Sequence record: PQ821640
Reading direction: 5' to 3' (one strand)
DNA: 64,000 nucleotides
Source: Escherichia phage SD2
The translations under genes were made by a program, and so were the position numbers. This document shows positions 1 through 64,000 of this stretch, piece by piece; positions within the stretch are counted from its first letter, which is position 1, and each line of letters opens with the position of its first letter. The notes under the pieces are model-generated. The model ran no database searches and was not told where the DNA came from. It was given only the letters and a program-made list of their open reading frames with translations.

Positions 1-835
1 CTTTTAAAGATGCAAACGGAACTATTTCAAGGATCTTTTGTGCAAAACTCAATGCTTCACGATAAGAGTTGAAATATTTACGTACACGGTAACGACCTTC
101 CAATTTAGCAACACTCACGCTTACACCTGCTTCAATGAGTGAAGCATAGATTGGCATTTCACTTTCTGTCCACTCAAAGCTAACTTGTGTTCCTTTACAA
201 CTTTGTGCTCGCAAAGTCACTGTTAACATTTTTCTTTCATCTACTGCACAATTGATGCTGTGCCAGTGTGGATAAGCAAAATGATAATCTTTATCCTCTA
301 AAAGTTTAAAACCATTTTGTCCGAATTGTTCAAAGATGTTGTTGATTCTTTCTTGATTAATACCGCGTGAACTTGCTTCAAATACACAAGTAGGAATGCC
401 ATATTGTAAACTGTATGCCATTTCTTTTTCCATAGCAGCTTCACGGTTTTCAACAATATCCAACACCCATAACTTCTGTGCTTTTTCAGAACGTGTACGT
501 TGCCCCAGTTTAGAAAAACCTTCTTTATCATCGAATTTGTTAGTGATCCCTACTCGGAAGCCTAAATCTTTTCTCCACATTAGGTATACCACCATCTGAT
601 CATCTTTCAGAACATAAGGTGAAGCCCAAATACGATGGTTATGTGTCATATCTAAAGTCTTACCTTTAGCAGTAATAACATTCCTACCTTTTGTACGTGT
701 AGATAAAGTCTTATTTGTTACTTTTCTAAATGTAACTTTACCGTTAGAATAAGACTCTACCTTATCACCTATTTGCAGGTCTTTCATTGTAACCTGACCA
801 TTTTCGGTATTAAGTACCGTGTTTTCTGACACACA
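1..835 (-). mobile_element. putative intein (Hint domain, partial) inserted in helicase motif III
   Basis: Insert starts CVSENTVLNTENGQVTMKDLQIGDKV (block A-like, Cys1); TxxH block-B-like KGKTLDMTHNHRIW about 64 aa later; remainder of helicase motif III not seen before window edge. Confidence 0.5.
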
Positions 836-1597
836 TTGGAATTCATCACCAACTACCACAATTTGTTTTGCAGATTTAGCATTTCGCAGAATAGACAAGA
901 ATGCAGGGTTAACATCCTGGAATTCATCCCCAAAAATAATGTCATAACCAAGATCAGCACCAGACAATTCAAACAATTTTACATAGGTGTCGTGCGTCAT
1001 CAAAGTATCTGTGTTAGGGTCAATGCGCTCTCGCCACAATTGTTTTGCATACTTAACTACTTCTGTAATTAGTTTGTGTTCGTTAATACCTTTTCTTTTA
1101 ATATCTGCAAGATGTACACTAGGAAAATGTTTACGGCTGATAAAAGGATCATCCGAAAATTCAAACTTACCTACGGTTTGCTTGATCATTAAACCAATCA
1201 TAGCACGAGTTAAAAGTGTTTTCCCTCGTTTATCAATAAGATTATTAATCTTAAATTTCTTTGCTATCTCACTACCTGTACCTGCAACGTTAACATACTG
1301 TCCTTCTGGTCGGGACAGTTTTGCACGTAAACGATGATCCAGGAATTGATAGCAAATGGAATGCAATGTACGGCATTCTACATTTGGTGGCATCTTACGC
1401 CGTGCTTCTTCTGCCATGCTTTTATTGAAAGCTAAGTAAAGAATGCGATCTTCTGTACTGTTAGCCAGCAAATAAAGTGTTGACGTTTTTCCTGATCCAG
1501 ATTTAGCTTGGATAGTTAAAAACCGATGATCTGGAAAAGCCTCCTTAATAGCTGTTTGCTCTTCTGTTGGAGTAAAACTCAACTCTTTCTTAGCCAT
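1..1597 (-). CDS. UvrD/PcrA-like SF1 helicase, N-terminal part, interrupted by an intein; ORF runs off the window start
   Basis: Hand translation from ATG at 1597 stays open to position 1. Walker A AKSGSGKTST, motif Ia LAFNKSMAEEAR, motif II FGDEFQDVN, motif III VVVGDEFQ followed by Cys255 starting a Hint-like insert. Not in ORF track because no stop in window. Confidence 0.75.
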   Translation of the reverse strand, partial: MAKKELSFTPTEEQTAIKEAFPDHRFLTIQAKSGSGKTSTLYLLANSTEDRILYLAFNKSMAEEARRKMPPNVECRTLHSICYQFLDHRLRAKLSRPEGQYVNVAGTGSEIAKKFKINNLIDKRGKTLLTRAMIGLMIKQTVGKFEFSDDPFISRKHFPSVHLADIKRKGINEHKLITEVVKYAKQLWRERIDPNTDTLMTHDTYVKLFELSGADLGYDIIFGDEFQDVNPAFLSILRNAKSAKQIVVVGDEFQCVSENTVLNTENGQVTMKDLQIGDKVESYSNGKVTFRKVTNKTLSTRTKGRNVITAKGKTLDMTHNHRIWASPYVLKDDQMVVYLMWRKDLGFRVGITNKFDDKEGFSKLGQRTRSEKAQKLWVLDIVENREAAMEKEMAYSLQYGIPTCVFEASSRGINQERINNIFEQFGQNGFKLLEDKDYHFAYPHWHSINCAVDERKMLTVTLRAQSCKGTQVSFEWTESEMPIYASLIEAGVSVSVAKLEGRYRVRKYFNSYREALSFAQKILEIVPFASLK

Positions 1598-1598
1598 T

Positions 1599-2075
1599 TC
1601 AACCTCTCTTAATTTGTTTAACAAGCATAGGAACAAAATCTCGTTTTAAAATTTGTTCAATAATATGATCAGGTAGCTGTTGGAAATTATAATTAAACGC
1701 TACTGTCTCACCTTTAGGTGTTTCTACCCGCACATATAGCATGTTACGAAGTTTATCCACTTGTGCTGTATATTCTAAACCATGTAATTGATGCATTGCA
1801 AACATCAAATCATCAGTTTCAGTTTGGAATCTATCCCTTGTTTGCATCAAGGATAAGGTAAAAGGTAGATTTTCCCTAAGAGCCACCTTCTTAGGAATTA
1901 GTGAAGGGAAATACTCCCCAATAACTTCCTGTGTAAGCTGAATACACTCTTTTTCAAGTTGGTTTTGTTCCTTAAGTTCACAAACACTTTTTTGTAAAGT
2001 GTTAACCTCTTTTTGCAAAGCTGCTAGTTGAGCACTTAACTTTCTTTTTTGATTACGACCAAAACGTTTAGACAT
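1599..2075 (-). CDS. hypothetical protein (coiled-coil N-terminus)
   Basis: 158-aa ORF; SD AGGGGGA upstream of ATG at 2075; tightly packed with neighbours. Confidence 0.7.
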   Translation of the reverse strand: MSKRFGRNQKRKLSAQLAALQKEVNTLQKSVCELKEQNQLEKECIQLTQEVIGEYFPSLIPKKVALRENLPFTLSLMQTRDRFQTETDDLMFAMHQLHGLEYTAQVDKLRNMLYVRVETPKGETVAFNYNFQQLPDHIIEQILKRDFVPMLVKQIKRG

Positions 2076-2083
2076 ATTTCCCC

Positions 2084-2599
2084 CTAGTAAAACCCCTTAA
2101 CAATTTGTATTAACTCGGCACAACGGTTGACCAACTTTTCATCGTACAATACACGTTGTGGCATATGTTGTATAATATACTCCATTTGCTCATGCCATGT
2201 CCACTTTTCTTTTTTGTCCGGGATAACATCACTAGCACGAGAATTATCTTTTAATGTTTGTATAATCCAATTGCTTGGAAAGTGCTCTCCACCTTTTTTA
2301 AATGGTTTATAGTGGCCTAGAGTGAATTGAGAATCCCCTGTTAGAGCACCCAATTTATTTAGATGGATAATCAAACTACGAAACACGTAGTATTCATAGA
2401 TGTTATCCACCGTATAGCAAGCATAATATTTCAAGATGCCCTTATCTCGCGGATACTTACCAACATCCAGATTACACCAGTTGACATTTTCTGGATCATA
2501 GTTGTGTTCCTTAAGCCATATTTCTCTTTCATCAAAGTCTGGGTATATTACCGCCCTGCTTACAGAGTCAACAAGTGGAGATTGAGCATCAAAAAACAT
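2084..2599 (-). CDS. hypothetical protein
   Basis: 171-aa ORF; SD AAGGAA upstream of ATG at 2599. Confidence 0.7.
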   Translation of the reverse strand: MFFDAQSPLVDSVSRAVIYPDFDEREIWLKEHNYDPENVNWCNLDVGKYPRDKGILKYYACYTVDNIYEYYVFRSLIIHLNKLGALTGDSQFTLGHYKPFKKGGEHFPSNWIIQTLKDNSRASDVIPDKKEKWTWHEQMEYIIQHMPQRVLYDEKLVNRCAELIQIVKGFY

Positions 2600-2620
2600 T
2601 ATATTTTCCTTATTGGTTTA

Positions 2621-2986
2621 TTAAACGTTTTCTAAATCTTTTAAGGCATTACCCAACGTTAGAACAATAACATCGTTTGCTGCCTCTTCCCCATTGATAT
2701 TGGTGAAATTTGGTGTGACAAAAGTAACCATATAAAACTCGTCCACCTGGAAGACAGCAATAACACCGTCCATCTTAACATCTTGACGAAAGGAAAAACC
2801 AATCATCTTCTCTTGCAAAGGCATATCCCCTTCCTTCATTACTGCCAGGGAGTTTTCAGGAATGTTATATTTATCTGCTCCGATGTAGATGTACGTAATG
2901 TTATCTTTATCGTGATGATACAGGGTTGCTTTTTCCATATCTAAACCTGACAGATCAAATACGTTAATTTCTTGTGTAGTCTTCAT
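2621..2986 (-). CDS. hypothetical protein
   Basis: Track ORF 2621..3061 trimmed to ATG at 2986, which has GGGAGGA SD. Confidence 0.6.
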   Translation of the reverse strand: MKTTQEINVFDLSGLDMEKATLYHHDKDNITYIYIGADKYNIPENSLAVMKEGDMPLQEKMIGFSFRQDVKMDGVIAVFQVDEFYMVTFVTPNFTNINGEEAANDVIVLTLGNALKDLENV

Positions 2987-3350
2987 AAATATCCTCCCAA
3001 ATCCAATAATCATCTGTGTAAGTAGGATGCCTTTTATCCCACTCTGTTCTAGCCCAAGCAACCGCTGCTACCAATACATCACCATGACAAGGTTGAGGTG
3101 AGCAGAAGCAAACTAAGTCTTTCCCTTCTAATTCTAACAAATCCTCAAGAGTGATTTTACCACAACGAATTTGTTCCCACAACCACTCTTTATATCTTTG
3201 TATAGTTGATCCTCGTGGTTCATCATCCTTTAACTTAAAAGGATTTGCAAACTTTGAGGCTTTTAACCCCATATGAGGCATAGCTCTGCCAATGTACACT
3301 GCACCTTCAGGTATTACTTTACCTAAATGGTAGAAATTTAATACTTTCAT
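2964..3350 (-). CDS. DUF4326-like protein
   Basis: Track start 3374 is TTG; first ATG at 3350. Motifs VYIGR, NPF, LVCFCSPQPCHGDVL recalled as DUF4326 family. Confidence 0.55.
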   Translation of the reverse strand: MKVLNFYHLGKVIPEGAVYIGRAMPHMGLKASKFANPFKLKDDEPRGSTIQRYKEWLWEQIRCGKITLEDLLELEGKDLVCFCSPQPCHGDVLVAAVAWARTEWDKRHPTYTDDYWIWEDIYEDYTRN

Positions 3351-3351
3351 A

Positions 3352-3702
3352 TTAACCCAAACACATCTGTGCAATCAAGCCCTGTATAAATTTATTAGCT
3401 TCTTTACTGTCGTAATCAGTTTCTTCTGGATATCCATCTCCATCGTACACAACTGTACCTTCAATATACCCTGCCTCAATTAAGGCACGGATCATATCAA
3501 ATTGCCAGCATGAGTTACCAAATGGACGTTTACCATTAAAACACTCTTCTTCTCTCCATAACGTAGAGAGTAGTTGTCGGAAATATTCCCGTACAGTGAC
3601 AGTACCAAGATCTGAATCCTCAAACATAACATCCAGGGCATCAGGATTGCTTTTCTCTACATAAGGAATATATTTAACACCATTAATAGTTACATCAAGC
3701 AT
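3352..3702 (-). CDS. hypothetical protein
   Basis: 116-aa ORF; AAGGAGA SD; stop of upstream gene overlaps start (TAAATG). Confidence 0.7.
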   Translation of the reverse strand: MLDVTINGVKYIPYVEKSNPDALDVMFEDSDLGTVTVREYFRQLLSTLWREEECFNGKRPFGNSCWQFDMIRALIEAGYIEGTVVYDGDGYPEETDYDSKEANKFIQGLIAQMCLG

Positions 3703-4065
3703 TTATTTCTCCTTATCATCATATTCTAGGAACATATCTGCACGATATGCTTTACGCTCTTCAAACTTAGCAGGATCTACAACAATAAGCAATACAAGGT
3801 TAACATCTAAATACTTCTTAACAAATAGAAATAAATCTTTTCCACAGTTAAAACCTACACCAGTATAGGCATCCCCATATTGATCTACTGATTTAATCTT
3901 CTTACTAACCGTACACTCTATGCTATTCTTTTCTTCTTGGTATAAGGCTTTCCCACCCCAATATGTAAAGAATTTAGTACCGTCAGCACCAAGTTTAAAA
4001 CCTTCTGTTGCATGTCCAGCAAATGAAAGTAAACATAACCAAGTGATCATCAGGTACTTTAGCAT
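3703..4065 (-). CDS. hypothetical secreted protein (signal peptide)
   Basis: Start moved to Met19 (MLKYLMITWLCLLSFAGHA signal-like); overlaps stop of upstream gene. Confidence 0.6.
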   Translation of the reverse strand: MLKYLMITWLCLLSFAGHATEGFKLGADGTKFFTYWGGKALYQEEKNSIECTVSKKIKSVDQYGDAYTGVGFNCGKDLFLFVKKYLDVNLVLLIVVDPAKFEERKAYRADMFLEYDDKEK

Positions 4066-4066
4066 T

Positions 4067-4549
4067 TTAACCACCCAATTGCAAATGTTTAGAAAGAACA
4101 ATATCCCACTGATCACCACAACCGTTATCTATGCGGAACATAATGTACGTATCATCTTCTTCTACAACATATAACACCTCATAGGAATTACAACAGCCTT
4201 CCCAATTTTTAACAGCCTCTGGTGTATCATGTGTAAAAATTTCATTACCATCATACGACCAAAACAAAGGGGTGAGGTTTTCGAACGTCAGTAAAGTAGG
4301 GTTTACTTCATCTTTAACTGCTTCCTCATATTCTTTATGTGTTTGTACTGCTTTAGTTAGTGTACTCATGTCTATCTCCTTTTCTCCTTCTTGACTATGA
4401 AGGATAGCGAACTCTCTAAACTCCACCTCACGCCATGTTTTCAGGTAGTGCTTTATAATTTGATCAACATCTGCCTGTTCAACGTTACTTTTCAAGCAAT
4501 AGTAGTCATGGTCTTCACCCATTCTACCCCATATGCTATACATTGTCAT
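4067..4549 (-). CDS. hypothetical protein
   Basis: 160-aa ORF in operon-like array. Confidence 0.7.
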   Translation of the reverse strand: MTMYSIWGRMGEDHDYYCLKSNVEQADVDQIIKHYLKTWREVEFREFAILHSQEGEKEIDMSTLTKAVQTHKEYEEAVKDEVNPTLLTFENLTPLFWSYDGNEIFTHDTPEAVKNWEGCCNSYEVLYVVEEDDTYIMFRIDNGCGDQWDIVLSKHLQLGG

Positions 4550-4817
4550 CTGATTGATCCTTCACATTGTTCTTGGCATACACAGGAATAACATCATGGT
4601 GATCTTTATTACTTTCGTCTGTTAAAGCCCAAAACAACTTACCTGCCGGATGTTTAAAGATGTAAGCAATAGGTTCCTCTTCCTGTGCTTCTTTGCTACG
4701 GATGCCATCCCGCCAGGCAAGCCAAGTGTAGATCATCATCTCTTGACGTTCTTCTTCATTAGGCCACAGATGGGGTAGAAAGTTTTTATCAAACCATTGC
4801 TTAAATTCTTCAGTCAT
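4536..4817 (-). CDS. hypothetical protein
   Basis: 93-aa ORF; GGAG SD upstream of ATG at 4817. Confidence 0.7.
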   Translation of the reverse strand: MTEEFKQWFDKNFLPHLWPNEEERQEMMIYTWLAWRDGIRSKEAQEEEPIAYIFKHPAGKLFWALTDESNKDHHDVIPVYAKNNVKDQSDDNV

Positions 4818-4827
4818 AGTCTACTCC

Positions 4828-4992
4828 TTAGCGTACAAAGTTAACTTCTGCTTCTTTCAACTTTGACACTTCTACATAACCACCATGATCATCTTTAATC
4901 CATTCTTTTCCTTTACGGATGATAACAGGGTAGGTAGAGTGAGTAAGTTTAGGTACAGATCTTTTTGTTTTAGTGATAGAAATGTTTTGCAT
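4828..4992 (-). CDS. small hypothetical protein (54 aa)
   Basis: Hand-translated MQNISITKTKRSVPKLTHSTYPVIIRKGKEW...; GGAG SD; below track cutoff. Confidence 0.4.
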   Translation of the reverse strand: MQNISITKTKRSVPKLTHSTYPVIIRKGKEWIKDDHGGYVEVSKLKEAEVNFVR

Positions 4993-5052
4993 AGTAGTCT
5001 CCTTAGTAAATTTTACATAGAGTCTAGATTATTTAGTAGGTAGAGTCAATAA

Positions 5053-5319
5053 CTAATTACTGTTAGATCTGTACTCTGTCTTCCATTCACAATGGTAAAC
5101 TTCAACAGGTTCTAACTTCCAGTGTTCAGGAACTAGTTCAGGACAATATCTACAAAAGAGAAATAGATAGATAACTAAGACAGGTATTAAATAGTAAAAT
5201 GGTATACGATCATAACCATACTTACGAGATAACATGTAGACATATAGATAGGGTATAACAATTAATCCTATAACTATAAGTAAGAAGAGAAGTATAAACC
5301 TTAGTGTAGTAACATCCAT
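5053..5319 (-). CDS. hypothetical membrane protein
   Basis: 88 aa with long hydrophobic stretch; AGGAGA SD. Confidence 0.6.
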   Translation of the reverse strand: MDVTTLRFILLFLLIVIGLIVIPYLYVYMLSRKYGYDRIPFYYLIPVLVIYLFLFCRYCPELVPEHWKLEPVEVYHCEWKTEYRSNSN

Positions 5320-5397
5320 AGTATTCTCCTATACAGTAATATACTCTGTTCCTGCCCCTCCATGAGTGACAGGAACAATATCTATAGAGAATACTAA

Positions 5398-5458
5398 CTC
5401 GCTTCGCTCGTCACCTTTCAGGTTTAGGGTAGCATGTTTTTCTGAAAAAGTCAATACT
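5398..5458 (+). repeat. about 60-bp element, first copy (see 30747..30805)
   Basis: Same orientation on the plus strand although flanking genes are on the minus strand. Confidence 0.6.
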
Positions 5459-5483
5459 CTCCACAAAACTTTACAAAATACTT

Positions 5484-5756
5484 TTACATAGGTACAACAG
5501 AGTCTGTTTTGAAGTCGTACATATGATTTACACCTGTGATTTTTGACATAGAGATTGCACGTTTAGCACCTGCAATTACCTGGTCTGTCTTCTTAATCTC
5601 TTCACGGAACTTACGTACAGTTAGAGAGAAGAAACGATGATCCATCCATTGACGATTCACACGATCACGCTTGAAGTGACGGAAATCTTCAATCTGTTTA
5701 TTGCGCAATCGGCGCAGTACATGCAATAATTTATAGTAAGGGTGTTTATTTTTCAT
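5484..5756 (-). CDS. hypothetical basic protein
   Basis: 90-aa ORF; GGAGAA SD. Confidence 0.6.
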   Translation of the reverse strand: MKNKHPYYKLLHVLRRLRNKQIEDFRHFKRDRVNRQWMDHRFFSLTVRKFREEIKKTDQVIAGAKRAISMSKITGVNHMYDFKTDSVVPM

Positions 5757-5759
5757 AAT

Positions 5760-6188
5760 TTATTCTCCAAATCGAAAATCGTCAATATCATCAAACCATA
5801 CACAATGGCGAGTCCTTTCTTTTTCTGTTGCAGACATTGTTTCAACAGCTTTAGGACTAAGCACAACAGGAATGTAACGAACAGGTCGTTCATAATAGTA
5901 GCCATACTTTTCTGTATTAGCTGCCTCAAAGACTTTACGGCGTTCTTCAAGATCTTCTATGGTGAATCCTACCATATAACCATCATGTTTGCTACCCCAT
6001 CCTTCCTCACTTTCAACAATCGGGATATAAAAGCCGTTACGCGTCCCTGACGCTGGTTCCTCTTGAGCCTGAAGGCAAGCCTCCCATCCTGCTTTAAAGA
6101 CGTTATAGAGCGATTTACGCACGTTATGAGTGCCGCTTTCGCTTGCTGGATAGAGTTCATTAAACTTGTCTTGGATTTGTTGTGTCAT
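5760..6188 (-). CDS. hypothetical protein
   Basis: 142-aa ORF; AAGGGG SD. Confidence 0.7.
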   Translation of the reverse strand: MTQQIQDKFNELYPASESGTHNVRKSLYNVFKAGWEACLQAQEEPASGTRNGFYIPIVESEEGWGSKHDGYMVGFTIEDLEERRKVFEAANTEKYGYYYERPVRYIPVVLSPKAVETMSATEKERTRHCVWFDDIDDFRFGE

Positions 6189-6331
6189 ACTCGCCCCTTA
6201 GTGATTATTTGACCAGCTAAACAAATAGCTTGTAGTACAATAAAGAAGTAGCCTAATTTTACACTACCCAATACCCAGAATGCAATGTTTGCAAACAAAC
6301 AAAAAGTAATATTAAGTCTAAAGAATAACAT
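6185..6331 (-). CDS. small hydrophobic protein (48 aa)
   Basis: Hand translation MLFFRLNITFCLFANIAFWVLG...; start abuts upstream stop; stop overlaps next start (ATGA). Confidence 0.35.
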   Translation of the reverse strand: MLFFRLNITFCLFANIAFWVLGSVKLGYFFIVLQAICLAGQIITKGRV

Positions 6332-6532
6332 TTAATCCCCTTCATATTTAGGTAAAGGCATATATGCCACAATGGGAGGGTAATCAAAGTGAAAATGATG
6401 GTTCACCACAATAATCTTACCAGACATACTTTTATGCACTTCACAATACCCTTTTCCACCATCTTCCATTACCACCACATACTCACCTAGTGGGATATCG
6501 TATGGATCTTCTACTTTTACCCATTCTGTCAT
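6332..6532 (-). CDS. hypothetical protein
   Basis: Track ORF 6332..6598 starts at GTG with no SD; internal ATG at 6532 has GAGGAG SD and ATGA overlap with upstream small ORF. Confidence 0.55.
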   Translation of the reverse strand: MTEWVKVEDPYDIPLGEYVVVMEDGGKGYCEVHKSMSGKIIVVNHHFHFDYPPIVAYMPLPKYEGD

Positions 6533-6684
6533 TTTGTAGACTCCTCGTAGTAAGGTAAAGCCCTGATCAGTTGTTCTGAAGTGCCATTTTGCACCCACGT
6601 AACACCATTGTCAACAGAAACATACCCTTTTTTGTCAATAAATTTACGCAGACAGCCAGTGAACTTATTTTTGTAGATAACCAT
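6529..6684 (-). CDS. small hypothetical protein (51 aa)
   Basis: Hand translation MVIYKNKFTGCLRKFIDKKGYVSVDNG...; AAGGAG SD. Confidence 0.4.
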   Translation of the reverse strand: MVIYKNKFTGCLRKFIDKKGYVSVDNGVTWVQNGTSEQLIRALPYYEESTK

Positions 6685-6696
6685 CTTTACTCCTTG

Positions 6697-7050
6697 TTAC
6701 ATCCACAGGTTATGAAAATACTTAGCAAACAAAATACGACCTTCTAAACGATCTTGCCGTTGTTTTTCATTAACTTCTTCTGGTGGAGTTGAGTCCTTAA
6801 AAGAAGACTCCATTTTTTCAAGAATTTCTAACCAGTGTTCTGCTGCTCGTTCTTCCATATAAGGTAGATAGTCACCTTTAGCGTGTGGGTACATCCGACG
6901 AAGTAACCCACTAGGAATTTTAACATTGTTTGTGGCTATCACTTTTGCACGATACGCAGAAAGTGCATTGTAGATCAGTTTACTTAGTGTCACATCCAGA
7001 TCAAGAAGATCACTCTCTTCAAATTGAATTTCATCGTGTACAATTTTCAT
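6697..7050 (-). CDS. hypothetical protein
   Basis: 117-aa ORF. Confidence 0.65.
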   Translation of the reverse strand: MKIVHDEIQFEESDLLDLDVTLSKLIYNALSAYRAKVIATNNVKIPSGLLRRMYPHAKGDYLPYMEERAAEHWLEILEKMESSFKDSTPPEEVNEKQRQDRLEGRILFAKYFHNLWM

Positions 7051-7334
7051 CGTGCCTTCTCCCGATCTGCATCTAATTTCAACAAGAAATCTGTATACTC
7101 TTCCGAACCTTGGTGTAAAAACATGTGATAAGAGCTTACCAGTTTCTTCGTTGTCGTATAACGTTCCATTTCCCCAACAACACCTCCACCTAGTGTGTAG
7201 AGCACAATACCTTCAACTCCAACATAGGTTACTACTTCAACCAAGTCTGTGTTATCCCAATAGTAGTTAGGTGACACAATAAGATCGCCCACTGCCAGTT
7301 TAATGTTTGCTACTTCGTCTTGTGAATAATACAT
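7047..7334 (-). CDS. hypothetical protein
   Basis: 95-aa ORF; 4-nt overlap with neighbour. Confidence 0.65.
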   Translation of the reverse strand: MYYSQDEVANIKLAVGDLIVSPNYYWDNTDLVEVVTYVGVEGIVLYTLGGGVVGEMERYTTTKKLVSSYHMFLHQGSEEYTDFLLKLDADREKAR

Positions 7335-7346
7335 TTGGTTCTCCTC

Positions 7347-7640
7347 TCACATTAAGACACGTTTTGTGTTGATGGGAGCATCATCAAACATGTTAAGAAC
7401 ATTGTCAAGCAGTTTTACTAATTCATTTGTAATTTGTTCCCTTGAACGGGAGGAAGTGAGCACTTTGCTTTCACCAACAATATGCATAACTTTTATAGGA
7501 GCATCTAAAATGATGTTGTGCTGACGATCCTCTTCAAAAGAAGCCAACCATTTCTCATTGTTACCGTGCAAGGCTACAATCACACCAAAACCGTTAATTG
7601 TTTCAGAAATATTCTTAGTTGCTAAAGTAATGTTCATCAT
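7347..7640 (-). CDS. hypothetical protein
   Basis: 97-aa ORF; first gene of the leftward block next to the divergent region. Confidence 0.65.
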   Translation of the reverse strand: MMNITLATKNISETINGFGVIVALHGNNEKWLASFEEDRQHNIILDAPIKVMHIVGESKVLTSSRSREQITNELVKLLDNVLNMFDDAPINTKRVLM

Positions 7641-7696
7641 CTACCTCTTTTGTTACGATACACACAGAGTACCAGAAACTAATTTCAGATCAAGTA

Positions 7697-7724
7697 TTGA
7701 CATACTGTTTTATTGTGCTAATCT
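7697..7724 (+). promoter_or_regulatory. sigma70-like promoter (TTGACA-16-TAATCT)
   Basis: TTGACA at 7697-7702, -10-like 7719-7724, upstream of ORF starting 7757. Confidence 0.5.
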
Positions 7725-7756
7725 TAATGCATACACAAATGAGAGGAGATAAACGA

Positions 7757-8308
7757 ATGCAAAACACCGATCTGACTTGGGTAGAAGCCAAAGAAGCAAT
7801 GTTAAAAGGCAAACGTGTTAAACATAAATACTTTTGCGAAGGGGAATGGTTTGAAATGCGTAACCAATCCCTTGTAGACGAAAAAGGAAATAACATGGAA
7901 CAATGGTTCAAAAATGAAATTTGGCAGGGAACAGGTTGGTCTATAGTTGAAGATCAGCCTAACTCAAGCGCACTGTTTAGCCCTATTATGTATCGCGTCA
8001 TCGGTGCTTTAGTTGTTGATCACGGGATTGCAGTGGAAAAAGAATGCTGGGAAGAGGTATCTTTTTTCAACCTGGCTTCTTATGCAAAAAGCCATATGCA
8101 CTTGTTTGAAGAAGGGGGTGAATTTGTTCTTCGTATGCGCTATGGCAAAGAATTCAGATTACCACTTGATAATGATGTAGACACTGTTGTAAAATGGTTA
8201 GCAGAGCATTATGCTTACGATGCAATTTGTGGTCGCAGCTTCGGTAACGAACGCTGGGACATGATTTGTGAAAAATATGATTTTGAGCCGGAATACGGAG
8301 TTTTATAA
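7757..8308 (+). CDS. hypothetical protein with DUF2829-like N-terminus
   Basis: Track ORF began at TTG inside the promoter; ATG at 7757 has GAGAGGAG SD. N-terminus TWVEAKEAMLKGKRVKHKYFCEGEWFEM. Confidence 0.6.
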   Translation: MQNTDLTWVEAKEAMLKGKRVKHKYFCEGEWFEMRNQSLVDEKGNNMEQWFKNEIWQGTGWSIVEDQPNSSALFSPIMYRVIGALVVDHGIAVEKECWEEVSFFNLASYAKSHMHLFEEGGEFVLRMRYGKEFRLPLDNDVDTVVKWLAEHYAYDAICGRSFGNERWDMICEKYDFEPEYGVL

Positions 8309-8559
8309 TGTTAAGTATCAAACCTAAAATGATAACAGCAGATGAAGCAGACTTTATTTTCAAATGTGGACGTGTATGGAGAGAATTCACAAAAGGGAAT
8401 GAAGTGGTTGTTGTTGTCGAACACAAGATATCTATCCAGGATCTGTTTGGACAATATGTTGATGTTATTAAATTAGGTATTGACAAGGGTTTAGTTGAGG
8501 TGTTAACATTAGATCAAGTTGAAGCAGAGCACCTCGATAAAGTGGTGGTTGAATTTTAA
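8308..8559 (+). CDS. hypothetical protein
   Basis: 83-aa ORF; start overlaps upstream stop. Confidence 0.6.
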   Translation: MLSIKPKMITADEADFIFKCGRVWREFTKGNEVVVVVEHKISIQDLFGQYVDVIKLGIDKGLVEVLTLDQVEAEHLDKVVVEF

Positions 8560-8579
8560 AATACAGACGGGAGAAAGGT

Positions 8580-8753
8580 ATGAGTTTCTTTGTTACAGTA
8601 TTTATGGCTATCTGGATTGTAGTCTCACTCGTTCTTTTCCTGGTGGGTTGTCTGGAAGAGATTAAGAAAGCAGTTATTTGCGGTTTCTTTGGCTTTATTA
8701 TCTCTCCTGCCTGGATGTGGTTCTTCATTATGATTGGTTTCCTTAAAAGGTAA
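8580..8753 (+). CDS. small membrane protein (57 aa)
   Basis: Hand translation MSFFVTVFMAIWIVVSLVLFLVGCLEE...; GGGAGAAAGG SD. Confidence 0.5.
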   Translation: MSFFVTVFMAIWIVVSLVLFLVGCLEEIKKAVICGFFGFIISPAWMWFFIMIGFLKR

Positions 8754-8767
8754 GTGAGGAATAAAGA

Positions 8768-9205
8768 ATGAGTAAAACAAACGCAATCGCAGATAAAGCA
8801 ACGGATGTACTTCTGAACATGGTTAACGTCACTATTCAAACAATGAGTGATGTTGTGGAGTTTGGAAAACAACAAATTCCAGAAGTAATCCATCAATTAC
8901 TAGTGTGGAAAGCAGTATCCGCAGGTTTATGGCAACTTTTTAGTATTTGCTTTATGTTTATTACTTTTATTGCTGTGCGGAACCTCGTAAAAGCAATTAA
9001 AGATAAAGAATGCCTGTGGTCACGAGATCGCTATGGTGAAGTATCTGCTTTACCTATTGTTGGTCTTGTTGTCTGTGCTTTCTTTTTCTTTTTAGGATTT
9101 GTTATTTTCTTTTCGAATTTTGATTGGCTAAAAATCATTATTGCACCAAAAGTGTATCTGATTGAATTTGCTGCTGATTTAATTCGTTCATCTCAACAAA
9201 AATAA
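8768..9205 (+). CDS. hypothetical membrane protein
   Basis: 145 aa with several hydrophobic segments. Confidence 0.7.
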   Translation: MSKTNAIADKATDVLLNMVNVTIQTMSDVVEFGKQQIPEVIHQLLVWKAVSAGLWQLFSICFMFITFIAVRNLVKAIKDKECLWSRDRYGEVSALPIVGLVVCAFFFFLGFVIFFSNFDWLKIIIAPKVYLIEFAADLIRSSQQK

Positions 9206-9216
9206 AAGGGGTTAAA

Positions 9217-10344
9217 ATGAAATACACGATTTATGGTGATATTGTAAGTGTAAATAAAGATATGGGTGTGGAATCTAATTATCTTCCACCTGGATTCTAT
9301 ACTGTTAGTCGTGATCCCCTTGGCAATTATTTTTTAAGCCGTGGTAATCTAACAGGTGTACCGGATGTTCTGTATGGTGAAACAGAAAAACGAGCAAATC
9401 ACGTTATCCGTACATTCCATCGCCGGAGTGCACAAGGTAAAAATACAGGTTTGCTTCTGACAGGAACTAAGGGCAGTGGTAAAACTATGTTAGCCAAGCT
9501 CATTAGTCGTGACCTTGTAGAAGAAGGTATTCCAACTATTATGGTTACTCAAGCCTACAGTGATGCTAATTTCATTGAACTTATTAGCAAGATCACCGAC
9601 AAAGCAGTGATTATTTTTGACGAGTTTGATAAAGTGTATGAGAAGAAACAAGATCAAGAAGCACTTCTCACTTTGTTAGATGGTACTGGCAGTGGTAATA
9701 AACTGTTTATTCTAACTAAAAACAGTGGCTTTATCTCTGAATTCTTTCTAAATCGTCCTAGTCGTGTGTTTTATAATTTTAATTATGATAAAATCTCACT
9801 AGAAACTATGATTGACTATTTAGATAAAAACCTGGATAACAAAGCACACTTTGATAATTTCCAAAGACTTTGGGATGTAAGTTTAGAGTTGTCCTTTGAT
9901 GTGATCCAAGGTATAGTAGAAGAACTTAATTTCTACCCTGATTTATCCTTTAAAGAATGCATCTCTATGATGGGCGTTTCTTTGGGTGGTGGTAATAAAT
10001 GGGATATCAGCAGCGTTGTTATTAATGGAAAACTTCAGAAAGTTAGCTGGGTATCTAGTTGGCATAACTTCACACCTGCAATCTTTTTAGGTGGTTCGTG
10101 CACACTAGACGTGTACTTGTCATCTCCAAGTGATGCAGACTCTAAAGAAGCCCTTGCTAATAGCTCTTACGTGGTTTTTGATGATGAAGGCGATGCTCGA
10201 ATTCCATTGAATGCGACAAAAATGAAAGCAGATCTTATTACAGGCGGTAAAATCGTTGTGTTTAGTGATGATCCAGAAGATTCTTTCCGTATTGTTCTGG
10301 AACCAACTATCACCAATGGTGCAACTTTGGCAAGTGTGTTTTAA
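9217..10344 (+). CDS. AAA+ family ATPase
   Basis: Walker A GTKGSGKTMLAK; Walker B VIIFDEFD. Confidence 0.75.
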   Translation: MKYTIYGDIVSVNKDMGVESNYLPPGFYTVSRDPLGNYFLSRGNLTGVPDVLYGETEKRANHVIRTFHRRSAQGKNTGLLLTGTKGSGKTMLAKLISRDLVEEGIPTIMVTQAYSDANFIELISKITDKAVIIFDEFDKVYEKKQDQEALLTLLDGTGSGNKLFILTKNSGFISEFFLNRPSRVFYNFNYDKISLETMIDYLDKNLDNKAHFDNFQRLWDVSLELSFDVIQGIVEELNFYPDLSFKECISMMGVSLGGGNKWDISSVVINGKLQKVSWVSSWHNFTPAIFLGGSCTLDVYLSSPSDADSKEALANSSYVVFDDEGDARIPLNATKMKADLITGGKIVVFSDDPEDSFRIVLEPTITNGATLASVF

Positions 10345-10360
10345 GTAAGCCAGCAAATAA

Positions 10361-10385
10361 AAACCCGCTTCGGCGGGTTTTCTTG
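10361..10385 (+). terminator. rho-independent terminator
   Basis: CCCGCTTCGGCGGG hairpin followed by TTTTCTT. Confidence 0.75.
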
Positions 10386-10418
10386 CATTAATGCCAGATT
10401 TAATAAGAGGAGTAGTAG

Positions 10419-11408
10419 ATGGCAGCACCAAAATCATGGGAACAATATAAAGAAGAGTGTATACCAATAGCAGAGAGTAAGCAAATCCAAATCTTAGGAT
10501 GGACGGGACAATGGAAAGGGGTCCACACAAAACTTGATTTGTTGTGCCATTGTGGTTATAAATGGGATACTACAAGTATTAACAGTTTTAAATGTGGTAG
10601 CGGTTGTCCACAATGTAGGAGGAAGAATATAAGGAAGTCACAAACAATGTCCGACGATCAACATATTGCAGATTTCTTTTCTACAGGGGAATTTAAGGAA
10701 GGCACTATCTTCACTAACACAGGAACACGGGGTAAAGGATGTAGGAATATTATCTGGATGGTTGAATGTCCTGTTTGCTCTCATGATGAATATGTTCAAG
10801 CAGGTGTTTGTGATGGTAAATTTTACTCTGAAGGAGATAACCTTAAACGAGGGTATATTCCGTGTCGTTGTGGGAACTATCGGTATACAGAAGACCAGAT
10901 CACCTATAGGGTAAAAAAGGAAGTAGAAGGGAAAGGGTATGTCTGGGTAGATTGGATTACCAAACCCTCTTCTATAGGTAAGTTTAAATATCTTTGTCTT
11001 GTGCATGGTGAGCAGATAGGGAGTGCTAATAATTTATTAAGCCTCGGTCGAGGTTGTCCTATGTGTGCTGGTCATAGTCAGCAGCAGTTATATATTAATA
11101 TTGTTAAGGATGATAATATTATAGTTGCTCTTAAGTTTGGTATAGCTAAAGATAGTGATAGGCGATTAAACATTCAAAATAGCCGTAATCTGTTTTTTAT
11201 GGAACGTATTTGTTTATATGATTTTAGCACAGTGAAACAGTGTAAGGCTGCTGAAAGAGCTATAAAGAAAAAATTAAAAACTGGTATTTTAACAGCAAGA
11301 GAGTTGAAAGACGGTCATACAGAAACAGTAAGTGTTTCTGATTTGGAAAATCTTCAAAAAATTATTACACAATATGGTGGCAAGTTAGTATACAATAAGG
11401 AGGTGTAA
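10419..11408 (+). CDS. Cys-rich zinc-ribbon repeat protein, C-terminal T5orf172/GIY-YIG-like region
   Basis: Repeated CxxC pairs (CHCGYKW, GCPQC, CPVCSHDEY, CRCG, GCPMCAGH); AGAGGAG SD. Confidence 0.65.
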   Translation: MAAPKSWEQYKEECIPIAESKQIQILGWTGQWKGVHTKLDLLCHCGYKWDTTSINSFKCGSGCPQCRRKNIRKSQTMSDDQHIADFFSTGEFKEGTIFTNTGTRGKGCRNIIWMVECPVCSHDEYVQAGVCDGKFYSEGDNLKRGYIPCRCGNYRYTEDQITYRVKKEVEGKGYVWVDWITKPSSIGKFKYLCLVHGEQIGSANNLLSLGRGCPMCAGHSQQQLYINIVKDDNIIVALKFGIAKDSDRRLNIQNSRNLFFMERICLYDFSTVKQCKAAERAIKKKLKTGILTARELKDGHTETVSVSDLENLQKIITQYGGKLVYNKEV

Positions 11409-11960
11409 ATGCGGATTACTGATAAGTATGTGTTCTTCTTTTCAGCAAAAGATGAATTTAGCAACTGGTATCTATCATCTTTTATTGAACCTTTAGCACC
11501 CAAGTATAATAATTCTATTACAAGTTCTGTTGAATTTACTTGTGTGGAACAATATATGATGTGGAGAAAAGCATGTTTGTTTTATGATTACAGTATTGCA
11601 TCTTCTATTTTAACCGGAGATCTAAGATATACAGGAGAAAAAGAACAAGCATATTATAAGCGACTAGGCAGATTAGTTAAAGATTATGATGAAGATACCT
11701 GGACTTCTTTACGGGAGAAGATTGTCAAACGTGGTTTGTATCTTAAATACACACAAAATGAAGATCTCAAAAATAAACTTATAACCTACGCAGATAAGGA
11801 GTTCGTAGAGGCAAGCCCTTATGATTCTATTTATGGTATCAAAATGGGGATGTGGGATCGTGACGTGGAAAATAAGGACTGTTGGAAAGGACAAAATCTT
11901 TTAGGAAAATGGCATACAGACCTTGCTGTTTATCTAAAAGCACAATCTGATATTTCCTGA
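11409..11960 (+). CDS. NADAR (YbiA-like, DUF1768) domain protein
   Basis: FFFSAKDEFSNWYLSSF, EQYMMWRKA and GQNLLGKWHTDLAVYL align with my recollection of E. coli YbiA; AAGGAGG SD. Confidence 0.7.
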   Translation: MRITDKYVFFFSAKDEFSNWYLSSFIEPLAPKYNNSITSSVEFTCVEQYMMWRKACLFYDYSIASSILTGDLRYTGEKEQAYYKRLGRLVKDYDEDTWTSLREKIVKRGLYLKYTQNEDLKNKLITYADKEFVEASPYDSIYGIKMGMWDRDVENKDCWKGQNLLGKWHTDLAVYLKAQSDIS

Positions 11961-12020
11961 TATTTTGAAAATTTTTATTTTTATAAAAAGGGGTGTGGGT
12001 TTCATGTACGGAAATTCACC

Positions 12021-12041
12021 CTCTGAATAATATATTCAGAG
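12021..12041. repeat. perfect inverted repeat CTCTGAATA-ATA-TATTCAGAG
   Basis: 9-bp stem, 3-nt loop, read directly; overlaps a second palindrome CAGAGTA...TACTCTG (12037-12062). Confidence 0.6.
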
Positions 12042-12174
12042 TAAATATTATTTTGTACTCTGTTAATAAATTATTTAATTTGTTTGTTGGATTATGATAT
12101 CTGGTTTTTAAAAGGCATACTATCTCTTAACTACTACTTATAACAGAACAGTAAAATCATTTTTATAAAAAGGA

Positions 12175-12382
12175 CAAAATTATTTAAAGTTTTTACAGAT
12201 TTTTGGATACAAATTTTGAAAATGAAAAGTTCAAGTTTGGTCAAAATTATTTAAAGTTTTTGTATGTATTTCTATCCAGATTTTGAAAATGAAAACTTCA
12301 ATTTTTTAAAAATTCCCCAGTTTATTTAAAGTTTTTTTACCTTTTTCCGTAGAAAAATCAAAAATGAAAAGTTCAATTTCGT
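12175..12382. repeat. three tandem direct repeats of about 68 bp
   Basis: Each unit begins TTATTTAAAGTTTTT and ends TTTTGAAAATGAAAAGTTCAA; AT-rich, non-coding. Confidence 0.7.
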
Positions 12383-12400
12383 GTTTTTATGGGTATGCGT

Positions 12401-12515
12401 ATGATAATCATTCTCATTTGTAAATGAGAATCATTATCATTTAATTATGTAAATGATAAGCATTCTCACTAAGAGAATGAGAATCATTAGCAAATGAGAA
12501 TTTTTCTCATTTGCA
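12401..12515. promoter_or_regulatory. cluster of five or more Fur-box-like dyad motifs
   Basis: ATGATAATCATTCTCATT, AATGAGAATCATTATCATT, ATGATAAGCATTCTCA, GAGAATGAGAATCATTAGC, AATGAGAATTTTTCTCATT; compare E. coli Fur box GATAATGATAATCATTATC. Confidence 0.45.
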
Positions 12516-12772
12516 GAATAACGCGCAGGGGCGGTGTTTGTCTCGCGCTCCCGTGTCCCCTCGCCATACAATAAGAATAGCATAACCAACAACAAAAGCA
12601 AGCGATTATTTTTATCTTTACATTTCTTTACAAATTTATTTTAGACGAGCTACCGGCGATCAACCTTCCAACCAGTGCCCCTGGTATGTTAGCCCCGCCT
12701 TTACGCCGTGGGGGTGGCGCTTCCTCTTCTGTATGTAAAACAGTATAAGCCCGATCCCTGGGCTTGTCAAGA

Positions 12773-13039
12773 TTATTTTTTGTTTTCTTGCCAGGATAGG
12801 ACACCTAACCAAAAATACATGTCGCCCCGTGCCCCTGGCGGGATCTTGCTTTCCCCGCCGCCACTGCAAGCCCATAAATAACCATTTACGAACGTATCAA
12901 AGTGATCTATCTCTTCCACCTTATGATCGCCCAGGTTGAGAACGGTTTCAACCTTTAAGCCCGTTGCGCTTGCTACCTGGTGCACCGTGCCGCCTTGCCA
13001 GCCCAATGAGTGCATGAGATGTAAAGGAGTATTTGTCAT
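12773..13039 (-). CDS. hypothetical protein inside a GC-rich, compositionally atypical segment
   Basis: 88-aa ORF on the opposite strand to the surrounding plus block, within 12520-13130 which is visibly GC-richer; overlapping track ORFs in other frames judged spurious. Confidence 0.4.
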   Translation of the reverse strand: MTNTPLHLMHSLGWQGGTVHQVASATGLKVETVLNLGDHKVEEIDHFDTFVNGYLWACSGGGESKIPPGARGDMYFWLGVLSWQENKK

Positions 13040-13149
13040 GGTATCGCCCTTTCTTTGATGTGCGCCCTGGTTGGCGCGGTAGAAAGATAATAGCCGTTTC
13101 CTTTATAGATAGCAAGCAAAAAAGAAATGAAAAAAGATTAAAAAAATGG

Positions 13150-13209
13150 TTGACGTTCCTCACCTGGTAGCGTAGTATTCATCTTGTCGAGGGGCGGCAA
13201 TAGTGCCGC
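13150..13209 (+). promoter_or_regulatory. promoter (TTGACG-17-TAGTAT) plus 5' hairpin GCGGC-AATAGT-GCCGC
   Basis: Read directly; upstream of ORF 13234. Confidence 0.6.
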
Positions 13210-13233
13210 TCATAACAGAAGAGAGAAATAATC

Positions 13234-13506
13234 ATGGCATCATATAGCGCATCAATGATCGTAGCTGGCATCACTGGTAAACCTATGCGCGGTGGCGGAT
13301 CTTTCGCTAACATCAATATTGATGGACGTTTATCCCTGGACGCAGCGATCACAGTGGCACGGGAAACGTTTAAAAAAGAATGTAATTTCAATAAACAAGA
13401 TTATCTCGGTTTCGCTATTGAAAAAACCGCGCGATTTGTGGATTATAAAAGCCCGAAAATGATCGACACTACACTAAAAGCGCAAGATGTAGCGTTTTTG
13501 CTTTAA
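13234..13506 (+). CDS. hypothetical early protein
   Basis: 90 aa; preceded by promoter-hairpin cassette. Confidence 0.7.
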   Translation: MASYSASMIVAGITGKPMRGGGSFANINIDGRLSLDAAITVARETFKKECNFNKQDYLGFAIEKTARFVDYKSPKMIDTTLKAQDVAFLL

Positions 13507-13509
13507 GTC

Positions 13510-13569
13510 TTGACACTGAAAAATAATTTGGTAATATATACTCCATAAGGCGGGAAATGGTTTCCCGCC
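13510..13569 (+). promoter_or_regulatory. promoter (TTGACA-16-TAATAT) plus hairpin GGCGGGAAA-TGG-TTTCCCGCC
   Basis: Perfect 9-bp stem at 13549-13569, read directly. Confidence 0.65.
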
Positions 13570-13591
13570 AAAACAAAGAAAGGGTAACACA

Positions 13592-13954
13592 ATGAGCAAG
13601 CAAATCAATACTATCATGTTAAACCTGGTATCTTTCCGCGATGACGTGAAAAACCTTTCGCGTGATGCAGTGGATGCACGGATCGAAAGCTATCGCACAC
13701 AGATCGCAACGTTACCGCTGAAACGTGATCAACATGCCGCTAATATGATGCTTGATGCTATGATTAAAAAGATGATTCAATGTGATCTTACCCTGGCTTA
13801 TGAATATGCTGGCGATCTCTTTGTAACATATAGCAAGCCCGTTCCAGGTATGAGCACCACGGAAGAATTGCATGCCTTAAATCTGCGACAAGATGCATGG
13901 GATAACATGCGCCGTGTTATGGTATGGGTAGAAAGCGGTAAAATTTACGAATAA
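13592..13954 (+). CDS. hypothetical early protein
   Basis: 120 aa; AAGGG SD. Confidence 0.7.
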   Translation: MSKQINTIMLNLVSFRDDVKNLSRDAVDARIESYRTQIATLPLKRDQHAANMMLDAMIKKMIQCDLTLAYEYAGDLFVTYSKPVPGMSTTEELHALNLRQDAWDNMRRVMVWVESGKIYE

Positions 13955-13960
13955 AAACGG

Positions 13961-14014
13961 TTGACATTGCACTAAAACCTGATAAGCTATCTTAAAGCGG
14001 GAATTGTTCCCGCT
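13961..14014 (+). promoter_or_regulatory. promoter (TTGACA) plus hairpin AGCGGGAA-TTG-TTCCCGCT
   Basis: Read directly; -10 weak. Confidence 0.5.
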
Positions 14015-14032
14015 TACATAGGATAAAACTTT

Positions 14033-14179
14033 ATGAAACAATATGTAATGAGTATTCATACCAAAAACGGCGCTACTGTTACGACTCCGGCACGGTTTGC
14101 ACTTGTAAACCGTTGCAAGAGACTAAAACGAGAGTTAAAAAATAACCGTGCAACGGGCTTTAAACGCTGGGGAGGATAA
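14033..14179 (+). CDS. small basic protein (48 aa)
   Basis: Hand translation MKQYVMSIHTKNGATVTTPARFALVNRCKRLKRELKNNRATGFKRWGG. Confidence 0.5.
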   Translation: MKQYVMSIHTKNGATVTTPARFALVNRCKRLKRELKNNRATGFKRWGG

Positions 14180-14181
14180 TC

Positions 14182-14442
14182 TTGTTTTTTCTAAAAGTTT
14201 TTGATAATGTGATCGCTTTTGAACATGCTACAACGTTCGACCTGGCGAGATACGCTATCAGGTTTAAAGATAATGTTTATCCCCGTGCTGGCGGCGGTTA
14301 CACTATTTTTAATCATCGCAACGCGCAACTGACTGATGTAACTAATCCAGATCCTGGAGTGTATCGCATAGGCTGGCTACCGTCAAAAGACGCGGCAAGC
14401 ATGTTTAAGTTATGTAAACTACTAACAGAAGAGGCGAACTAA
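14182..14442 (+). CDS. hypothetical protein, TTG start
   Basis: GGGAGG 6 nt upstream of TTG; no in-frame ATG near the start. Confidence 0.45.
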   Translation: MFFLKVFDNVIAFEHATTFDLARYAIRFKDNVYPRAGGGYTIFNHRNAQLTDVTNPDPGVYRIGWLPSKDAASMFKLCKLLTEEAN

Positions 14443-14443
14443 C

Positions 14444-14998
14444 ATGGGGCGTGAATATGTGATCCAGTCCTGGGTAAAGCATGACGCAAATGATCCGCGC
14501 ATAATACCAGATGACATGATCGATCACATGGTGGGGTATAGCGGGGAGCAGATAGGAAATCGAGCGGCAAAGAGCAACGGCAACACCAGAACGAGATCCG
14601 TTCGCCCTGGATGGCTGGCAAATGGTAACGCTGACATTGCAAGCGCCGCAGATCCAAGCGATGACGCTAAAAATAATCCCTTGTATAACATTGATCCGGC
14701 TTTTAAGGTGTTGGAAGAGTATCCCGCTAAATTAGCCGCACTAGATAAAGCATACGAAGAAAAACGGGTGGCATGGACTGTATACAACACCGCTAAAATG
14801 GTGCTAGATGCAAAATTGATTAAAGCCCAGGAGAAGATCAATAAACTTGTTACCATAGCGCAAGAGGAAGACCAGGACGACCAGGAGGAAGAGGAAGAAA
14901 TCATGCCTATCCTGGAAGAGGAAGAGATCCAGCCATACATGCCGACGGAAGAGGAAAAAAGACAAGCCTTAAAAAATTATAAAAATTGTATTGTGTAA
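14444..14998 (+). CDS. hypothetical protein with acidic C-terminal tail
   Basis: 184 aa ending in an EDQDDQEEEEE-rich tail. Confidence 0.7.
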   Translation: MGREYVIQSWVKHDANDPRIIPDDMIDHMVGYSGEQIGNRAAKSNGNTRTRSVRPGWLANGNADIASAADPSDDAKNNPLYNIDPAFKVLEEYPAKLAALDKAYEEKRVAWTVYNTAKMVLDAKLIKAQEKINKLVTIAQEEDQDDQEEEEEIMPILEEEEIQPYMPTEEEKRQALKNYKNCIV

Positions 14999-15001
14999 GG
15001 C

Positions 15002-15057
15002 TTGACATATGCAAACAAGCCCCGTAATATGTACCACATAGAGCGGGGCAACGCCCC
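15002..15057 (+). promoter_or_regulatory. promoter (TTGACA-17-TAATAT) plus hairpin GGGGC-AAC-GCCCC, no ORF directly downstream
   Basis: Followed by a second promoter rather than an RBS. Confidence 0.55.
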
Positions 15058-15079
15058 ATAAGGTGAAATAAAAAATCAC

Positions 15080-15108
15080 TTGACACCTGAAATCAGTAAG
15101 CTATAATG
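15080..15108 (+). promoter_or_regulatory. sigma70 consensus promoter (TTGACA-17-TATAAT)
   Basis: Perfect -35 and -10 hexamers. Confidence 0.65.
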
Positions 15109-15144
15109 CTTATATAAATTAAAGCGTTACTAAGGAATAAAATC

Positions 15145-15510
15145 ATGGCTAAAAATATTAATGTTTCTGCTTATGCTACCCTGGCTAATACTGCTAAAAT
15201 TGAACTATCCAGCATTGAAGCGGTACATATTAGCGCCCGTCGCTGGTTTCAAAAGTCTTATGGTAATACTTATTTCTCTTTGATGGTTGACGTTGAGATC
15301 GGCGGTAAACTGATTGAAGTCGTTAACGTTCCGTTTCATTATGGTTATGGTGATCATTTTGATACCGTTGCCCTGGAAGAGTTTAGCAAGGTTATCAACC
15401 TGGAAGGTAAAGAGTTTTCAAATTATGCTTATCTTTCCCGTTTTTGCCGTGATAATGGGATCGCTGTATACAGTCATGCAAGCGATGTTAAACGTAAAAA
15501 AGATTTATAA
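15145..15510 (+). CDS. hypothetical early protein
   Basis: 121 aa. Confidence 0.7.
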   Translation: MAKNINVSAYATLANTAKIELSSIEAVHISARRWFQKSYGNTYFSLMVDVEIGGKLIEVVNVPFHYGYGDHFDTVALEEFSKVINLEGKEFSNYAYLSRFCRDNGIAVYSHASDVKRKKDL

Positions 15511-15516
15511 AAAGCA

Positions 15517-15576
15517 TTGACAGCACGAATAAAAAGAGTAAAATGTTTCATATCAGGACGGGGGAACGGTTTCCCC
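15517..15576 (+). promoter_or_regulatory. promoter (TTGACA-16-TAAAAT) plus hairpin GGGGGAA-CGG-TTTCCCC
   Basis: Read directly. Confidence 0.55.
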
Positions 15577-15599
15577 TCCTAACAAAGAGAGAAATAAAA

Positions 15600-15782
15600 A
15601 TGGCTAAATGCACTATTTGTAAGAAAGAAATAGTATTAGTTCCAAGCGCCCGTGAACGTGCCGCTAAGTTCGGTGGCAAACCGTCAGACTATACGAAAAT
15701 GTTTACTACCCATGCAGCTTGTCAAGTAGCAAAACGTTCACAAGAAAGCGTAGAATTAATGCGTAAACTTTCCAAAAAATAA
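15600..15782 (+). CDS. small Cys-containing protein (60 aa), possible zinc ribbon
   Basis: Track ORF started inside the promoter; ATG at 15600 follows GAGAGA; CTICKK...HAAC. Confidence 0.6.
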   Translation: MAKCTICKKEIVLVPSARERAAKFGGKPSDYTKMFTTHAACQVAKRSQESVELMRKLSKK

Positions 15783-15785
15783 GTA

Positions 15786-15844
15786 TTGACAAAGTATTTT
15801 ATTACTATATAATGGTTTACATCGAGAGCGGGAATAGTTCCCGC
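15786..15844 (+). promoter_or_regulatory. promoter (TTGACA-16-TATAAT) plus hairpin GCGGGAA-TAG-TTCCCGC
   Basis: Read directly. Confidence 0.65.
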
Positions 15845-15868
15845 CTCACTGAAAAAGAGATTAACATC

Positions 15869-16108
15869 ATGGCTAAATCTAAAATGTACAACGGTCACAA
15901 AAATAAAACTCATTGGAATGTAAGCCTTTGGATTAATAACGATCCAGGTTTTTATAATATGGCAAAAGAATTTATAGCCGTGAACAACAATAAAGATAAC
16001 GCCGCGCGTGAAATGATGTCATTACTTAACGAAATGGGCCAAAATACTACGCCAGATGGCTATAAATTCAGTAAAACCAGTATCCGCGCCGCTATGGTAG
16101 GAATGTAA
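15869..16108 (+). CDS. hypothetical early protein
   Basis: Start trimmed to ATG after the hairpin (MAKSKMYNG...). Confidence 0.65.
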   Translation: MAKSKMYNGHKNKTHWNVSLWINNDPGFYNMAKEFIAVNNNKDNAAREMMSLLNEMGQNTTPDGYKFSKTSIRAAMVGM

Positions 16109-16117
16109 TAAAAGCAG

Positions 16118-16177
16118 TTGACAACGTTTTTTAATCTGGTATAGTTTATCACATAGGGCGGGAAATGGTTTCCCGCC
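16118..16177 (+). promoter_or_regulatory. promoter (TTGACA-16-TATAGT) plus hairpin GGCGGGAAA-TGG-TTTCCCGCC
   Basis: Read directly. Confidence 0.65.
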
Positions 16178-16199
16178 AAATGAAAGAAAGGTTATCATT

Positions 16200-16427
16200 A
16201 TGGCTATCGTTATTGTTCGCGTATCCGGCACGGTTGGAATCTCCCAGGTAGTAGCAGTTATCACCGAGAAGAAAGGGGATGATCTTCACTCCTCCTTGAA
16301 TAGCTGGGCGGTCGCTAATTTCGGGCAATGGTCGAGCGTTGAGTATATCGAATCCTACCAGGTGCCAACGATTAGCCTAACCGATCTGAATGTTGATCGC
16401 TTATTGTGCCTGGATGGATTAAACTAA
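16200..16427 (+). CDS. hypothetical early protein
   Basis: 75 aa. Confidence 0.65.
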   Translation: MAIVIVRVSGTVGISQVVAVITEKKGDDLHSSLNSWAVANFGQWSSVEYIESYQVPTISLTDLNVDRLLCLDGLN

Positions 16428-16435
16428 AAATAATC

Positions 16436-16491
16436 TTGACAAGATAACTAAAATCAGTAAAATGTAATGCATAGGGCGGCAATAGTGCCGC
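16436..16491 (+). promoter_or_regulatory. promoter (TTGACA-16-TAAAAT) plus hairpin GCGGC-AATAGT-GCCGC
   Basis: Read directly. Confidence 0.65.
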
Positions 16492-16514
16492 TCATAGTAA
16501 GAGAGATTATCAAA

Positions 16515-16730
16515 ATGGCTAATATCCGCACACTGTTAAAAAATGCAAGTCAAGTTTTATTTTCAGATGACGAGTATTTCAACAAAGACATTACAGGCGT
16601 GAAAAATTTAAAAGACGTGAAGGATGTTATCGGTATCCGTGGATCTTTACGTAAAGGTGACATATACGGTAACAAGGTGCAATATAAACTATCAAAAGAT
16701 TATGATTTTACTTTGACAATTATTTCATAA
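16515..16730 (+). CDS. hypothetical early protein
   Basis: Start trimmed to ATG at 16515 (MANIRTLL...). Confidence 0.65.
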   Translation: MANIRTLLKNASQVLFSDDEYFNKDITGVKNLKDVKDVIGIRGSLRKGDIYGNKVQYKLSKDYDFTLTIIS

Positions 16731-16737
16731 AACTACT

Positions 16738-16797
16738 TGCAAACCTGGTAAAATAAAGTAAACTATATTCATTAAGGCGGTGGAATAGCCCACCGCC
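16738..16797 (+). promoter_or_regulatory. promoter-like region plus hairpin GGCGGTGG-AATAGC-CCACCGCC
   Basis: 8-bp perfect stem; promoter hexamers less clear (TTGCAA, TAAACT). Confidence 0.45.
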
Positions 16798-16820
16798 TAA
16801 CAAAGAGAAGAGGAAACATC

Positions 16821-16991
16821 ATGATCACTTTCGCTACCCGTGAAGCCGCTCGCAACGTTGCACGTAAAGTTAACGCCGCCAACCTGGGCGCTACGCTTAA
16901 AGCCCCGGTGAAAGATGAATCAGGAAAATGGATCTTTCCTGGTCTGCGTCACGCTGATAAGCTGGGGACATTAACGTTAAAAAATAAATAA
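16821..16991 (+). CDS. small hypothetical protein (56 aa)
   Basis: Hand translation MITFATREAARNVARKVNAANLG...; GAGGAAA SD. Confidence 0.55.
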   Translation: MITFATREAARNVARKVNAANLGATLKAPVKDESGKWIFPGLRHADKLGTLTLKNK

Positions 16992-16998
16992 TATCCGC

Positions 16999-17027
16999 TT
17001 GACAGTAGCATCATTTATAAGTAAAGT
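16999..17027 (+). promoter_or_regulatory. sigma70-like promoter (TTGACA-17-TAAAGT)
   Basis: Read directly; no hairpin of the usual type. Confidence 0.45.
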
Positions 17028-17121
17028 AACAACAACGGCGGGAAAATTATTGGTTATATATTGCAAGCATGATCATAACTTTGGCAAAATATCATAACGT
17101 AGCGTAATCGAGAGGAAAAAC

Positions 17122-17259
17122 ATGAACGCATCACAGCAGATCGAAAAATTCAACCGCAGCAAGGCGCGTAAAAATTGGAACGAAGAGATCACCAAGAAAG
17201 GCGATAAGCGGAACAAAACAAAAAGAGATCGCAGCACAAAAAGACACTGGAACGAATAA
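17122..17259 (+). CDS. small basic protein (45 aa)
   Basis: MNASQQIEKFNRSKARKNWNEEITKKGDKRNKTKRDRSTKRHWNE; GAGAGGAAA SD; terminator immediately downstream. Confidence 0.5.
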   Translation: MNASQQIEKFNRSKARKNWNEEITKKGDKRNKTKRDRSTKRHWNE

Positions 17260-17262
17260 CAA

Positions 17263-17287
17263 AAAGGGCGCAATAAGCGCCCTTTTA
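17263..17287 (+). terminator. rho-independent terminator
   Basis: GGGCGC-AATAA-GCGCCC then TTTT. Confidence 0.75.
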
Positions 17288-17377
17288 GCTTATATAGAGG
17301 CTTGTTACCCATAGGCAATGGTAACGCCAGGGCAAGCCTATAAATCAACGTTAGACGGCTTTACAGGAGCTTTAAAA

Positions 17378-17560
17378 ATGAGATTAGAAGAAATAAGCAA
17401 GGCACTAGCCCAGGGGCAAAGGTTATGCGCCCGATATCGTGATCAATATGGCTTTATAACTAGCGGCGTGATCCTGGGGATTGAAGGCAATAAAATTTTT
17501 ATTGACACGTTGAAAAACGTTGTATATAGTGACAATATAATCTCAATAAAACATATATGA
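17378..17560 (+). CDS. hypothetical protein (60 aa)
   Basis: Start at ATG after CAGGAG SD; track ORF begins earlier at 17318. Confidence 0.5.
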   Translation: MRLEEISKALAQGQRLCARYRDQYGFITSGVILGIEGNKIFIDTLKNVVYSDNIISIKHI

Positions 17561-17568
17561 GGCAAGAA

Positions 17569-17970
17569 ATGAAAAAATTATTGATCGCTGGTTTAATCTC
17601 TTTTGGCATGGTTGGAACATCTAGCGCGGCGATATCCTCCACAGTAGCAGAATTAAGCGCCGTTGATGCAATGGAAAACGTCATGATCATTAATAACGCG
17701 ATCCCCGATGAAATCATGGAGGATTCACACATGATCGCTTATGGTGCTGTTACACAATTAACGGCAAAAATAGATAAATCTATTGTTAATGGCTTAAATG
17801 AAGATGTACCATGTGAAATTATTACCAGTGTGCTAACGACTCAAAATTTTACGCCGTGGCTAAAAAGTATTCAAAAGGTACACAGCACCGCCGCAGATCG
17901 TAGCAATGAAAAACTAGTGTCAGCACTTGCAACGTATACCCTAGCAAAATGTACCGAGATAAAAGGTTGA
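17569..17970 (+). CDS. hypothetical secreted/periplasmic protein
   Basis: MKKLLIAGLISFGMVGTSSAA signal-peptide-like N-terminus; GAGG SD. Confidence 0.65.
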   Translation: MKKLLIAGLISFGMVGTSSAAISSTVAELSAVDAMENVMIINNAIPDEIMEDSHMIAYGAVTQLTAKIDKSIVNGLNEDVPCEIITSVLTTQNFTPWLKSIQKVHSTAADRSNEKLVSALATYTLAKCTEIKG

Positions 17971-17993
17971 CAATATAGAAAGCACGTTATAAG
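17967..17993 (+). promoter_or_regulatory. sigma70-like promoter (TTGACA-15-TATAAG)
   Basis: Read directly. Confidence 0.45.
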
Positions 17994-18015
17994 ATACACA
18001 ACAAAGGAGAACCAC

Positions 18016-18318
18016 ATGAACGGCATAGCTAAAACGTTTTTTCTTTTTTCTGGTGTAAATGATCCATCAATAAAAGTCGATAGTGTAAAAGAAAACAATA
18101 CTATCACCGCTAAATTGTTTCAAGATGAAACAAATAACGTGCTAATCATTAATCTTAAAGAAATAACGAAAGGTTATTATACTATTGCTTACCATGCGAT
18201 CTATCATGCGGGTACTAGTGAGGAAGTGCAAACAAGCAACAACGAAAGCGCGGCGCTACCTGGTGATCTGGTGCTGGGCGTTATCAGTTTAATTGTCAAT
18301 GATTTTTTTAAGGAGTAA
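18016..18318 (+). CDS. hypothetical protein
   Basis: 100 aa; AAGGAG SD. Confidence 0.65.
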   Translation: MNGIAKTFFLFSGVNDPSIKVDSVKENNTITAKLFQDETNNVLIINLKEITKGYYTIAYHAIYHAGTSEEVQTSNNESAALPGDLVLGVISLIVNDFFKE

Positions 18319-18322
18319 AACC

Positions 18323-18418
18323 ATGCCCTATTTACATTTATTTTTCGGTATCTTATTGACAGGATCTTTTTTCTTCTGTATGCTTGTTTCTATTGTAAAC
18401 CACGTTTTAAGACATTAA
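18323..18418 (+). CDS. tiny hydrophobic peptide (31 aa)
   Basis: MPYLHLFFGILLTGSFFFCMLVSIVNHVLRH; AAGGAG SD. Confidence 0.3.
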   Translation: MPYLHLFFGILLTGSFFFCMLVSIVNHVLRH

Positions 18419-18427
18419 GGAAACAGC

Positions 18428-18547
18428 ATGAAAATTATTCCCGTACAGTATAGCGTAATAAATCCAGCATATGAGGAAGGAAGGAAAACAAGCATGGCTT
18501 TATGTTGTATTACTACTATAGCCATGTTATTATATATTGTGTTTTAA
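18428..18547 (+). CDS. tiny membrane peptide (39 aa)
   Basis: MKIIPVQYSVINPAYEEGRKTSMALCCITTIAMLLYIVF; AAGGAAA SD. Confidence 0.3.
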   Translation: MKIIPVQYSVINPAYEEGRKTSMALCCITTIAMLLYIVF

Positions 18548-18576
18548 TAGGTTTTATAGTTGTACGCTTTAAAGGC

Positions 18577-18604
18577 TTGACAATTTTTTGTTATGCTTTA
18601 AAAT
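18577..18604 (+). promoter_or_regulatory. sigma70-like promoter (TTGACA-16-TAAAAT)
   Basis: Read directly. Confidence 0.45.
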
Positions 18605-18647
18605 ATATCTTGAAAACGGCAAAGGCCGCAAACAAAAGGGTAAAATT

Positions 18648-18971
18648 ATGAAATCTGTGATCGGTGTTTATTTGGATAACTCTGATTTTTTCTATCATCG
18701 TGCGCGTTTCCTTGATGCGATTGAAATGATAGAATCAGGCTTTAAAGAGTATCGCCTTGCACATGATGACCTGGAAGCATTACAGGGCAATAGTGTTTTT
18801 ACATTGCAAGCTAAAGCACTATGTAAAAGCCGGATCGACATTGCGAGCAAAAAGATAGAACGCGGCATGTCCTGGTTACGCACCGCAGAAATTAACATGG
18901 GGCAATGGTACGGCGAAAACTTAGAAAATAAACTCACTTTTGTAAATGTAGAAAATCTTAAAGATTATTGA
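18648..18971 (+). CDS. hypothetical protein
   Basis: Start trimmed to ATG at 18648. Confidence 0.6.
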   Translation: MKSVIGVYLDNSDFFYHRARFLDAIEMIESGFKEYRLAHDDLEALQGNSVFTLQAKALCKSRIDIASKKIERGMSWLRTAEINMGQWYGENLENKLTFVNVENLKDY

Positions 18972-19033
18972 TTGACAGCACGCCTGATAAGGAGTATATT
19001 GTATCTCATAGAGCGGGGAAATGGTTTCCCCGC
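18972..19033 (+). promoter_or_regulatory. promoter (TTGACA-17-TATATT) plus hairpin GCGGGGAAA-TGG-TTTCCCCGC
   Basis: Read directly. Confidence 0.65.
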
Positions 19034-19053
19034 CTTAACAGAAGAGATAAGAT

Positions 19054-19338
19054 ATGAAAATCACAAAAGCACTTTTCAACTATGCAGCACGTCGCGGATT
19101 ATGCTTATCCGTTGAAAATTTAGGAAAAGAAGATTTTTTGTGCTTTTGGGAGCTTGAGAATGATAATGAGTGGATCTTCTCTTATTCTATCTGCAAAGAT
19201 CAAAATGGTTGCTTGTTAACCTGGCACGGTAATATCTATTTGCCGGAAGAAATAAAACAAGAATTACCAGGCACGATCATGACTGAGAAACAGCTTAAGG
19301 AAGTGATCAATTTTGTAAGGCAAAACATTAAAAAATAA
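19054..19338 (+). CDS. hypothetical early protein
   Basis: 94 aa. Confidence 0.7.
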   Translation: MKITKALFNYAARRGLCLSVENLGKEDFLCFWELENDNEWIFSYSICKDQNGCLLTWHGNIYLPEEIKQELPGTIMTEKQLKEVINFVRQNIKK

Positions 19339-19339
19339 T

Positions 19340-19400
19340 TTGACAGTAGGCAAACAACGTAGTAAAGTTTACCACATAGGGCGGGAAATGGTTTCCCGCC
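19340..19400 (+). promoter_or_regulatory. promoter (TTGACA-17-TAAAGT) plus hairpin GGCGGGAAA-TGG-TTTCCCGCC
   Basis: Read directly. Confidence 0.6.
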
Positions 19401-19418
19401 AGAATAGAGAGAACTAAA

Positions 19419-19523
19419 ATGATTATTCTTACCATGATGTGCGCGGCGGTTATTATTCCTTTGATAACGCTTATTGTTTCTGAGATCGATGATCTTCTCT
19501 TTGAAAGAAGTTTAAAAAAGTAA
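19419..19523 (+). CDS. tiny membrane peptide (34 aa)
   Basis: MIILTMMCAAVIIPLITLIVSEIDDLLFERSLKK. Confidence 0.4.
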   Translation: MIILTMMCAAVIIPLITLIVSEIDDLLFERSLKK

Positions 19524-19585
19524 TTGACAACGGCTAATAAGCTGATAATATGTATCACATAGGGCGGGGCAATAAGGCAACGCCC
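19524..19585 (+). promoter_or_regulatory. promoter (TTGACA-17-TAATAT) plus weaker hairpin GGGCG...CGCCC
   Basis: 5-bp stem with long loop. Confidence 0.5.
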
Positions 19586-19603
19586 ACTAATGAGGGTAGC
19601 ATC

Positions 19604-19708
19604 ATGTTAGAGAAAATTTTCACGGTTGTAATAGTGGGCCTGGCGTTATCGGTTGGAGTGATTGCAACTATGGCTAACATGATCCTATCTTCCCACGGTA
19701 TCGGCTAA
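19604..19708 (+). CDS. tiny membrane peptide (34 aa)
   Basis: MLEKIFTVVIVGLALSVGVIATMANMILSSHGIG. Confidence 0.4.
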   Translation: MLEKIFTVVIVGLALSVGVIATMANMILSSHGIG

Positions 19709-19722
19709 AAGAGAAACACAAC

Positions 19723-20109
19723 ATGAAAACAGAAATCATTATTGAAATCATCAACGGTTATAAAGAAGCCTTTATTTTTGCTGAATCAGCAAGGGATCAT
19801 GAAGGTAATTTTATTGATAACTTAGACGATTATGATTTTTCAGATCAAGCCCATCAACGGATCATTAATGACGTAGCGGCTTATTGTGATGCCAATGATG
19901 CTGCTATCTCTGAGGCAATGAGCGACGGCGCAACAGCAAACCAGATCGGGAATGATTTACATTTTACCCGTAACGGTCACGGCGTAGGTTTTTGGGATCG
20001 CCCTGAAATATACACTACTAACACCGCCAACCGCCTAACAAATGCAGCTAGATTAATGCCATCGGTGCATGCTTACATTGGTGAAGATAATTTGATTTAT
20101 ATTGAATAA
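19723..20109 (+). CDS. hypothetical protein
   Basis: 128 aa. Confidence 0.7.
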   Translation: MKTEIIIEIINGYKEAFIFAESARDHEGNFIDNLDDYDFSDQAHQRIINDVAAYCDANDAAISEAMSDGATANQIGNDLHFTRNGHGVGFWDRPEIYTTNTANRLTNAARLMPSVHAYIGEDNLIYIE

Positions 20110-20115
20110 AAAGTG

Positions 20116-20174
20116 TTGACACCGATCCCCAATATGGTATTATTTACCACGTAGGCGGGAAATGGTTTCCCGCC
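20116..20174 (+). promoter_or_regulatory. promoter (TTGACA-16-TATTAT) plus hairpin GGCGGGAAA-TGG-TTTCCCGCC
   Basis: Read directly. Confidence 0.65.
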
Positions 20175-20198
20175 AGGTAATCAAAAAAGGTAAACATT

Positions 20199-20588
20199 AT
20201 GCGCAACCTGATTTCTGTTTCTAACGTTGAAAAATTTCAATCCTTGCAGGGTATCATTAACAACGTAGCGCCTTTTTTAGTCAATGGCTTGATTGCAAAG
20301 ATGAAAAATAAACATCATGCGGCATGGTCTGCTTATTGCTTTGATAATGATGAAAAAGCGGCTGAAATGATGTTAAATATGCTTTTGGATAGTGTAGAAT
20401 CATCTTTACCGGAAAACATCGCAGAAGAGATCACCTATCGTTATAATATGGCGATCACTTACCAGGAGGTTGCGCAATTCAACATGATGGATGATGACGA
20501 ACAACAGGATCAAGAAATGTTCTGGGAGTATGCAGATCGTCAATCGGCTTTTGATGAAAAGTTAGCGATGTATTATAACGAATATTAA
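20199..20588 (+). CDS. hypothetical acidic protein
   Basis: 129 aa. Confidence 0.7.
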   Translation: MRNLISVSNVEKFQSLQGIINNVAPFLVNGLIAKMKNKHHAAWSAYCFDNDEKAAEMMLNMLLDSVESSLPENIAEEITYRYNMAITYQEVAQFNMMDDDEQQDQEMFWEYADRQSAFDEKLAMYYNEY

Positions 20589-20602
20589 TACACGGTAAAA
20601 GA

Positions 20603-20630
20603 AAGGGGCGCACTAAGCGCCCTTTTTTGT
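20603..20630 (+). terminator. rho-independent terminator
   Basis: GGGCGC-ACTAA-GCGCCC then TTTTTT. Confidence 0.75.
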
Positions 20631-20973
20631 ATTCTTTTTTCACGATGGAAACAACACGTAAAGAATAGGCGTAAAGGTGGCGTAAAACAGCCTAAAACCG
20701 ATTATAACCGCTTAAACAAGGTAGGGATGATTAATCACCTTACCAGGATGAAAAAGCCGTTATAAAGCTATCTAGAGCGTTTAAAGCACATAGGAAATAA
20801 TTTGCTTTTTATCTTGCCTTTTATTCTGCTTTTGATTATTATTATGGAACGGGCGGCACCTGGGAGCAGGGGAAGATAATCACCGGACGATCTTATTATA
20901 TATTGATAGCTTCCACCTATCAAACAACAAAACATTAAAGAAATAAACTATCAAATCTTTACAATCTCACCTA

Positions 20974-21033
20974 TTGACACCGGATCGCCCTTATACTAAG
21001 ATGTATCACGTAGGCGGGAAGTGGTTTCCCGCT
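20974..21033 (+). promoter_or_regulatory. promoter (TTGACA-17-TAAGAT) plus hairpin GCGGGAAG-TGG-TTTCCCGC
   Basis: Read directly. Confidence 0.55.
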
Positions 21034-21051
21034 CAATATAGGAATCATATC

Positions 21052-21282
21052 ATGATCGAACAAATTAAACGCGCTGAGGCTATTAACGGCAATGTGATCT
21101 ACTCTGTCAGCAATAACGAAAAAGGCGTACCTTATGCAGCGGTGATAGTACAGCCTGACGGTGATTATTGGTTTACTGTATACGGATCTTATTCTTTTGG
21201 GCGTCCAGTACATGATAAAATTTTGAAAGTAGCTAATCCCACTGGGAAGAATATCACAGTAGAAAAATTCTTTGAAAAATAA
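21052..21282 (+). CDS. hypothetical early protein
   Basis: Start trimmed to ATG at 21052. Confidence 0.65.
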   Translation: MIEQIKRAEAINGNVIYSVSNNEKGVPYAAVIVQPDGDYWFTVYGSYSFGRPVHDKILKVANPTGKNITVEKFFEK

Positions 21283-21357
21283 CTTGCTTTATAGCCTCTG
21301 TTAATTTATAGTTATCGTGTAGGGCAAGCAATTTTAAACGGTAAACGAGGAATCTCC

Positions 21358-21741
21358 ATGAGCAATATCATCAACCTGGCGGCTACTGTAAACGGTAAAG
21401 ATTTTAACGGCGCTGTAGATCGTGATCCTATGTGGTACTTGTCAGTATTTAAAGGCGATCTGGTTGAAGTTAGAACAACCGAAGGGTATAGCGATGATTA
21501 TAAATGCGAGATCCATTTACATAACTGGTACACGGGGAAAACTTATGCGCTAAACCATGCGTTTATCGGGAAAATTGAATATCGCGAGATGATCGACGAA
21601 GAAACGGGGCAAGATTTTAGCGATTATGTTTATATTCGTTCAGAAACATTAGCCGAACGTTTGATCGAGAAAATGAAAGCAAAAAATAAAATTAATTTAG
21701 CTCATTGGCTTGATATAACAAACGATCCGGCTTATAAGTAA
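21358..21741 (+). CDS. hypothetical protein
   Basis: 127 aa; GAGGAA SD. Confidence 0.7.
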   Translation: MSNIINLAATVNGKDFNGAVDRDPMWYLSVFKGDLVEVRTTEGYSDDYKCEIHLHNWYTGKTYALNHAFIGKIEYREMIDEETGQDFSDYVYIRSETLAERLIEKMKAKNKINLAHWLDITNDPAYK

Positions 21742-21751
21742 ATAACATTTC

Positions 21752-21785
21752 ACACCAGGGCGCACAAAGCGCCCTTTCTTTTTTA
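21752..21785 (+). terminator. rho-independent terminator
   Basis: AGGGCGC-ACAAA-GCGCCCT then TTCTTTTTT. Confidence 0.75.
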
Positions 21786-21988
21786 CCTAAATAAAGATGA
21801 TAGCTTTTACCTATCAAAAACGTTCACCGAAAAAAGTGAATAGATCGCGGTATCGAGCTAATCAAGGAGCAGATGAACAACCATACCATGAAGATCATAA
21901 GGCGCTTACAACGTGTTTTAGACCGCTTATTTTTAATTTCTTCATGTAACTATCTGGCAAAAACAGCCTTTTTCTTGTCTTTCCTCTT

Positions 21989-22065
21989 AAATGATAATCA
22001 TTCTTATTTATAGCTGATTATTTATGCAATAAACTGAATAATGTAATAATGATAATCATTCTTAA
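21989..22065. promoter_or_regulatory. two direct copies of AATGATAATCATTCTTA (Fur-box-like)
   Basis: At about 21989 and 22047 inside an AT-rich non-coding region. Confidence 0.45.
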
Positions 22066-22890
22066 CTTAAGACCATCTAACCTATAAAATAATAAGTTAT
22101 CTAACTAAATTAAAACTAATTATCTCACCTTTATTTATAACTTACTGTTACTATCTCATTGATAACCTTATATTAAACAACAATAACTAATATAAATTAT
22201 TACTAAGCTAAATATAATCTATCTAACCTTTAAAACTATAATTATAATCTATCGAATTGTTGCACAAAGTAACTATTAAATTGTTAGTAACATTACTAAA
22301 TAATTAATATCCTATCTATTTATGATCTAATCTTTACCTTCCTATTTATTACCTAAATAATCATTTCATACCGTAATCATTTCATACAATAATTATAACA
22401 AGAAATATAATTAACAAGCGTATCATTAGCAGCCTATGCCGGACACATAGGCGGCTAATAATAACGCAACTACACACCCCACATAATAACCATCACCGAT
22501 AGTTATTATTTGTGCTTATGTAGCTTGCAACAACTGCAAGCGCAACAATATACATGGTATATTGTATTCCCTTACATTGTTGCGGTGCGTTATTATTAGC
22601 TAATGTTTGGAACATTGGCTATAATATAAGCTATCCAATAATAAACATAGTGAATAATAACCCTGATGATCATAATGCGCCACCTTCCAGGGGGCGCTAT
22701 GTGAACACAAAGAAATCTTTCTTGTCAAGAAAAATATTACCATTATTGCGCAAAATTATTTACATCTGAATAGATGGTTTTTCATACTATTGCCCCATAT
22801 AGCCTATCATTTGTTGAGCCTACTTTCTTAAAAGCGCAATAAATTAGAATTATCTTGATTTTTAGGGCGTTTTATAGTATAGAAAATATG

Positions 22891-22915
22891 CAAATGATAA
22901 TCATTATCAGTTATC
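22891..22915. promoter_or_regulatory. Fur-box-like site AATGATAATCATTATC
   Basis: 16 consecutive matches to the E. coli Fur consensus as I recall it. Confidence 0.5.
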
Positions 22916-23070
22916 TTCCACGGGTGGCACTATTTCACGCAGGATCATTTCATTTGGCAAGGTGTATATAGATGTTTAGACTTGCCAAGCCATTGATTTG
23001 CTTAGAATTTATCTGTTTTGTTGTGAGTAATGCCTTTCTTGCTCAGAAAATAATCAAAAGTCTTATAAGT

Positions 23071-23114
23071 CATTGAATGATAATGCAAATGATAATAATT
23101 CTCATTGATATTTG
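23071..23114. promoter_or_regulatory. degenerate tandem Fur-box-like motifs
   Basis: GAATGATAATGCAAATGATAATAATTCTCATTGATA. Confidence 0.4.
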
Positions 23115-23512
23115 AGGGGGACGGTCAGCAGAAATCGGGGGGCGCTGAAAATCGCGTTAAGCACCTCTCGCAAGCGAGCAGTATTTTGCGGCAAGTTATT
23201 GATATTATTGACTTTACGCTTATGAAAAGGGGGTGTGTCGAAATAAATCGGGTATACCGGAAAATTTTTGTGGCATAGATATTTATTTGTCTATATTATG
23301 TACAAAGGGGTGTGTTAAAAATATTAGGTATATATAGAATAATTGATAGGGAAATCCTATACTAAATCCTTCATTATTGCAGCGGGTGAAAGACAGAATC
23401 GAAGATGCAAATAATGCTTGCATTGGATAGAAATGTCTGTATAGTGGTTTGCATACCGCGCACGACGCGTTTCCATTTTCAATAAAATGTTAGCATTATG
23501 GGGAGGTAGAAA

Positions 23513-23980
23513 ATGAGCGAAAAACCAGTGAGAGCTTCCACAATATTGGAAGCATACCTGCAATGCGTTGTAGATTACGTCAAGAGAAACTCCAGCCTAC
23601 TGGACGTCTACCGTGCAGATGATGGCGATGTTGGTATTGTCTATGTGAAACACACTTTATCCGCGCGTAATGAGGTTTTCCGTGCAAGTATGTTAGGGTG
23701 TGATCGTGTTCGTGTGAACTATTTAGACCCGAACTATCGCCATGCTCTTGAAGATATTGAAGATTATCTTCCTCGCTGCCCGACAGGTAATGCAAAAGTG
23801 GCAGAAGAAGCCCCACAAGGTGTTGATTATCGTGTAGCCTTGTGGAAAAAGGCACGTCAACTACAAGTGCTGAATGAAATGAAAGAAGAGATTGAAAAAG
23901 AACTGAAAGAAGATTTTGGTATGCTTCCAAAAGACGCTTTGAAATGGTATGATGAACTAGGAGGAGAAAGTTATGAATAA
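23513..23980 (+). CDS. hypothetical protein
   Basis: 155 aa; GGGGAGG SD. Confidence 0.7.
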   Translation: MSEKPVRASTILEAYLQCVVDYVKRNSSLLDVYRADDGDVGIVYVKHTLSARNEVFRASMLGCDRVRVNYLDPNYRHALEDIEDYLPRCPTGNAKVAEEAPQGVDYRVALWKKARQLQVLNEMKEEIEKELKEDFGMLPKDALKWYDELGGESYE

Positions 23981-24149
23981 AGGAACTACTGTATATTTAG
24001 TGACTAAGAACACCCCAGGTTGGAATCAGTGCACAACAACTCCGTATAAGATTTGTGCAACATTGGAACTAGCACGACGTGCAGAAGCAGAAGTTGATGC
24101 TATGCGATACAGCTATGGTGAAATCATTCCTTTTACTCTTCAACAATAA
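23973..24149 (+). CDS. small hypothetical protein (58 aa)
   Basis: MNKGTTVYLVTKNTPGWNQCTTTPYKICATLELARR...; GGAGGAG SD; overlaps upstream stop. Confidence 0.45.
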   Translation: MNKGTTVYLVTKNTPGWNQCTTTPYKICATLELARRAEAEVDAMRYSYGEIIPFTLQQ

Positions 24150-24160
24150 GGATTTGTGTA

Positions 24161-24613
24161 ATGTTTGAAATTGGTAAAGTGTATCGTTTTAAGAACGCAT
24201 CTTATATCCGTAAGTTTGCTAATATGTCTGAGTGCAATAGCAGGATTGCTTCTTTCTTAGGTGATTCCTATTTTCGTGTATTAGATGTGGATGACTGGTA
24301 TGGTGTCACTGCTTTGCAATCCTTAGCAGGAGAACAAGAAATTATCGCTCAAAATGAAGGAGACTTTCTTCAGTGTTACACGTTGCTTGCAAAAAGTGAG
24401 TTTGAATACTTTGTAGAAGTATTAGAAGAAGCACCAAAAAGTAAACACGAAGAGAAATACCTGCTTGTAGTGGATGGAGTTCCGATCATGGAAACCATCT
24501 CCCGTGAGGAAGTTGAAAAAGAGGCAAAACGTTACAAACTGGATCGTACACAGAGTGTAGTCGAAGTCTATTCTCTTGTTGGTGTTGCAGATATTAATGT
24601 GACCATTGTATAA
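24161..24613 (+). CDS. hypothetical protein
   Basis: 150 aa. Confidence 0.7.
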   Translation: MFEIGKVYRFKNASYIRKFANMSECNSRIASFLGDSYFRVLDVDDWYGVTALQSLAGEQEIIAQNEGDFLQCYTLLAKSEFEYFVEVLEEAPKSKHEEKYLLVVDGVPIMETISREEVEKEAKRYKLDRTQSVVEVYSLVGVADINVTIV

Positions 24614-24825
24614 TATATATGTAATGACAGATACATTCTTCGTGTATCTGATAAGTCTCCTATGTTTGACTGGCGGGGCTGGTGGCTACTGGCTCCGATG
24701 CAAGGTCTGACTGACGTGGAAAAGGAGGCTTATGTGTATACAAAAGAAGAGATAGAAGATAGCCTTTATTTGACAGATAATATTAAGAATGGTATCTTTG
24801 AGTGTAAATTGAAAGGAGAGGAAGA

Positions 24826-25125
24826 ATGACTGTTACAGAAAAACTGCGCTGTATTGCAAAGCAAAGTGGGGAAGGCTTATGGTTTCCTATTGATGAAGTT
24901 ATTCAAGACTGTTATGATCAGGCAAAAACTGGCAAATACTCCAAGGCATTTAAACCATCTGTTTTCGGTTTGGATGACTACCCGACAAATGAACAAGCAA
25001 AGAAACGTCAAGTTGATTTGATTGATCTTGCTATGGAAGCACTACGAGAGCGTGGACTTAGTAAGGTGTATGCTTTAAACACCAAAGAAGGTTTTGTAGA
25101 TTCAGTGATCGTAGACTGGCATTAA
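24826..25125 (+). CDS. hypothetical protein
   Basis: 99 aa; AAGGAGAGGAAG SD. Confidence 0.7.
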   Translation: MTVTEKLRCIAKQSGEGLWFPIDEVIQDCYDQAKTGKYSKAFKPSVFGLDDYPTNEQAKKRQVDLIDLAMEALRERGLSKVYALNTKEGFVDSVIVDWH

Positions 25126-25134
25126 GGAGAAGCC

Positions 25135-25503
25135 ATGCAAGAGAATAATAAAGTGTGTAACATGAAAAGCAGCCCCTATTTGCTACAATTTTATGAGTGG
25201 TGGTTGGAACAAGAAGATACAAACTTTAGCAAAAAGCATTATGGTCTTTGCACGTGTCTTGTAGACTTCTTATACAACATTGCTTGGATAAAAGATGTTG
25301 AGAATGTAGCAAACCTTCAAGCCTCTGTACGAGAGGAAATGAAGGAACAGTTTAAGAAAGCAGGTTTGAACCATTTACATCCATTTAATACAGATTTCTC
25401 ACATTACTTTACAGAAACAGAGTTAGGCATTGCACACCTTAACAAAGAACGTGTACAATGGGTGATTGATCGTATTCGTGATATGGAGAAATACAATGGT
25501 TAA
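25135..25503 (+). CDS. hypothetical protein, paralog of 26127..26711
   Basis: Shares LLQFY, LHPFN and HLNKxRxxWV motifs with the 26127 ORF. Confidence 0.7.
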   Translation: MQENNKVCNMKSSPYLLQFYEWWLEQEDTNFSKKHYGLCTCLVDFLYNIAWIKDVENVANLQASVREEMKEQFKKAGLNHLHPFNTDFSHYFTETELGIAHLNKERVQWVIDRIRDMEKYNG

Positions 25504-25714
25504 GTTTAAAACTTTCTGTGCAATCTCTGTTTGTCTTATTCTTGCATACGTGTTATTCTCTGGTATCATTCGTTTAGGTGATCATATGGCAAGAGAAGCT
25601 CGTGAAAGTGAAGCTAAAAAAGAACAGTGTATTGTGTTCAAGCATCAAAGAAATGCTGAAAAGTTTCTCGCACTTGATTGCAATCGTTATGTATCTTATC
25701 AAATGTATGAGTAA
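25496..25714 (+). CDS. membrane-anchored small protein, paralog of 30205..30429
   Basis: N-terminal TM helix then C-x3-KH-x3-AE-x-FL; start trimmed to ATG at 25496. Confidence 0.6.
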   Translation: MVKFKTFCAISVCLILAYVLFSGIIRLGDHMAREARESEAKKEQCIVFKHQRNAEKFLALDCNRYVSYQMYE

Positions 25715-25723
25715 GGAGGATTT

Positions 25724-25948
25724 ATGGTAAAACGTCTGGAATGGGATGCGTGTACTGCTCACGCTTGTCACTGCGATATTGTGGAAGATCCTAATGGAGA
25801 AATGGTGTATTATGAGAACTACGAAGCATTGCACAATGCTGTGATTGCTTTGCTGGATGATATTAGCTCACGCTACCCAGGACAACAATTCACGTGTCCA
25901 CATATTCAACTGTTAGCCAAACTTACGGAGTATCCAAGTGTTCCATAA
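25724..25948 (+). CDS. hypothetical protein, paralog of 31078..31341
   Basis: Shares CDIVxDPxGxxV motif. Confidence 0.65.
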   Translation: MVKRLEWDACTAHACHCDIVEDPNGEMVYYENYEALHNAVIALLDDISSRYPGQQFTCPHIQLLAKLTEYPSVP

Positions 25949-26126
25949 TATGGGTGTCCCTGAACAACTACTCTTTATTGTAGGACTAGTAGGCTTATTG
26001 GCGGCTGGAGCTAAAGCCGCTTCTCACACGCGTCACATAATGTTAAGATTTCTATTCCTGCTCCCTTCTATCCTCGTACTACTAGTCATACTGATCGATA
26101 ACATTTTTCACAATTAAGGAGAGGTC

Positions 26127-26711
26127 ATGAGTAAAATTATACCAAGCAGTTATGAATTATTGCAGTTTTATGTATATTATATAGACTGGGTTACTAGATC
26201 GAATGTTAAAGACAATGCGATGTTTAGTAAAAGCATCTGTTTAACGGAAAGTATCTTCCGTTATTGGCACACAGGCAGAAAGTGTACACACAGTGAAGCT
26301 ATGCGCATTGTAGGTGAATACCTGGAGCAATTGCAAAAAGCAGAACTTCCTGTCCTTCACCCATTCAACGAATCTAAAGAAGAATTAGAACAAGAGTGTA
26401 GGGAAGGTAAGTGCCATTTGAATAAAAAACGTATTGAATGGGTAAGGCAACGTTTAGCCGATGCAGGAAAGACTCCTAGTGACTCTGACTATACGTGGTA
26501 CGATGTAGAGGGTTTAGTTCAAGGTTTTGAGGCTTGTGCTATAGATAATACCAACTTTGCCAAAATTTTATGCGAGGTTTATGATCTGGCAGATAAAATC
26601 CGAAATCAAGGATGGAAACAAGAGCATAAAGAATCATATGAACGTCTTGACAAGATTTTCAAACAGATCTATTCTAACCACAAAGAGATGTTCCAAATGG
26701 AGGATGTGTAA
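26127..26711 (+). CDS. hypothetical protein (paralog family)
   Basis: 194 aa; GGAGAGG SD. Confidence 0.7.
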   Translation: MSKIIPSSYELLQFYVYYIDWVTRSNVKDNAMFSKSICLTESIFRYWHTGRKCTHSEAMRIVGEYLEQLQKAELPVLHPFNESKEELEQECREGKCHLNKKRIEWVRQRLADAGKTPSDSDYTWYDVEGLVQGFEACAIDNTNFAKILCEVYDLADKIRNQGWKQEHKESYERLDKIFKQIYSNHKEMFQMEDV

Positions 26712-27394
26712 TGAAAGAGATTATGTTTGAAGGTCATCGTTACGAAGTCCCAGACAATGCAAATTTCATGGCTCGTGATATCACTGGAGATGTGTTCTGG
26801 TTTGAAGATGAACCTGTGTTTTCGAACAAACACTGGTTTTCACAACAATCTTCTTCTGAAAATATGACTTTTGGCTACGTAGAACCTAAAGTCTGTTGCA
26901 GAGCAGCTTCTTCTTTGGTAAAAATTTCCCAGGATGATCAAGAAAATACTCCAGATGTTGTTAGTGCACTACTGAAGTACATTGCAGAACTTGAGAAGAA
27001 AATTAAAGAAGCAGAAACTAAGGTGAAAGCACGATCAGCAATCATTGAAGCTATGTCTGAACGTATTTTAGAACTAGAAGATTTGTGTGGAGAGGCTTAT
27101 CAAGTGGTTGGTGCACTGGCTTGTGAAGCACAAATGTTTGAAACTTCAGAGCAAGTTTCACATATGTTAGATAATTTAAGTGAATGTAAAATGATTCATG
27201 ATGATGTATTGCCATTCTGTTGCAATGTTAACAAAACAGAGCAAACAGAAGATTCAGAAACAGTTTATGTTCCGCTAATGTGTGTTCCAGATCATCTAAA
27301 AGGTGTATTCTCTTGTAAATGGTCACTGTTGAGCGTTACTAATTGTGGTGAAAACTATTCTGCTAACATTGAATTGCTAAAACACGTTAAATAA
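26711..27394 (+). CDS. hypothetical protein with coiled-coil segment
   Basis: 227 aa. Confidence 0.7.
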   Translation: MKEIMFEGHRYEVPDNANFMARDITGDVFWFEDEPVFSNKHWFSQQSSSENMTFGYVEPKVCCRAASSLVKISQDDQENTPDVVSALLKYIAELEKKIKEAETKVKARSAIIEAMSERILELEDLCGEAYQVVGALACEAQMFETSEQVSHMLDNLSECKMIHDDVLPFCCNVNKTEQTEDSETVYVPLMCVPDHLKGVFSCKWSLLSVTNCGENYSANIELLKHVK

Positions 27395-27404
27395 GGAGAG
27401 TAAG

Positions 27405-27809
27405 ATGTGGTCTGTTAAAATCAAATATAATGCGCAGTATTATGGTGGAAAACCTTACGAAGTTGTTATTTGTGATTGTATCTCTAAAGACGTTGCACAG
27501 CTTTGTGGCGCTGGTGTTAGTGAAGCTATGAACAAAATGCATAATTCTACTGTGCGTTTCCTGGATCGGGATATTCCAGAAGATGTAAATGACTATGGTT
27601 ACGAAGTTATTTACAGTGAAGGTAAGAAGCTCTCTATTGAAGATGCACTTAAAGCACTACCTGCTATGTGCAACCCGACACCAGAAGCAGTTAAAGAGAT
27701 TTTACCAGAATCCAACCCCGATGAATATGCTTCTATGGTTGCTTCAGATATGTGGAATCTCTGTCGAGAAACTATGATTAAAAATCTTGTGGAGATGGCA
27801 CATGAGTAA
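27405..27809 (+). CDS. hypothetical protein
   Basis: 134 aa; AAGGAGAG SD. Confidence 0.7.
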   Translation: MWSVKIKYNAQYYGGKPYEVVICDCISKDVAQLCGAGVSEAMNKMHNSTVRFLDRDIPEDVNDYGYEVIYSEGKKLSIEDALKALPAMCNPTPEAVKEILPESNPDEYASMVASDMWNLCRETMIKNLVEMAHE

Positions 27810-28020
27810 AACGCACTTTATACATCCGTTTGATCCAAAGAACAAGGCGGTCATACACCGCCGTTGGACTGAAACGCGCATTACAAAATGTCCTGTGCCA
27901 GCAGCACAGGAATATAACAAAACATATAAAGCAGAATTCGTGGAGTACACCTTTGTGAATAACAAAGGGAAGGAGGTTTATGTTCCAGAATACTGCCTTT
28001 GGATAAAATGGGAGGAATAA
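27802..28020 (+). CDS. hypothetical protein
   Basis: Start trimmed to ATG at 27802; overlaps upstream stop. Confidence 0.6.
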   Translation: MSKTHFIHPFDPKNKAVIHRRWTETRITKCPVPAAQEYNKTYKAEFVEYTFVNNKGKEVYVPEYCLWIKWEE

Positions 28021-28187
28021 TGCAAACATTTTTTATCGACAAGTTCAACAAAAATATGAACACGTGGATGGCAACATTCACTATGCAATTTGCGTCATTT
28101 AAAGAGGCTCAAGAATGGTGCGATCAACACAAGGATTTTGATTTTTACTATCAAATTAATCCAAATCTCTCTCCAGAGGAGAAATAA
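28020..28187 (+). CDS. small hypothetical protein (55 aa)
   Basis: ATG at 28020 after GGGAGGA; TAATG overlap with upstream stop. Confidence 0.5.
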   Translation: MQTFFIDKFNKNMNTWMATFTMQFASFKEAQEWCDQHKDFDFYYQINPNLSPEEK

Positions 28188-28188
28188 T

Positions 28189-28533
28189 ATGTTGGCTGAT
28201 ATTGAAATCCTTATGTACCGACAAGGTATGATCAAGATGTGGCTGGATTCTTTTAGCAACATATACTGCACAGTGCGATCAGCAGAGGAGCGTAAAACGC
28301 TTATTTTATCTGCTATTATTGATAAACAACGTTTCTTCAAAGAAGTTTTGCAAACAGGATTCTCCGATGCAGGAGTAGAGATTGCAACTCTTAGTCTTGG
28401 GGTGCTGTCTTACTTGGAGTCCGTTGTTTTATATGTCTTCTCTTTAGAAGAAGACTTGCAATTGGAAGCATTAAAACTTATTCTAAATGCTGCAATTGAC
28501 ATAGAACAAAATCGAATTGATTCTTTTGAATAA
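28189..28533 (+). CDS. hypothetical protein
   Basis: Start trimmed to ATG at 28189 after GGAGAA. Confidence 0.65.
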   Translation: MLADIEILMYRQGMIKMWLDSFSNIYCTVRSAEERKTLILSAIIDKQRFFKEVLQTGFSDAGVEIATLSLGVLSYLESVVLYVFSLEEDLQLEALKLILNAAIDIEQNRIDSFE

Positions 28534-28549
28534 AAATAAGGAGAAAACT

Positions 28550-29008
28550 ATGCAAGAGGTTAAACATTATCCACATGGTCGTAGTTTTGTAGCTGTATGG
28601 CATGTTCCTGCTCGTAATGAACTGTTTTGTGCATCTTTTCATTATAAAGATGGACAATATTTCACCTATGACGAAACGATGGATGATTTTATCCCAGAGT
28701 GCGATCATGGGTATACACCAATGTTCTTTAAACGTATGAAAGCTCGTTTCTTCGTTACAGATGTTGATGGTGAACCTACTTGGCACATCGAAGAAGATTG
28801 GCAATATTCTGTGGATATTAAAGAAGCCCCAGAATGGGCTACACTGCTGGTACACGTCAAAACCCCTACCCTTGACGTTATGGCGTGGGTTAATCATGAT
28901 GATACCCATTTCCAATACATAAATAGTAGCACAGAAATTTCTGGTGAGATTATTGGTCGTTGGAAACCTACGAATCAGGTTGCTATTGTTGGATATAAGA
29001 CAGTATAA
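28550..29008 (+). CDS. hypothetical protein
   Basis: Start trimmed to ATG at 28550 after AAGGAGAA. Confidence 0.7.
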   Translation: MQEVKHYPHGRSFVAVWHVPARNELFCASFHYKDGQYFTYDETMDDFIPECDHGYTPMFFKRMKARFFVTDVDGEPTWHIEEDWQYSVDIKEAPEWATLLVHVKTPTLDVMAWVNHDDTHFQYINSSTEISGEIIGRWKPTNQVAIVGYKTV

Positions 29009-29009
29009 T

Positions 29010-29204
29010 ATGAAAAATAGCGTAGACTGGGATGATTTATCCGATTTTGAAAAATGGTTCTTAGGTAGTGGTTGTTATGCAGATGGGGATCTCGAAAGAG
29101 ATCCTTCTGGAAACTACACTATGCCATTAACCCAAGGTTTTTATGAGTGCTGGTGCGCAGCACAAGACAACGTACTGAATAAGGAGACAACACAATGCAA
29201 TTAA
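29010..29204 (+). CDS. hypothetical protein (64 aa)
   Basis: Start at first ATG after upstream stop. Confidence 0.5.
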   Translation: MKNSVDWDDLSDFEKWFLGSGCYADGDLERDPSGNYTMPLTQGFYECWCAAQDNVLNKETTQCN

Positions 29205-29434
29205 ACATCGGACAACCAATTTTTGATGCAGATACTGGTCAATATGCAGTAATTGTTGCTCGTATGAGCGGTGATGATTTTATTGTTTCAGAACTACTTG
29301 AATCAGATCCGCAACTGCGCGTAGTATGTGACCTATATCTTCGAGACGAAAGTGATCGCATTGCACTGAAAGAAGATGGTATGCTCTACTACACCTGGAC
29401 TAGAGATCCTGGGGTAACGGAGGTAGAGGTATAA
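29195..29434 (+). CDS. hypothetical protein
   Basis: 79 aa. Confidence 0.65.
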   Translation: MQLNIGQPIFDADTGQYAVIVARMSGDDFIVSELLESDPQLRVVCDLYLRDESDRIALKEDGMLYYTWTRDPGVTEVEV

Positions 29435-29733
29435 TGGTAAGGAACAGGGGTTTACATAAAAGAAGACACCTTACTTACTGGCATCGTAAAGTACATGAAC
29501 CTGTATCAAAGAAAGAATGGCAATACCTGCCTTATGGAAAGGAGCGAAGAAAGTATTTGTTAGCTCATTTAAGGGTACATGGTTCGCTTCCTGTTAACAG
29601 TAAGTGGCAATTGCAAACAGCTTATGACGAAGATATGAAATATTTGTTAAAGAGAGGCATTATTTGCCTTGTTAAGATAGGGCGATGGAAATCTCGTCAA
29701 TCCTATATCGTACTTAAACAGGAGAAACCATGA
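29434..29733 (+). CDS. hypothetical basic protein
   Basis: 99 aa. Confidence 0.65.
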   Translation: MVRNRGLHKRRHLTYWHRKVHEPVSKKEWQYLPYGKERRKYLLAHLRVHGSLPVNSKWQLQTAYDEDMKYLLKRGIICLVKIGRWKSRQSYIVLKQEKP

Positions 29734-29981
29734 ATATCAAAGATGTTGTAGCATACGTAGCAGATGAAGTTAAAAACCATACAAGTTTACTGAAAGTAAT
29801 GGTTGTGGTTAAAAATGGCATTGGACAAGTAAACGTACAACATGTCTTATCTGATACTGTATATAATGTGTTTGAATGTAAAGACACACCTCATGGAGTA
29901 CGTGTGGTGTATATTGATAACAATTTCAAAGAGTGTGTGAGACATACCTTAAAAAATGAGCTAAGGATCACAACCTTATGA
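29730..29981 (+). CDS. hypothetical protein
   Basis: 83 aa. Confidence 0.65.
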   Translation: MNIKDVVAYVADEVKNHTSLLKVMVVVKNGIGQVNVQHVLSDTVYNVFECKDTPHGVRVVYIDNNFKECVRHTLKNELRITTL

Positions 29982-30151
29982 GTTATTATGTTGTACCTTA
30001 TGCCAATAAGTGGAGAGTAAGAGAAACTTGTTTTCTATTCTCCTGGTGGGCTACATTCGGAGATGGTTGTGGAAATGATACAGGAAAGCCTGTAGAGTAT
30101 GACACAAAAGAAGAATGTGAACAGTGGATAAAATTAACACAAAGATGTTGA
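29978..30151 (+). CDS. small hypothetical protein (57 aa)
   Basis: MSYYVVPYANKWRVRETCFLFSWWATFGDGCGND... Confidence 0.45.
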   Translation: MSYYVVPYANKWRVRETCFLFSWWATFGDGCGNDTGKPVEYDTKEECEQWIKLTQRC

Positions 30152-30176
30152 CACGATCTTAACTTCTTGTTAGTAT
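30148..30176 (+). promoter_or_regulatory. sigma70-like promoter (TTGACA-17-TAGTAT)
   Basis: Read directly. Confidence 0.5.
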
Positions 30177-30204
30177 CAATGTGTACTAACGATAAGGAGG
30201 GTTT

Positions 30205-30429
30205 ATGAAGTCTGTAAACAAGTTGCAACAATTTTTGTTATCAACAGCAATCTTTTTGCTTTTGTTAATTGGTATTCTGTATGGTGCATCTAACTTATAC
30301 AATCTACACAACAATGTAGAACATAACATAGAGAAGTGCACCATTCTAAAACACAATAAACAAGCAGAAGATTTCTTAAAGAATAAATGTTACAACTACA
30401 TTGATTATGAGGAGACAAATAATGATTAA
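30205..30429 (+). CDS. membrane-anchored small protein (paralog of 25496..25714)
   Basis: AAGGAGGG SD; TM helix then CTILKHNKQAEDFL. Confidence 0.65.
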   Translation: MKSVNKLQQFLLSTAIFLLLLIGILYGASNLYNLHNNVEHNIEKCTILKHNKQAEDFLKNKCYNYIDYEETNND

Positions 30430-30664
30430 AGAATTAGGCATGCGAGTATACAGTGAGTGGACTCCAAGCAATGGCCCAGGAGTTGTTGCAGCTAAGTGTA
30501 TCAATGGTCGTATTGAGTACCTGGAAGGTTATGAAGATAATGAAGAGTTAGTAGATTATGCTAAATCTTTTATTGAAGATGATACAGACTTTATTGTATT
30601 ATATGATACAGGAGAGTTAGAGTATGGATATGATGGAGATGGGGATATCTTTGAACTTCAATAA
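30422..30664 (+). CDS. hypothetical acidic protein
   Basis: Start trimmed to ATG at 30422 after GAGGAGA. Confidence 0.6.
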   Translation: MIKELGMRVYSEWTPSNGPGVVAAKCINGRIEYLEGYEDNEELVDYAKSFIEDDTDFIVLYDTGELEYGYDGDGDIFELQ

Positions 30665-30746
30665 GAGTAGTAAGTAAGATATAAAGAGTGTATAGTTAGT
30701 AACATTACATATACTCTTTCCATGTATAACATGGAATATTCTCTAC

Positions 30747-30805
30747 CTCGCTATCGCTCGGTATATAAGATTAGGGTAGCATGTTTTTTACGAAAAGTAA
30801 AACTG
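30747..30805 (+). repeat. about 60-bp element, second copy of the one at 5398..5458
   Basis: CTCGCTATCGCTCG...TTAGGGTAGCATGTTTTTT...GAAAAGTAAAACTG versus CTCGCTTCGCTCG...TTAGGGTAGCATGTTTTTC...GAAAAAGTCAATACT. Confidence 0.6.
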
Positions 30806-30859
30806 TTTGTACCGATTGATAGCAGGTTTTTAATAGATTTTATCTATGAGGAGTAGAAA

Positions 30860-31078
30860 TTGTACAAATTATATAAAGCAAAAGATAAGTTTACGGGTAA
30901 TACATCTGGTTTCTATGTAACACCTCGTGGTGTTGCTGTGTTCGATTGGATCTCTGGTACTCCAGATCGTGAAATGATCTCTCTTGTAAAACTGTCGGAA
31001 CAAGAGTACACTTACGGTGACATTACAACATTCTATTCTCGTGCAGAAAATCCAAAACTGATCGCGGAGTGGGAATAA
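30860..31078 (+). CDS. hypothetical protein, TTG start
   Basis: GAGGAG 7 nt upstream of TTG. Confidence 0.5.
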   Translation: MYKLYKAKDKFTGNTSGFYVTPRGVAVFDWISGTPDREMISLVKLSEQEYTYGDITTFYSRAENPKLIAEWE

Positions 31079-31341
31079 TGGTTACACGATATGGCTTAGA
31101 GGTGTACAGCCAAGGTGCTGCTGGTCAGTGTGATATTGTACCAGATCCAGAAGGGGATTATGTTCTTCTTGCTGATTACAATAAGCTAGAAGAAAGACTT
31201 CTGGCTGTGTATGCTAAAGAAAACAAAACAATCTGCCCTTATTGCAGTGGAATGGGTTGGGTGGTTGCAGATGTTGGACAAATGTACGAATGTGTGCCTT
31301 GTAAAACCACAGGATTTATTGAAAAGGATACTGACAAATGA
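31078..31341 (+). CDS. hypothetical Cys-containing protein (paralog of 25724..25948)
   Basis: ATG at 31078 overlaps upstream stop (TAATG); CPYCSG...CVPC. Confidence 0.6.
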   Translation: MVTRYGLEVYSQGAAGQCDIVPDPEGDYVLLADYNKLEERLLAVYAKENKTICPYCSGMGWVVADVGQMYECVPCKTTGFIEKDTDK

Positions 31342-31586
31342 CTGTAGCAGATAAAATGAGAGAACTGGCAGAAAACGCAGAACTTAACAAAGCAAAGGAT
31401 AGTCTACAAAATATCTACTCGTATATTGAGAGAGCAGCTAAAGATGGAGACAGAGAAGTTGCTATATATACGCTTTATCCAACTTTTGTAAAAGTTAACT
31501 TGGATGCTGAAGGTTTTTCAACTTTTATTGATACAGAAACATCTCATTACGACGAAAACTTTACTCGAATAGTTATTCGATGGTAA
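31338..31586 (+). CDS. hypothetical protein
   Basis: 82 aa. Confidence 0.65.
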   Translation: MTVADKMRELAENAELNKAKDSLQNIYSYIERAAKDGDREVAIYTLYPTFVKVNLDAEGFSTFIDTETSHYDENFTRIVIRW

Positions 31587-31691
31587 ATTTCTGACATTTA
31601 TACGCCCTGGCTACCTGGGCGTAATAAATTCAGCTTATATTTGATCCGCGCCTTCGGCGCTTAGGCAAAGCCACGCCACACAGGAGGGTTT

Positions 31692-32102
31692 ATGTTCAAA
31701 TGGTTAAAAGGGTTTCTAACATCTTTGGCAGAACCTAAGCAAGATGTTATTAAAAGCTCTATCACAGGAAAACCGCTTGTTATAGTCACAGGCGGCTTTG
31801 GTCATGGGTTTTCTCTTAAACAAACAGATATAGGTTTACAGGGGTGTCTGATTAGCTTTAGAATCACTCAATTAGGAGATAATAGACAAACAATCTTAGA
31901 TCTTTTCAATGGGGAGTTTGATGATTATTTATCTAAGAGGGATAAAGAACGTCTGATCGAGCATATAAAACACCGCTATGAGCGTGGTGGTTACTATTTA
32001 GAGACAAAACGTAATTCACAAGGTGATCTTGACATAGTTAGCATAGCGTGGGATAATGAATTTAAAACTAAACTTGGTAAACTTCTGGAGGAGTTATGGT
32101 AA
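31692..32102 (+). CDS. hypothetical protein
   Basis: 136 aa; AGGAGGG SD. Confidence 0.7.
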   Translation: MFKWLKGFLTSLAEPKQDVIKSSITGKPLVIVTGGFGHGFSLKQTDIGLQGCLISFRITQLGDNRQTILDLFNGEFDDYLSKRDKERLIEHIKHRYERGGYYLETKRNSQGDLDIVSIAWDNEFKTKLGKLLEELW

Positions 32103-32278
32103 ATATTAAAACAGGTGATATTGTACGTCTTGCCAGCGAAGAAATGTTAATGACTGTAATGGTATCTACTTACGATACTTGCGAAGTGGTGTGGTTTGAT
32201 GTTAATGAGCAACTACAGAAAGCTACATTTGATAAACGTATGCTTCGTAAAGTTGAAGAAGTGAAGGAGGAAGAATAA
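32096..32278 (+). CDS. hypothetical protein (60 aa)
   Basis: Overlaps neighbours by a few nt. Confidence 0.55.
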   Translation: MVNIKTGDIVRLASEEMLMTVMVSTYDTCEVVWFDVNEQLQKATFDKRMLRKVEEVKEEE

Positions 32279-32279
32279 T

Positions 32280-32492
32280 ATGGGAATGTTGCTTCGTGTT
32301 TTTGTGTTTCTTATGTTCTGGATTATCGTTGGTAACGGTATTGTATTTTTGATTTTTCCTGAAGTGATGACAGGTAATGAAAATAAGGCAGTGCCTTACA
32401 TTATGCTTATCGGTTACGGTATTGGTACACTTGGACTACTGTTTGCTGATTGGTTAATCAATACTTTGTTCTCTAAGTACAGGAACAACTAA
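32280..32492 (+). CDS. small membrane protein
   Basis: 70 aa, two hydrophobic segments. Confidence 0.6.
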   Translation: MGMLLRVFVFLMFWIIVGNGIVFLIFPEVMTGNENKAVPYIMLIGYGIGTLGLLFADWLINTLFSKYRNN

Positions 32493-32493
32493 T

Positions 32494-32766
32494 ATGTCGG
32501 AAAACTTACCTAATGTTTTCTTTTGTTTTGTAGATGGTGTTACACAAGAAATTATAGTTGACGAAGAAGGTATGTTTACTTATTTTGCATCTGAAGAAGA
32601 GGCAAAACTATCAGCTATGAAATGTATAAGCCAAATGTCAGTACCTGCTGTCAACAGGTTCGGTATTGCCCAGGTGTATAAAACAGTAACAGAGTTTACA
32701 CCAGATCGAAAACTAACTTTTCTTAACGTTCACTTTGTTTGTAAGTTTAGTGAACTACGACATTAA
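32494..32766 (+). CDS. hypothetical protein
   Basis: 90 aa. Confidence 0.65.
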   Translation: MSENLPNVFFCFVDGVTQEIIVDEEGMFTYFASEEEAKLSAMKCISQMSVPAVNRFGIAQVYKTVTEFTPDRKLTFLNVHFVCKFSELRH

Positions 32767-32780
32767 AAGCAGGAGTAAAA

Positions 32781-33380
32781 ATGAAAGAATATTGGAGTGG
32801 TGAGAAGGGCTTGCTAAAGCCAGGGATGCTTTTGCGAGTAAAGAACATGTTGATCACACAAGATTACATAATGCCTAATCCTGGAGCATTAGTAGAATTC
32901 CTTACTGCGCGAGATCAACCTGGGGTTGGTGAAATGTGGATTGTAACGTGGATATCTCTCGATAGTAAATTGCGCGTTGCTCCTATTGACCCAAAACACT
33001 TGGAATCTCCTTACGCCAGCATTGATTCTCGGATCATAGATTTGGCTAGAGTTTATAAAGCTAGGACTGGTGTAGAATTAGATGTAGAAATTTTAAATCA
33101 ATGTATTGACTTCTTACCTGAAAAAGTGCATAATGCACAACAAGAAGATAGCAGTTTAGAAGTTATTCTTCTGAATGATGGGATGTTCTCTGGTTTAGCA
33201 TCTGTAGATTTTCCAATAACATTAAGATTGTTACCTGGAGAATACGTACTGGATGAAGATACTATTGCTATATCCTCTAAAATTTTAGAACTCATTCCAG
33301 GTGCAAGGTGTGTTGGTGATACATCTTCCTTGCTGTTTACTCTGAATGAAGAAGCCGTTATAGTTAAAAAGGAGAAGTAA
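32781..33380 (+). CDS. hypothetical protein
   Basis: 199 aa; AGGAG SD. Confidence 0.7.
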   Translation: MKEYWSGEKGLLKPGMLLRVKNMLITQDYIMPNPGALVEFLTARDQPGVGEMWIVTWISLDSKLRVAPIDPKHLESPYASIDSRIIDLARVYKARTGVELDVEILNQCIDFLPEKVHNAQQEDSSLEVILLNDGMFSGLASVDFPITLRLLPGEYVLDEDTIAISSKILELIPGARCVGDTSSLLFTLNEEAVIVKKEK

Positions 33381-33485
33381 ATGATGACGTTTATTGTTGG
33401 TGTTGTTGTTGGTTATTTTGGTCACAAGTATCAGGATGTTATCATCGCTAAAGTTGACGAAGTAATCGAAAAATTTAAACACTAA
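33381..33485 (+). CDS. tiny membrane peptide (34 aa)
   Basis: MMTFIVGVVVGYFGHKYQDVIIAKVDEVIEKFKH; GGAGAAG SD. Confidence 0.4.
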   Translation: MMTFIVGVVVGYFGHKYQDVIIAKVDEVIEKFKH

Positions 33486-33536
33486 TTTTCTAAAAGGCTG
33501 TACTATTGTGCAGCCTATCTTTCAAAGGAGAGTAAA

Positions 33537-33710
33537 ATGTTCAAAGATACCAATTATAAATGTGTACATTGTGGTAAATCTTTTGGTGATCACCAAGCTA
33601 AGACGTTCAATTGTCCACGAAAAGGGCGAGGTAGCTTTAAAGGTTTTAATCCATCCCACGTTTATTCTCCCAACTACGAGAAACCAGAAGAAGAAAAATT
33701 TGTAATCTGA
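33537..33710 (+). CDS. small zinc-ribbon-like protein (57 aa)
   Basis: MFKDTNYKCVHCGKSFGDHQAKTFNCPRKG...; AAGGAGAG SD; replaces overlapping track ORF 33508..33705. Confidence 0.5.
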   Translation: MFKDTNYKCVHCGKSFGDHQAKTFNCPRKGRGSFKGFNPSHVYSPNYEKPEEEKFVI

Positions 33711-33719
33711 GGAGGCAAT

Positions 33720-34007
33720 ATGGAACTAGTACAAGAAGTTTATGAAAAACTAAAAGAAGAGAGTCTTGATTGGCCTGAACATGCTCTTATTGTCGTCAAA
33801 GATACTAATGGTGAAATAAAATTCTCAAGTGTGAGTGAAGACGATGTTGTTTTAAGTCCTACAGGATATTATATGAGAGGTGTTACGTGTCTGTTCAACA
33901 CCAAAGTGTATCCTGAAGTTAAACTTAGTTACGGTGAACCTGATCATCCAGAAATCGTTACACGTAATGAATATGAAAATTATTATTTTGCTCGTGAAAG
34001 CAAATAA
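33720..34007 (+). CDS. hypothetical protein
   Basis: 95 aa; GAGGAGG SD. Confidence 0.7.
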   Translation: MELVQEVYEKLKEESLDWPEHALIVVKDTNGEIKFSSVSEDDVVLSPTGYYMRGVTCLFNTKVYPEVKLSYGEPDHPEIVTRNEYENYYFARESK

Positions 34008-34015
34008 GGAAAACT

Positions 34016-34339
34016 ATGCAAAAAATAAATACTGGTTCTCGTCCTAAACAGAAGCAAACAAAAGCAAGGGTATCTTATGTTGATAACTCTTGTTATAATT
34101 TCAAAAATGTTAAAGAAGTTATCATTGATGAAAAAGAAGGTTTGATTCACATTTCATCTGAACGTTTGAAAGGTAGTGTTACTCTTCGTGAGAATGTATC
34201 TATACCTATGAAAGTTGTGGTTACACTCTGTGTTGATAAGCCAGATGTTGTTAACTACTATGTGTTCCGTGATAGTTGTATTTCATCACATAATAAGATT
34301 TTTAAATCTTCGCACGTTAAAACAAAACACATTGTATAA
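34016..34339 (+). CDS. hypothetical protein
   Basis: 107 aa; AAGGAAA SD. Confidence 0.7.
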   Translation: MQKINTGSRPKQKQTKARVSYVDNSCYNFKNVKEVIIDEKEGLIHISSERLKGSVTLRENVSIPMKVVVTLCVDKPDVVNYYVFRDSCISSHNKIFKSSHVKTKHIV

Positions 34340-34344
34340 CACAT

Positions 34345-34370
34345 AAACCCGCTTCGGCGGGTTTTCTTGT
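34345..34370 (+). terminator. rho-independent terminator (same module as 10361)
   Basis: CCCGCTTCGGCGGG then TTTTCTT. Confidence 0.75.
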
Positions 34371-34424
34371 ATATACGCTCTTTATCTGTTATAAACACTT
34401 TTACCATAAACAATAGGAGGTATT

Positions 34425-34646
34425 ATGTCTGTAGTTGTAGAAGGTAGTATTGGTTTCTTAGTAGATAACCCTCACCCTTTCGTGGTTAAGGTTCATATTC
34501 AAGAAAAGGTAAGCAACAATACGTGGCTGTGCTTGTTAGATAGTAAGATACACTCTTATACAGAGGTTTATCTTCACACTTGGCAAATTGGTACAATAAC
34601 AGCAGAGGATGAATTGATAATTGAACTATATGAACGAGATCTATAG
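34425..34646 (+). CDS. hypothetical protein
   Basis: 73 aa; AGGAGG SD. Confidence 0.65.
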   Translation: MSVVVEGSIGFLVDNPHPFVVKVHIQEKVSNNTWLCLLDSKIHSYTEVYLHTWQIGTITAEDELIIELYERDL

Positions 34647-34727
34647 ATGACTTTATTAGAGAGTATAGTAGTGTTAATCATCTTTATCATTGTTGTCATA
34701 GGATATTTTACAGAAGACTAAAATAAA

Positions 34728-34759
34728 GCCCCTAGAATCGCTTCTAGGGGCTTTTGTTT
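34728..34759. terminator. bidirectional terminator at the convergence of plus and minus blocks
   Basis: GCCCCTAG-AATCGCT-TCTAGGGGC flanked by A-run upstream and T-run downstream. Confidence 0.7.
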
Positions 34760-34821
34760 GTATTAGGTAGGGAAACGTATTACTAAAATAAAAAGTGCGT
34801 TAGAATGCGTTACAGGAGGTT

Positions 34822-35079
34822 TTAGGAATGCATAAAATCTTCTTCAGGGCAGGTTGAGAGATAAGAGATGCACGTTGGGACAACAACAACATTGTCTTTA
34901 AGGTTTTCAACCAAGCCTTTTGTAATCCCAGCCACTGCCCCGTTAATATCTGCTTGACGGATACCAAAGCCTTGTTGTGCGGATAGATAACAAAATCCCT
35001 CACCTTTCTGTTGATTGTTATTGAAGTAATAAACGTAGTGCATCATAAAATGGTCTTTAACGATTTGTTCTGTGGTCAT
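34822..35079 (-). CDS. hypothetical protein
   Basis: 85 aa; AGGAGA SD. Confidence 0.55.
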   Translation of the reverse strand: MTTEQIVKDHFMMHYVYYFNNNQQKGEGFCYLSAQQGFGIRQADINGAVAGITKGLVENLKDNVVVVPTCISYLSTCPEEDFMHS

Positions 35080-35090
35080 AATATTCTCCT

Positions 35091-35114
35091 ATAAGAAAAG
35101 GGGCTTTCGCCCCC
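35091..35114 (-). terminator. rho-independent terminator
   Basis: GGGGC-TTTC-GCCCC with T-run on the minus strand. Confidence 0.6.
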
Positions 35115-35123
35115 TTGGTTAAG

Positions 35124-35936
35124 TTATTTAGTCAAATGATCTTCTATCATTTTTATGAAAGCAGGATTGCTAAAAGCATCTGCGGCCTTTTCTCGATAAA
35201 CAAAGACTCCTCTATCTTCGTAAAGAAGAGTTTCTTCGTAATTAATTCCTGGGTTAACAACAATCATTTTTGTACCCATATTAAGTGCAGGGAATAATTC
35301 CCAATTAAAATTGATAACTTGGTTTGAACATCCTACTACTACAACCAAATCTTGCATGGTCAAAGTATCAAACAAGTGAGCCATATCTGCATACAAAGGT
35401 GCAGCCTCACCAAAAAATACAACATTAGGCTTCACCCAGTTGTAATCATCTATGTTTATACTGTTGTAACCAATATCTACCAGTGTTTTGTAATCCCCAG
35501 GATGCATACGGTAAACTACTTCAGGAAGATATCCGTGCACGTGGATAACAGAATCCCTGTCTACACCTGCTCGCTCTAGTAGATCATCAACGTTTGTTGT
35601 CAAGTTTACTACTTGGTTAGGATATTCCTTAAACCACTTTGCTATTTGAATATGTGCAGCATTAGGTTGTACATCTTTAAGCTCAACACGTCTTTTGTTA
35701 TAAAATTCGTGTGTTTTGGCATACAAATCCATACCGTTTTCGTCTACACCACCAACCACTGGAAGATCTGGTGATGTTCTCACACGATAACCTGCTTGGA
35801 AAGCTCCAATATCGCAGATCTCTTCTAAATCCCATTCTTCCCATAAGGCACGACCACTATCTGTGTCTGTTCGGAATGTTCGAATCCCACTGTCTGCACT
35901 TAAACCAGCTCCACTAACAAAAATTACTCTTCGCAT
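35124..35936 (-). CDS. Sir2-family (sirtuin-like) NAD-binding protein, no Cys4 zinc module seen
   Basis: GAGLSADSGIRTFR, TTNVDDLLERAG, HVHG, PNVVFFGE, VVVGCS match sirtuin core motifs as I recall them. Confidence 0.75.
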   Translation of the reverse strand: MRRVIFVSGAGLSADSGIRTFRTDTDSGRALWEEWDLEEICDIGAFQAGYRVRTSPDLPVVGGVDENGMDLYAKTHEFYNKRRVELKDVQPNAAHIQIAKWFKEYPNQVVNLTTNVDDLLERAGVDRDSVIHVHGYLPEVVYRMHPGDYKTLVDIGYNSINIDDYNWVKPNVVFFGEAAPLYADMAHLFDTLTMQDLVVVVGCSNQVINFNWELFPALNMGTKMIVVNPGINYEETLLYEDRGVFVYREKAADAFSNPAFIKMIEDHLTK

Positions 35937-36493
35937 TCAATATCCTCTTCGTAATCATCATACCAAGAAGATGCGTCGTAACGCTCTTCCTCTTCAAAAT
36001 CCCAATTAATTTCTACTCCAAAATCTAAAAACAATTTAACAATGTTTTCTGTAGAATAGTATTTATCATAAGCGTTAGCTAGTTCCCAATACTTATCACT
36101 CAATTTTTTATAATTAGGATCATTATAATCATGAGCTACTTTATCACCATAATCATACATCTCTTGTTCAGCTTTAAGCATAGCTTCTGGTGTAAGAAGA
36201 TTAGGGAACGGACGATTTCTTTCTTTTAACTTAGAAGCAATCCAGTTTGCAACATTCGCCACTTCACCATCTCGATTATCACCTAAACAACTTGCATAAT
36301 CTCCATCTTCGTAAGTGCCTAAATCCCCACTGACTTCATGTACAATAGATGAATACGATCCACACGTTTCACAATCTGAAAAAGTGTCTACTGTTGTAAT
36401 ATCAATAGATAAAACTGGTAAAGCCATAGCTTCTTTCACACAAGCCTCCTCATATAATAACATATCATCAAAACCCATATATCCTCCAGACAA
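35924..36493 (-). CDS. hypothetical acidic protein
   Basis: 189 aa. Confidence 0.7.
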   Translation of the reverse strand: MSGGYMGFDDMLLYEEACVKEAMALPVLSIDITTVDTFSDCETCGSYSSIVHEVSGDLGTYEDGDYASCLGDNRDGEVANVANWIASKLKERNRPFPNLLTPEAMLKAEQEMYDYGDKVAHDYNDPNYKKLSDKYWELANAYDKYYSTENIVKLFLDFGVEINWDFEEEERYDASSWYDDYEEDIECEE

Positions 36494-36520
36494 ATAAAGC
36501 CCCTGGTTGGGGGCTTTGGT
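36493..36520 (-). terminator. rho-independent terminator
   Basis: AGCCCCCAACCAGGGGCT hairpin with T-run on the minus strand. Confidence 0.6.
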
Positions 36521-36533
36521 TAAGTTTTACGGA

Positions 36534-37145
36534 TTATACCAGACTTTTAAGGTAGTTGTCAAGTGCTTCTTGATCACCTTGACAAACATAGCAACGGAAG
36601 TCTTGAGCAGAAGGTTCTTTGTCCTCTTCCCAATCCCAATAGACAGTACCTTTGTAGCGTGAACCTGGGAACTCGAAGTACGCTACATGGGTAATATGGT
36701 GTGGGCCACCCCAAAACTCTGTAAAAGTAAATTGAGGATACGCTGCTTTAACTGTATTTTCAAACCAAGTTTTACGATCTAATGCTTCGTTTATAAAATA
36801 AGCATGGCGTTCCATTTCATCCCAATCTTTCCAAACGCATTTTTCATCCAAAGAAAAAACAAAATTCTCACTGTTAAAATCGTCTGTATCTGATTCCAAA
36901 ATATCATAATCATGTGCGCTAGGTATCCACCATCCAGCTTCTAATAGTGCTTTCGCAGGTACAAAACCTTTTTCAGCGTATTGATCAAATTCTTTTACTC
37001 TACGTACAGTGCAGTATTCATCTTCACCACCAATGTCCAGTATACAAGCGCCTTTGCGTCTTGCTGCAAGACCATGTGTATCAAAAACTACAACACTACC
37101 TTCACCATCTTCACGATCTACTTGATATGCAACTTTTTGAGTCAT
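36534..37145 (-). CDS. hypothetical protein
   Basis: 203 aa. Confidence 0.7.
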   Translation of the reverse strand: MTQKVAYQVDREDGEGSVVVFDTHGLAARRKGACILDIGGEDEYCTVRRVKEFDQYAEKGFVPAKALLEAGWWIPSAHDYDILESDTDDFNSENFVFSLDEKCVWKDWDEMERHAYFINEALDRKTWFENTVKAAYPQFTFTEFWGGPHHITHVAYFEFPGSRYKGTVYWDWEEDKEPSAQDFRCYVCQGDQEALDNYLKSLV

Positions 37146-37268
37146 ATTACCCCCAATGTATATGGGAAATTAACCAAAAGATAAATTCCCAAAAACACCA
37201 ACCAAGAAAAGTTAATGGAATTATAAAAGCTATCAAAGCAGTCTTCCAGCCTTTCCACAATGTTTCCA

Positions 37269-38258
37269 TCATTCCTCCATACACTTAAGAATATGTGCAA
37301 TGACAGGTATAGTCCAACCATTACCTAACATCTTATATGCTTGTGTGTTACTACTTACTTTAAAGTAATCATCTGGAACACCTTGTAAGCGGCAACACTC
37401 TTTAACCGTTAACTTTCTATAATGCACACCTTCACTCAATTTTTCAAAGGCATCCAGATATCTTCCAGGTGGAATGTAAGCTAATAGTACGTCTTTCGGC
37501 ACAGTCGTGAGGCAACGAGTTTTTTCACTGTCCTGAACTTCCAAGCAATGTACCAAACGATCAGTTTTAGATGTACTACGTTTGCCATTTTCATTAATTC
37601 TACGCCCATATATTGCCGCTGGATAAAAAACCAGTTGTCTGCGACTCTTTTCAAAATACTGTTCTATATTACCACCTTTGGCATAATTTGCATCTATGCA
37701 ATACGCCTTGTCCCTGTCTACAATACTATCATCTTCAATGATATCTTGCAACACTTCATTGGTAATATCCCAAGGCTTTATTTCCCAATTGCACCAGTAT
37801 AAACGTTGTCTATTCTGTGCCGTGAAATCTGCGGAGTTAATGAACACAGGATCAACACCTAAGTAACTTGTGATCACGTTTTCCCACTCCACCTTCATCT
37901 TAACGTTTTCAAGCATGAACTTAACATTAGGGTTAAACTTTTTAATATGTTCAAGGATTTCAACATATTCAAAGAACAGTTTAGATCGCGGATCTTGAAA
38001 GTTCAAACCCTTACCAGAAGAAGAGAAGCCTTGGCACGGACTACCACCTAGCAAAAGATCAATTTCTCCCCACGGGATATCCCATTCTCTCCATTTTGTA
38101 ACATCACCTAATTGAACAATATCTGGAAAATTGGCTTGGCTTTCAGCTATGGCAAATTTGTCCAACTCTGAAGCATAATACTTATCTACTTCAATACCTG
38201 CACTTTTTAGTGCAAGCATTCCTCCTGACATACCATCAAAAAGACTTAAAACTTTCAT
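37269..38258 (-). CDS. DNA (cytosine-5)-methyltransferase
   Basis: Motif I FDGMSGG, motif IV GGSPCQGFS, motif VI ENV. Confidence 0.9.
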   Translation of the reverse strand: MKVLSLFDGMSGGMLALKSAGIEVDKYYASELDKFAIAESQANFPDIVQLGDVTKWREWDIPWGEIDLLLGGSPCQGFSSSGKGLNFQDPRSKLFFEYVEILEHIKKFNPNVKFMLENVKMKVEWENVITSYLGVDPVFINSADFTAQNRQRLYWCNWEIKPWDITNEVLQDIIEDDSIVDRDKAYCIDANYAKGGNIEQYFEKSRRQLVFYPAAIYGRRINENGKRSTSKTDRLVHCLEVQDSEKTRCLTTVPKDVLLAYIPPGRYLDAFEKLSEGVHYRKLTVKECCRLQGVPDDYFKVSSNTQAYKMLGNGWTIPVIAHILKCMEE

Positions 38259-38671
38259 TATTGCTTCTTCTCCTTAACACTAGCTGGTAATTCTGCCTTA
38301 AGGCAGAAGTTTAAACGGTAAGCCTCATTTTCATTTAAAAGTACAGATTCACACGATAACCAGAACAAGAGATCCTCAATACTAGGACTGTGAAGCCAAC
38401 AGTGCAGAAGAGAATGTTGTTCTATATCAATGTAATTTAGCAACAAGCCTTGTAAGGCGTAACTAGTTCCTGTCGTTTTTGCTTTTTCAAGGATGATATT
38501 GTGTTTACTAACAACCTTCTTTCTAAGACCAAACCATTTATTAACAACAACAGTCTCTTCTTGTAGTTGTTTTCTTATTTTCTCACATTCTTTAACTACA
38601 ATCTGCATCTTATCCACTGCTGATTGAAGTTGTTCTTTTGTTGGGTTTACAAAATAGTCACTATAATACAT
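38258..38671 (-). CDS. hypothetical protein
   Basis: 137 aa; sigma70-like promoter immediately upstream on the minus strand. Confidence 0.65.
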   Translation of the reverse strand: MYYSDYFVNPTKEQLQSAVDKMQIVVKECEKIRKQLQEETVVVNKWFGLRKKVVSKHNIILEKAKTTGTSYALQGLLLNYIDIEQHSLLHCWLHSPSIEDLLFWLSCESVLLNENEAYRLNFCLKAELPASVKEKKQ

Positions 38672-38726
38672 ACTAATCTCCTCTTCTGTTTTTGTGTAGT
38701 TTATTCGAAAAAACTGGTGTTGTCAA

Positions 38727-38747
38727 CAAAAAACCCGCCGAAGCGGG
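38727..38747 (-). terminator. rho-independent terminator (reverse complement of the 10361/34345 module)
   Basis: Minus strand reads CCCGCTTCGGCGGG then TTTTTTG. Confidence 0.75.
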
Positions 38748-38753
38748 TTTATA

Positions 38754-39011
38754 TTATTCTACAGGAATTTCTTCACCAAGAGAAACTTCCAAACGGAATG
38801 CTTTACTTTCAATACATTCACTACCTTTTAAGAAATCGAATTGCACTATAGACTGACTTAATAGAATAGATAGAATCACATCGCAATCTTCACTAGGAGC
38901 CAGATGTTTGTATTCTTCCTTCAAGGTAACATCATAAAAACATAAATCCCCTACTCCTAGTTCATCCCATCCTTCCCACGCATCTACAAAGTTAAACTCT
39001 AAACCTTTCAT
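38754..39011 (-). CDS. hypothetical protein
   Basis: 85 aa. Confidence 0.6.
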   Translation of the reverse strand: MKGLEFNFVDAWEGWDELGVGDLCFYDVTLKEEYKHLAPSEDCDVILSILLSQSIVQFDFLKGSECIESKAFRLEVSLGEEIPVE

Positions 39012-39532
39012 ACAACCTCCTCGTAATTGTTATTGTGTTTTACTGTCTCAACATACAATAAAGATTCCATCTGTAAGACATTACCAGAAATAATAAATCC
39101 ATAAGCCATTTCAGATGTGTCTATATCATACGCCCCGTCTTCCGGTTTAGCAAAGTGTAAAACTATTTCATCTGGGTTTTCTTCATCCCATATTTTAGAA
39201 ATTTTCCGAACCAGAATATTAGCTAAAATAGTTGACATTCGGGATAAAGCTGTATCCTCGTATCTTTTAAAACCTAACCAATAGAGGTTAAGAATTTCTA
39301 CTTCTTCTTGTGTTAAGTTTTTGTCTAAAGTAATCAGATCTGTAGGATACATCGTTTTTGTTGAATCTACTATTACAAAACCTGGAGTGTTATGAAAAAC
39401 AATCTTAACTTTATCACGTATGAAGTTTAAACCTTGTGCCTCAACTATATATTGTATTGTAGGTACAATATCGTTTGTTACATCAATAAAGCTATCTTTA
39501 ATGACGCTTATATTATTTCTGGACAAGACCAT
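39008..39532 (-). CDS. hypothetical protein
   Basis: 174 aa. Confidence 0.7.
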   Translation of the reverse strand: MVLSRNNISVIKDSFIDVTNDIVPTIQYIVEAQGLNFIRDKVKIVFHNTPGFVIVDSTKTMYPTDLITLDKNLTQEEVEILNLYWLGFKRYEDTALSRMSTILANILVRKISKIWDEENPDEIVLHFAKPEDGAYDIDTSEMAYGFIISGNVLQMESLLYVETVKHNNNYEEVV

Positions 39533-40091
39533 TCTCCTCTAAAATAGGTTTAATAAATTCGAAGATTTGTTTTTTACTTTTACCTCGAATATTAAAACAA
39601 GGAACATTAAACTTTTTAGCCAACATCCAAGCTGTTCTTGTACCACCTAAAGGATCTCCATTTTTATCTGTATTTGCACAAGCTAAAAGAAAACAAGATG
39701 GTTTTGGATTCTCAAGATCTCTGCCAAGAACTTGGTGGATATTCCTTTGATGTAATTTTTTAGCACCTTGAGATAATCTGTCCCAAGCAGGATGCAATTC
39801 TTTTGCATATTGCAAGGTTAGAGCATAGTTTACACTATCTGGTCTGTCAAGAACAATAACCTCTCCCTCTATCTCATTACCTTTAAACGAAGGCCAAGGA
39901 ATGTATATTTCTTTCTTTGTATTGTTTCCACTATCATATACCCCGCATTCAAATGCGGAATCTGCGCCTTCTGCTTTACCAGATCGTAAAATGAACCATG
40001 TAGATAACCATTTGGCAACAGCTACCATAGTGTCCCATTCTTCGTCTGTAATATCTCTGCTACCAACACCTGTGTAGAATAAATCGCTCAT
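39513..40091 (-). CDS. putative SLOG/DprA-like Rossmann-fold protein
   Basis: Track ORF trimmed to ATG at 40091 (AAGGAGAA SD); GVGSRD and SGKAEGADSAFECG resemble DprA/LOG-type motifs; tentative. Confidence 0.5.
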   Translation of the reverse strand: MSDLFYTGVGSRDITDEEWDTMVAVAKWLSTWFILRSGKAEGADSAFECGVYDSGNNTKKEIYIPWPSFKGNEIEGEVIVLDRPDSVNYALTLQYAKELHPAWDRLSQGAKKLHQRNIHQVLGRDLENPKPSCFLLACANTDKNGDPLGGTRTAWMLAKKFNVPCFNIRGKSKKQIFEFIKPILEENGLVQK

Positions 40092-40101
40092 GGTTTTCTC
40101 C

Positions 40102-40422
40102 TTAACAAGTAATATTGGGAATAATACTGGGAGTAACAATTGGAGTAATAGGGTACGTAAACCAAGGGCTTCCAATTTCCCAAGGACTATAAGGTGTACG
40201 AGGATCAAATGGAGGCGTTACTTGAGGCTTTTTCCAAATCTCCGCTAGTTGTTTCTTCCATTTATCCCTTGCTGTATCGTTATCTTCATCCAACTGTTCG
40301 TCATTATCTTTTATTTCTGATTTTGGAAATAAAAGCTCTTTGACTAACTCAACGTCTTCCGTTTCAATAGTAGTTTCTTTCGTAATATTCCCTACCGTCT
40401 CTTTAATTGTGACTTTATACAT
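40102..40422 (-). CDS. hypothetical protein
   Basis: 106 aa. Confidence 0.6.
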   Translation of the reverse strand: MYKVTIKETVGNITKETTIETEDVELVKELLFPKSEIKDNDEQLDEDNDTARDKWKKQLAEIWKKPQVTPPFDPRTPYSPWEIGSPWFTYPITPIVTPSIIPNITC

Positions 40423-41168
40423 TAGTCCTCCTCTAAAGTAGAATAAAATTGTAACGTATTTGAATCATCAAAATATGCAAAGGTTAAATTACCATTGAAC
40501 ACAGATCCAGTATCCATATATACCCTATTACTGCTAATTACAGGTTTAGGAACATAAGAATGCCCGTGAAATACATAATCTACTCCTGAAACTCTAGGAA
40601 GAAGAATCCCTTCAAGGGCGCAATCTATCATATCACGATCCCACATTAAAGATTCTGTGAATCGAGATACTTGTTCTTTATTCATATTCGAACAAAATGG
40701 CAAAACTTCCGTCACTGGTAGATGTTCCAAAACTGAAGGATATCCTCCGTGAATAAAGCCTAGTTTCATATTACGATAGTTGACAACAAGTACAACAGGT
40801 AAATCTTCTAGCATCAAAGCAAGAGCAGTTGCACCTTCTTCTCCACACTCATTTAGAACTGTATGGCCTCCGTTCTGAAACCAACATTCGTAATATCGCC
40901 TATCACCTTCTAGCAACCCTTTAATCATCATATCTTCGTGATTTCCACGAATAGCATAGCGATTTAGCTTTCTGGTGAATTCAACGGTACAACGAAAATT
41001 CTGCTTGCCGCGATCTGTAAGATCTCCTAAAGATACAACAACATCTTGATCTCGAATACCTAAAGTATTAACACCTTTCTGGTATAAATCAAAGCAACCA
41101 TGTAAATCACCAATAATAAACAGGTCTTGATCATCTTTTACACTAATTTCTTGATATACTAGCATCAA
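40422..41168 (-). CDS. Ser/Thr protein phosphatase (calcineurin-like metallophosphoesterase)
   Basis: GDLHGC, GDLTDRG, GNHE motifs. Confidence 0.8.
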   Translation of the reverse strand: MMLVYQEISVKDDQDLFIIGDLHGCFDLYQKGVNTLGIRDQDVVVSLGDLTDRGKQNFRCTVEFTRKLNRYAIRGNHEDMMIKGLLEGDRRYYECWFQNGGHTVLNECGEEGATALALMLEDLPVVLVVNYRNMKLGFIHGGYPSVLEHLPVTEVLPFCSNMNKEQVSRFTESLMWDRDMIDCALEGILLPRVSGVDYVFHGHSYVPKPVISSNRVYMDTGSVFNGNLTFAYFDDSNTLQFYSTLEED

Positions 41169-41491
41169 CTCTCCTCAAAATCCATAAGTATAAAGATATT
41201 AACTTTACCTTCTATATTATGTTCTACAACAAGATCTGCAAATTCTTTGTAGGCTTTTTCTTCTATTTGCTCAATGTGAGACGCTACATCTTTGTATATA
41301 GCGTCACCATCTACTTTAACAAGGAGGAATAGAGATCTTACCTCAATCTCTTTATTTTTACGGGGTAGAAAATCGACGGCTTCTTGTATACGCCAGCCGA
41401 GATACCCTGGAGTCCTTTGAATATCCTCCAAATGACTTTCTAAGATTTCCCTTCCTTTGTCTATTAAAGCCTGTTCTGTCGTTATTTTCAT
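41165..41491 (-). CDS. hypothetical protein
   Basis: 108 aa. Confidence 0.65.
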   Translation of the reverse strand: MKITTEQALIDKGREILESHLEDIQRTPGYLGWRIQEAVDFLPRKNKEIEVRSLFLLVKVDGDAIYKDVASHIEQIEEKAYKEFADLVVEHNIEGKVNIFILMDFEES

Positions 41492-41501
41492 CCCCTTCTC
41501 C

Positions 41502-42074
41502 TTAATGTGTTAATGAAACTGCGTAACTAAACACAGGTTCAGATATTACATCGGCTACAGTAATAAAAACGTCCTCATCTTGCGTTGTTTCTACACGACA
41601 TACAGTTACACCATTTACCACAAATTCAACGCAATGTGGAATATCTTCACAAACGAATGTAGTGTAAGTAACACCCAAAGCATCATACAAAGATTTAACA
41701 GTATTTGCAAGTGCCGCAGTTTCTTCTTTTTCTGAAACAATGAATGCTGTAACAACAAGATTGTTTGCATAGTTTAGACTGTCCTCTATAGCCAATGATT
41801 TACAAGGTAGTAATGCAAAATATTTACCTGGTTTAATCAGACCTGCTTCCCATTGATTCAAAATTGCCTGGGATGGTTTAGTAATATAAAACAGATTTTC
41901 ACTTGGGTTATCAATATTACTTCTGGCAATACAACGTGAAGGATTATTAATATCAAACACATGATCAAAATCTACACAAACTGGTAAACTGAAAGGTGTA
42001 AATTTTTTACCTAATAATCCTACTGCTGACAATATGTTTGCTGTGCTTATCTTCCCGTTAAAAGCTAAACGCAT
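41502..42074 (-). CDS. hypothetical protein
   Basis: 190 aa. Confidence 0.7.
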   Translation of the reverse strand: MRLAFNGKISTANILSAVGLLGKKFTPFSLPVCVDFDHVFDINNPSRCIARSNIDNPSENLFYITKPSQAILNQWEAGLIKPGKYFALLPCKSLAIEDSLNYANNLVVTAFIVSEKEETAALANTVKSLYDALGVTYTTFVCEDIPHCVEFVVNGVTVCRVETTQDEDVFITVADVISEPVFSYAVSLTH

Positions 42075-42085
42075 ATTTAACTCCT

Positions 42086-42289
42086 TTAACTAGCAACCGT
42101 AACTTCCGAACTTTCTTCTTTCGTACTATCTACGATATGCCTGGTGGCAATATACGAGACTTGCCAGTTACCATCTGGTGTAGTCTCAATAAGTACCCTA
42201 TCTACTTCGAGAAAATGCAAAAATTCAACCATCGCTCGCTTCGATAGGAATTGTTTTTTAACAGTCTCCTCAAAAGATTGAACTGCCAT
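42086..42289 (-). CDS. hypothetical protein
   Basis: 67 aa. Confidence 0.55.
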   Translation of the reverse strand: MAVQSFEETVKKQFLSKRAMVEFLHFLEVDRVLIETTPDGNWQVSYIATRHIVDSTKEESSEVTVAS

Positions 42290-42298
42290 GTTTCCTCC

Positions 42299-42961
42299 TT
42301 ATTTAATATCCAATTTTGCACAAAGACGTTGTACCGCTTTGGCATCGAACAAACTCCCACGAATAGTTCTCTTTCCTGATTCATTCAGATGCTTTGCAAT
42401 CGTCATATATGGCGTTTTACAAGCTCTGTATGCAACTAAAGAATCTTTTAAAGAAAGCGCAAACTCTTTTGAGCGTTTTGCTTCTTCTGTTTTCGTATAA
42501 TCTGTTCTTTTGTATTTAGGGTTTGCTGCACCAAGAAGCGTTCCCTTCGCTTTTGCTACCTTAAGGCTCTTCTTAACACGATCAGATATTGCACGAGCCT
42601 CTTCTTCTGCCAGAACTGCTAAAATATTTATTATCATATTTTCAGCGGAGGGCATAGTTGCTATCCGTACATTAATCATCTCTAACAAGGTTGCAACAGA
42701 AGCTGTGTTACGTCCCAGACGGTCAACCTTAGCAACAACAAGTGTAGCACCTGTTTCTTTGCAAAGATTAACAGCTTTTACAAGCTCTCTACGTTGCTTC
42801 CAATCGCCTTTACCAGAATAAAACTCTGCAAAGCTACCTACAATAGTATAATTTTCTTGTGAATCCAGGAAGCGTTGGATATCTGCTTCCTGTGATTCTA
42901 TACCATACTGGTTGCCTTGTTGTTTCTTCTTAGAAAGTCGATGATACAGTACAAACTTCAT
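42299..42961 (-). CDS. small serine recombinase (resolvase/invertase family)
   Basis: N-terminal YHRLSKKKQQ with catalytic Ser, VAKVDRLGRN motif, C-terminal HTH-like segment. Confidence 0.85.
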   Translation of the reverse strand: MKFVLYHRLSKKKQQGNQYGIESQEADIQRFLDSQENYTIVGSFAEFYSGKGDWKQRRELVKAVNLCKETGATLVVAKVDRLGRNTASVATLLEMINVRIATMPSAENMIINILAVLAEEEARAISDRVKKSLKVAKAKGTLLGAANPKYKRTDYTKTEEAKRSKEFALSLKDSLVAYRACKTPYMTIAKHLNESGKRTIRGSLFDAKAVQRLCAKLDIK

Positions 42962-43018
42962 AACACCCTCCTGTTCTGTTGCAGGAAGTATGCACTACCT
43001 TAATGTTAAAGTCAACAG

Positions 43019-43234
43019 TTAAGTAGTGGTAATATCATCCTCTTGAATATCAGGGTCAACTTCTGCAAAGATAGCCTCTACAGGAATTTCTTCACCTGCT
43101 ATTCTAGAAAGAAGCACTGAACCAATAGCTTTTGCGTGTTCTTCGGATTCCGCATAAACATTAGTTCCTGTGTCTTTTTTCTTAGTTTCGTTAAAATATA
43201 CCAGATAGTAATTGTATGCCATTATTCTTCCCAA
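43019..43234 (-). CDS. hypothetical protein
   Basis: 71 aa. Confidence 0.55.
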   Translation of the reverse strand: MGRIMAYNYYLVYFNETKKKDTGTNVYAESEEHAKAIGSVLLSRIAGEEIPVEAIFAEVDPDIQEDDITTT

Positions 43235-43473
43235 TCGTTGTTACGAGCACTTTCAAGAACCTTGACAACTTCTGCGTACTCTACAGCTAAACCAGCACAC
43301 ACTTCAGCTTGTTTTGCAATTGCTTGCTTAAAGAACATAGCGATTGCAACACTCTGTGTTGTGTGAATGTTATCTGCTTTAGTTGATACATGAAGATCAA
43401 AATCTTCTTCATCAAAGGTGAGTTCCATAGTAACAATAAATTTCTCGGTCATAAAAATGCTCCTCTTAAACAA
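43222..43473 (-). CDS. hypothetical protein
   Basis: 83 aa. Confidence 0.6.
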   Translation of the reverse strand: MFKRSIFMTEKFIVTMELTFDEEDFDLHVSTKADNIHTTQSVAIAMFFKQAIAKQAEVCAGLAVEYAEVVKVLESARNNDWEE

Positions 43474-43975
43474 AATAGAAAGGTTGAGTTAAACCCAGCC
43501 TGTTTTTTGGGTCGTAGACGTACCAAGCATATGCTGTCTTGTCAGTACCACCTGCAACAAAAGATGGTCGTTCAGAAAGAACAATCAAATTTGTTGGTGG
43601 ATTCTGTTTATGGAATTCCCTTCGTTTAATAGACTCTAGGAACCCAAGACGCAACAAGTATATGCAAACGTCTGCTTCTTTTAAGCTCTTTTGCAAGAAC
43701 TCAAGTGCAAGTCTGAATGGTGGATTTGTGATTATAATATCCGGCTTAGTATGCCATTCGTGGTTAAAATAATCCTTCCCTTCTTCTAACTCACAATATT
43801 CTGATCCTTCTGGAAAATATTGATAAATTGCAGCAGCAGCGCCTTTACATGGTTCTGCAAAAATAAAACCTTCTTCTTTAAGGTTATTAAAATCTATTAC
43901 ACTAAATAATGCATTTATACATTTTTGTGGAGTAGGATAGTAATCAGTTGGTGGACGATCATACTTATTTGCCAC
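43466..43975 (-). CDS. DNA N6-adenine methyltransferase (phage type)
   Basis: Catalytic NPPF in DIIITNPPF and an N-terminal Tyr/Pro-rich segment. Confidence 0.75.
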   Translation of the reverse strand: MANKYDRPPTDYYPTPQKCINALFSVIDFNNLKEEGFIFAEPCKGAAAAIYQYFPEGSEYCELEEGKDYFNHEWHTKPDIIITNPPFRLALEFLQKSLKEADVCIYLLRLGFLESIKRREFHKQNPPTNLIVLSERPSFVAGGTDKTAYAWYVYDPKNRLGLTQPFYFV

Positions 43976-44393
43976 TACTTAAAATCTCCTCTTTTGTGAT
44001 TTCAGGGTTTTCTTCAAAAACCATAATATCTCTTAAGAACGTTAATTCTTCCATAGATACTGGTATTGTATCTTCTTCTGTTTTTCGTTTACATAAGTCG
44101 TCAAGAAAGTTTTTAACGCTTTCTGACACATCATAAAATTTCAACAGTTGATAATCACAGGAGGAGATCCTATCTAGTTCTAACATTCTTTCTAAGATAT
44201 TTTCTGTGTTGCCGTACAACACACGAACTTCTCCGAAAGGGTTGACTAAATATTGTGAAGTTCTGAACCATCCCTTTTTAGATACAGTGTAACGCTGTTC
44301 TGCTAAACTTTCAATAAAATTTTTAGCCCTTTTACAGTTTTGTTCTAAAGAGTAGTAGGCTTTTTCTACAAAGATTACAGGTACTGGTAACAT
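43965..44393 (-). CDS. hypothetical protein
   Basis: 142 aa; AGGAGGA SD. Confidence 0.65.
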   Translation of the reverse strand: MLPVPVIFVEKAYYSLEQNCKRAKNFIESLAEQRYTVSKKGWFRTSQYLVNPFGEVRVLYGNTENILERMLELDRISSCDYQLLKFYDVSESVKNFLDDLCKRKTEEDTIPVSMEELTFLRDIMVFEENPEITKEEILSSGK

Positions 44394-44407
44394 ATCTCCT
44401 CCTAATA

Positions 44408-44424
44408 ACCCCCGTGAGGGGGTT
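44408..44424 (-). terminator. intergenic hairpin (possible attenuator or processing site)
   Basis: AACCCCC-GTGA-GGGGGTT; no clear T-run. Confidence 0.35.
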
Positions 44425-44433
44425 TATGTTAGA

Positions 44434-45087
44434 TTAATTATCAGAGGATACTTTATCAAGTTTTTCAGAGACTGTCAATACTTTTTCTTGTGATTCTTTC
44501 ATTTCTGCTAAAATACTTTCAGCTTCATCACTATCAGGATCACCAGTCAACAGCATACTAATTAGTTGCTCCTTGCTGAAGTTCAGAATATCTTCCGCTG
44601 TTAGCTCCAGTTGTTCTTCAATCTCTTCGACAAAAGTTTCACCGCCTGAAAAAGCATCTCGTAGTTTTGCAACTTCCATCGCTTCTTCTGGGGTTGCCCC
44701 AGCGTCTAAAGCTGCTAAAGCAAAATCTGCCCCACTACCAACAGCATAGTAATCTTCAGTTAAAGGATATGCTCGCGTTGGATTATTACCCTCGTGCATA
44801 TAAATTTTACCGTCTGGGTGAACAACCAATGCCACAAACTCTTCATCTTCTTTATCAGGATCTGACTGGATCACCAAGCCTGGGATTGTCTCTTGTGCTG
44901 CCTGGCACTGTAAGTTTTGTTCGAACCAAGAAAAGAAAGTCAGGATAGAAGACAGACGTCCTGCACCACCAACAAGGTAATCCCCAATTTTACGCACTTT
45001 CTTGAAATTTAAAGTGTCTACTCGATTACCTACTGTTACTTTACCGTCAGATAGAATTTTGTTATGTGTTGCAATAATTGTTGTCAT
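44434..45087 (-). CDS. HslV-like N-terminal-nucleophile peptidase with acidic C-terminal extension
   Basis: MTTIIATHNKILSDGKVTVGN, FxxVRKIGDYLVGGAG and AVGSGADFALAAL resemble E. coli HslV as I recall it; Thr2 as putative nucleophile. Confidence 0.7.
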   Translation of the reverse strand: MTTIIATHNKILSDGKVTVGNRVDTLNFKKVRKIGDYLVGGAGRLSSILTFFSWFEQNLQCQAAQETIPGLVIQSDPDKEDEEFVALVVHPDGKIYMHEGNNPTRAYPLTEDYYAVGSGADFALAALDAGATPEEAMEVAKLRDAFSGGETFVEEIEEQLELTAEDILNFSKEQLISMLLTGDPDSDEAESILAEMKESQEKVLTVSEKLDKVSSDN

Positions 45088-45578
45088 TGTACTTCCTCCT
45101 GTAGTGTTTTAAGGACTGCTTTACCACCGCTTACATACTTACGTAGGTAATCAATAGCTCTTAGTGTTTCTTTATCCACAAGAATTTTATTGGTTCTTGT
45201 TAGTGGATGATTTAGTAAATCACTGCAATTTCTTACTAACATAGATTTCTTGTGAAAGATACTGCTAAGAAAAAGAAGTTTAGAATCTTCTTCATCAATC
45301 AGGAGTAATTCTGAATTAGACCCAGCTACATTTATTATACACTCAAACAAGCCTTCTTGACTATCAGATAATTCCTGGTAATATTTAGTTAGCCAATCCT
45401 CTCCTTTTAACCAACTAAAAAACATCTGAACTTTTTGCAAAGTTGTCATGTTCTCTAAACGAAGAGATATTTCTTTTTCAATCTTGTCAATATAAATCTG
45501 TCTAAACTCATTCGGCTTAACTAAGCCAGCTTGATAGCATTCATCAATACCATTGCGATCAATCTCAATTAGCGTCAT
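45084..45578 (-). CDS. hypothetical protein
   Basis: 164 aa. Confidence 0.65.
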   Translation of the reverse strand: MTLIEIDRNGIDECYQAGLVKPNEFRQIYIDKIEKEISLRLENMTTLQKVQMFFSWLKGEDWLTKYYQELSDSQEGLFECIINVAGSNSELLLIDEEDSKLLFLSSIFHKKSMLVRNCSDLLNHPLTRTNKILVDKETLRAIDYLRKYVSGGKAVLKTLQEEVQ

Positions 45579-45614
45579 TTAACCTCCATAATAGGCATCC
45601 TTGCCTTGTAATTA

Positions 45615-46367
45615 TTAATATACTTCCGTGATGAACTGAGACAAACGGGAACGTTGGTTATCAGCAGTTGTCATTTCAACATAACCAATAAAATCTACAA
45701 TAGCTTCCCTTTCTCCTTCTTCGTTAATAGGAACAACACGATCTAACAAATCACCTAACCCGTTAGCTCTTCGTTTAATTGCATATGTTTGATTAACATC
45801 GCCCATAATGACAATACGTGTATTAAGACCTGCTCGCTCAAGGAGAAGTTTTACTGTGTTTGGTGACATAAGTTGAACTTCATCAATAAGAATAATGCTG
45901 TTATCCCACGTAGCACCTAGTGCATAGTTCGGAATATTAAGTTCAATTTTGCCACTTGCAATATCGTTTTCCAATTTATTTGCAGTCATAAACTGTTGGA
46001 AAATTCTTTTAGTTGACTCGTAGTGTGCTGCTAGTTTATCAGTCTTATCTCCAGATAAGAAACCGATTTGGTCATCACCTACTTCTGTCGGGTTTTTAAG
46101 GAAAATCAACTTTCTGAAGTCACCAGCTTTAAGCATTTGCAATGCTTTCCATAGTGCTGTTGTCGTTTTTCCTGTTCCTGCTGGGGCATTCACAATGGTT
46201 AAATCATTCCAAACCATGCTTCTTACAATAGCTTCTTGATTCCCAACAGGGGTAAATTCATCAAGACGGTAATCATCATTTCCTACTGCTTTAGCCGCAT
46301 AACGACTGGCACGTTTGTCATCATTGGCTGCTGATTGACGACGAGCCTTTGCGGTTTTATTTCCCAT
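45615..46367 (-). CDS. phoH: PhoH-like ATPase
   Basis: Walker A APAGTGKTTTA, Walker B ILIDEVQ. Confidence 0.85.
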   Translation of the reverse strand: MGNKTAKARRQSAANDDKRASRYAAKAVGNDDYRLDEFTPVGNQEAIVRSMVWNDLTIVNAPAGTGKTTTALWKALQMLKAGDFRKLIFLKNPTEVGDDQIGFLSGDKTDKLAAHYESTKRIFQQFMTANKLENDIASGKIELNIPNYALGATWDNSIILIDEVQLMSPNTVKLLLERAGLNTRIVIMGDVNQTYAIKRRANGLGDLLDRVVPINEEGEREAIVDFIGYVEMTTADNQRSRLSQFITEVY

Positions 46368-46379
46368 GTTTGCACTCCT

Positions 46380-46405
46380 TATAAAAGGGGCTTTCGCCCC
46401 TTTGT
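46380..46405 (-). terminator. rho-independent terminator
   Basis: GGGGC-TTTC-GCCCC then T-run on the minus strand. Confidence 0.7.
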
Positions 46406-46906
46406 TTAGTTATAAGCGTCTAATGTTCCAGTTTTAAGCACCTGAATTACACGCTCTGCGCGATTAGGCGTTTGGCGATACCATTTACTTTTACGTAAAT
46501 TTATAGAGGCTTGAGTATAATATGAATTACTCACTAAAGTCAAGCTATTTTTGAAAGATTCTGCACCTTTCAATCCCATTTGAAATACCATATTAATAAT
46601 AGCCATTTTACGATTAGGACTTACTTTATCGTAAATAGGAGATAATATGGTGCTTGAATGGATTTGTTGTATCGCTTTCTTTACGTCACTCTCAAAGATT
46701 CTTCTAGCTTCCGCTTCAGTAATAACTCCATTGGTTTTTCTACCTACTAAGTTATCAAGAATGCGTATAGCTTCTGCTTTATCTTTGAGTTTTGTCAGAA
46801 GGTGTCCAATACCAACTGTCCAATACCCTTCGGTATCAGGATATACAGTTAGCTTTAGTCCTTCATCAAAACGTAACATATCAAACACATCAACTACTTT
46901 AGCCAT
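46406..46906 (-). CDS. T4-type lysozyme (GH24 endolysin)
   Basis: DEGLKLTVYPDTEGYWTVGIGHLL closely matches the T4 lysozyme N-terminus as I recall it. Confidence 0.9.
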   Translation of the reverse strand: MAKVVDVFDMLRFDEGLKLTVYPDTEGYWTVGIGHLLTKLKDKAEAIRILDNLVGRKTNGVITEAEARRIFESDVKKAIQQIHSSTILSPIYDKVSPNRKMAIINMVFQMGLKGAESFKNSLTLVSNSYYTQASINLRKSKWYRQTPNRAERVIQVLKTGTLDAYN

Positions 46907-46918
46907 GTTTTCCTTATA

Positions 46919-47062
46919 TTAGTCGCCCTCCCCATGATCTAGCTCTTGAAACAGTAGGTGTTCAGGAGACATTTCACGTTTAGGCTTCGTCTTTTTAGTT
47001 TGGGACTTAAGCTCTGTTGCCAAAGCACGAGAAAAGATCTTACGTTTCTGTTTACCTTTCAT
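46919..47062 (-). CDS. small basic protein (47 aa)
   Basis: MKGKQKRKIFSRALATELKSQTKKTKPKREMSPEHLLFQ...; GGAG SD. Confidence 0.4.
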   Translation of the reverse strand: MKGKQKRKIFSRALATELKSQTKKTKPKREMSPEHLLFQELDHGEGD

Positions 47063-47066
47063 ATTG

Positions 47067-47333
47067 TTACTCCGCAATCTGAGCCATGAATTCACGTAGT
47101 TCAGAAAAACCTCCTACGTGGGTTAGCTGTTCACCATCTTCCACAAAAATCTGAGGAAATGTGCGTGGTAGAACACCTGTTTTCTCTAAAACCAGATTCT
47201 GAATCTGATCTAAAGAATAGTCTTCATCTAAGGTAAGATATTTAAAATCCTGTTCACGCTGTTCTAGTAGAATCTTAGCGTTAGTGCAGAAAGGACAATT
47301 TGGTTTACCGTAGATAATAAAATTCATTTTCAC
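47067..47333 (-). CDS. glutaredoxin-like protein
   Basis: CPFC active-site motif in IIYGKPNCPFCTNAK. Confidence 0.85.
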   Translation of the reverse strand: MKMNFIIYGKPNCPFCTNAKILLEQREQDFKYLTLDEDYSLDQIQNLVLEKTGVLPRTFPQIFVEDGEQLTHVGGFSELREFMAQIAE

Positions 47334-48160
47334 TCCTTGTTTAAAAGTATAGTTAAAGTTCTTACAATACCGCTATCAACACTTCGCGGATTTAAAGTAG
47401 GATCTGTTTTTAAATAAGATGTTGCTGGTCTGACTGCTTTGGAATTATAGGTTGAAGCAGATACAGGATTAACTGTAACAGATAAATCTATAACAAGAAA
47501 TATCTTTCGTGCAAAATCATACCAAGAAATATAATCTGCACCTGCATAGTGTACAATTTTACTATTTACACCATCTTTTACAAGTTTAAAAATTGTTTCT
47601 GCAAGATCAGGTGCATAAGTAGGACATGACAAATGATCACATACTACATTAAATTCTTTTTGACCACCGTTGTAGCGTTCCAACATAGTTTTCAAAAAGT
47701 TATGTCCAAATTCACTATAAACAGAAGCTGTTCTGATAATAAGTGCTGTAGGACAAACTGTTTGTACTAAAGTTTCACCTAATTGTTTACTGTAACCGTA
47801 GGTGTTCAAGGGGTTTGTTTTACTATCTTCTGTGCCAGCAACATGCCCATCAAAAACATAGTCTGTTGAAATATGTACAAACTGTATCAGTAAATCATTA
47901 CATGCTTTGGCAATGTTTGTTGCACCGTATGCATTAACATTTATACAGGTGTTAACATCTTCTTCAGCTTTATCTACTGCCGTGTAAGCCGCACAATTCA
48001 CAACAACATCAGGCACATGCTGTACAAGACTATTCATAACATCTTTAAAGTTGGTAATGTCTACATCACTTGCTTCAATCAAAATAACATCTTCGGGCGC
48101 AACTTTTGCCAAAGACTGTCCTAATTGACCTTTTGAACCAAAGATTAAAAATTTTGTCAA
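47330..48160 (-). CDS. rmlD: dTDP-4-dehydrorhamnose reductase
   Basis: N-terminal Rossmann FGSKGQLG; last gene of an rmlB-A-C-D array; overlaps rmlC by 4 nt. Confidence 0.8.
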   Translation of the reverse strand: MTKFLIFGSKGQLGQSLAKVAPEDVILIEASDVDITNFKDVMNSLVQHVPDVVVNCAAYTAVDKAEEDVNTCINVNAYGATNIAKACNDLLIQFVHISTDYVFDGHVAGTEDSKTNPLNTYGYSKQLGETLVQTVCPTALIIRTASVYSEFGHNFLKTMLERYNGGQKEFNVVCDHLSCPTYAPDLAETIFKLVKDGVNSKIVHYAGADYISWYDFARKIFLVIDLSVTVNPVSASTYNSKAVRPATSYLKTDPTLNPRSVDSGIVRTLTILLNKE

Positions 48161-48711
48161 AATATGATCTCCTTTAGTGTTTTGGCTTGCTGATCTTTTT
48201 GTGACAAGATAGGTTTAAAATTAATATCATTAAAGATTAAATCAAAACCCCAATCAATATTGATATCTGGATCATTCCACGCAAGACTACACTCTGAAGT
48301 CGGATCGTAATATTCTGTACATTTATATTCAAAATCAGCAATGTCACTAATCACAACAAAGCCATGAGCGAAACCAGGAGGAATCCAAAATTGTGTTTTA
48401 TTCTTTTCAGATAAGAGAACACCTACCCATTCTCCAAATGTTGGACTACCAACCCTAATATCTACAGCAACATCATAAACTTCACCACGAACACAACGTA
48501 CTAACTTCCCTTGTGGGTTTTTCTTTTGAAAATGAAGCCCACGTAGAACTCCTCGAATAGAACGTGAGTGGTTATCCTGGACAAAGTTTTGTTTACCTAT
48601 GTATTGATCATATAAAGCCTGATTAAAACTTTCTAAGAAAAAGCCACGTTCATCTCCGTAAACGTCAGGTTGAATGATCAACAAATCTTCGATTTTTGTT
48701 GCTTGAATCAT
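48157..48711 (-). CDS. rmlC: dTDP-4-dehydrorhamnose 3,5-epimerase
   Basis: Cupin-type RmlC sequence; operon context. Confidence 0.85.
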   Translation of the reverse strand: MIQATKIEDLLIIQPDVYGDERGFFLESFNQALYDQYIGKQNFVQDNHSRSIRGVLRGLHFQKKNPQGKLVRCVRGEVYDVAVDIRVGSPTFGEWVGVLLSEKNKTQFWIPPGFAHGFVVISDIADFEYKCTEYYDPTSECSLAWNDPDINIDWGFDLIFNDINFKPILSQKDQQAKTLKEIIF

Positions 48712-48723
48712 TTAATTCCCCCT

Positions 48724-49593
48724 TTATTTTAATTTAAGTAAATACTTACCGTAGTCTGTTTTACTTAAAACCTCTCCAGAATTTTTTACAGAATCTAAAG
48801 TAATCCATTCATTTTTAAAAGCAATCTCTTCCAGGCATGCAACCTTCATACCTTGTTGCTTTTCTATTGCATGAACAAATTGAGATGCCTCCATAAGACT
48901 TTCATGTGTTCCTGTATCCAGCCAAGTGAAACCTCTTCCTAGTTTACAGACACGTAAAGTTTTTTCTTTCCAGTACATCTCATTTATATCTGTAATCTCT
49001 AACTCCCCTCTAGCAGAAGGTTTAACGCTCTTAGCTTTCTGTATAACAGAATTATCGTAAAAGTACAAGCCTGTGATTGCGTAGTTGCTTTTTGGTGCTT
49101 TTGGTTTTTCTTCAATACTCACCACTGTACCTTCAGAATCAAACTCAACAACACCAAATCTTTCAGGATCATTTACGTGATACCCAAAAATATTAGCTCC
49201 ACCATTCTTTTCAATATGTTCTTTAGCAGAATCTAAAATGCTACCAAAACTCTGACCAAAGAATAAATTATCACCTAGCACAAGTGCTACAGAATCTTCA
49301 CCAATAAAGTTCTCACCAATAATAAAGGCTTCTGCTAAACCTTTTGGGCTGTTCTGTACTGCATACTGTAGGGAAATACCAAAAGAAGAACCATCACCTA
49401 AAAGATTTACAAAATTAATTTGATCTTCTGGTGTTGTAATTATTAGTATTTCCCTAATTCCAGAAAGCATTAGGACAGAGAGTGGATAATAAATCATAGG
49501 CTTATCGTAAATTGGTAATAGTTGTTTACTAAACCCTTTAGTAACTGGGTAAAGTCTTGTTCCGCTACCACCTGCTAAGATAATACCTTTCAT
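48724..49593 (-). CDS. rmlA: glucose-1-phosphate thymidylyltransferase
   Basis: [18 protein letters not shown] signature N-terminus. Confidence 0.9.
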
Positions 49594-49601
49594 ACTCCTC
49601 C

Positions 49602-50591
49602 TTAAACTTTATTTTCCCACCACTCTTTGTTATCTACATACCAATCAATGGTTGAATAAAGTTTTTCTTCAAATGTGCCTTTAGCTTTCCACCCTAATTC
49701 CTTTTCAATCTTATAAGGATTCACTTCATATCTTAGATCATGCCCAGGTCTATCTGTAACCATCTCAATTAGGCTACAAGCATCTGTTTCAGATGGATAC
49801 ACCGCATCCATATAATCACAAATCATATAGATTACATCAATATTAGTTCTAGGGTTTCTGCTCCCAATATTATATGTTTCTCCAGATTTGCCTTTAGTTA
49901 CTACTAGGTGTAATGCTTCTGCGTGATCGTCAACGTATAACCAGTCTCTTACTTGAAGACCATTGCCATAAACAGGGATTGGTTTATTCATCAAGATATT
50001 TGTTATCGTTTTAGGTATTAGTTTTTCTGGATGATGATATGCTCCAAAATTATTTGAACAATTTGTTATAACTGTCGGAATACCATAAGTACGATGCCAC
50101 GCTCTTACCAAATGATCGCTTGCTGCCTTAGATGCAGCATATGGACTACTTGGCTTATAAGGATTCTGTTCTGTAAACGGATAATCCCCTTCTTCCAGAT
50201 CACCATACACTTCATCTGTTGAAATATGATGGAACATTTTAAGATTTGATTTATCTCCCATTAAACGAACAGCTTCTAGAAGATTAAATGTCCCAACAAT
50301 ATTTGAATTTATAAAAACACTCGGTGATGCTATTGAATTATCTACGTGACTTTCTGCTGCAAGATGCATTATATAATCTGGATTAACATCTGCCACAATC
50401 TTAGCAGTTAACTGCGCATTTGTCAAGTCAACACGACAAAACTTTACATTGGGTGTTTCTGATAAATTTCTAGGGTCTGAAGCGTAACCCCATTTATCTA
50501 TAACGTAAATATCATTTTTAGTATTTTTAGCCAGGAAACGAACTACCGCACTTCCAATAAAGCCTAAACCACCTGTTACTAAGTATTTCAT
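49602..50591 (-). CDS. rmlB: dTDP-glucose 4,6-dehydratase
   Basis: GGLGFIGS Rossmann motif and YAASKAASD catalytic YxxxK. Confidence 0.9.
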
Positions 50592-50785
50592 TTAGTCTCC
50601 TTCCAATTATTCCCTTCAGTAAAAATAATACCTTCATAAAACAACCATCTGGAACCTTTTTCAACAGGAACAGGAAGCTCTTCTTCAGTAAAGTTATAAA
50701 CCTCTCTAGCATCTTCTAAAAGTGATGCAAATGTTTTTGGACTTACTGTTACGCGAGGAGCATTGATCAGTTGATCTAGCATCAT
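50588..50785 (-). CDS. hypothetical protein
   Basis: Track ORF 50588..50878 trimmed to internal ATG with AAGGAGG SD. Confidence 0.5.
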   Translation of the reverse strand: MMLDQLINAPRVTVSPKTFASLLEDAREVYNFTEEELPVPVEKGSRWLFYEGIIFTEGNNWKETK

Positions 50786-50798
50786 TCTACTATCCTCC

Positions 50799-51125
50799 TT
50801 ACCAAACGTGTTGAGAAATAATAGTTTCCGTTTCAATGTTATATTTTTCAAGAAGTTGTGCATAGGCTTCTTTTGCATTCTTATTTAGTTGCTCAAGATC
50901 TACAGCTACACTTCCTTCGCCACCTTCTAAATAAATCCCATATATGCAATAAGATGCATCAGCGTCATAGAAAGGTGAGATACGGCTTAAATCAAGACCT
51001 TCTTGTAAGAACCAATTAAAATCTCCATCAAATTCTTCTTCAATTCTAGGATCTTCTCCTACAGCCTCTTCCCATTTATTAAAAGGCGCACCCTGTAATA
51101 TACGCCATGCAATATCAATTCCCAT
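50799..51125 (-). CDS. hypothetical acidic protein
   Basis: 108 aa. Confidence 0.6.
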   Translation of the reverse strand: MGIDIAWRILQGAPFNKWEEAVGEDPRIEEEFDGDFNWFLQEGLDLSRISPFYDADASYCIYGIYLEGGEGSVAVDLEQLNKNAKEAYAQLLEKYNIETETIISQHVW

Positions 51126-51261
51126 TATCTTCCTCCTCTTCTTTTTCTTCCGTATGAACGAAACCTAAACCGTTACAATTCCAACAAGGAATAAATTGTT
51201 CCATACTAACAATAAAATTCCCAGTGCCACCACAGACAGGACAAATACTTACATCATCCAT
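51115..51261 (-). CDS. small zinc-ribbon protein (48 aa)
   Basis: MDDVSICPVCGGTGNFIVSMEQFIPCWNCNGLGF...; GGAG SD. Confidence 0.4.
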   Translation of the reverse strand: MDDVSICPVCGGTGNFIVSMEQFIPCWNCNGLGFVHTEEKEEEEDNGN

Positions 51262-51263
51262 TA

Positions 51264-51470
51264 TTAAAGCTCCTCAATCTTTTCTAACATCTGTTTTAAC
51301 TCATTCTCTGTTAACAGAATTTCTGTGATACCATCATAAGTTTCTACCATCAGAGTAAAACATTTTTCTCCATCTGAACACACAAAAGCGCCACCTTCAT
51401 CTTCTGTTAAGTCAGAATTAATATCTACATCAACAAAATCAATCATCTTTTTCTCCTTTGATAATTTCAA
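51264..51470 (-). CDS. hypothetical protein
   Basis: 68 aa. Confidence 0.6.
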   Translation of the reverse strand: MKLSKEKKMIDFVDVDINSDLTEDEGGAFVCSDGEKCFTLMVETYDGITEILLTENELKQMLEKIEEL

Positions 51471-51657
51471 ACTTGGCTACACCATTAACTATAATATGAC
51501 CGCATGACATAACTCCTAGCCAATGATCACCATTCTTTTTTAAACGTTTGCCGTAAACATCACAGAAACCATTCTGTAATTCGGAAGCCTCATAAGAGGC
51601 TCCCTTTTCGAAAACGTCTTTGAAGTCAGAAATTAATCCAACACAAAGTAGTTTCAT
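51439..51657 (-). CDS. hypothetical protein
   Basis: 72 aa; TAATG coupling with nrdB stop. Confidence 0.55.
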   Translation of the reverse strand: MKLLCVGLISDFKDVFEKGASYEASELQNGFCDVYGKRLKKNGDHWLGVMSCGHIIVNGVAKFEIIKGEKDD

Positions 51658-52742
51658 TAGAAGTCTAACTCCTCGTCATCACTTACATCTTTATTTGCTG
51701 AATTCAGTTTGTAAGCTGTAATTTGGATCTCCTGTGCTGCTGCTTGAATTTGATCTGGATTTAACCAAACATCCATCCAAGGCAGTGGACTTTTCTTCGG
51801 TGCACGGAATTTGTGTTTCATTTTCAGTCTGCGATAGATAGGTGCAGCATTGAAGTAAACCCAAAGTTTGAACAACTCTGCGTTACCACCAACGATAACC
51901 CTTCCTTCACTAAACAGATAGTCACACCAATCTTCCTCTTGTCCAACTACCGTGTCAAGAATTTCTGTCAGAACGTCGATATTATCTTCGTATACTTTTC
52001 TCCAAACAGGATCTTTCAGCAGTGCATCAATAATAGCATAATCCATTTTAACGTGCAATAGTTCATCCAACATAATTTTTTGAATGAGTTTAGCTGCACC
52101 TACAAACAGTTGCTGCTCTGCTAAAGCAAATGTTGCAGCAAAAGAGGATATGAATTGAATGCCTTCCAGACCGATAAGTGCAATCATTCCTTTCAGGATC
52201 AGTAGACGAAGGTTATCATCCTTCTCAATCAGACCTAGAGCATATTTATGTCCTGCTTCTGCCAGATCACTCATTACCTCTTCAACTATACCCATCCTTT
52301 GGAAGATTCTTTCATTCTCCATAATCTGATCGATAACTTCATTTGGATTAGGGATACACTGACGAATAATTTCAGAATATGTCAAAGCGTGTAAAACTTC
52401 CATTTCCGATTGCTTCATCATCATTGCACATGCTTCGTTGTTGCTTAAAAATGGTGCAAACAAAGTGATAATTGATTTAGCAAGTGAATCATTTTCCCAT
52501 TGGAAAGATAGGTTTTTGATCATAACATCATAGTTGCTTTTAGAACAAGCTACGAAATCTTTTCGTGTCTGATCTAAGTCTACTTCGTTTTCATCCCAAT
52601 CTTGCTGTTTTTGTAGTTTGTACAGACGATGCATTTCTGGGTATGTTACATTAATAGAATCAAAAATACCTAACTGTTCTCCCAAAAATACAGGATAGAA
52701 ACCTTCTTTGTAAGTGTCGTTGTATAAATTAATCGCTGCCAT
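51657..52742 (-). CDS. nrdB: ribonucleotide reductase class Ia beta subunit
   Basis: Di-iron ligand region (EVLHALTYSEII) and overall R2-like sequence; GGAGG SD. Confidence 0.9.
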   Translation of the reverse strand: MAAINLYNDTYKEGFYPVFLGEQLGIFDSINVTYPEMHRLYKLQKQQDWDENEVDLDQTRKDFVACSKSNYDVMIKNLSFQWENDSLAKSIITLFAPFLSNNEACAMMMKQSEMEVLHALTYSEIIRQCIPNPNEVIDQIMENERIFQRMGIVEEVMSDLAEAGHKYALGLIEKDDNLRLLILKGMIALIGLEGIQFISSFAATFALAEQQLFVGAAKLIQKIMLDELLHVKMDYAIIDALLKDPVWRKVYEDNIDVLTEILDTVVGQEEDWCDYLFSEGRVIVGGNAELFKLWVYFNAAPIYRRLKMKHKFRAPKKSPLPWMDVWLNPDQIQAAAQEIQITAYKLNSANKDVSDDEELDF

Positions 52743-53064
52743 TTAAATCCTCCACAATATCACACATTGCTTTTATTGTATCAATGTGTTTTCTCTCCAT
52801 ACCATTCTCTATGTAAGCCTTCTCTAATGCGTTCCATACACTCTTTGTGAGTAGTACAGTAACCTCTCCATCATATCTTGCCCTGGTTAAAGCATACCAG
52901 GTAGCTTCGGGATCATTGGAAGCCCATATTTCAACACTGGAAAATTGAAAACCTGCAATATAATGGCAACACCAATCGAATGTAAAATCTTTACTATCTA
53001 CCAGTGTATAATTTCCCCAACGTCTTTGTGGTGTTGCTCCAGGTAATACAACTAATGTAGGCAT
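52729..53064 (-). CDS. hypothetical protein
   Basis: Track ORF trimmed to ATG at 53064, which follows the nrdA terminator and an AAGGAGG SD. Confidence 0.55.
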   Translation of the reverse strand: MPTLVVLPGATPQRRWGNYTLVDSKDFTFDWCCHYIAGFQFSSVEIWASNDPEATWYALTRARYDGEVTVLLTKSVWNALEKAYIENGMERKHIDTIKAMCDIVEDLNGSD

Positions 53065-53074
53065 ATTCCTCCTT

Positions 53075-53096
53075 AAGAAAGGGGGACAAAGCCCCC
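53075..53096 (-). terminator. rho-independent terminator after nrdA
   Basis: GGGGGCTTTGTCCCCC then TTTCTT on the minus strand. Confidence 0.7.
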
Positions 53097-53104
53097 TAGT
53101 TTCA

Positions 53105-55366
53105 TTACATCTTACAAGCCTCACAACCAGATTCTTCATCTTCTTGAGCGAGTGAGGTTGCCGATTTTGTTCTACTATTTAGATAGTACAAAGATTTACC
53201 ACCAAGTTTTGCAAACTGAAGGATATATTGCATTTCTGATTTAATGGATAAACGACCACCTTCCATCTTAGAATAGTCAATCCACTTATCACATGATGCA
53301 CCTTGATCTAAGAATTTAGTCAATAATCCATATGCTTCAGCCATATCTTTATCTGGCGTATCCCAAGCCGATTGGTAAATATCTTTTAGTTTATCATAGT
53401 CTGGCACAATAAATAGGACATTACCTTTTTGGCTTTGTTTATAAACTATAGTATCACGTACAGGATACACAGAGTTAGTCGTATTACTTACGAGACTACT
53501 GGACTCATTCGGAGCAATAGCTGCTAATACACTATTTCGGATACCGCCTTGTGCAATGATATCTTGTCGTAAACCTTCCCAATCCATTTTAAGTTTAAAA
53601 TTGCCAATATCGTCTACAGCTTTAGCGTAGGTATCAATAGGCAACCATCCTTCAGGCCATTTGGTTTTATGCATCCATTCTGCATTACCCTTCTCTTTTG
53701 CCAAACGAAGAGAAGCTCTTGCTAACCAGTAATAATGCCTTTCTGCTAATTCGTGAATTAGTTTTTTGCCGTAAGGATCTGAATAAGTAACAAAATTACT
53801 TGCCAGATAATGTGCAAGGTTTGTAATACCTACACCGATAGACCTACGTGCTTTAGCAGTGATTTCGTTATGTTTAAACGGATACTGCATTGTTTCAATA
53901 ACATTATCAATAGTTAGAACTGTATAATATGCAACATCTTCATATTCTTCTGGTGTAACACGACCAGCTACAATAGAAGACAGGAAGCATAATGCCAATT
54001 CTTGATCTTCTGTATTCTCACCTGTGAAAAGATCAGTTATATTGTGAAATGCTTTCGTAGGTAAGAAAATTTCTTGGCACAAGTTTGACTGATAAATAAC
54101 ATCCTTAAACGGAGTATGCCTATTAGCATTATCCGCAAAGAACATATAAATACGTCCTGTCTCTGCTCTTTGTGTAATAATTTCTGCCAGAAGATCTCGT
54201 GCTTTTACAAACTTCTTCTTAATACGTTTGCGACTAACTTTTTCATATACTTCTTCAAACTCTTCCTCGCTTTTATAAAGCGCCTCATAGAGTTCTGGTG
54301 CTTCGTCATAACTAACTAGCATCCAATCTTTACCTTTTGCTGCACGGCGCAGGAAAGCATTGTTTACTACGATAGAGTAATCAAGTTTATCTACTCGTTT
54401 TTCACTAACAGTAGTTGGGTTTTTCAAACGTACCAGATCTTCAAAATCAGGTTCTAATATTGTAAACGTTACTGTTGCACTTCCACCACGACTTGCTTGT
54501 TTTGATGCTCCAACACTTGTCTCCATCCATTTCAGATATGGTAAAAGACCACCGTGAACAATACGGTTGTTCTTAACACCTTGTCCTGTAGCACGGGTTT
54601 GGAGGTTAACACCAATACCTGCATTATTCAATGTATATTCATGCGCAAGATAGTTAGCAATTGCTAAAGATTCTGCTGTATCATCTGCTCTAAACAGACA
54701 ACAAGAAGCACTACCTTTAATCTTAGTACGCAAAGTTGTTAAATAAGGCGATGGTAAATTAATCTTAAGATCACTTACGTAGGTATATAGACGTTTAATG
54801 TCTTCTACTCTGCGATCTTTTGGTTGAATTTCCATTACCTTCATTGCTACACCAATGAATAAAAACTGTGGTGATTCAAAAACAACATCATTGATCGCAT
54901 CTTTCACAAGATACTTATCAACCATCTGGCGCAGTACGGAATAACCATAAGTTAGGTTTTTATCGTGATTGACAATTTTACCAATCTCAATAATTTCTTC
55001 TTCTGTATAATCCATTTTTCCCCAATAGCCTTTACTTACAGACATATTGTAGAAATCCAGGAGGGAGGGGATATTGTGATATCCCCCATGAGCCTGTTTA
55101 TAAATCATACCAAGAAGTAACCGACCTGCCATATCACTATATGCCTGATCTTTCTTATCAATACATGCTGCTATCATAGCTTTATGTAAATCACGAGTAG
55201 GCACACCGTCGTAACAACGTTTAACAGCTTCAAGTTCAATTTCAGACCAATTTAATTTACCAGCAGCAAACTCTGACCATTTACGAAGTTTTTCTGGATT
55301 AAATTCTTCTTTCTTGCCGTTTGTTTTTGTTACATAACGGATAGATTTGCTTAGATACTGAGTCAC
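53105..55366 (-). CDS. nrdA: ribonucleotide reductase class Ia alpha subunit
   Basis: 753 aa aligning along its length with my recollection of E. coli NrdA; C-terminal CEAC pair; apparent GTG start with AGGAG SD. Confidence 0.95.
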   Translation of the reverse strand: MTQYLSKSIRYVTKTNGKKEEFNPEKLRKWSEFAAGKLNWSEIELEAVKRCYDGVPTRDLHKAMIAACIDKKDQAYSDMAGRLLLGMIYKQAHGGYHNIPSLLDFYNMSVSKGYWGKMDYTEEEIIEIGKIVNHDKNLTYGYSVLRQMVDKYLVKDAINDVVFESPQFLFIGVAMKVMEIQPKDRRVEDIKRLYTYVSDLKINLPSPYLTTLRTKIKGSASCCLFRADDTAESLAIANYLAHEYTLNNAGIGVNLQTRATGQGVKNNRIVHGGLLPYLKWMETSVGASKQASRGGSATVTFTILEPDFEDLVRLKNPTTVSEKRVDKLDYSIVVNNAFLRRAAKGKDWMLVSYDEAPELYEALYKSEEEFEEVYEKVSRKRIKKKFVKARDLLAEIITQRAETGRIYMFFADNANRHTPFKDVIYQSNLCQEIFLPTKAFHNITDLFTGENTEDQELALCFLSSIVAGRVTPEEYEDVAYYTVLTIDNVIETMQYPFKHNEITAKARRSIGVGITNLAHYLASNFVTYSDPYGKKLIHELAERHYYWLARASLRLAKEKGNAEWMHKTKWPEGWLPIDTYAKAVDDIGNFKLKMDWEGLRQDIIAQGGIRNSVLAAIAPNESSSLVSNTTNSVYPVRDTIVYKQSQKGNVLFIVPDYDKLKDIYQSAWDTPDKDMAEAYGLLTKFLDQGASCDKWIDYSKMEGGRLSIKSEMQYILQFAKLGGKSLYYLNSRTKSATSLAQEDEESGCEACKM

Positions 55367-55377
55367 TTCCTCTCCTA

Positions 55378-55638
55378 TTAATTGTGCATGTTTAGAACAT
55401 CTACATCATAACCGCCACGCATCTCATTATATAAGCCATTTGCGTATAGAAAACCTTCAAAATGATCTATACCTTCAAAACCTTTTGCCTTTGCTTTGCG
55501 GTCTGCTTCTTGTCTTTTTGGTGATAATCTTTTAGATGTATCAAGGATAACTGTTACATTGCAACCTAATGTTTCATCAAAATAGACTTCAATTTCACAG
55601 CCTTCATATTTATTACTTTCTGTCATTTGGCCTCTCAA
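55378..55638 (-). CDS. hypothetical protein
   Basis: 86 aa. Confidence 0.6.
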   Translation of the reverse strand: MRGQMTESNKYEGCEIEVYFDETLGCNVTVILDTSKRLSPKRQEADRKAKAKGFEGIDHFEGFLYANGLYNEMRGGYDVDVLNMHN

Positions 55639-56049
55639 TTAGAATTCAGAATCATCATCTCGTGATGGATCATGTTCATTTCCGAAGTCTTCCATTTTGA
55701 TATGAGAGCTACCCCAACCTGTAAAATCTTCTTCTCCAAAGTGCAAAATATCTACACCTTGATAGATTCGCTTATATTTATAGTCTTGTCGAACTGGGAA
55801 AGTATACAATGTAGTATTTGCAAACACCACACGTCGATTGTTGTTACTACGAATATTAACACCACGTTCTACTGTATAATGTCCATCGGTAGACATACCA
55901 AGCATTACTAATGCTGCTCGCAATGTGGTGTTATGATACTCGTGAGGAATTTTTCCTCCGTGCTTTTTAGCCATTTCTTTCCAGATCGGTGTAGCCTTAA
56001 TGGTAGACATACTTACGGTCGCCCAAATGGTTGTATTAATTAGTGACAT
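55639..56049 (-). CDS. hypothetical protein
   Basis: 136 aa. Confidence 0.6.
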   Translation of the reverse strand: MSLINTTIWATVSMSTIKATPIWKEMAKKHGGKIPHEYHNTTLRAALVMLGMSTDGHYTVERGVNIRSNNNRRVVFANTTLYTFPVRQDYKYKRIYQGVDILHFGEEDFTGWGSSHIKMEDFGNEHDPSRDDDSEF

Positions 56050-56146
56050 AAATTCTCCTTCTCTCTTTTAAGGAGAGCATAGCTCTCCTAACGTTAGCCT
56101 ATACTACACGAATCTCAATTAAAAGTCAACTATAATTTTAAGTTGA

Positions 56147-57118
56147 TCACCATTTTGTATGGTTCGTCAAAAGTTGACGATGTTGAATCCAACCACAGAA
56201 GTTTCCACTCCACAAACGATGTTTACGATCCATATGTGTAATACCTTCTTCCCAAGAGGAAGGGAACGGAGGAATATTAATACCACCTTTCTGTTGTTTT
56301 AATCCTGACAAATCCATTTCTTTCATTGGCGTTGCCTGGTGTTCAAACGGAGATGCATGTACCTTTTGTCCAGACAGCAAACGAGAATAGATATCCAATG
56401 CTTTATCTTTAGTATCATTCAACTTACGATAACTTACCTGAGCGCAACAAGAAGCTGAAATAGCTTTTGCTTCATCTTCTGTCAACATTTTCTCGTTGGA
56501 GAAGGTTTCACCCAAGAAATAACGGATCATACCAGTTTCTGGATCTCGATCACGATTAACGTAAGGTGTATGCCATTCCCCTGGGAAAAGAAGATATGGT
56601 TCAGAAGATTCATACAGTTTTTTAATTTCTTTAGCAAGAGCCTCAATAGTAGGATCTGCATCAGCATCTACGCGCAACCACAAGAAGTTTTCTAGCTCTG
56701 TAGTGGTTACTACAGTCTTCATACGCTGAAATGGTTCTAGTAGGCGGTTTGCAACCTGTTTATGATAACCAGCAAGGGCAAACTCTTCTGCAAAACGTGC
56801 AGCACTTAGCGCAGCCAAGTCCCACCATTCTTTTGCAGTGTAACCTGCATCAATCAGGGCATCGTGATCTGTGCCTTTATCTTGCATACCTGGTTGGTTA
56901 GCACCAAAACGATAAGGACGTGCTGGAGATTGCCGTACCATTTCAATCAGGGTTTTAACAGGGATAGCTCGACTTGATGCTGCATTACGAGAAAACAAAC
57001 GATGCGTCATCAATTCAGAGTGAATGATTCGAGGATATTCAAGTTCAAAGGTAACAATATCCTTACCTTCGGATGTTTGAGAGTGTGCAATAATTTTTGC
57101 TGAAATAGAATTTGTCAT
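56147..57118 (-). CDS. ThyX-family (flavin-dependent thymidylate synthase-like) protein with atypical THR motif
   Basis: VTFELEYPRIIHSELMTHRLFSRNAASSRA aligns with the ThyX FTF...RHRxxSxNxxSxR region, but the first Arg of RHR is Thr; 323 aa, longer than typical ThyX. Confidence 0.6.
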   Translation of the reverse strand: MTNSISAKIIAHSQTSEGKDIVTFELEYPRIIHSELMTHRLFSRNAASSRAIPVKTLIEMVRQSPARPYRFGANQPGMQDKGTDHDALIDAGYTAKEWWDLAALSAARFAEEFALAGYHKQVANRLLEPFQRMKTVVTTTELENFLWLRVDADADPTIEALAKEIKKLYESSEPYLLFPGEWHTPYVNRDRDPETGMIRYFLGETFSNEKMLTEDEAKAISASCCAQVSYRKLNDTKDKALDIYSRLLSGQKVHASPFEHQATPMKEMDLSGLKQQKGGINIPPFPSSWEEGITHMDRKHRLWSGNFCGWIQHRQLLTNHTKW

Positions 57119-57127
57119 TATTTCTCC

Positions 57128-57718
57128 TTAAGGTAGTAAAATACTTTCAATTTCTTCCCACTGATTATTTAAACCAGTGATAATTACATTAGGAAGTTTC
57201 TTTAACTCTTCCAAATATGGATCTTCGTAAATAGTGTTGAAATATATTTTCAACGTTTCATCTGGAAACAGGACAAGATTTTCAGCCCTATCGTCAATAG
57301 TTACATCGCAAGGTAATAAGTATTTTTCTTTTGTTGCGAAAAAACCATTACCAGATGTTCTACTAAAATCCACTTTATCTAAAGATCGTGTTACGTGTCT
57401 ATATTTAGAACTAAGGTGTCCACCCTTAGTGTGACTCGCTATAGATATATTAGCTCCATTTGCAATTATACGATGAACAACATCTGTACTATTAGGTACT
57501 ACTCCCATAGTATCATATAGATGTTGGTTATCCCAAAAAGAGTAAGGATCTACACCAAATTGCTTTTTAAAATCAGGGAAATATTTCGTAATATCATAGT
57601 GCACAGTTTTATGTGTCTTATCAAATTTGATATTAGATCTACTTACCGCATTTAACCAATTTAACCATTCTATATCCGCTGGAGCTATTACTAAATCCCA
57701 ATCACATACTAGACGCAT
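57128..57718 (-). CDS. putative HAD-type 5'(3')-deoxyribonucleotidase
   Basis: Track ORF trimmed to ATG at 57718 (AGGAG SD); DWD near the N-terminus (VCDWDLVIA) resembles HAD motif I; tentative. Confidence 0.45.
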   Translation of the reverse strand: MRLVCDWDLVIAPADIEWLNWLNAVSRSNIKFDKTHKTVHYDITKYFPDFKKQFGVDPYSFWDNQHLYDTMGVVPNSTDVVHRIIANGANISIASHTKGGHLSSKYRHVTRSLDKVDFSRTSGNGFFATKEKYLLPCDVTIDDRAENLVLFPDETLKIYFNTIYEDPYLEELKKLPNVIITGLNNQWEEIESILLP

Positions 57719-58265
57719 TATTTCTCCTGTTATAACATTTTCTACACATTGTTTCGTAAATGTCTTCTCCTCCAATAACAATCTGTTCTTTAGAGTCGAT
57801 AAGTCTAGCATTGAAAATAGCTTTTCTTCCACATTTACAAATGCTTTTCAATTCTGTAATTGAATCTGCTATGGCTAATAACCGTTCAGAACCTTCAAAC
57901 AATTCTGTAGCAAAATCTGTTTTAAGTCCATAGCAGAATACAGGAATATCGTAATTATCTACCACATCTCCAAGAATGTCAACCATATCTTTAGTTAGGA
58001 ATTGTGATTCATCCACAAATACTGCATCTACTGGATTTTCTTTAAGTTGTGTATAAATTTCCAGCATATCTTCTTTTGTTTTAACTGGTTTTGCTTCCTC
58101 TTTAATACCTATCCTGGAAGCAATAGCACCACCAGATCTGGTATCTAAAGCTGAAGTTAAAAGAAGAACTTTCATATTTCTTTCTTTATAGTTCCAAGCT
58201 GTTTGTAGAAGATGTGTGCTTTTACCACTGTTCATCGGACTATATCGGAAATAAAGTTTAGCCAT
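57702..58265 (-). CDS. tdk: thymidine kinase
   Basis: MAKLYFRYSPMNSGKSTHLLQTAWNYKERNM closely matches the E. coli Tdk N-terminus as I recall it; C-terminal CxxC pairs. Confidence 0.9.
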   Translation of the reverse strand: MAKLYFRYSPMNSGKSTHLLQTAWNYKERNMKVLLLTSALDTRSGGAIASRIGIKEEAKPVKTKEDMLEIYTQLKENPVDAVFVDESQFLTKDMVDILGDVVDNYDIPVFCYGLKTDFATELFEGSERLLAIADSITELKSICKCGRKAIFNARLIDSKEQIVIGGEDIYETMCRKCYNRRNNASSM

Positions 58266-58310
58266 ATTTTCTCCTCTAACGCTCCCGTTTGTGGGAGCGA
58301 TAATACTTTA

Positions 58311-58886
58311 TTATTTCTCTTCGTCAAGAAGAATTTTTACTATTTGTTTTCTTCGCTTACTTACTGTACTTTCTGGTGAAATTCCGCGCTTCGTTAGCCA
58401 ATTTTTATCCTTTTTAGACTGGCATAAAGCTATCGCTTCCTTCTCCGCTTTTGCTTCCCTGAATGTCATATCGTGCTTGTCAGCATAAGCTAGGATAGCG
58501 TTACACTGCTTACAAACTACACGCAGGTCGTCTTCTGTTACATACAATAGGCGTAAAACAAAACTTGGGATATCTTCATAACAGGTTAATGTACCTGCTG
58601 CATTAATATGGTCTACTTGAAAATCTTTCATACCTCCTGTATGTCCACACAATTCACATTGACAATTCCAAACCTGTTTCGGTTTGCCTGTTTTCTTATC
58701 TAAAACTACATTGCCATCTTTATCCAACCTATCGGCTTTAAATCGTACAGATTGGATCTTTTTTATCTTATTCGGGTGTCTCACCCATGCTTTCCTTAAG
58801 CAACCCCTTAAATATGTATAAAAGGCTGCTTGAGTTTTCCAAGGTGTTCCATCTCCCCAAATAACTTTAGGTTCTTTATTTTCCAA
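58311..58886 (-). CDS. HNH-family endonuclease
   Basis: CQCELCGH...FQVDHINAAG...CKQCN pattern. Confidence 0.6.
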   Translation of the reverse strand: MENKEPKVIWGDGTPWKTQAAFYTYLRGCLRKAWVRHPNKIKKIQSVRFKADRLDKDGNVVLDKKTGKPKQVWNCQCELCGHTGGMKDFQVDHINAAGTLTCYEDIPSFVLRLLYVTEDDLRVVCKQCNAILAYADKHDMTFREAKAEKEAIALCQSKKDKNWLTKRGISPESTVSKRRKQIVKILLDEEK

Positions 58887-59076
58887 TAGTGCTCACCTTT
58901 TTAGCTACATAATCTCCAGGTGGAATGTTATATTTAAAGAAAAGCATACGGTCTAAACCCGCCTTACACATGTTTTCTGGGATTGTGATTGTATATAGGA
59001 GTTTATCTCCACGTTTATTGTATATTTTATATACTTCACCCTCTCCGTATTGTTTACCGTGAGAAGCCATCCACAC
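58876..59076 (-). CDS. hypothetical protein
   Basis: 66 aa. Confidence 0.55.
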   Translation of the reverse strand: MWMASHGKQYGEGEVYKIYNKRGDKLLYTITIPENMCKAGLDRMLFFKYNIPPGDYVAKKVSTIGK

Positions 59077-59455
59077 TCTCCTTCAATTGTTCAATAGCAT
59101 CTGCTGCTTCAATATACTTACCTTTATACATTGCTTTTAAAGCCTTACGAACAAGATCATCGTCTGTGTATAAATCAATTAGCTGATTAGCTAACTCAAT
59201 TTTTACAGGATTTTTTAAGTTAGGGTAGGCTTCATACAACATATTGTAATATTTATCACTCAATTCTTTTTCAATATGAATAACGTGAATCGCTTTGTTT
59301 AGGTTGATCACACGATCACCTTTGTTTCGACAAGCATACTTAGCTAATTTAGTGAAACAAGGAGTTGCACCAATTAGATATGCAAGTTCCAAAGGTTGCA
59401 TACGCATACGTTTGTAGTGATCACCATCAATTTGAATATCCAGTGCTGTAGTCAT
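59054..59455 (-). CDS. hypothetical protein
   Basis: 133 aa. Confidence 0.65.
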   Translation of the reverse strand: MTTALDIQIDGDHYKRMRMQPLELAYLIGATPCFTKLAKYACRNKGDRVINLNKAIHVIHIEKELSDKYYNMLYEAYPNLKNPVKIELANQLIDLYTDDDLVRKALKAMYKGKYIEAADAIEQLKESVDGFSR

Positions 59456-59465
59456 AAATCCTCCA

Positions 59466-59490
59466 AAAATAAAGGGGCTTTCGCCCCTTT
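59466..59490 (-). terminator. rho-independent terminator
   Basis: GGGGC-TTTC-GCCCC then TTTATTTTT on the minus strand. Confidence 0.7.
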
Positions 59491-59493
59491 TTA

Positions 59494-60456
59494 TTAAATT
59501 CCAATAACAGTGTTTACACGCTTCTCTTTGCTACGCAAATTAACACGTCCACGAGACAGGCTATTACATGATGTGCATCTTAGCACTTGGAATGTACTAA
59601 CCGCTGTTGTGTAAACCTTACCAGGAACAACTTCAAGGTGCTCTTTACCGCAACGAGGACAACGAAGTTTTTCATCGTCATAGAATGCAGATACGTTAGG
59701 ATGTTGTGGAATCCACGCACGAAGTTTGATGTAAAGATCTCTAAGAGAAACAACATCACCATCATTGTATGTTTGCATACGGAAGAAGGCGTGTCTGTCT
59801 CCTTCACAACATGCTTTCCACAAAGGAAAACCTTCATTATCAAGTTTAAAGTTTTCTGTATCAAAATACAAACACATTTCTTTAAGCGCATTAGAAGGTA
59901 GTGCAAACTGCTTCTTAGCTGCCTTGAGTGTATCAATTACAACATAGTGTGATGGTGGCTCCATACCGTGAAAAGCAAAACGTTGGTTAATATAAGCCTT
60001 ATCAAACTTAATACCGTTGTGCGCGATCACAATATCTGCATCGTCAAGCAAGTGCCACAGATCTTGACATAATTCCCAATCATCTGTATGATCTATGTCA
60101 AACAGAGGGTAATTGCTAAGGTTCTTACCTTCTACTTCTCCTGTTTCTAAATCAGCAGATGAATAGGAAAGCAAGTAACCTCGACGAATAACTTGTTCAG
60201 GTGCAATAAAGGCTTTGAAACGTGAGAAGCTATACACAATCTCCGGTGCTGTCTCTACGTCAATAATTTTAATTACTGGCCCACCTTTATCTTGCGGAGC
60301 ACCGCGATGTGGTGAATTTACACGAGCTAAGTAATCATTTACTGTGCTCTTCTTAGTAGAACTTCCCAACACCTCTTGTGCAATCTTACGCGAAGAATAA
60401 CCTTGTGCTTTCATAGATACAATCAAGGCTTTCTGTTCGTCTGTTAATTTACTCAA
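59494..60456 (-). CDS. DEDDh-type 3'-5' exonuclease with N-terminal HTH and C-terminal zinc ribbon
   Basis: IIDVETAP (Exo I), VIAHNGIKFDKAYI (Exo II), TYNDGD (Exo III-like); CPRCG...CTSCN at the C-terminus. Confidence 0.65.
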   Translation of the reverse strand: MSKLTDEQKALIVSMKAQGYSSRKIAQEVLGSSTKKSTVNDYLARVNSPHRGAPQDKGGPVIKIIDVETAPEIVYSFSRFKAFIAPEQVIRRGYLLSYSSADLETGEVEGKNLSNYPLFDIDHTDDWELCQDLWHLLDDADIVIAHNGIKFDKAYINQRFAFHGMEPPSHYVVIDTLKAAKKQFALPSNALKEMCLYFDTENFKLDNEGFPLWKACCEGDRHAFFRMQTYNDGDVVSLRDLYIKLRAWIPQHPNVSAFYDDEKLRCPRCGKEHLEVVPGKVYTTAVSTFQVLRCTSCNSLSRGRVNLRSKEKRVNTVIGI

Positions 60457-61487
60457 TGTTCCTCCTGCTCTGAAATATATGCTTGTAGCATACTTTCAAA
60501 AGTTGTTTCATCATTCGCCCAACGTTTCATATATACCAACTGAAAAATTGTCTCTATCCATTCGTCAGTTGTCATCTCTACTTCTTCACCATCCCAAGAA
60601 GTAAATTTAACGCCATCTGGGAACCATTCATAATACTGATCTTTAACTGTCTGAAAAAGTTCAGCCTGTGTTTTACATTTGGAAATAAGATTAAAGCAAG
60701 TAATATCTCCAAACTTAACATCGAAATCTTGGTAAGGTCGAATACTATCTGTCTTATCGCCCATTAGCATTTGATAAGCTAACCAGTAACTACCCCAACC
60801 CTTAATTTCTTTTTTCTTACCTTTTTCTACGATCCAGATATCACCGATAGATTCATCAATCAGAATAATACAAGGATTTTTATAAACACCATCCTCTTTA
60901 TAAAAGTTAAAGAGTAAACTTGGTGTGTGCAAGCTATCTTTGTCGATAGATGCTACAATATGAGAAAACTTACCAGTTTCCTTGTAGGCTTTATACCCTG
61001 CATACCCATAGATTTCTAAAGCATCATCTGCCTCAATACCAGTAACAACGTCACCGTTATGTTTTTCAACTAGATAATCTTTAGTATCTGATAAATGGAT
61101 TGGTCTTAAATCTGATCGTTCTGATTTATATTCTTTTGGCATTTTGAAAGAATGCCGGAAGGTTTTTCCTACCCCGATGACACCGCAATACTTTTGAAGT
61201 TTTAGGTGATCCATCATCTGGGTTATTTTTGTCTTTGCAGCTTGAAACGTAAAAGAAATATTATCTGGGACTATTTGAACATCTTTTATTTCAAAATCTT
61301 CTCTAGAGAACAACTTTTTACCAGAAGCTTCGCGTTGCGCGTTAAGTGCTCCTAACCATCCTCCAATATTTTTTGAAGATTTACCCCAAAAATCTGTTCT
61401 TGTTTCAAACTCTTTTACATTACCGGAAGCCTTGTGTACAGCGTGGATTTTTCTTTGTTCTAAAGCTGAAGACGCTTGGAACGCCAC
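60453..61487 (-). CDS. putative 5'-3' exonuclease / flap endonuclease family protein
   Basis: MLMGDKTDSIRPY resembles the FEN GDxxDNIPG motif; tentative. Confidence 0.45.
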   Translation of the reverse strand: MAFQASSALEQRKIHAVHKASGNVKEFETRTDFWGKSSKNIGGWLGALNAQREASGKKLFSREDFEIKDVQIVPDNISFTFQAAKTKITQMMDHLKLQKYCGVIGVGKTFRHSFKMPKEYKSERSDLRPIHLSDTKDYLVEKHNGDVVTGIEADDALEIYGYAGYKAYKETGKFSHIVASIDKDSLHTPSLLFNFYKEDGVYKNPCIILIDESIGDIWIVEKGKKKEIKGWGSYWLAYQMLMGDKTDSIRPYQDFDVKFGDITCFNLISKCKTQAELFQTVKDQYYEWFPDGVKFTSWDGEEVEMTTDEWIETIFQLVYMKRWANDETTFESMLQAYISEQEEH

Positions 61488-61579
61488 TTGATCGTAGTCT
61501 ATTGCAAGAATTGTGTTCTCGTCAACATATTTGTGCAGGTCTTCCGGTTGGATTAAAATGTAACCGCTAATATTACCTC

Positions 61580-61795
61580 CTATTCATCATCATCTGAACT
61601 CTCTGTTGAGAATGTTCGTGTGTAGGGACACTGACGACTTGCAGAAACCTCTATAACCTTGTCGTACATACCGTTAGAGTAAAAACAGTATTTTGTACTT
61701 CCAGAAACTTGTTCTCCAGAATTAATTAAAGTTATTTGACCAGCATAAGAATAAGAACTGATTACTAAAAGTAAACCGACAAGAAGTTTTTTCAT
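61580..61795 (-). CDS. small secreted protein
   Basis: MKKLLVGLLLVISSYSYAGQ signal-peptide-like N-terminus; GGAG SD. Confidence 0.6.
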   Translation of the reverse strand: MKKLLVGLLLVISSYSYAGQITLINSGEQVSGSTKYCFYSNGMYDKVIEVSASRQCPYTRTFSTESSDDDE

Positions 61796-61869
61796 GGTGT
61801 GTCTCCTTAAAAGCCCACCTAACTAAGTAGGTAGGCATATTAACACATATTAAATTAGTAAGTCAAGTA

Positions 61870-62754
61870 TTATTTTTGAATAGTTGACTTGATAAGGTCT
61901 TGCATAATACCACGGATTTCGTTAAAGCACAGAAGGACAGATGCTTCAAAAGATCCTTCTTCATCATTAAAGTATTTAGGGAATTTAATACCACTCAACT
62001 TAAATTCTTTATCAACAATAAAGTTAACGAAACCGTCATATTCCAGGCCAATGGCAACAACGTGCTTACCATCTTCCATAAGTTCTACTGCACGAGATTC
62101 ATAAAGGGACTCTTTACTCCATACAACCACACCTTCCGAATCTTCAAGTTTAATATAATTACCCAGGGTCAGTCGTTCAGCCTCATGTTCTTCTAAGATG
62201 GTATCAAAACCTTTAATAATGGCTTCTTCGTGTACACTAAACGGCAGAACTGGGAAAGTACCCAACACCTCACGAAGAAATACAGCAATATCTTCACTAA
62301 TTTTCTTAGAACCATTAAGAACATAGGTAATACTGTTTTCAGTGTCTACAACAACATAGTTATAGAAATCATCTGCCTCTGTTTCTGGGAGCAGAGAAAA
62401 GACAATATCAGCCTCAATTGCTTTTTTGCTTTCTTTGTCCAAGAAGAACTCTTTAGTAGGATTTGCAGCAATAAACTCTTGTTCCATCTCCTGGAGTTTT
62501 TCATTAAGAATGCGTTTAACTTTCTTCTTGTTAACTTTCTTAACAGACTGCCCTACTTTAATAACCTCTAAACCAGAGAACACTTTTACATAGGAACCAT
62601 CATCTTCAAAACGAACAAGACCAATGGTATGTGCTTGTTGCCCCTGTGCCACAACAAAATCCAGCGGTTTGTCTGTTACTGTGTTCAGTGCTGAAATAGA
62701 CAGACCATCACCAGAAATCAGGGTTACGCAAGATTTGAAATTTTTAGCAAACAT
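61870..62754 (-). CDS. rdgC: RdgC-like recombination-associated protein
   Basis: Track start is TTG; ATG at 62754 has GAGGAG SD. SLLPETEADDFYNYVVVDTEN...LREVLGTFPVLPFS aligns with my recollection of E. coli RdgC. Confidence 0.6.
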   Translation of the reverse strand: MFAKNFKSCVTLISGDGLSISALNTVTDKPLDFVVAQGQQAHTIGLVRFEDDGSYVKVFSGLEVIKVGQSVKKVNKKKVKRILNEKLQEMEQEFIAANPTKEFFLDKESKKAIEADIVFSLLPETEADDFYNYVVVDTENSITYVLNGSKKISEDIAVFLREVLGTFPVLPFSVHEEAIIKGFDTILEEHEAERLTLGNYIKLEDSEGVVVWSKESLYESRAVELMEDGKHVVAIGLEYDGFVNFIVDKEFKLSGIKFPKYFNDEEGSFEASVLLCFNEIRGIMQDLIKSTIQK

Positions 62755-62764
62755 AGTTTTCTCC

Positions 62765-63043
62765 TCAAATAACAACTACAAAATATTTTACACCATCATA
62801 TTCGACAATATGATCAGGATATTTAAATCCTTTATAAGATTTACCAAACAGACTAACAGCTTCATTAGCTTTGTTTTGCGGATTACTCAACCACTGTTCT
62901 TCTGTGTAAAACTTAAATTCTGTTCTCTTACCTTCTTTTTCTAAACCAACAATTTCCTGTGTGATATCTTCAATACCTGCATTCTTCAAGGATTTAATTA
63001 CCTGACGCAAACCGTGTTTAAAGATATCTTCTGCTGTTAACAT
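62765..63043 (-). CDS. hypothetical protein
   Basis: 92 aa; GGAGG SD. Confidence 0.6.
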   Translation of the reverse strand: MLTAEDIFKHGLRQVIKSLKNAGIEDITQEIVGLEKEGKRTEFKFYTEEQWLSNPQNKANEAVSLFGKSYKGFKYPDHIVEYDGVKYFVVVI

Positions 63044-63056
63044 AATACCTCCAATA

Positions 63057-63072
63057 AGCCCCCGAAGGGGCT
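63057..63072. terminator. intergenic hairpin (possible terminator)
   Basis: AGCCCC-CGAA-GGGGCT; T-rich on the plus side only. Confidence 0.4.
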
Positions 63073-63079
63073 TTATTTC

Positions 63080-63802
63080 TTAAGCAATGATTGCTGCGAT
63101 ATTAGGTTTAACAAAGGTAGATGGCTTCATAATTTTACCTTTGTCATCAAAGAATACGTATACCTTTTGAACTTCGTTATATACAGCATGTACTCCAGTA
63201 TAAGAACCTTCTGCACGATCTTTGCTTCGCATCTCGATAGCATCACACTCTTTTTCAAGAGCTTCAACAATATCCTTAGTTTCCCAAATAGCCAGGAGTT
63301 GCTTCTTGGTAGGATACTTGGACTCATTGCTATTCAACACTTCACGCATAACCTTCTTCTCGTTATAAACAGAACGCACCAAAGTATCTCGTGCCATACG
63401 TGTAAGTGTAAGAGACATTAGGGCAAATTGCAAGTCATTTTCTACCATTTTATCAAATTCAATGATAACATCGTAAATGTTTTCTGCCAGAACATCTCCT
63501 GTCGGCATTTCCAGAGCTTTATCAACACCTTCTTTACCAAAGAACATAAACGCCAGGTAGGATGCTACCACAAAAATATCTGCTGCTGCATCAAGTAATT
63601 CAACGTGATCATTTTCCTGTGCTGCTGCTTGGAACTCTTTTAGTTCTTCTCGTACAAAAGAAAGTTGAGCTTCAAACATCTCTTGAGTAAACTCTGGAGT
63701 TACGCCACCACGTGCCTTAGCATTCCAAGCAACAATTTGATCGGCAGCTTTGATAAAGAAGCTATTGTCCACTTTTACTTGTTTGAAAAAATTCTCGATC
63801 AT
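63080..63802 (-). CDS. putative MazG-like nucleotide pyrophosphohydrolase
   Basis: EELKEFQAAAQENDHVELLDAAADIFVV resembles the MazG EExxE...D motif; tentative. Confidence 0.45.
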   Translation of the reverse strand: MIENFFKQVKVDNSFFIKAADQIVAWNAKARGGVTPEFTQEMFEAQLSFVREELKEFQAAAQENDHVELLDAAADIFVVASYLAFMFFGKEGVDKALEMPTGDVLAENIYDVIIEFDKMVENDLQFALMSLTLTRMARDTLVRSVYNEKKVMREVLNSNESKYPTKKQLLAIWETKDIVEALEKECDAIEMRSKDRAEGSYTGVHAVYNEVQKVYVFFDDKGKIMKPSTFVKPNIAAIIA

Positions 63803-63811
63803 TATTTCTCC

Positions 63812-63991
63812 TTATTTAAAATATTGTTCTAACAAAACACTAATGCGAACTACCGATTCGCCCATATACGCCCCAGCACAGAGGAAAACAACAAATCTAC
63901 AAAAATTGCAGTACCATTTGTTCACTGGAAACGAGGCTAACATTATAATTGCAATAGCAATTAACATCATAAGAAATGTTACTAATACCAT
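63812..63991 (-). CDS. small membrane protein (59 aa)
   Basis: MVLVTFLMMLIAIAIIMLASFPVNKWYCNFCRFVVFLCAG...; GAGG SD; below track cutoff. Confidence 0.35.
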   Translation of the reverse strand: MVLVTFLMMLIAIAIIMLASFPVNKWYCNFCRFVVFLCAGAYMGESVVRISVLLEQYFK

Positions 63992-64000
63992 ATTTACCTC

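Follow-up and report, generated by a model that had tools for sequence, protein, structure and literature searches.

What is the role of a short element that a phage genome carries in one orientation both between minus-strand genes and between plus-strand genes? The 64,000-nt stretch of Escherichia phage SD2 DNA analyzed here (record PQ821640, below referred to as the window) contains such an element, which a first-pass annotation had described as a repeat of about 60 bp at 5398-5458 and 30747-30805. Given this arrangement, it had been considered not to be simply a strand-specific promoter, and a small RNA, a recombination or homing site and a regulatory element had been proposed instead. Taken as a whole, the observations are best explained if each copy is a promoter-plus-leader cassette on the minus strand, and we consider this reading, built on sequence comparisons, the probable one. 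The element would then be of a conventional kind, a promoter with a conserved leader hairpin, yet an undescribed one that has some unusual aspects: no description of it was found in the literature on its motif strings, on TACCCT promoters and on phi92 promoters.

The window is 97-99% identical to genomes of Justusliebigvirus (phi92-like E. coli myophages of ~148 kb) and has the same orientation as phi92. The sequence TTAGGGTAGCATGTTTTT occurs in the window exactly twice, at 5424-5441 (copy A) and 30771-30788 (copy B), both times on the plus strand, versus 0.18 matches in a shuffle control with up to three mismatches permitted, so that the two copies and their common orientation were described correctly. 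It is preceded on the left by CTCGCTTCGCTCG at 5398-5410 in copy A (at a distance of 13 nt) and by CTCGCTATCGCTCG at 30747-30760 in copy B (10 nt), and followed on the right by the block GAAAAGT-AA-ACT; thus all three blocks reported earlier, CTCGCT(a/t)CGCTCG, TTAGGGTAGCATGTTTTT and GAAAAGT-AA-ACT, are indeed common to both copies. The size of 60 bp turned out to be an underestimate, as related sequence and structure span approximately 5320-5454 in copy A and 30684-30801 in copy B, including, on the left, an extra hairpin of differing sequence between the common flanks TATACTCT and TCTCT.

The count of two holds within the window, but not for the whole genome. A third, inverted copy (copy C), located in related genomes, is situated ~6.4 kb to the right of the window's end (47937-47967 in phi92, ~140,243 in the genome of 'alia'); in a full related genome it occupies the gap that separates the divergent gp106 and gp107 (prs). 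In phi92, copy A is upstream of gp208, at ~130 kb, and copy B is between gp023 and gp024, ~7.95 kb from the left genome end. With the covariance model of the hairpin described below, each genome yields exactly three copies, and degenerate versions are not detected; in one whole genome the hairpin core is present at the three promoter copies only. The initial proposal had been made dependent on further copies and on conservation in relatives. Both are observed, the conservation being strong: in addition to the third copy in each genome, the search yielded copies in relatives, in chromosomal islands and in other phage contigs.

Being read on the minus strand, all three blocks are parts of a promoter and its leader. 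In particular, GAAAAGT-AA-ACT corresponds to the -35 hexamer with its flank, TTAGGGTAGCATGTTTTT to the end of the spacer, TGn, the -10 hexamer TACCCT and AA, and CTCGCT(a/t)CGCTCG to a hairpin located approximately 15-30 nt past the start of the transcript. By its layout, each copy resembles an extended -10 promoter of the sigma-70 class. In copy A, the predicted -35 hexamer TTGACT (5449-5454, minus strand), assigned by direct reading and by the spacing in the family, is followed after a 17-nt spacer by TGc-TACCCT (5426-5434, hexamer 5426-5431), and the predicted transcription start is G5419, the seventh nucleotide past the hexamer, at a pyrimidine-purine step. In copy B, the predicted -35 hexamer is TTTACT (30796-30801, minus strand), which is the same in all class B homologues; the spacer is again 17 nt, TGc-TACCCT occupies 30773-30781 (hexamer 30773-30778), and the predicted start is A30766, at a T-A step in positions 6-7 after the hexamer. 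The promoter-like site of copy C is TTGACA, 17 nt, TGc-TACCCT. The objection raised against a promoter does not hold, as copy A is sense to the downstream minus-strand genes and copy B antisense to its neighbors, and the latter placement, being retained in distant relatives, is a feature of the element rather than an argument against a promoter. A regulatory element and a small RNA, both suggested initially, are viable.

The promoter assignment is consistent with the wider family. A match to TTGACA in at least four of six positions at a spacing of exactly 17 nt is found in 34 of 38 distinct upstream sequences, and in three more at 18 nt, versus zero to four matches at other offsets in the range of 12-23 nt; the -35 hexamer was not imposed by most collecting searches, the pattern of one scan, which added a minority of loci, having contained TTGACT. 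The pyrimidine-purine step in positions 6-7 after TACCCT, where the start is expected, is present in 18 of 21 distinct sequences. TGC directly precedes TACCCT in all three genomic copies; in the wider family TGn was imposed by the search pattern. TACCCT coincides with TATAAT in three of six positions (T-12, A-11 and T-7 are retained), below the threshold of four of six used by a consensus scanner, which for this reason called none of the copies a promoter. Since TGCTACCCTAA was part of the search patterns, its invariance in the collected family is partly circular. Two sources of support do not depend on the patterns. One is the three paralogues within a single genome, and the other is a Klebsiella phage that was found via its gp208 homologue and shares the -10 hexamer and the core; this unbiased sampling provided one informative additional relative only. 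A scan of viral contigs for the promoter half without the hairpin yielded approximately the estimated chance number of matches, with no common leader, and thus TGCTACCCTAA alone is not diagnostic. A NadR box in the spacer was considered and rejected, with one half-site only resembling TAAACA by eye. From these features, transcription is predicted to start approximately 7 nt past the hexamer. A literature search for infection RNA-seq or start-site mapping in these phages returned none.

The most conserved part of the element is the hairpin following the predicted start. In copy A it is UGAC-CGAGCG-A-AGCGAG-UUA (5394-5414, core 5398-5410, minus strand; model score 37.9 bits), and in copy B, UACC-CGAGCG-AU-AGCGAG-GUA (30743-30764, core 30747-30760, minus strand; 32.8 bits), both assigned by folding and covariation. 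The core CGAGCG-N1-3-AGCGAG is invariant, and starts 7-16 nt past the hexamer, that is, 1-10 nt from the predicted start. Homologues were collected by pattern scans of viral, genome and metagenome collections, which yielded 42 distinct sequences. Two matches in Chloroflexi (L067, L115) represent an unrelated palindromic element, are within the estimated chance number, and were dropped. The core could fold as C-G, G.A, A.G, G-C and C-G pairs closed by a loop, whose variants are GAA, GAUA, GAAA, GUAA, GCA and GUCUA, always with G in the first and A in the last position.

The structural conservation, suggested initially as a check, is clear, as the stem covaries across 24 distinct homologues. The pair adjacent to the core is C-G in 12 of them, A-U in eight and U-A in one, being unpaired in three; two steps further out, 23 of 24 sequences have a pair, with five pair types represented, and the intervening pair is often G.G. 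The covariation score is 0.312, compared to 0.128 +/- 0.027 in shuffles (none of 500 reach the observed value) and to at most 0.153 with slid partners. Moreover, the pairing is strand-asymmetric: in these 24 sequences, 80.4% of cells pair in the promoter sense versus 69.0% on the strand described initially, the outer pair is formed in 23 of 24 sequences versus 12 of 24 on the opposite strand, and the G.U and G.A pairs are workable in the promoter sense only.

These data bear on the possibility that the blocks are double-stranded regulator sites, the candidates being a T-run/A-run dyad in the spacer, the AGCGA repeats and TTTCATG-N5-CATGAAA. The spacer dyad is present in most family members, TTTCATG-N5-CATGAAA has constant arms and spacing with a variable center, as operators do, and putative transcription factors are annotated just to the right of copy B in a related genome. 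Still, the spacing of GAGCG and AGCGAG is variable, by 1-3 nt, which fits a single-stranded loop and would not be tolerated by a rigid operator with two half-sites at a fixed spacing; the flanking bases covary as pairs, which a protein-bound duplex would not need; and the pairing depends on the strand. Taken together, the variable loop length, covariation and strand asymmetry argue for a single-stranded hairpin in the promoter sense and against a double-stranded operator, which we regard as very improbable.

No protein-coding function of the element is apparent, as stop-free stretches over it differ in frame and length between relatives, and hence no ORF is conserved there. The small CDSs annotated across it in public records are probably spurious, including the 44-aa bas62_0168 over copy B in MZ501084; several other records list CDSs under the copy A match. 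In the window, small ORFs overlap copy B (30722-30856, plus strand) and copy A (5329-5466, minus strand, and 5366-5491, plus strand). Comparison of the whole window with Rfam 15 at the gathering threshold gave no match, and around both copies and the island region only chance-level noise was observed at E up to 10, with no match to NAD riboswitches.

One feature is at odds with the promoter reading. A short dyad over the predicted start, such as ACCT-GAA-AGGT in copy A (5413-5423, centered on the predicted start), is found in 14 of 21 distinct sequences, compared to 3.7 +/- 1.6 in shuffles. Its 5' arm begins 1-3 nt after TACCCT and is therefore absent from RNA produced by this promoter, which hints at a single-stranded DNA form or at a start further upstream.

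If the dyad folds in DNA, the element might act as DNA, the promoter opening the duplex or laying a primer RNA, so that the displaced non-template strand folds into stable mini-hairpins of the GCGAAGC type; the copies would then be replication origins or primosome-loading sites. T4 oriF and oriG consist of a middle promoter and a DNA-unwinding element. As with these origins, several promoter-based elements are dispersed over the genome of a large virulent phage, and a very AT-rich stretch is located ~130-200 nt downstream of copy C, in the divergent intergenic region; the G.A/G.U asymmetry fits a non-template DNA strand as well as RNA, and in the islands described below the cassette lies between the integrase and a primase-like replication module and is followed by direct repeats. 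However, copies A and B lack a comparable AT-rich unwinding stretch, and copy A leads directly into a leader and a coding gene. The downstream leader hairpins covary like RNA and are tied to a ribosome-binding site, the GC skew of the window tracks gene direction only, and no initiator-binding repeats are seen at the phage copies. On balance, an origin is unlikely, though not negligibly so.

Alternatively, the dyad could be transcribed from a start further upstream, which its position 1-3 nt after TACCCT would require for it to exist in RNA. The whole block, including UGCUACCCUAA and the dyad, would then be a cis-regulatory motif within a longer RNA, and its likeness to a promoter would be secondary. 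Transcripts of the co-oriented upstream genes would indeed cross copy A, and NAD-salvage genes follow two of the copies in some relatives. Against this, neither a co-oriented gene nor an obvious promoter lies upstream of copies B and C, the Rfam searches reported above produced no family, and the fixed 17-nt spacing of the -35 hexamer and the pyrimidine-purine start step would otherwise be hard to explain. This makes a longer cis-regulatory RNA quite improbable, and the promoter-plus-leader reading is retained below.

The three copies differ in what follows the hairpin. Copy A is sense to a leftward block, starting with gp208 (phi92 name), which encodes an 88-aa membrane-like protein (5053-5319, minus strand). 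For its leader (5424 to 5316, minus strand), the fold has a z-score of -4.26, none of 200 shuffles being as good, and contains a long predicted hairpin (5320-5395, minus strand), within which the AGGAG ribosome-binding site of gp208 is paired (ATG at 5319-5317). Class A relatives have an equivalent long hairpin with compensatory changes, and often a U-rich run between the hairpin and the ribosome-binding site. Downstream of copy A there are approximately ten small genes and then a helicase; at the left end of the window (1-1590, minus strand) an ORF encoding a UvrD-like helicase crosses the boundary and, by eye, seems to contain an intein-like insert.

In the Klebsiella relative L124 (PQ360875, 25896-27910), promoter A precedes genes for NMNAT and PnuC, and the block continues with RIIA, helicases and ribonucleotide reductase up to a primase/helicase. 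No NMNAT or PnuC gene is found in the 5 kb of the window downstream of copy A. Copy C reads toward prs and nadV (phi92 48179-50877), from which it is separated by the AT-rich stretch and by a second promoter-like site. With promoter A ahead of NMNAT and PnuC in the Klebsiella relative, and promoter C ahead of prs and nadV in phi92, co-regulation of NAD-salvage genes by two of the three cassettes is possible.

Antisense transcription from copy B would pass two hairpins before reaching the 3' end of gp023. The second hairpin of this copy, TTCCATG-N5-CATGGAA (30718-30736, from folding), shows one compensatory change, from U-A to C-G, relative to its relatives; on the plus strand it scored as terminator-like for the gp023 transcript. 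The related form TTTCATG-N5-CATGAAA is present in class B relatives and in chromosomal islands; it is operator-like and doubles as a hairpin or terminator. The third hairpin, AAAGAGTGTATA...TATACTCTTT followed by UUUAUAUCUU on the minus strand (30684-30719, folding on both strands), is a possible two-way terminator in these models and would likely form the 3' end of an RNA of ~100 nt, and no clear U-tract terminator is seen for copy B on the minus strand. In seven class B loci of diverged relatives the element lies between homologues of gp024 and gp023 in the same antisense orientation. The flanking proteins in these loci are 31-48% identical and the core is unchanged, so that the non-coding element is far better conserved than the neighboring genes. 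The retention of the antisense arrangement in diverged relatives suggests that the product of copy B is probably a short non-coding RNA, or else a transcript antisense to the left-end gene block.

Several other repeats in the window deserve mention. At least seven sigma-70 promoters of the form TTGACA, 17 nt, TATAGT-like lie in the region 13524-21032, and the same GC-rich hairpin GGGCGGGAAATGGTTTCCCGCC follows each of them within ~10 nt (families D2, D3 and D5-D7); these form a second, separate class of promoters with a 5' hairpin in the early region. Clusters resembling Fur boxes are located at 12401-12513, 21983-22063 and 22886-23119, and also at 277-295 (families D4, D9 and D14); with up to three mismatches, GATAATGATAATCATTATC has six matches in the window compared to 0.03 expected. 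Judging by the offset from copy B, the right-hand cluster is near the expected map position of the genome ends and terminal repeat. These sites may be iron-responsive phage promoters or serve in titration of the host Fur. Directly to the left of the first cluster there are three tandem-like copies of an AT-rich unit of ~70-79 nt (12159-12379, family D1). Finally, near-identical GC hairpins flanked by A/T runs, AAACCCGCTTCGGCGGGTTT and AAAAGGGGCTTTCGCCCC, are found at 10361-10388 and 34345-34372, and at 35096, 46383 and 59470; they are likely reused two-way terminators, and the one at 34345 is situated at a point of converging gene direction.

Outside this phage family, the cassette was found in two other phage contigs (L044 and L052), the former having no match among named phages, and in a family of integrated elements (L040/L114, L065 and L064, the latter on a 505-kb Scandinavium contig). 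These islands encode integrases, endonuclease VII, a DUF5906 primase-like protein, a resolvase and a C5 methylase, and may be phage satellites. In the islands (4735-5650 in L040), the cassette stands at the head of a non-coding region of ~700 nt, which contains covarying hairpins as well as direct repeats of ~55 nt; the island operon's own TTGACA-N17-TATAAT promoter comes after this region. The similarity between copy B and the islands extends 40 nt past the core (score 31 versus a shuffle maximum of 26). Neither copy A nor the island sequence has a match in complete E. coli genomes, and in the DNA sampled no protein is common to the various hosts of the cassette.

Such a distribution, with three dispersed copies in one phage genome and the same cassette in unrelated genetic elements including integrase-bearing islands, might be expected of a small mobile repeat or of a recombination or homing site, as one of the initial proposals had it. 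This proposal gained no support, as synteny between the window and a related genome is unbroken at either copy. The positions are orthologous across genera, the copy number is constant at three, and neither terminal repeats nor target duplications are seen at the phage copies. The stretches examined around them, by ORF lists, annotation and family scans of ten flanking ORFs, revealed no adjacent gene for a homing endonuclease or a recombinase, most of these ORFs having no assignable function. We consider a mobile or recombining repeat extremely improbable.

Among known systems, different parts of the cassette recall different elements. The RfaH ops element, GGCGGTAGCGTG, forms a mini-hairpin in the 5' leader and requires a flipped-out T in the 12-nt GGCGGTAGnnTG, as well as a factor of the RfaH type. 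The element studied here likewise has a GCG-NN-AGC mini-hairpin with a G.A pair in the 5' leader, and the core of copy B coincides with ops in nine of 11 positions, but the T essential to ops is missing from the cores of copies A and C, and no NusG/RfaH homologue was found by phmmer in the phage or the islands. Moreover, because of its covarying lower stem the hairpin, unlike ops, is too long to fit into the transcription bubble. Stabilizing hairpins at the 5' end are known in bacterial and phage mRNAs, for example, in the ompA leader. The hairpin is similarly placed, starting 1-10 nt from the predicted 5' end, and the same phage has another GC-rich hairpin right behind early promoters; however, a pure stabilizer would not need a core of 13-15 nt that is invariant across genera and genetic elements.

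The anatomy is closest to that of lambda pL-nutL or of HK022 PL-putL. As in lambda pL-nutL with boxB, there is a predicted promoter-proximal RNA hairpin with a conserved G...A loop resembling the GNRA type and a variable stem, present in a few copies per genome, just after sigma-70 promoters and before further hairpins. By the standard of boxB, every loop has the form G-N1-3-A and closes a C-G/G-C stem, but it is of variable length (3-5 nt) rather than a fixed pentaloop, and the stem of the phage element has two G.A mismatches. Unlike lambda nut, no boxA-like CGCTCTTA is found between TACCCT and the core in any listed sequence of the family, and the host of the element is a large virulent myophage, not a lambdoid phage. 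No N-like arginine-rich protein was identified among the ten neighboring proteins scanned. The put RNA of HK022 (PMC9378689), comprised of two long stems and a triple helix in ~70 nt, is, like the element, a cis-acting structured RNA located right after an early promoter, with similar paralogous copies in each genome; by comparison with its description, the conserved part here is a hairpin of only ~21 nt.

Sequence analysis shows the promoter-like anatomy of the copies, their number, their conservation and the covariation; the start site, transcription as such and the function are inferred, and for these the following model can be suggested. The host sigma-70 RNA polymerase would recognize TTGACT or TTTACT, the 17-nt spacer, TGc and TACCCT, and start ~7 nt further on, and the small hairpin would fold within approximately the first 35 nt of the new RNA, its core consisting of a C-G pair, two G.A pairs, G-C and C-G pairs and a GNRA-type G-N-A loop, on top of a stem where pairing is retained and sequence varies. 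The three copies could form a small co-regulated set: copy A would head the leftward block from gp208, with the leader hairpin hiding the ribosome-binding site; copy C, outside the window, would be directed to prs and nadV; and copy B would fire antisense between gp024 and gp023 into the hairpin region. Most plausibly, the invariant hairpin would be a handle for a trans-acting factor, such as an antiterminator or a regulator targeting the more distal leader hairpins, and copy B could then be a decoy; or else the hairpin could serve as a 5' stabilizer. Our best guess is that it recruits a factor acting on the leader hairpins or on RNA stability, and that copy B supplies an antisense or decoy RNA. 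Family scans of the ten neighboring ORFs revealed no candidate binding protein, and none of these ORFs has an assignable function.

That integrase-bearing islands contain the cassette too is a hint of regulatory cross-talk between a virulent phage and chromosomal elements. In a bolder version, the hairpin would be the site of a new phage or host factor governing a three-promoter regulon, the RNAs of copy B and of the islands would be decoys or sensors, and the islands would be satellites copying the RNA of a phi92-like helper. We consider this distinctly unlikely; if true, satellite islands would use a copied regulatory RNA to sense or disturb helper gene expression.

Phages related to phi92 and phAPEC8 are widely isolated therapy candidates, and their transcription program is essentially unmapped. 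The three-copy cassette provides a concrete entry to the regulation of these phages, with predicted start sites, a probable small RNA or antisense transcript opposite the left-end genes, and an invariant hairpin that could be used as bait for its binding partner.

Follow-up and report, generated by a model that had tools for sequence, protein, structure and literature searches.

Small genes are typical of large phages. In large virulent coliphages such as rV5 and phAPEC8, a block near the genome end is densely filled with early genes of ~30-130 codons, mostly ORFans, many with σ70-type promoters of their own, and a non-coding stretch adjoins it; the equivalent block of rV5 has been described as containing "88 mainly small ORFs" (PMC3606486). 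The sequence analysed here, a 64,000-nt window of Escherichia phage SD2 (PQ821640), belongs to a Justusliebigvirus, a phi92-like myovirus of E. coli; its small-gene block does not differ materially from those of rV5 and phAPEC8 and represents one more instance. The phi92 record (FR775895.2 / NC_023693) lists 18 small CDSs with ribosome-binding sites (gp002, gp004, gp009, gp014, gp021, gp032, gp033, gp042, gp062, gp070, gp090, gp207, gp211, gp213, gp219, gp228, gp235 and gp237). These are orthologous and syntenic to ORFs of the window, share 86-100% amino-acid identity with them and have the same RBS motifs annotated; gp033 is called "zinc finger-containing" and gp070 "DnaJ chaperone". The VivaForever and tuntematon records annotate the same small ORFs. 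Absent from the phi92 annotation but present in other records are the ORFs at 18428, 19419 and 19604 (designated here, as below, by their lower coordinate), along with the doubtful 18323, 5329 and 21873. All ten peptides looked up, out of 24, were already present in public protein collections, and PHROG families already hold 19 of the 24. The small genes of the window are already known, being listed as hypothetical proteins in related phages.

Candidate ORFs of fewer than 60 codons

A preliminary description of the window had proposed that at least 20 small genes with good ribosome-binding sites were missed by an ORF track, and gave ten coordinate pairs as examples. All ten proved to be uninterrupted reading frames running from an ATG to a stop codon (seven on the plus strand, three on the minus strand). 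The description gave no strands, and one example, 4828-4992, falls outside its range of 6185-63991. A set of 24 candidates below 60 codons was submitted to a codon-level test against 14 related genomes, sampled out of several hundred available, from three genera: Justusliebigvirus, its sister genus Phapecoctavirus, and Vequintavirus. Sixteen candidates were classed as strong, four as probable (6185, 19419, 28020 and 29978) and four as unsupported (5329, 18323, 21873 and 37147, which lack a selection signature). The candidates are listed below; p-values are approximate, because variant counting ignores phylogeny and treats multi-hit codons crudely.

4828-4992, minus strand: 54-aa basic soluble protein, phi92 gp207 (listed at NCBI as Phi92_gp207); strong. 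AGGAG 6 nt upstream; ω=0.33, p=4e-7; intact in Justusliebigvirus 6/6, Phapecoctavirus 1/1; phrog_10388 (E=4e-33).
5329-5454, minus strand: 41-aa ORF, TTG start; unsupported. Zero variation in 6 Justusliebigvirus genomes; neither a Phapecoctavirus homolog nor a PHROG match; annotated in PHB05 and PD06, not phi92.
6185-6331, minus strand: 48-aa peptide, hydrophobic in two segments, phi92 gp211; probable. Within the genus only, 4 synonymous vs 3 non-synonymous variants (ω=0.21, p=0.05); phrog_27111 (E=1e-35); ATGA overlap with the downstream gene, 0-nt gap upstream.
6529-6684, minus strand: 51-aa soluble protein, phi92 gp213; strong. AGGAG; ω=0.33, p=7e-7; intact in Justusliebigvirus 6/6, Phapecoctavirus 4/4; phrog_2381; ATGA overlap.
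8580-8753, plus strand: 57-aa predicted membrane peptide with two helices, phi92 gp219; strong. Intact in Justusliebigvirus 7/7, Phapecoctavirus 4/4, at only 26% identity with hydrophobicity kept; ω=0.49, p=2e-3; phrog_22950.
14033-14179, plus strand: 48-aa, strongly basic protein (net charge +11), phi92 gp228; strong. ω=0.18, p=2e-8; intact in Justusliebigvirus 6/6, Phapecoctavirus 1/1; phrog_8393; own predicted promoter-hairpin-SD cassette.
16821-16991, plus strand: 56-aa basic soluble protein, phi92 gp235; strong, with the highest constraint in the set. ω=0.15, p=1e-14; intact in Justusliebigvirus 6/6, Phapecoctavirus 5/5; phrog_13689; no Pfam or PDB relative found.
17122-17259, plus strand: 45-aa basic protein of the T7 gene 1.1 family, phi92 gp237; strong. 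ω=0.26, p=6e-10; intact in Justusliebigvirus 6/6, Phapecoctavirus 5/5; KGDKRNKTKR invariant.
18323-18418, plus strand: 31-aa hydrophobic ORF; unsupported. AGGAG SD; 1 synonymous vs 3 non-synonymous variants; no PHROG match; annotated only in some records, e.g. bas62_0126.
18428-18547, plus strand: 39-aa predicted single-pass membrane peptide; strong. ω=0.40, p=3e-4; intact in Justusliebigvirus 6/6, Phapecoctavirus 4/4, at 36-39% identity with the helix kept; phrog_10979 ("membrane protein").
19419-19523, plus strand: 34-aa predicted single-pass membrane peptide, mosaic module; probable. No homolog in any of the 14 compared genomes; 100% identical copies in 10 phage records, 3 of which annotate the ORF; phrog_7482 (E=6.5e-10); full predicted promoter-hairpin-SD cassette, the ATG in register with genes at 13592 and 16200.
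19604-19708, plus strand: 34-aa predicted single-pass membrane peptide; strong. ω=0.41, p=1e-3; intact in Justusliebigvirus 5/5, Phapecoctavirus 3/3, Vequintavirus 1/1; ATMANxILSSxGIG invariant; phrog_14631; own predicted promoter and hairpin.
21873-22013, plus strand: 46-aa ORF bordering the non-coding terminal region; doubtful. AGGAG SD; ω=0.51; broken in Phapecoctavirus (0/4 intact); no PHROG match.
23973-24149, plus strand: 58-aa soluble protein, phi92 gp002; strong. AGGAGG; ω=0.21, p=7e-8; intact in Justusliebigvirus 5/6, Phapecoctavirus 2/2; phrog_24303.
24662-24829, plus strand: 43-55-aa acidic protein, phi92 gp004 (70 aa there); strong as coding, start uncertain (24662 or 24698). With the 24662 start, ω=0.27, p=7e-7; phrog_9903; the Vequintavirus homolog is intact for the 24698 start and scored not intact for 24662.
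25938-26117, plus strand: 59-aa predicted two-helix membrane peptide, phi92 gp009; strong, absent from the earlier list. 19 synonymous vs 2 non-synonymous, ω=0.04, p=6e-10; intact in Justusliebigvirus 6/6.
28020-28187, plus strand: 55-aa soluble protein, phi92 gp014; probable. GGAGG; 5 synonymous vs 4 non-synonymous, ω=0.15, p=6e-3, genus only; phrog_24511; TAATG overlap.
29978-30151, plus strand: 57-aa protein containing four Cys, none in a CxxC, phi92 gp021; probable. Within the genus only, 4 synonymous vs 0 non-synonymous variants (p=1e-3); phrog_15964; ATGA overlap.
33381-33485, plus strand: 34-aa peptide with hydrophobic N-terminus, phi92 gp032; strong. AGGAG; ω=0.32, p=2e-3; intact in Justusliebigvirus 5/5, Phapecoctavirus 4/4; FIVGVVVGY...KYQDVI invariant; phrog_11666.
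33537-33710, plus strand: 57-aa C2HC zinc-finger-like protein, phi92 gp033; strong. Intact in Justusliebigvirus 5/5, Phapecoctavirus 4/4; ω=0.18, p=3e-8; phrog_10623.
37147-37269, minus strand: 40-aa single-pass hydrophobic ORF, phi92 gp042 ("bad prodigal statistics"); unsupported. GGAGG SD, TGATG overlap; 2 synonymous vs 4 non-synonymous variants; no PHROG match; frame open in 6/6 Justusliebigvirus, with an upstream ATG wherever its own ATG is lost.
46919-47062, minus strand: 47-aa basic soluble protein, phi92 gp062, its gene flanked by those for lysozyme and glutaredoxin; strong. Intact in Justusliebigvirus 3/3, Phapecoctavirus 3/4; ω=0.15, p=2e-6; phrog_14981.
51115-51261, minus strand: 48-aa DnaJ-type double CxxCxGxG protein with acidic tail, phi92 gp070; strong. 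Intact in Phapecoctavirus 4/4; ω=0.35, p=2e-8; phrog_8027.
63812-63991, minus strand: 59-aa predicted membrane protein, phi92 gp090; strong. Intact in Justusliebigvirus 3/3, Phapecoctavirus 4/4; helix conserved; ω=0.27, p=3e-7; phrog_19851.

An ORF at 18502-18651 overlaps 18428-18547, and the latter was preferred over it.

Enrichment, selection and conservation

Small ORFs preceded by a Shine-Dalgarno sequence are enriched in the window far above chance expectation. On the transcribed strand of the 37 co-directional gaps (9.1 kb), 16 ORFs start with ATG, reach 30 aa or more and follow a strong SD, defined by a duplex energy not above -6 kcal/mol. The opposite strand holds none, and 200 dinucleotide shuffles of the gaps yielded 0.66±0.76 such ORFs (maximum 3), making the observed excess roughly 24-fold. 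A core SD of 4 nt or more (AGGAG, GGAGG, GAGG, GGAG or AGGA) lies 3-10 nt upstream of 22 of the 24 candidates, bearing out the earlier remark on their ribosome-binding sites; the exceptions are 3-nt matches at 6185 and 19419 and the absence of any match at 24698.

Purifying selection in the proposed frame was detected for 16 ORFs (ω 0.04-0.49, p≤2e-3), values like those of a comparison set of 46 accepted genes of 60-100 aa (ω 0.04-0.44). Most off-frame control ORFs, leaving aside same-frame internal starts and an antisense frame sharing third positions, gave ω of ~0.8-8 or were broken in Phapecoctavirus. Three further ORFs (6185, 28020 and 29978) showed ω below 1 at p 0.001-0.05, resting on 4-9 substitutions inside one genus. 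There was no support for ω<1 at 5329, 18323, 19419 (no variation), 21873 or 37147. When the conservation in related phages that the preliminary description had proposed as a check was assessed, 14 ORFs were found intact in Phapecoctavirus and/or Vequintavirus, at 26-98% amino-acid identity; residues preserved at 26-60% identity include ligand residues and hydrophobic helices. The strong set comprises two more ORFs, intact within the genus, and six ORFs besides the 14 are intact across all sampled Justusliebigvirus. No intact frame was found for 18323, 5329, 21873 or 37147 in the sampled relatives outside the genus. A literature search found no Ribo-seq or early-infection proteomics for the phi92-like group.

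These results bear on the possibility that the small ORFs are not genes: stretches of spacer or promoter DNA might be open by chance and be picked by permissive gene callers. A minority of the candidates suits such a description: 18323 contains a promoter-like element (TTGACA-17-TATGCT) and has no Phapecoctavirus counterpart, a plain promoter-hairpin cassette occupying its position there; codon periodicity is lacking in 21873 (variable sites 32/25/33); and 5329, which is invariant, has no start codon but TTG. Moreover, the PHANOTATE-style VivaForever annotation contains many ORFs in the non-coding terminal region, for which ω was ~0.4-1.9 here. As an account of the whole set, however, chance frames are very unlikely given the 16 vs 0 strand asymmetry, the excess over shuffled sequence, ω well below 1 in frame and the persistence of intact frames at 26-80% amino-acid identity in other genera. 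It is highly probable instead that about 20 of the ORFs are ordinary, conserved protein-coding genes of a phi92-like genome. The predicted count of at least 20 thus holds, as 16 strongly supported genes plus four probable ones. Nine of the ten original examples stand (eight as strong, 19419 as probable); 18323 does not. That the 60-aa cutoff caused genes to be missed is true of ~20 of the 24 candidates on the grounds of selection, cross-genus intactness, PHROG membership and promoter, SD or operon context, and the fact that the track ends at 60 aa is the only reason for their omission.

Gene junctions and operon context

The stop-start overlaps singled out in the preliminary description exist, at 9 of the 43 junctions involving small ORFs (ATGA four times, TAATG/TGATG twice, and also overlaps of 8 and 11 nt), with 17 of 43 junctions at most 4 nt apart. 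They are, however, no commoner than among large genes, where 32 of 94 junctions overlap (34% vs 21%) and 42 of 94 are within 4 nt. Overlap is a genome-wide habit, normal operon packing, and not special to small ORFs; translation may be coupled at these junctions. The same junctions, ATGA and TAATG/TGATG included, could be taken to mean that the small ORFs are leader or coupling ORFs tuning the downstream gene, the act of translation alone mattering and the peptides being functionless. Such a role is very unlikely indeed in view of the purifying selection on the amino-acid sequence, the conservation of motifs, ligand sets and helices, and the frequency of overlaps between large genes. In addition, 14033, 16821, 17122, 19419 and 19604 are free-standing, in gaps of 80-130 nt and with predicted promoters of their own. 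A predicted promoter-hairpin-SD cassette is common to small ORFs and accepted genes. Near-consensus early promoters are predicted upstream of 18428, 19419 and 19604, followed for the latter two by a GC hairpin.

The start codons of the gp004 and gp009 homologs differ from those in phi92: the annotated gp004 ATG is ATA in the window, and the gp009 homolog starts with GTG where relatives have ATG. These changes, together with the match of 14033 to a PHROG profile of 111 residues at positions 2-48 only, might indicate that some small ORFs are pseudogene remnants, decaying pieces of longer ancestral genes. This is the least probable of the readings considered, since the same short lengths recur across all sampled relatives and ω remains low. 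Furthermore, the phi92 gp004 ATG lies within a -10 box, lacks an RBS and was marked weak by its annotators, and 14033 was rejected as half of a split gene: the adjoining gene belongs to a different PHROG, which it matches over its full length.

Products and possible roles

About nine ORFs encode hydrophobic peptides that would be expected to insert into membranes, their 19-residue Kyte-Doolittle maximum being 1.9-3.0 (6185, 8580, 18323, 18428, 19419, 19604, 25938, 37147 and 63812). The hydrophobic segment is kept in the Phapecoctavirus or Vequintavirus orthologs of 8580, 18428, 19604 and 63812. The initial remarks on membrane peptides, zinc ribbons and stop-start overlaps hold in part.

The term zinc ribbon, also used initially, was loose. 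Two ORFs, 51115 and 33537, have conserved Cys/His ligand sets and are candidate small zinc-binding proteins. The first is of DnaJ type (2×CxxCxGxG) and the second C2HC, so that a classical zinc ribbon is established for neither. The CNFC of 63812 is not conserved. The 51115 motifs read CPVCGGTG and CWNCNGLG in the window and CPVCGGTG and CLNCHGEG in Phapecoctavirus, so that all four Cys, both Gly of the first motif and only the last Gly of the second are invariant. Two CxxCxGxG motifs ~15 residues apart are shared with DnaJ-type modules, including the stand-alone Anti-TRAP of Bacillus; as in the small Anti-TRAP, the motif pair, invariant across two genera, lies in a stand-alone protein (48 aa). 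Unlike DnaJ-type modules in general, 51115 has no J domain, carries an acidic C-terminal tail and scores below the Pfam thresholds, its matches being to DnaJ_CXXCXGXG (20.2 bits for the DnaJ domain PF00684, gathering threshold 32.7) and Anti-TRAP (PF15777, 19.3 vs 32). In 33537, ligands C9, C12, H19 and C26 are invariant, that is, one CxxC plus His19 and Cys26; there are weak matches to C2H2 fingers, and a low-confidence predicted model (pLDDT 66) has a ββα arrangement.

The 17122-17259 product matches PF08200, the T7 gene 1.1 family, at 43.2 bits (gathering cutoff 21) over model positions 2-40 of 40. It shares with that family a length of ~45 aa, a very basic character and presumed early expression, but its host genome is that of a myovirus of 146 kb, unlike the podoviruses of the T7 type. 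To our knowledge, no function has been established for PF08200, so membership gives no mechanism.

The small genes are located in an early "host-takeover" block on the plus strand, at about 13-34 kb, and in nucleotide-metabolism and replication operons on the minus strand. They are presumably expressed as their larger neighbours are, by transcription from the predicted promoters and translation. Some have a putative cassette of their own, in which a σ70-type promoter and a GC hairpin precede the SD and ATG; others lie inside tightly packed operons with abutting or overlapping stop and start codons. The predicted products are mixed: small membrane peptides, basic proteins including the T7 gene 1.1 homolog, and two putative zinc-binding proteins. 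Their most likely role would be interaction with host targets early in infection. It seems conceivable, if on balance doubtful, that 18428, 19419 and 19604, together with other small early proteins such as 16821, 14033 and the DnaJ-type finger, are dedicated host-takeover, superinfection-exclusion or anti-defence effectors of an uncharacterised type.

For annotation, a 60-aa cutoff hides ~15% of the genes in the window (~20 of ~140), and permissive callers predict too many in its non-coding terminal region; the two cases are cleanly told apart by conservation tests. Beyond annotation hygiene the importance is small. None of the small proteins is singled out as unusual by the present evidence; since they are uncharacterised, any one of them might prove an interesting host-interaction factor.

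Small ORFs in the gaps between larger genes

Megablast searches with the 12-34 kb and 40-64 kb portions of the SD2 window matched hundreds of E. coli myoviruses of ~146 kb, the top matches (95-99% identity) being phi92, PHB05, W22, VivaForever and muut, all of the genus Justusliebigvirus (subfamily Stephanstirmvirinae). DNA identity is ~75-85% for the sister genus Phapecoctavirus, and rV5-like Vequintavirus genomes show similarity in patches. The window is divided into three strand blocks (minus from 1 to ~7.6 kb, plus from ~7.7 to 34.6 kb, minus from 34.8 to 64 kb). No tRNA genes were found in the 64 kb, and an Rfam search of the window gave zero matches.

The ten small ORFs singled out in the preliminary description (named here, like all others, by their lower coordinates: 4828, 8580, 14033, 16821, 17122, 18323, 19419, 33537, 51115 and 63812) are intact ATG-initiated frames, seven on the plus and three on the minus strand. 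A crude gene model combining codon log-odds and Shine-Dalgarno (SD) energy was built. All gaps separating genes of 60 aa or more were then scanned on both strands, and 24 candidates below 60 aa appeared worth considering. The good ribosome-binding sites ascribed to these ORFs were largely confirmed: 22 of the 24 have a core SD (4 nt or longer) 3-10 nt upstream of the start. SD-preceded ORFs are enriched beyond chance. The transcribed strand of 37 co-directional gaps (9.1 kb) contains 16 ATG ORFs that are 30 aa or longer and have an SD duplex energy at or below -6 kcal/mol; the opposite strand of the same gaps contains none, and 200 dinucleotide shuffles of the gaps yielded 0.66±0.76 (maximum 3).

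Two non-coding stretches were also observed. A single copy of phi92's 343-bp direct terminal repeat was mapped, to 22817-23159 (96% identity), indicating that the window runs across the physical end of the genome in collapsed form; no supported gene lies in the 1.8 kb around it (21742-23512). The interval 12000-12470 is gene-free, with a GC content of 22-25%, and harbors tandem repeats of 67-79 nt in 2-3 copies (12159-12379) and 29-nt repeats (12407-12468). Motifs related to its AATGAGAATCATTATCATTT-like motif recur at 21990, 22870 and 23088, near the genome terminus. These repeats look iteron-like and could mark an origin, a packaging site or a regulatory site. Nearby, a patch of ~50% GC (12700-13050; genome ~37%) contains a minus-strand gene (phi92 gp224; 12773-12985/13039, ω=0.44, ω being a codon-level measure of selection) within the plus-strand early block.

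Conservation in related phages

Scans of IMG/VR with two anchor proteins gave six loci, and relatives were taken from GenBank phage records instead: eight Justusliebigvirus, five Phapecoctavirus and one Vequintavirus genomes, with homologous regions numbered L001-L023. Three GenBank records, MG065650 (L014/L015), MG065645 (L020/L021) and MG065677 (L022/L023), are titled 'UNVERIFIED: Campylobacter phage'; this host label is doubtful because their sequences share ~96% identity with Justusliebig-, Phapecocta- and Vequintaviruses of E. coli. Codon alignments were built for each ORF from tblastn hits, distinct synonymous and non-synonymous variants were scored against the neutral expectation, and ORF intactness was checked genome by genome. 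Forty-six accepted genes of 60-100 aa served as positive controls; their ω values were 0.04-0.44, and nearly all were intact in Phapecoctavirus. Other-frame ORFs inside long genes, used as negative controls, had ω of ~0.8-8 or were broken in Phapecoctavirus, except, as expected, for same-frame internal starts and the antisense frame sharing third codon positions, which scored low too. A low ω is thus insufficient by itself, and a gap position and cross-genus intactness were therefore also required. The resulting verdicts are listed below.

Candidate ORFs shorter than 60 aa, with strand and verdict
4828-4992, minus: strongly supported
6529-6684, minus: strongly supported
8580-8753, plus: strongly supported
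14033-14179, plus: strongly supported
16821-16991, plus: strongly supported
17122-17259, plus: strongly supported
18428-18547, plus: strongly supported
19604-19708, plus: strongly supported
23973-24149, plus: strongly supported
24662/24698-24829, plus: strongly supported; two possible starts
25938-26117, plus: strongly supported
33381-33485, plus: strongly supported
33537-33710, plus: strongly supported
46919-47062, minus: strongly supported
51115-51261, minus: strongly supported
63812-63991, minus: strongly supported
6185-6331, minus: probable; genus only, few substitutions, ω ≤0.21, full-length PHROG match
28020-28187, plus: probable; genus only, few substitutions, ω ≤0.21, full-length PHROG match
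29978-30151, plus: probable; genus only, few substitutions, ω ≤0.21, full-length PHROG match
19419-19523, plus: probable; database identity, phrog_7482, cassette position
18323-18418, plus: unsupported; 1 synonymous vs 3 non-synonymous variants, absent in Phapecoctavirus
5329-5454, minus: unsupported; TTG start, zero variation
21873-22013, plus: unsupported; lacks codon periodicity, broken in Phapecoctavirus
37147-37269, minus: unsupported; 2 synonymous vs 4 non-synonymous variants

Sixteen ORFs are thus strongly supported as genes, and four more are probable genes, in agreement with the earlier estimate of at least 20. For 19419, one of the probable genes, no homolog was found among the 14 compared genomes, and 10 other records contain it at 100% identity; it matches phrog_7482 and has a full promoter-hairpin-SD cassette (see below), its ATG standing in register with those of two accepted genes. 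The last four candidates are graded unsupported or undetermined. They include 18323, one of the ten initial examples: its position in Phapecoctavirus is occupied by a plain promoter cassette, and TTGACA-17-TATGCT lies inside the ORF. The 37147 frame is kept open, with an upstream ATG wherever its own is lost. A gene overlooked in the preliminary description, 25938 (the phi92 gp009 homolog), starts with GTG here and with ATG in relatives. The ATG of phi92 gp004, located inside a TATAAT box, is ATA in the window (24617-24829), and the start of the homolog was corrected.

Several other models were rejected. Three came from the first gene model: 1356-1439(+) is antisense to the helicase gene, with variation aligned to third positions, and is broken in relatives, while 22493-22555(-) and 30658-30732(-) do not stay intact in relatives. 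ORFs 14033 and 14182 do not form one split or frameshifted gene: they match different PHROGs, each at full length. The 18502-18651 ORF of the VivaForever annotation was dropped in favor of 18428-18547. An alternative start at 19550 (52 aa) for 19604 falls where the promoter -10 element and hairpin lie, and only two of five Justusliebigvirus genomes have this version intact.

Nature of the products

Several products were proposed to be single-helix membrane peptides. Nine ORFs (6185, 8580, 18323, 18428, 19419, 19604, 25938, 37147 and 63812) are hydrophobic, with one or two predicted helices, and hydrophobicity is kept in orthologs down to 26% identity. The 34-aa peptide from 19604 carries an ATMANxILSSxGIG tail that is invariant from Justusliebigvirus to Vequintavirus. 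Zinc ribbons were also proposed. Two products carry invariant Cys/His sets: 51115 has two invariant DnaJ-type CxxCxGxG motifs, ends in an acidic tail and scores under the Pfam thresholds, and 33537 (C9, C12, H19 and C26 invariant) is weakly similar to ββα C2H2 fingers. The CNFC motif in 63812 lacks conservation and is therefore not a metal site. A second DnaJ-type CxxCxGxG zinc-finger protein, the 87-aa gp025 homolog (31078-31341), cross-matches the 48-aa gp070 homolog encoded at 51115-51261 (~30% identity).

ORF 17122-17259 clearly belongs to the T7 gene 1.1 family (PF08200), here occurring in a 146-kb myovirus; it is conserved in Phapecoctavirus, with KGDKRNKTKR invariant. The small basic proteins from 14033, 16821, 4828 and 46919 have no relative in Pfam or PDB. 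PDB sequence searches with eight peptides gave no significant relative, 33537 yielding short C2H2-like matches only, and AlphaFold, run on the single sequences of 16821 and 33537, produced models of low confidence (pLDDT 64-66). Overall, 19 of the 24 candidates match existing PHROG families, none with an assigned function, and all ten peptides looked up, the doubtful 18323 included, are hypothetical proteins in public collections.

Predicted expression and prior annotation

A predicted early expression cassette recurs at least 12 times from 13.2 to 21.3 kb. Each copy begins with a near-consensus σ70 promoter (TTGACA-16/17-TAnnnT), which is followed by a GC hairpin (GCGGGAAATGGTTTCCCGC or a variant of it), then by an SD and finally by the ATG; the distance from the end of the -10 element to the ATG is 44-55 nt. 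The cassette precedes both small and large genes, 14033, 19419 and 19604 among them; at 16821 the hairpin is present and the promoter match is weak. Outside this region, small ORFs sit in tightly packed operons. From this arrangement, we infer that small ORFs would be expressed via cassettes or packed operons. The stop-start overlaps described earlier are real: 9 of 43 small-ORF junctions overlap and 17 are at most 4 nt apart. Since large-gene junctions overlap too (32/94, with 42/94 at most 4 nt apart), overlap is a general habit of this genome; translational coupling of the small ORFs is plausible.

The view that these ORFs are genes hidden by the track's length cutoff was essentially right; they were missed because of the 60-aa display limit. 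The small genes are already known, and no discovery is involved. The manually annotated phi92 record, which includes RBS features, lists 18 matching CDSs below 60 aa, with gp033 noted as 'zinc finger-containing' and gp070 as 'DnaJ chaperone', and the VivaForever and tuntematon records annotate additional small ORFs. The rV5 genome paper (PMC3606486) reports '88 mainly small ORFs' and 33 σ70-type promoters in the equivalent region, where it also notes a stretch of non-coding DNA. A literature search turned up neither ribosome profiling nor proteomics of early infection for this phage group. What is gained is a per-ORF triage (16 candidates strong, four probable, four unsupported), together with a warning that permissive annotation predicts too many ORFs in the terminal non-coding region.

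What the first reader, a model, noticed from the sequence alone, without database searches (positions are those of the whole stretch)
10419..11408. Cys-rich zinc-ribbon repeat protein with a possible nuclease-like C-terminus
Four or more CxxC-containing modules are followed by a region resembling T5orf172/GIY-YIG-like domains (KFGIAKDSDRRL). It could be a DNA-binding regulator or a homing-type nuclease at the entry to the early region.
Basis: inference. Interest (0 to 1): 0.4.

Follow-up and report, generated by a model that had tools for sequence, protein, structure and literature searches.

The report
Mobile phage nuclease with zinc fingers
This is a fairly ordinary member of a known class of selfish phage nuclease genes (three CapR-type zinc-finger DNA-binding modules plus a T5orf172/GIY-YIG cutting domain) lying between two conserved genes of a phi92-like coliphage, and it is notable only because close relatives show whole zinc-finger modules being lost, gained and swapped.

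Summary
The ORF is real and lies exactly where stated (10419..11408, + strand, 329 aa). It has three zinc-binding modules, not four or more, and each matches Pfam's CapR homology domain. They are followed by a 114-aa T5orf172 domain. That domain models confidently as a GIY-YIG nuclease fold and keeps the Tyr/Arg/Glu catalytic set; E279 aligns with the experimentally required E180 of ICP1 Odn.

The window is a Justusliebigvirus (phi92-like) coliphage. The gene sits between an AAA-ATPase gene and a NADAR gene. Related phages have this slot filled with 3-, 4- or 5-module alleles, empty, or occupied by a DNA methyltransferase. Homologs sit at unrelated loci in other phages.

The window allele differs from the 4-module allele by exactly 201 nt, lost (or gained) at a short repeat shared by adjacent modules. 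In one relative the zinc modules are replaced while the nuclease half and the flanks stay about 97% identical.

All this matches the T5orf172 homing-endonuclease class described for Vibrio phage ICP1 in 2021–2023. Cleavage, target site and homing are untested. Verdict: a new member of a known kind, of low to moderate interest.

The parts
9217..10344 (+). Upstream flanking gene (context): AAA-type ATPase, 375 aa, conserved across Stephanstirmvirinae; left border of the insertion slot
   Evidence: Pfam AAA E=1.5e-9 and PHROG 2376 'ATPase' E=6.6e-108. dN/dS against relatives is about 0.00-0.01.
10353..10386 (+). Terminator-like hairpin after the ATPase gene (AAAAACCCGC-TTCG-GCGGGTTTT), upstream of the nuclease gene
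   Evidence: RNA fold of 10340-10425 gives -22.8 kcal/mol, z=-2.07. The equivalent site is annotated 'terminator' in phage PATM. The consensus scanner did not list it. An empty-slot phage has a different hairpin at the same place.
10405..10412 (+). Ribosome-binding site AAGAGGAG, 6 nt before the ATG
   Evidence: Read directly from the sequence.
10419..11408 (+). Complete CDS, 329 aa: free-standing CapR-repeat / T5orf172 endonuclease gene
   Evidence: ORF; Pfam and PHROG matches; 99.7% identical to a protein of Escherichia phage AV123.
10419..10646 (+). Zinc module A (aa 1-76): helix, three strands, helix; ligands C43, C45, C63, C66
   Evidence: CapR PF21817 44.9 bits on its own. AF2 secondary structure with pLDDT about 80-92.
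10510..10520 (+). Crossover zone AATGGAAAGGG (encodes Q/E-W-K-G) where one 67-codon module is missing relative to the 4-module alleles
   Evidence: To the left of this zone the window matches the start of PATM's module 1. To the right it matches PATM/muut module 2. The extra segment is exactly 201 nt.
10647..10889 (+). Zinc module B (aa 77-157): canonical CapR pattern CxxC...CxC; ligands C117, C120, C149, C151
   Evidence: CapR PF21817 47.2 bits on its own. C117, C120 and C149 are invariant in alignment A1.
10890..11063 (+). Zinc module C (aa 158-215): ligands C193, H196, C213, C216
   Evidence: CapR 21.1 bits (below the 24.2 cutoff when scanned alone) with a weak DUF723 match. The Cys/His ligand columns are at least 90% conserved among 36 homologs.
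11064..11405 (+). T5orf172 / GIY-YIG-fold nuclease domain (aa 216-329): Y225 (GIY-like strand), K239-F-G241 (YIG-like strand), R249, Q253-N254, E279, D298-G-x-T-E302
11397..11403 (+). AAGGAGG ribosome-binding site of the downstream gene, embedded in the last codons of the nuclease gene (stop TAA at 11406-11408, next ATG at 11409)
   Evidence: Read directly from the sequence. phAPEC8 has an analogous arrangement, where the 3' end of the nuclease gene overlaps the next gene's start.
11409..11960 (+). Downstream flanking gene (context): NADAR/YbiA-like protein, 183 aa; right border of the slot in Justusliebigvirus
   Evidence: Pfam NADAR E=5.8e-36; PHROG 1017.

Best explanation
The gene encodes a modular, sequence-directed DNA endonuclease of the T5orf172 homing-endonuclease class.

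Proposed mechanism: three independently folded CapR-type zinc modules arranged as 'beads on a string' each bind zinc through two Cys/His pairs. Together they recognise an extended DNA site. The C-terminal GIY-YIG-fold domain then cuts nearby, using the conserved Tyr225 / Arg249 / Glu279 set, presumably with a divalent metal ion.

The gene is free-standing and lies in the intergenic slot between the ATPase and NADAR genes. During co-infection its product would cut a related phage genome that lacks the gene or carries a sensitive target. Recombinational repair would then copy the nuclease gene and its flanking DNA into the cut genome.

The DNA-binding array evolves by recombination between its own repeats (the window allele is one module shorter than the common 4-module allele) and by swapping modules between alleles. 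This would shift target specificity.

What is shown here: the domain architecture, the fold, conservation of the catalytic and zinc-ligand residues, slot polymorphism, and the repeat-mediated indel. What is inferred: zinc binding, DNA binding, cleavage, the target site, and homing itself.
For: Domains:
- CapR PF21817 E=1.7e-25 in 3 stretches, and T5orf172 above its cutoff.
- PHROG 681 'endonuclease' E=4.7e-68.

Fold:
- The AF2 whole-chain model has pLDDT 87 and pTM 0.49, consistent with loosely coupled modules.
- The nuclease domain alone has pLDDT 93 and pTM 0.86.

Catalytic residues:
- E180 of ICP1 Odn is required for cleavage in vitro and in vivo (PMC8263062, read). It aligns to E279.
- Y225, K239, G241, R249, E279 and E302 are invariant in homologs down to about 26-31% identity.
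- The nuclease half has dN/dS 0.16-0.25.

Mobility signatures:
- In the same subfamily the slot is filled in phAPEC8 and nieznany but empty in phiWec190, KP2025 and phi1_175008. It holds a DNA methyltransferase in FKP3.
- The insertion boundaries map to the span between the ATPase terminator and the next gene's RBS.
- Homologs lie next to the DNA polymerase in Serratia phage Kashira and next to tail gene pb2 in T5.

Repeat dynamics:
- Alleles of 329, 396 and 465-486 aa carry 3, 4 and 5 CapR stretches. Homolog clusters fall into three length classes.
- The indel is exactly 201 nt, at a shared AATGGAAAGGG.
- In PATM the zinc modules are replaced, with no DNA match for 10712-11045, while 11046-12400 stays 96.8% identical.

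Literature: the same architecture and the same dynamics are described for ICP1 T5orf172 homing-endonuclease genes (PMC8096241 and PMC10448857, read).
Against: - No cleavage, DNA-binding or homing data exist for this protein or its orthologs, and no target site can be named.
- Within coliphage Justusliebigvirus the gene appears fixed. All 55 records that cover at least 80% of the region carry it, and none has an empty slot. So there is no obvious pool of empty sites to home into within its own genus.
- Its tight packing with the downstream gene is as compatible with a domesticated gene as with a selfish one.
- The T5orf172 score is only just above the Pfam cutoff, and Pfam GIY-YIG itself is not matched.
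- The His/Tyr usual in the first helix of GIY-YIG enzymes is Gln253 here, as it is absent in Odn too.
- The dN/dS values come from short pairwise comparisons and are noisy.
Confidence: 0.65

Rival explanations
1. It is a domesticated nuclease kept because it benefits the phage. Possible roles are excluding co-infecting relatives (marker exclusion, as with the T4 seg/mob genes) or destroying a parasite such as a phage satellite (as ICP1 Odn does). On this reading, zinc-module reshuffling tracks a changing target in an arms race.
For: - The gene is present and intact in all 55 close relatives that cover the region.
- The nuclease half is under purifying selection, while the DNA-binding half is swapped or resized.
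- It is packed tightly against the downstream NADAR gene.
- The same phage genus is already proposed to carry another T5orf172 protein (a RepA_N fusion in Inny and Muut) aimed at E. coli satellites (PMC10448857).
Against: - No target in a satellite or a competitor was identified.
- CapR-type modules are the usual DNA-binding part of ordinary T5orf172 homing-endonuclease genes.
- The slot shows presence/absence polymorphism in the sister genus, as expected for a selfish element.
- This rival overlaps mechanistically with the main explanation. It differs only in who benefits.
Confidence: 0.2
2. It acts mainly as a sequence-specific DNA-binding regulator, either a repressor like the PLE protein CapR or an autorepressor like I-TevI, and the nuclease domain is inactive or rarely used.
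For: - CapR, the protein that gives the zinc module its name, is a transcriptional repressor that binds a promoter (PMC8096241).
- I-TevI has a dual role as nuclease and repressor (discussed in PMC10448857).
Against: - Unlike CapR, this protein keeps a full T5orf172 domain with invariant Tyr/Arg/Glu and low dN/dS.
- No promoter-like target was found next to the gene. Promoter-like sites in the region are no more frequent than in shuffled sequence: 20 against 16.0 +/- 4.5.
Confidence: 0.07
3. It is a decaying remnant of a homing endonuclease gene with no remaining activity, and the one-module deletion is a step in its degeneration.
For: - The window allele is the shortest length class and arose, or could have arisen, by an internal deletion.
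- Homing-endonuclease genes that reach fixation are expected to decay (general model, from my own knowledge).
Against: - The deletion is exactly in frame and removes one whole module.
- The same short allele occurs in at least a dozen independent phage isolates at 97.6-99% identity (H1-H7 and H9-H13).
- All zinc ligands and catalytic residues are intact, and the nuclease half is under purifying selection.
- There are no frameshifts or premature stops.
Confidence: 0.05

Closest known systems
Vibrio phage ICP1 T5orf172 putative homing endonucleases Gp165 / Gp174 (Netter 2021, PMC8096241; Barth et al. 2023, PMC10448857)
   Same: The architecture is the same: repeated CapR-type zinc-finger modules at the N-terminus and a T5orf172 domain at the C-terminus. 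tblastn gives 32.5% identity over aa 27-258 to ICP1 ORF165. The evolutionary behaviour is also the same. Alleles differ by in-frame loss of one repeat through recombination between repeats (gp174 against gp174*), and DNA-binding modules are swapped between alleles.
   Different: The host phage lineage differs (a phi92-like coliphage, Stephanstirmvirinae), as does the insertion site. The gene is fixed in its genus rather than variably present between isolates. There is one copy per genome in the closest relative AV123, against many paralogs in ICP1.
ICP1 Odn (Gp88), origin-directed nuclease (PMC8263062)
   Same: Both carry a homologous T5orf172 nuclease domain. Odn's experimentally required E180 aligns to E279 here. 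Both lack the His/Tyr usual in the first helix of GIY-YIG enzymes.
   Different: Odn uses a RepA_N DNA-binding domain taken from its satellite target and has no zinc modules. Its role is anti-satellite defence, not homing.
PLE CapR, capsid-operon repressor of the Vibrio cholerae phage satellite (PMC8096241)
   Same: Both have the zinc-finger DNA-binding domain (CxxC...CxC) that defines Pfam PF21817. In CapR, mutating the four cysteines to serine was tested for its effect on DNA binding.
   Different: CapR is described as a DNA-binding repressor derived from such nucleases. The window protein retains the nuclease domain and has three zinc modules.
I-TevI and other phage T4 GIY-YIG homing endonucleases (Seg proteins)
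   Different: The domain order is reversed: the nuclease is N-terminal in I-TevI and C-terminal here. The GIY-YIG subfamily is different (T5orf172, with K-F-G in place of Y-I-G). The DNA-binding modules are different.
Phage T5 protein T5p137 (T5.141) and the T5orf172 domain family; phi92 gp222 and RefSeq 'endonuclease' orthologs in muut, phAPEC8 and nieznany
   Same: T5p137 aligns over aa 148-319 at 27.8% identity and shares the K-F-G...R...E...DGYTET motifs. The phi92-group orthologs occupy the same slot and are already labelled 'endonuclease' or 'CapR homology domain-containing protein'.
   Different: None of these has been characterised experimentally. The orthologs differ in module number (4-5 against 3) and in module sequence.

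Membership tests
T5orf172 domain (Pfam PF10544; GIY-YIG superfamily) | Profile match at or above Pfam's gathering score | tested here: met
   21.5 bits for the whole protein and 24.3 bits for aa 216-329 alone, against a cutoff of 20. The margin is small. Several orthologs fall just below the cutoff at 18.4-20.1 bits.
T5orf172 domain (Pfam PF10544; GIY-YIG superfamily) | GIY-YIG core fold (beta-beta-alpha-beta-alpha) | tested here: met
T5orf172 domain (Pfam PF10544; GIY-YIG superfamily) | Catalytic residues: Tyr in the first strand, Arg in the first helix, and the Glu equivalent to I-TevI E75 / Odn E180 | tested here: met
   Y225, R249 and E279 are invariant in 18- and 36-sequence alignments. 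Odn E180 aligns to E279. The equivalence of Odn E180 to I-TevI E75 is taken from PMC8263062.
T5orf172 domain (Pfam PF10544; GIY-YIG superfamily) | Metal-dependent DNA cleavage | not testable with these tools
   This needs purified protein and a nuclease assay with an E279A control.
CapR homology domain (Pfam PF21817) | Profile match above the gathering score | tested here: met
   Whole protein: E=1.7e-25, 89.4 bits, 3 stretches. Modules scanned alone: A 44.9 bits, B 47.2 bits, C 21.1 bits, against a cutoff of 24.2. Module C passes only in the context of the whole protein.
CapR homology domain (Pfam PF21817) | Two conserved pairs of zinc ligands (CxxC, about 24-26 residues, CxC) | tested here: met
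   Module B has C117xxC120, then 28 residues, then C149xC151. Modules A (C43xC45...C63xxC66) and C (C193xxH196...C213xxC216) are variants with four ligands each. The ligand columns are invariant or at least 90% conserved.
CapR homology domain (Pfam PF21817) | Zinc binding and sequence-specific DNA binding | not testable with these tools
Metal analysis and EMSA are needed.
Free-standing homing endonuclease gene (functional class) | Self-contained gene inserted between conserved genes | tested here: met
   The gene lies between the ATPase terminator hairpin and the next gene's RBS. Comparing the filled slot (phAPEC8, nieznany) with the empty slot (phiWec190) maps the insert to exactly that interval.
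Free-standing homing endonuclease gene (functional class) | Presence/absence polymorphism among related genomes | tested here: inconclusive
   The slot is empty in Phapecoctavirus phiWec190 and in Klebsiella phages KP2025 and phi1_175008, and holds a methyltransferase in FKP3. But all 55 close coliphage relatives carry the gene. So there is polymorphism across the subfamily and none within the window's own genus.
Free-standing homing endonuclease gene (functional class) | Homologs at unrelated loci and in unrelated phage lineages | tested here: met
   Matches were found in 400 phage records (Escherichia, Vibrio, Klebsiella, Aeromonas and others). The homolog lies next to the DNA polymerase in Serratia phage Kashira and next to tail gene pb2 in T5.
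Free-standing homing endonuclease gene (functional class) | Cleavage of the endonuclease-less allele, with copying of the gene into it | not testable with these tools
   This needs in vitro cleavage mapping and mixed-infection crosses.
HNH endonuclease (suggested by PHROG 559) | HNH catalytic motif or domain | tested here: not met
   The PHROG 559 match (E=9.2e-10) covers only aa 30-77, which is zinc module A. No Pfam HNH family is matched even at E up to 1.

The most novel reading that the evidence does not exclude
In coliphage Justusliebigvirus the gene is no longer a drifting selfish element. It is a fixed, beneficial 'programmable' nuclease. Its zinc-finger array is retargeted by module loss, gain and swapping in an arms race with co-infecting relatives or with E. 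coli phage satellites. This would be a zinc-finger analogue of ICP1's Odn, with the 3-, 4- and 5-module alleles representing different specificities.
Probability: 0.2. Interest if true: 0.5.

Novelty: new member of a known kind. Interest (0 to 1): 0.2.

Why it matters
If the reading is right, this gene marks a boundary of genetic exchange in phi92-like coliphages, which are candidates for phage therapy. It also gives a compact natural series of 3-, 4- and 5-module alleles joined to one conserved nuclease domain. Such a series could show how CapR-type zinc modules read DNA and how module number sets specificity. No structure or target is known for either domain type. Beyond that, it adds nothing conceptually new to what was described for ICP1 T5orf172 endonucleases in 2021-2023.

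Tried and rejected
- PDB sequence searches with the single protein and with a family profile found nothing meaningful: best E 0.16-0.28, mostly antibody chains.
- NCBIfam gave no match.
- tblastn of the protein against the window found no paralog; the best other hit had E=0.1.
- Fetching ATPase-linked loci from IMG/VR for a systematic slot survey returned only 4 loci, so I sampled annotated GenBank phages by hand instead. The survey is therefore a sample, not a census.
- The HNH assignment suggested by PHROG 559 was rejected because the match covers only a zinc module.
It is not used as evidence. The link from E279 to I-TevI E75 rests on the published Odn alignment.
- The promoter scan showed no enrichment and no convincing promoter directly upstream of the gene. 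There are no tRNAs in the window.
- A supplement search of PMC10448857 showed that phage Muut is in that paper's phage accession list. It did not show whether this particular gene was listed.

Full report
**1. What is there**

The window has an ATG-initiated ORF at exactly 10419..11408 on the + strand, 329 aa. An AAGAGGAG ribosome-binding site lies 6 nt upstream of the start. No competing long ORF on either strand has any support. The overlapping ORFs of 42-136 aa were not pursued, because the + strand frame carries strong profile matches and they are purely mechanical calls.

The protein has 17 cysteines. The cysteine/histidine pairs are:
- C43xC45 ... C63xxC66
- C117xxC120 ... C149xC151
- C193xxH196 ... 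C213xxC216

That gives three four-ligand zinc sites, not "four or more CxxC modules".

**2. Domain identification**

- Pfam matches the CapR homology domain PF21817 at E=1.7e-25 in three stretches, and T5orf172 PF10544 at 21.5 bits against a cutoff of 20.
- Scanned separately, the modules score 44.9 bits (aa 1-76), 47.2 bits (aa 77-157) and 21.1 bits (aa 158-222) for CapR, against a cutoff of 24.2. The C-terminal 114 aa score 24.3 bits for T5orf172.
- PHROGs places the protein in family 681, "endonuclease", at E=4.7e-68. A second match to an "HNH endonuclease" family covers only zinc module A and is not evidence of an HNH domain.
- NCBIfam has no model for it.
- No solved structure is related by sequence, with either the single sequence or a family profile.

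**3. Structure**

An AlphaFold2 model built on 18 homologs has mean pLDDT 87 but pTM 0.49, as expected for modules that do not pack against each other. Modules A and C share a helix / three strands / short helix / zinc-knuckle layout. Module B is a longer variant.

The C-terminal domain modelled alone has pLDDT 93.3 and pTM 0.86 (36 sequences). Its topology is strand-strand-helix-strand-helix, followed by a further helix and strand.

**4. Catalytic residues**

In alignments of 18 and 36 homologs, reaching down to about 26-31% identity, these residues are invariant: Y225, K239, G241, I242, R249, E279, D298, G299, E302 and T303. Q253 and N254 are invariant or nearly so.

The only T5orf172 enzyme with biochemistry is ICP1 Odn (Gp88). 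It loses cleavage in vitro and in vivo on E180A, and its authors equate that residue with I-TevI E75 (PMC8263062). I fetched Odn from NC_015157. Its E180 aligns to E279 of the window protein.

By position in the predicted fold:
- Y225 sits in the first strand (the "GIY" position).
- K239-F-G241 sits in the second strand (the "YIG" position).
- R249 sits in the first helix.
- E279 sits in the second helix.

As reported for Odn, the His/Tyr usual in the first helix is missing; it is Q253 here.

**5. Genome and neighbourhood**

The region is 99% identical to Escherichia phage AV123 and 96-99% identical to about 50 other Justusliebigvirus (phi92-like, Stephanstirmvirinae) coliphages.

Upstream is an AAA-type ATPase gene at 9217..10344, followed by a terminator-like hairpin at 10353-10386 (-22.8 kcal/mol). 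Downstream is a NADAR/YbiA-like gene at 11409..11960. It starts immediately after the nuclease gene's stop codon, and its AAGGAGG ribosome-binding site lies inside the nuclease gene's last codons.

The gene lies about 2.7 kb inside a + strand cluster that begins near 7697. It is therefore not at a cluster boundary, and nothing here tests when it is expressed. No convincing promoter lies directly upstream.

**6. Evidence on mobility**

The same slot differs between related phages:

| Phage (group) | Slot content |
|---|---|
| muut, PATM (phi92 gp222-like) | 396-aa allele |
| alia | 465-aa allele |
| phAPEC8 (Phapecoctavirus) | 394-aa allele |
| nieznany (Phapecoctavirus) | 486-aa allele |
| phiWec190 (Phapecoctavirus) | no endonuclease; ATPase gene followed directly by the next gene |
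| Klebsiella phages KP2025, phi1_175008 | no endonuclease |
| Klebsiella phage FKP3 | N6/N4 DNA methyltransferase; a CapR+T5orf172/MUG113 gene lies elsewhere on the other strand |

Comparing phiWec190 with phAPEC8 and nieznany puts the insert between the ATPase terminator and the ribosome-binding site of the next gene. Homologs in other lineages sit at unrelated places: next to the DNA polymerase in Serratia phage Kashira, next to tail gene pb2 in T5, and in ICP1. In all, 400 phage records have matches.

Against a simple "actively homing" picture, all 55 close coliphage relatives that cover the region carry the gene.

**7. Module dynamics**

Module number follows protein length. There are 3 CapR stretches in the window protein and 4-5 in the longer alleles. 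The 51 homolog clusters fall into three length classes of about 307-334, 387-432 and 465-483 aa.

At the DNA level the window allele follows PATM's first module up to AATGGAAAGGG (window 10510-10520, encoding Q/E-W-K-G). From the same motif it continues as PATM's and muut's second module. The missing segment is exactly 201 nt, or 67 codons. This is the footprint of recombination between adjacent repeats. The direction, deletion or duplication, cannot be told from this.

The short allele is not an assembly artefact. About a dozen independent isolates share it (single-piece matches H1-H7 and H9-H13).

In PATM the zinc-module region is replaced. Window 10506-10711 is only 74% identical and 10712-11045 has no DNA match. 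The nuclease half and the downstream DNA (11046-12400) are 96.8% identical and the upstream DNA is 98.0%.

Pairwise Nei-Gojobori estimates:

| Region | Result |
|---|---|
| ATPase gene | dN/dS 0.00-0.01 |
| NADAR gene | dN/dS 0.05-0.14 |
| Nuclease domain | dN/dS 0.16-0.25 |
| Zinc modules | dN 0.17-0.60, with dS saturated in PATM and in part of alia |

The zinc-module values indicate exchange of old alleles rather than divergence in place. These estimates rest on 50-113 codons each and are rough.

**8. Comparison with what is known**

Netter et al. 2021 (PMC8096241) showed that the satellite repressor CapR shares a CxxC...CxC zinc-finger DNA-binding domain with the N-terminal parts of ICP1 proteins that carry C-terminal T5orf172 domains, and proposed that these are homing endonucleases.

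The 2023 survey (PMC10448857) found that 87% of 229 T5orf172 homing-endonuclease genes carry CapR, DUF723 or DUF4397 zinc fingers, often repeated. It also found alleles that differ by recombination between repeats (gp174 against gp174*), modules swapped between genes, and such genes lying at boundaries of genetic exchange.

The window gene fits this description point for point. That paper discusses Inny and Muut, which belong to the same genus as the window, but for a different T5orf172 protein with RepA_N domains. Muut is in the paper's phage accession list, but I could not establish whether the gene studied here was listed. RefSeq already labels the orthologs "endonuclease" and UniRef labels them "CapR homology domain-containing protein".

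**9. Verdict**

The "homing-type nuclease" interpretation is supported at the level of family, fold, catalytic residues and genomic behaviour. Activity, target and homing remain inferred.

The main open alternative is that the gene is fixed and useful in coliphage Justusliebigvirus, as an exclusion or anti-satellite nuclease, rather than purely selfish.

It is a new, uncharacterised member of a known kind. The clean 3/4/5-module allele series is a modest point of interest.

Noticed in passing
window 11960-13230: This 1.2-kb stretch downstream of the NADAR gene is poor in ORFs. It holds a 67-nt tandem repeat (12175-12305, 2 copies, 82% match) and a 29-nt repeat (12407-12468). The strongest sigma-70-like site of the region lies on the - strand (12770..12742, 11 of 12 matches). 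Terminator-like hairpins are more frequent than in shuffles (7 against 2.6). The equivalent place is annotated 'repeat_region' in phages muut and alia.
   Followed up: partly
window 11409-11960: This is a NADAR/YbiA-like gene (Pfam E=5.8e-36) packed directly against the nuclease gene's stop codon. Several GenBank records label it 'GTP cyclohydrolase II', which the Pfam match does not support. NADAR domains are linked to reversal of ADP-ribosylation (my own knowledge, not tested), so it may be an anti-defence gene.
   Followed up: no
L006:5181-5900 (Klebsiella phage FKP3) against window 10345-11408: In FKP3 the slot after the ATPase gene holds an N6/N4 DNA methyltransferase (Pfam E=4.6e-34) instead of the endonuclease. 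A 315-aa CapR + T5orf172/MUG113 gene lies about 3 kb upstream on the opposite strand. The slot therefore seems to accept different cargo.
   Followed up: partly
L016:2500-3600 against L004:1500-2600 and L005:4000-5165: Between the endonuclease-less phiWec190 and the endonuclease-bearing phAPEC8 and nieznany, the ATPase gene next to the slot is only 73-74% identical. Genes on either side are 82-92% identical. This would fit co-conversion or exchange tracts next to a nuclease gene, but it rests on one empty-slot genome.
   Followed up: no
GenBank records MG065639, MG065645, MG065656 (hits H39, H40, H48): Records named 'Campylobacter phage' A150, A145 and C3, with host Campylobacter jejuni, are about 95% identical to these E. 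coli phages over the whole 3.4-kb region. This is an unexpected host label for a phi92-like coliphage.
   Followed up: no
window 9217-10344: Different records annotate the conserved AAA-type ATPase upstream inconsistently, as 'FtsH-like protease', 'ATPase or Zn metalloprotease' and 'replicative helicase'. Pfam supports only a generic AAA/P-loop NTPase domain at aa 79-170.
   Followed up: no
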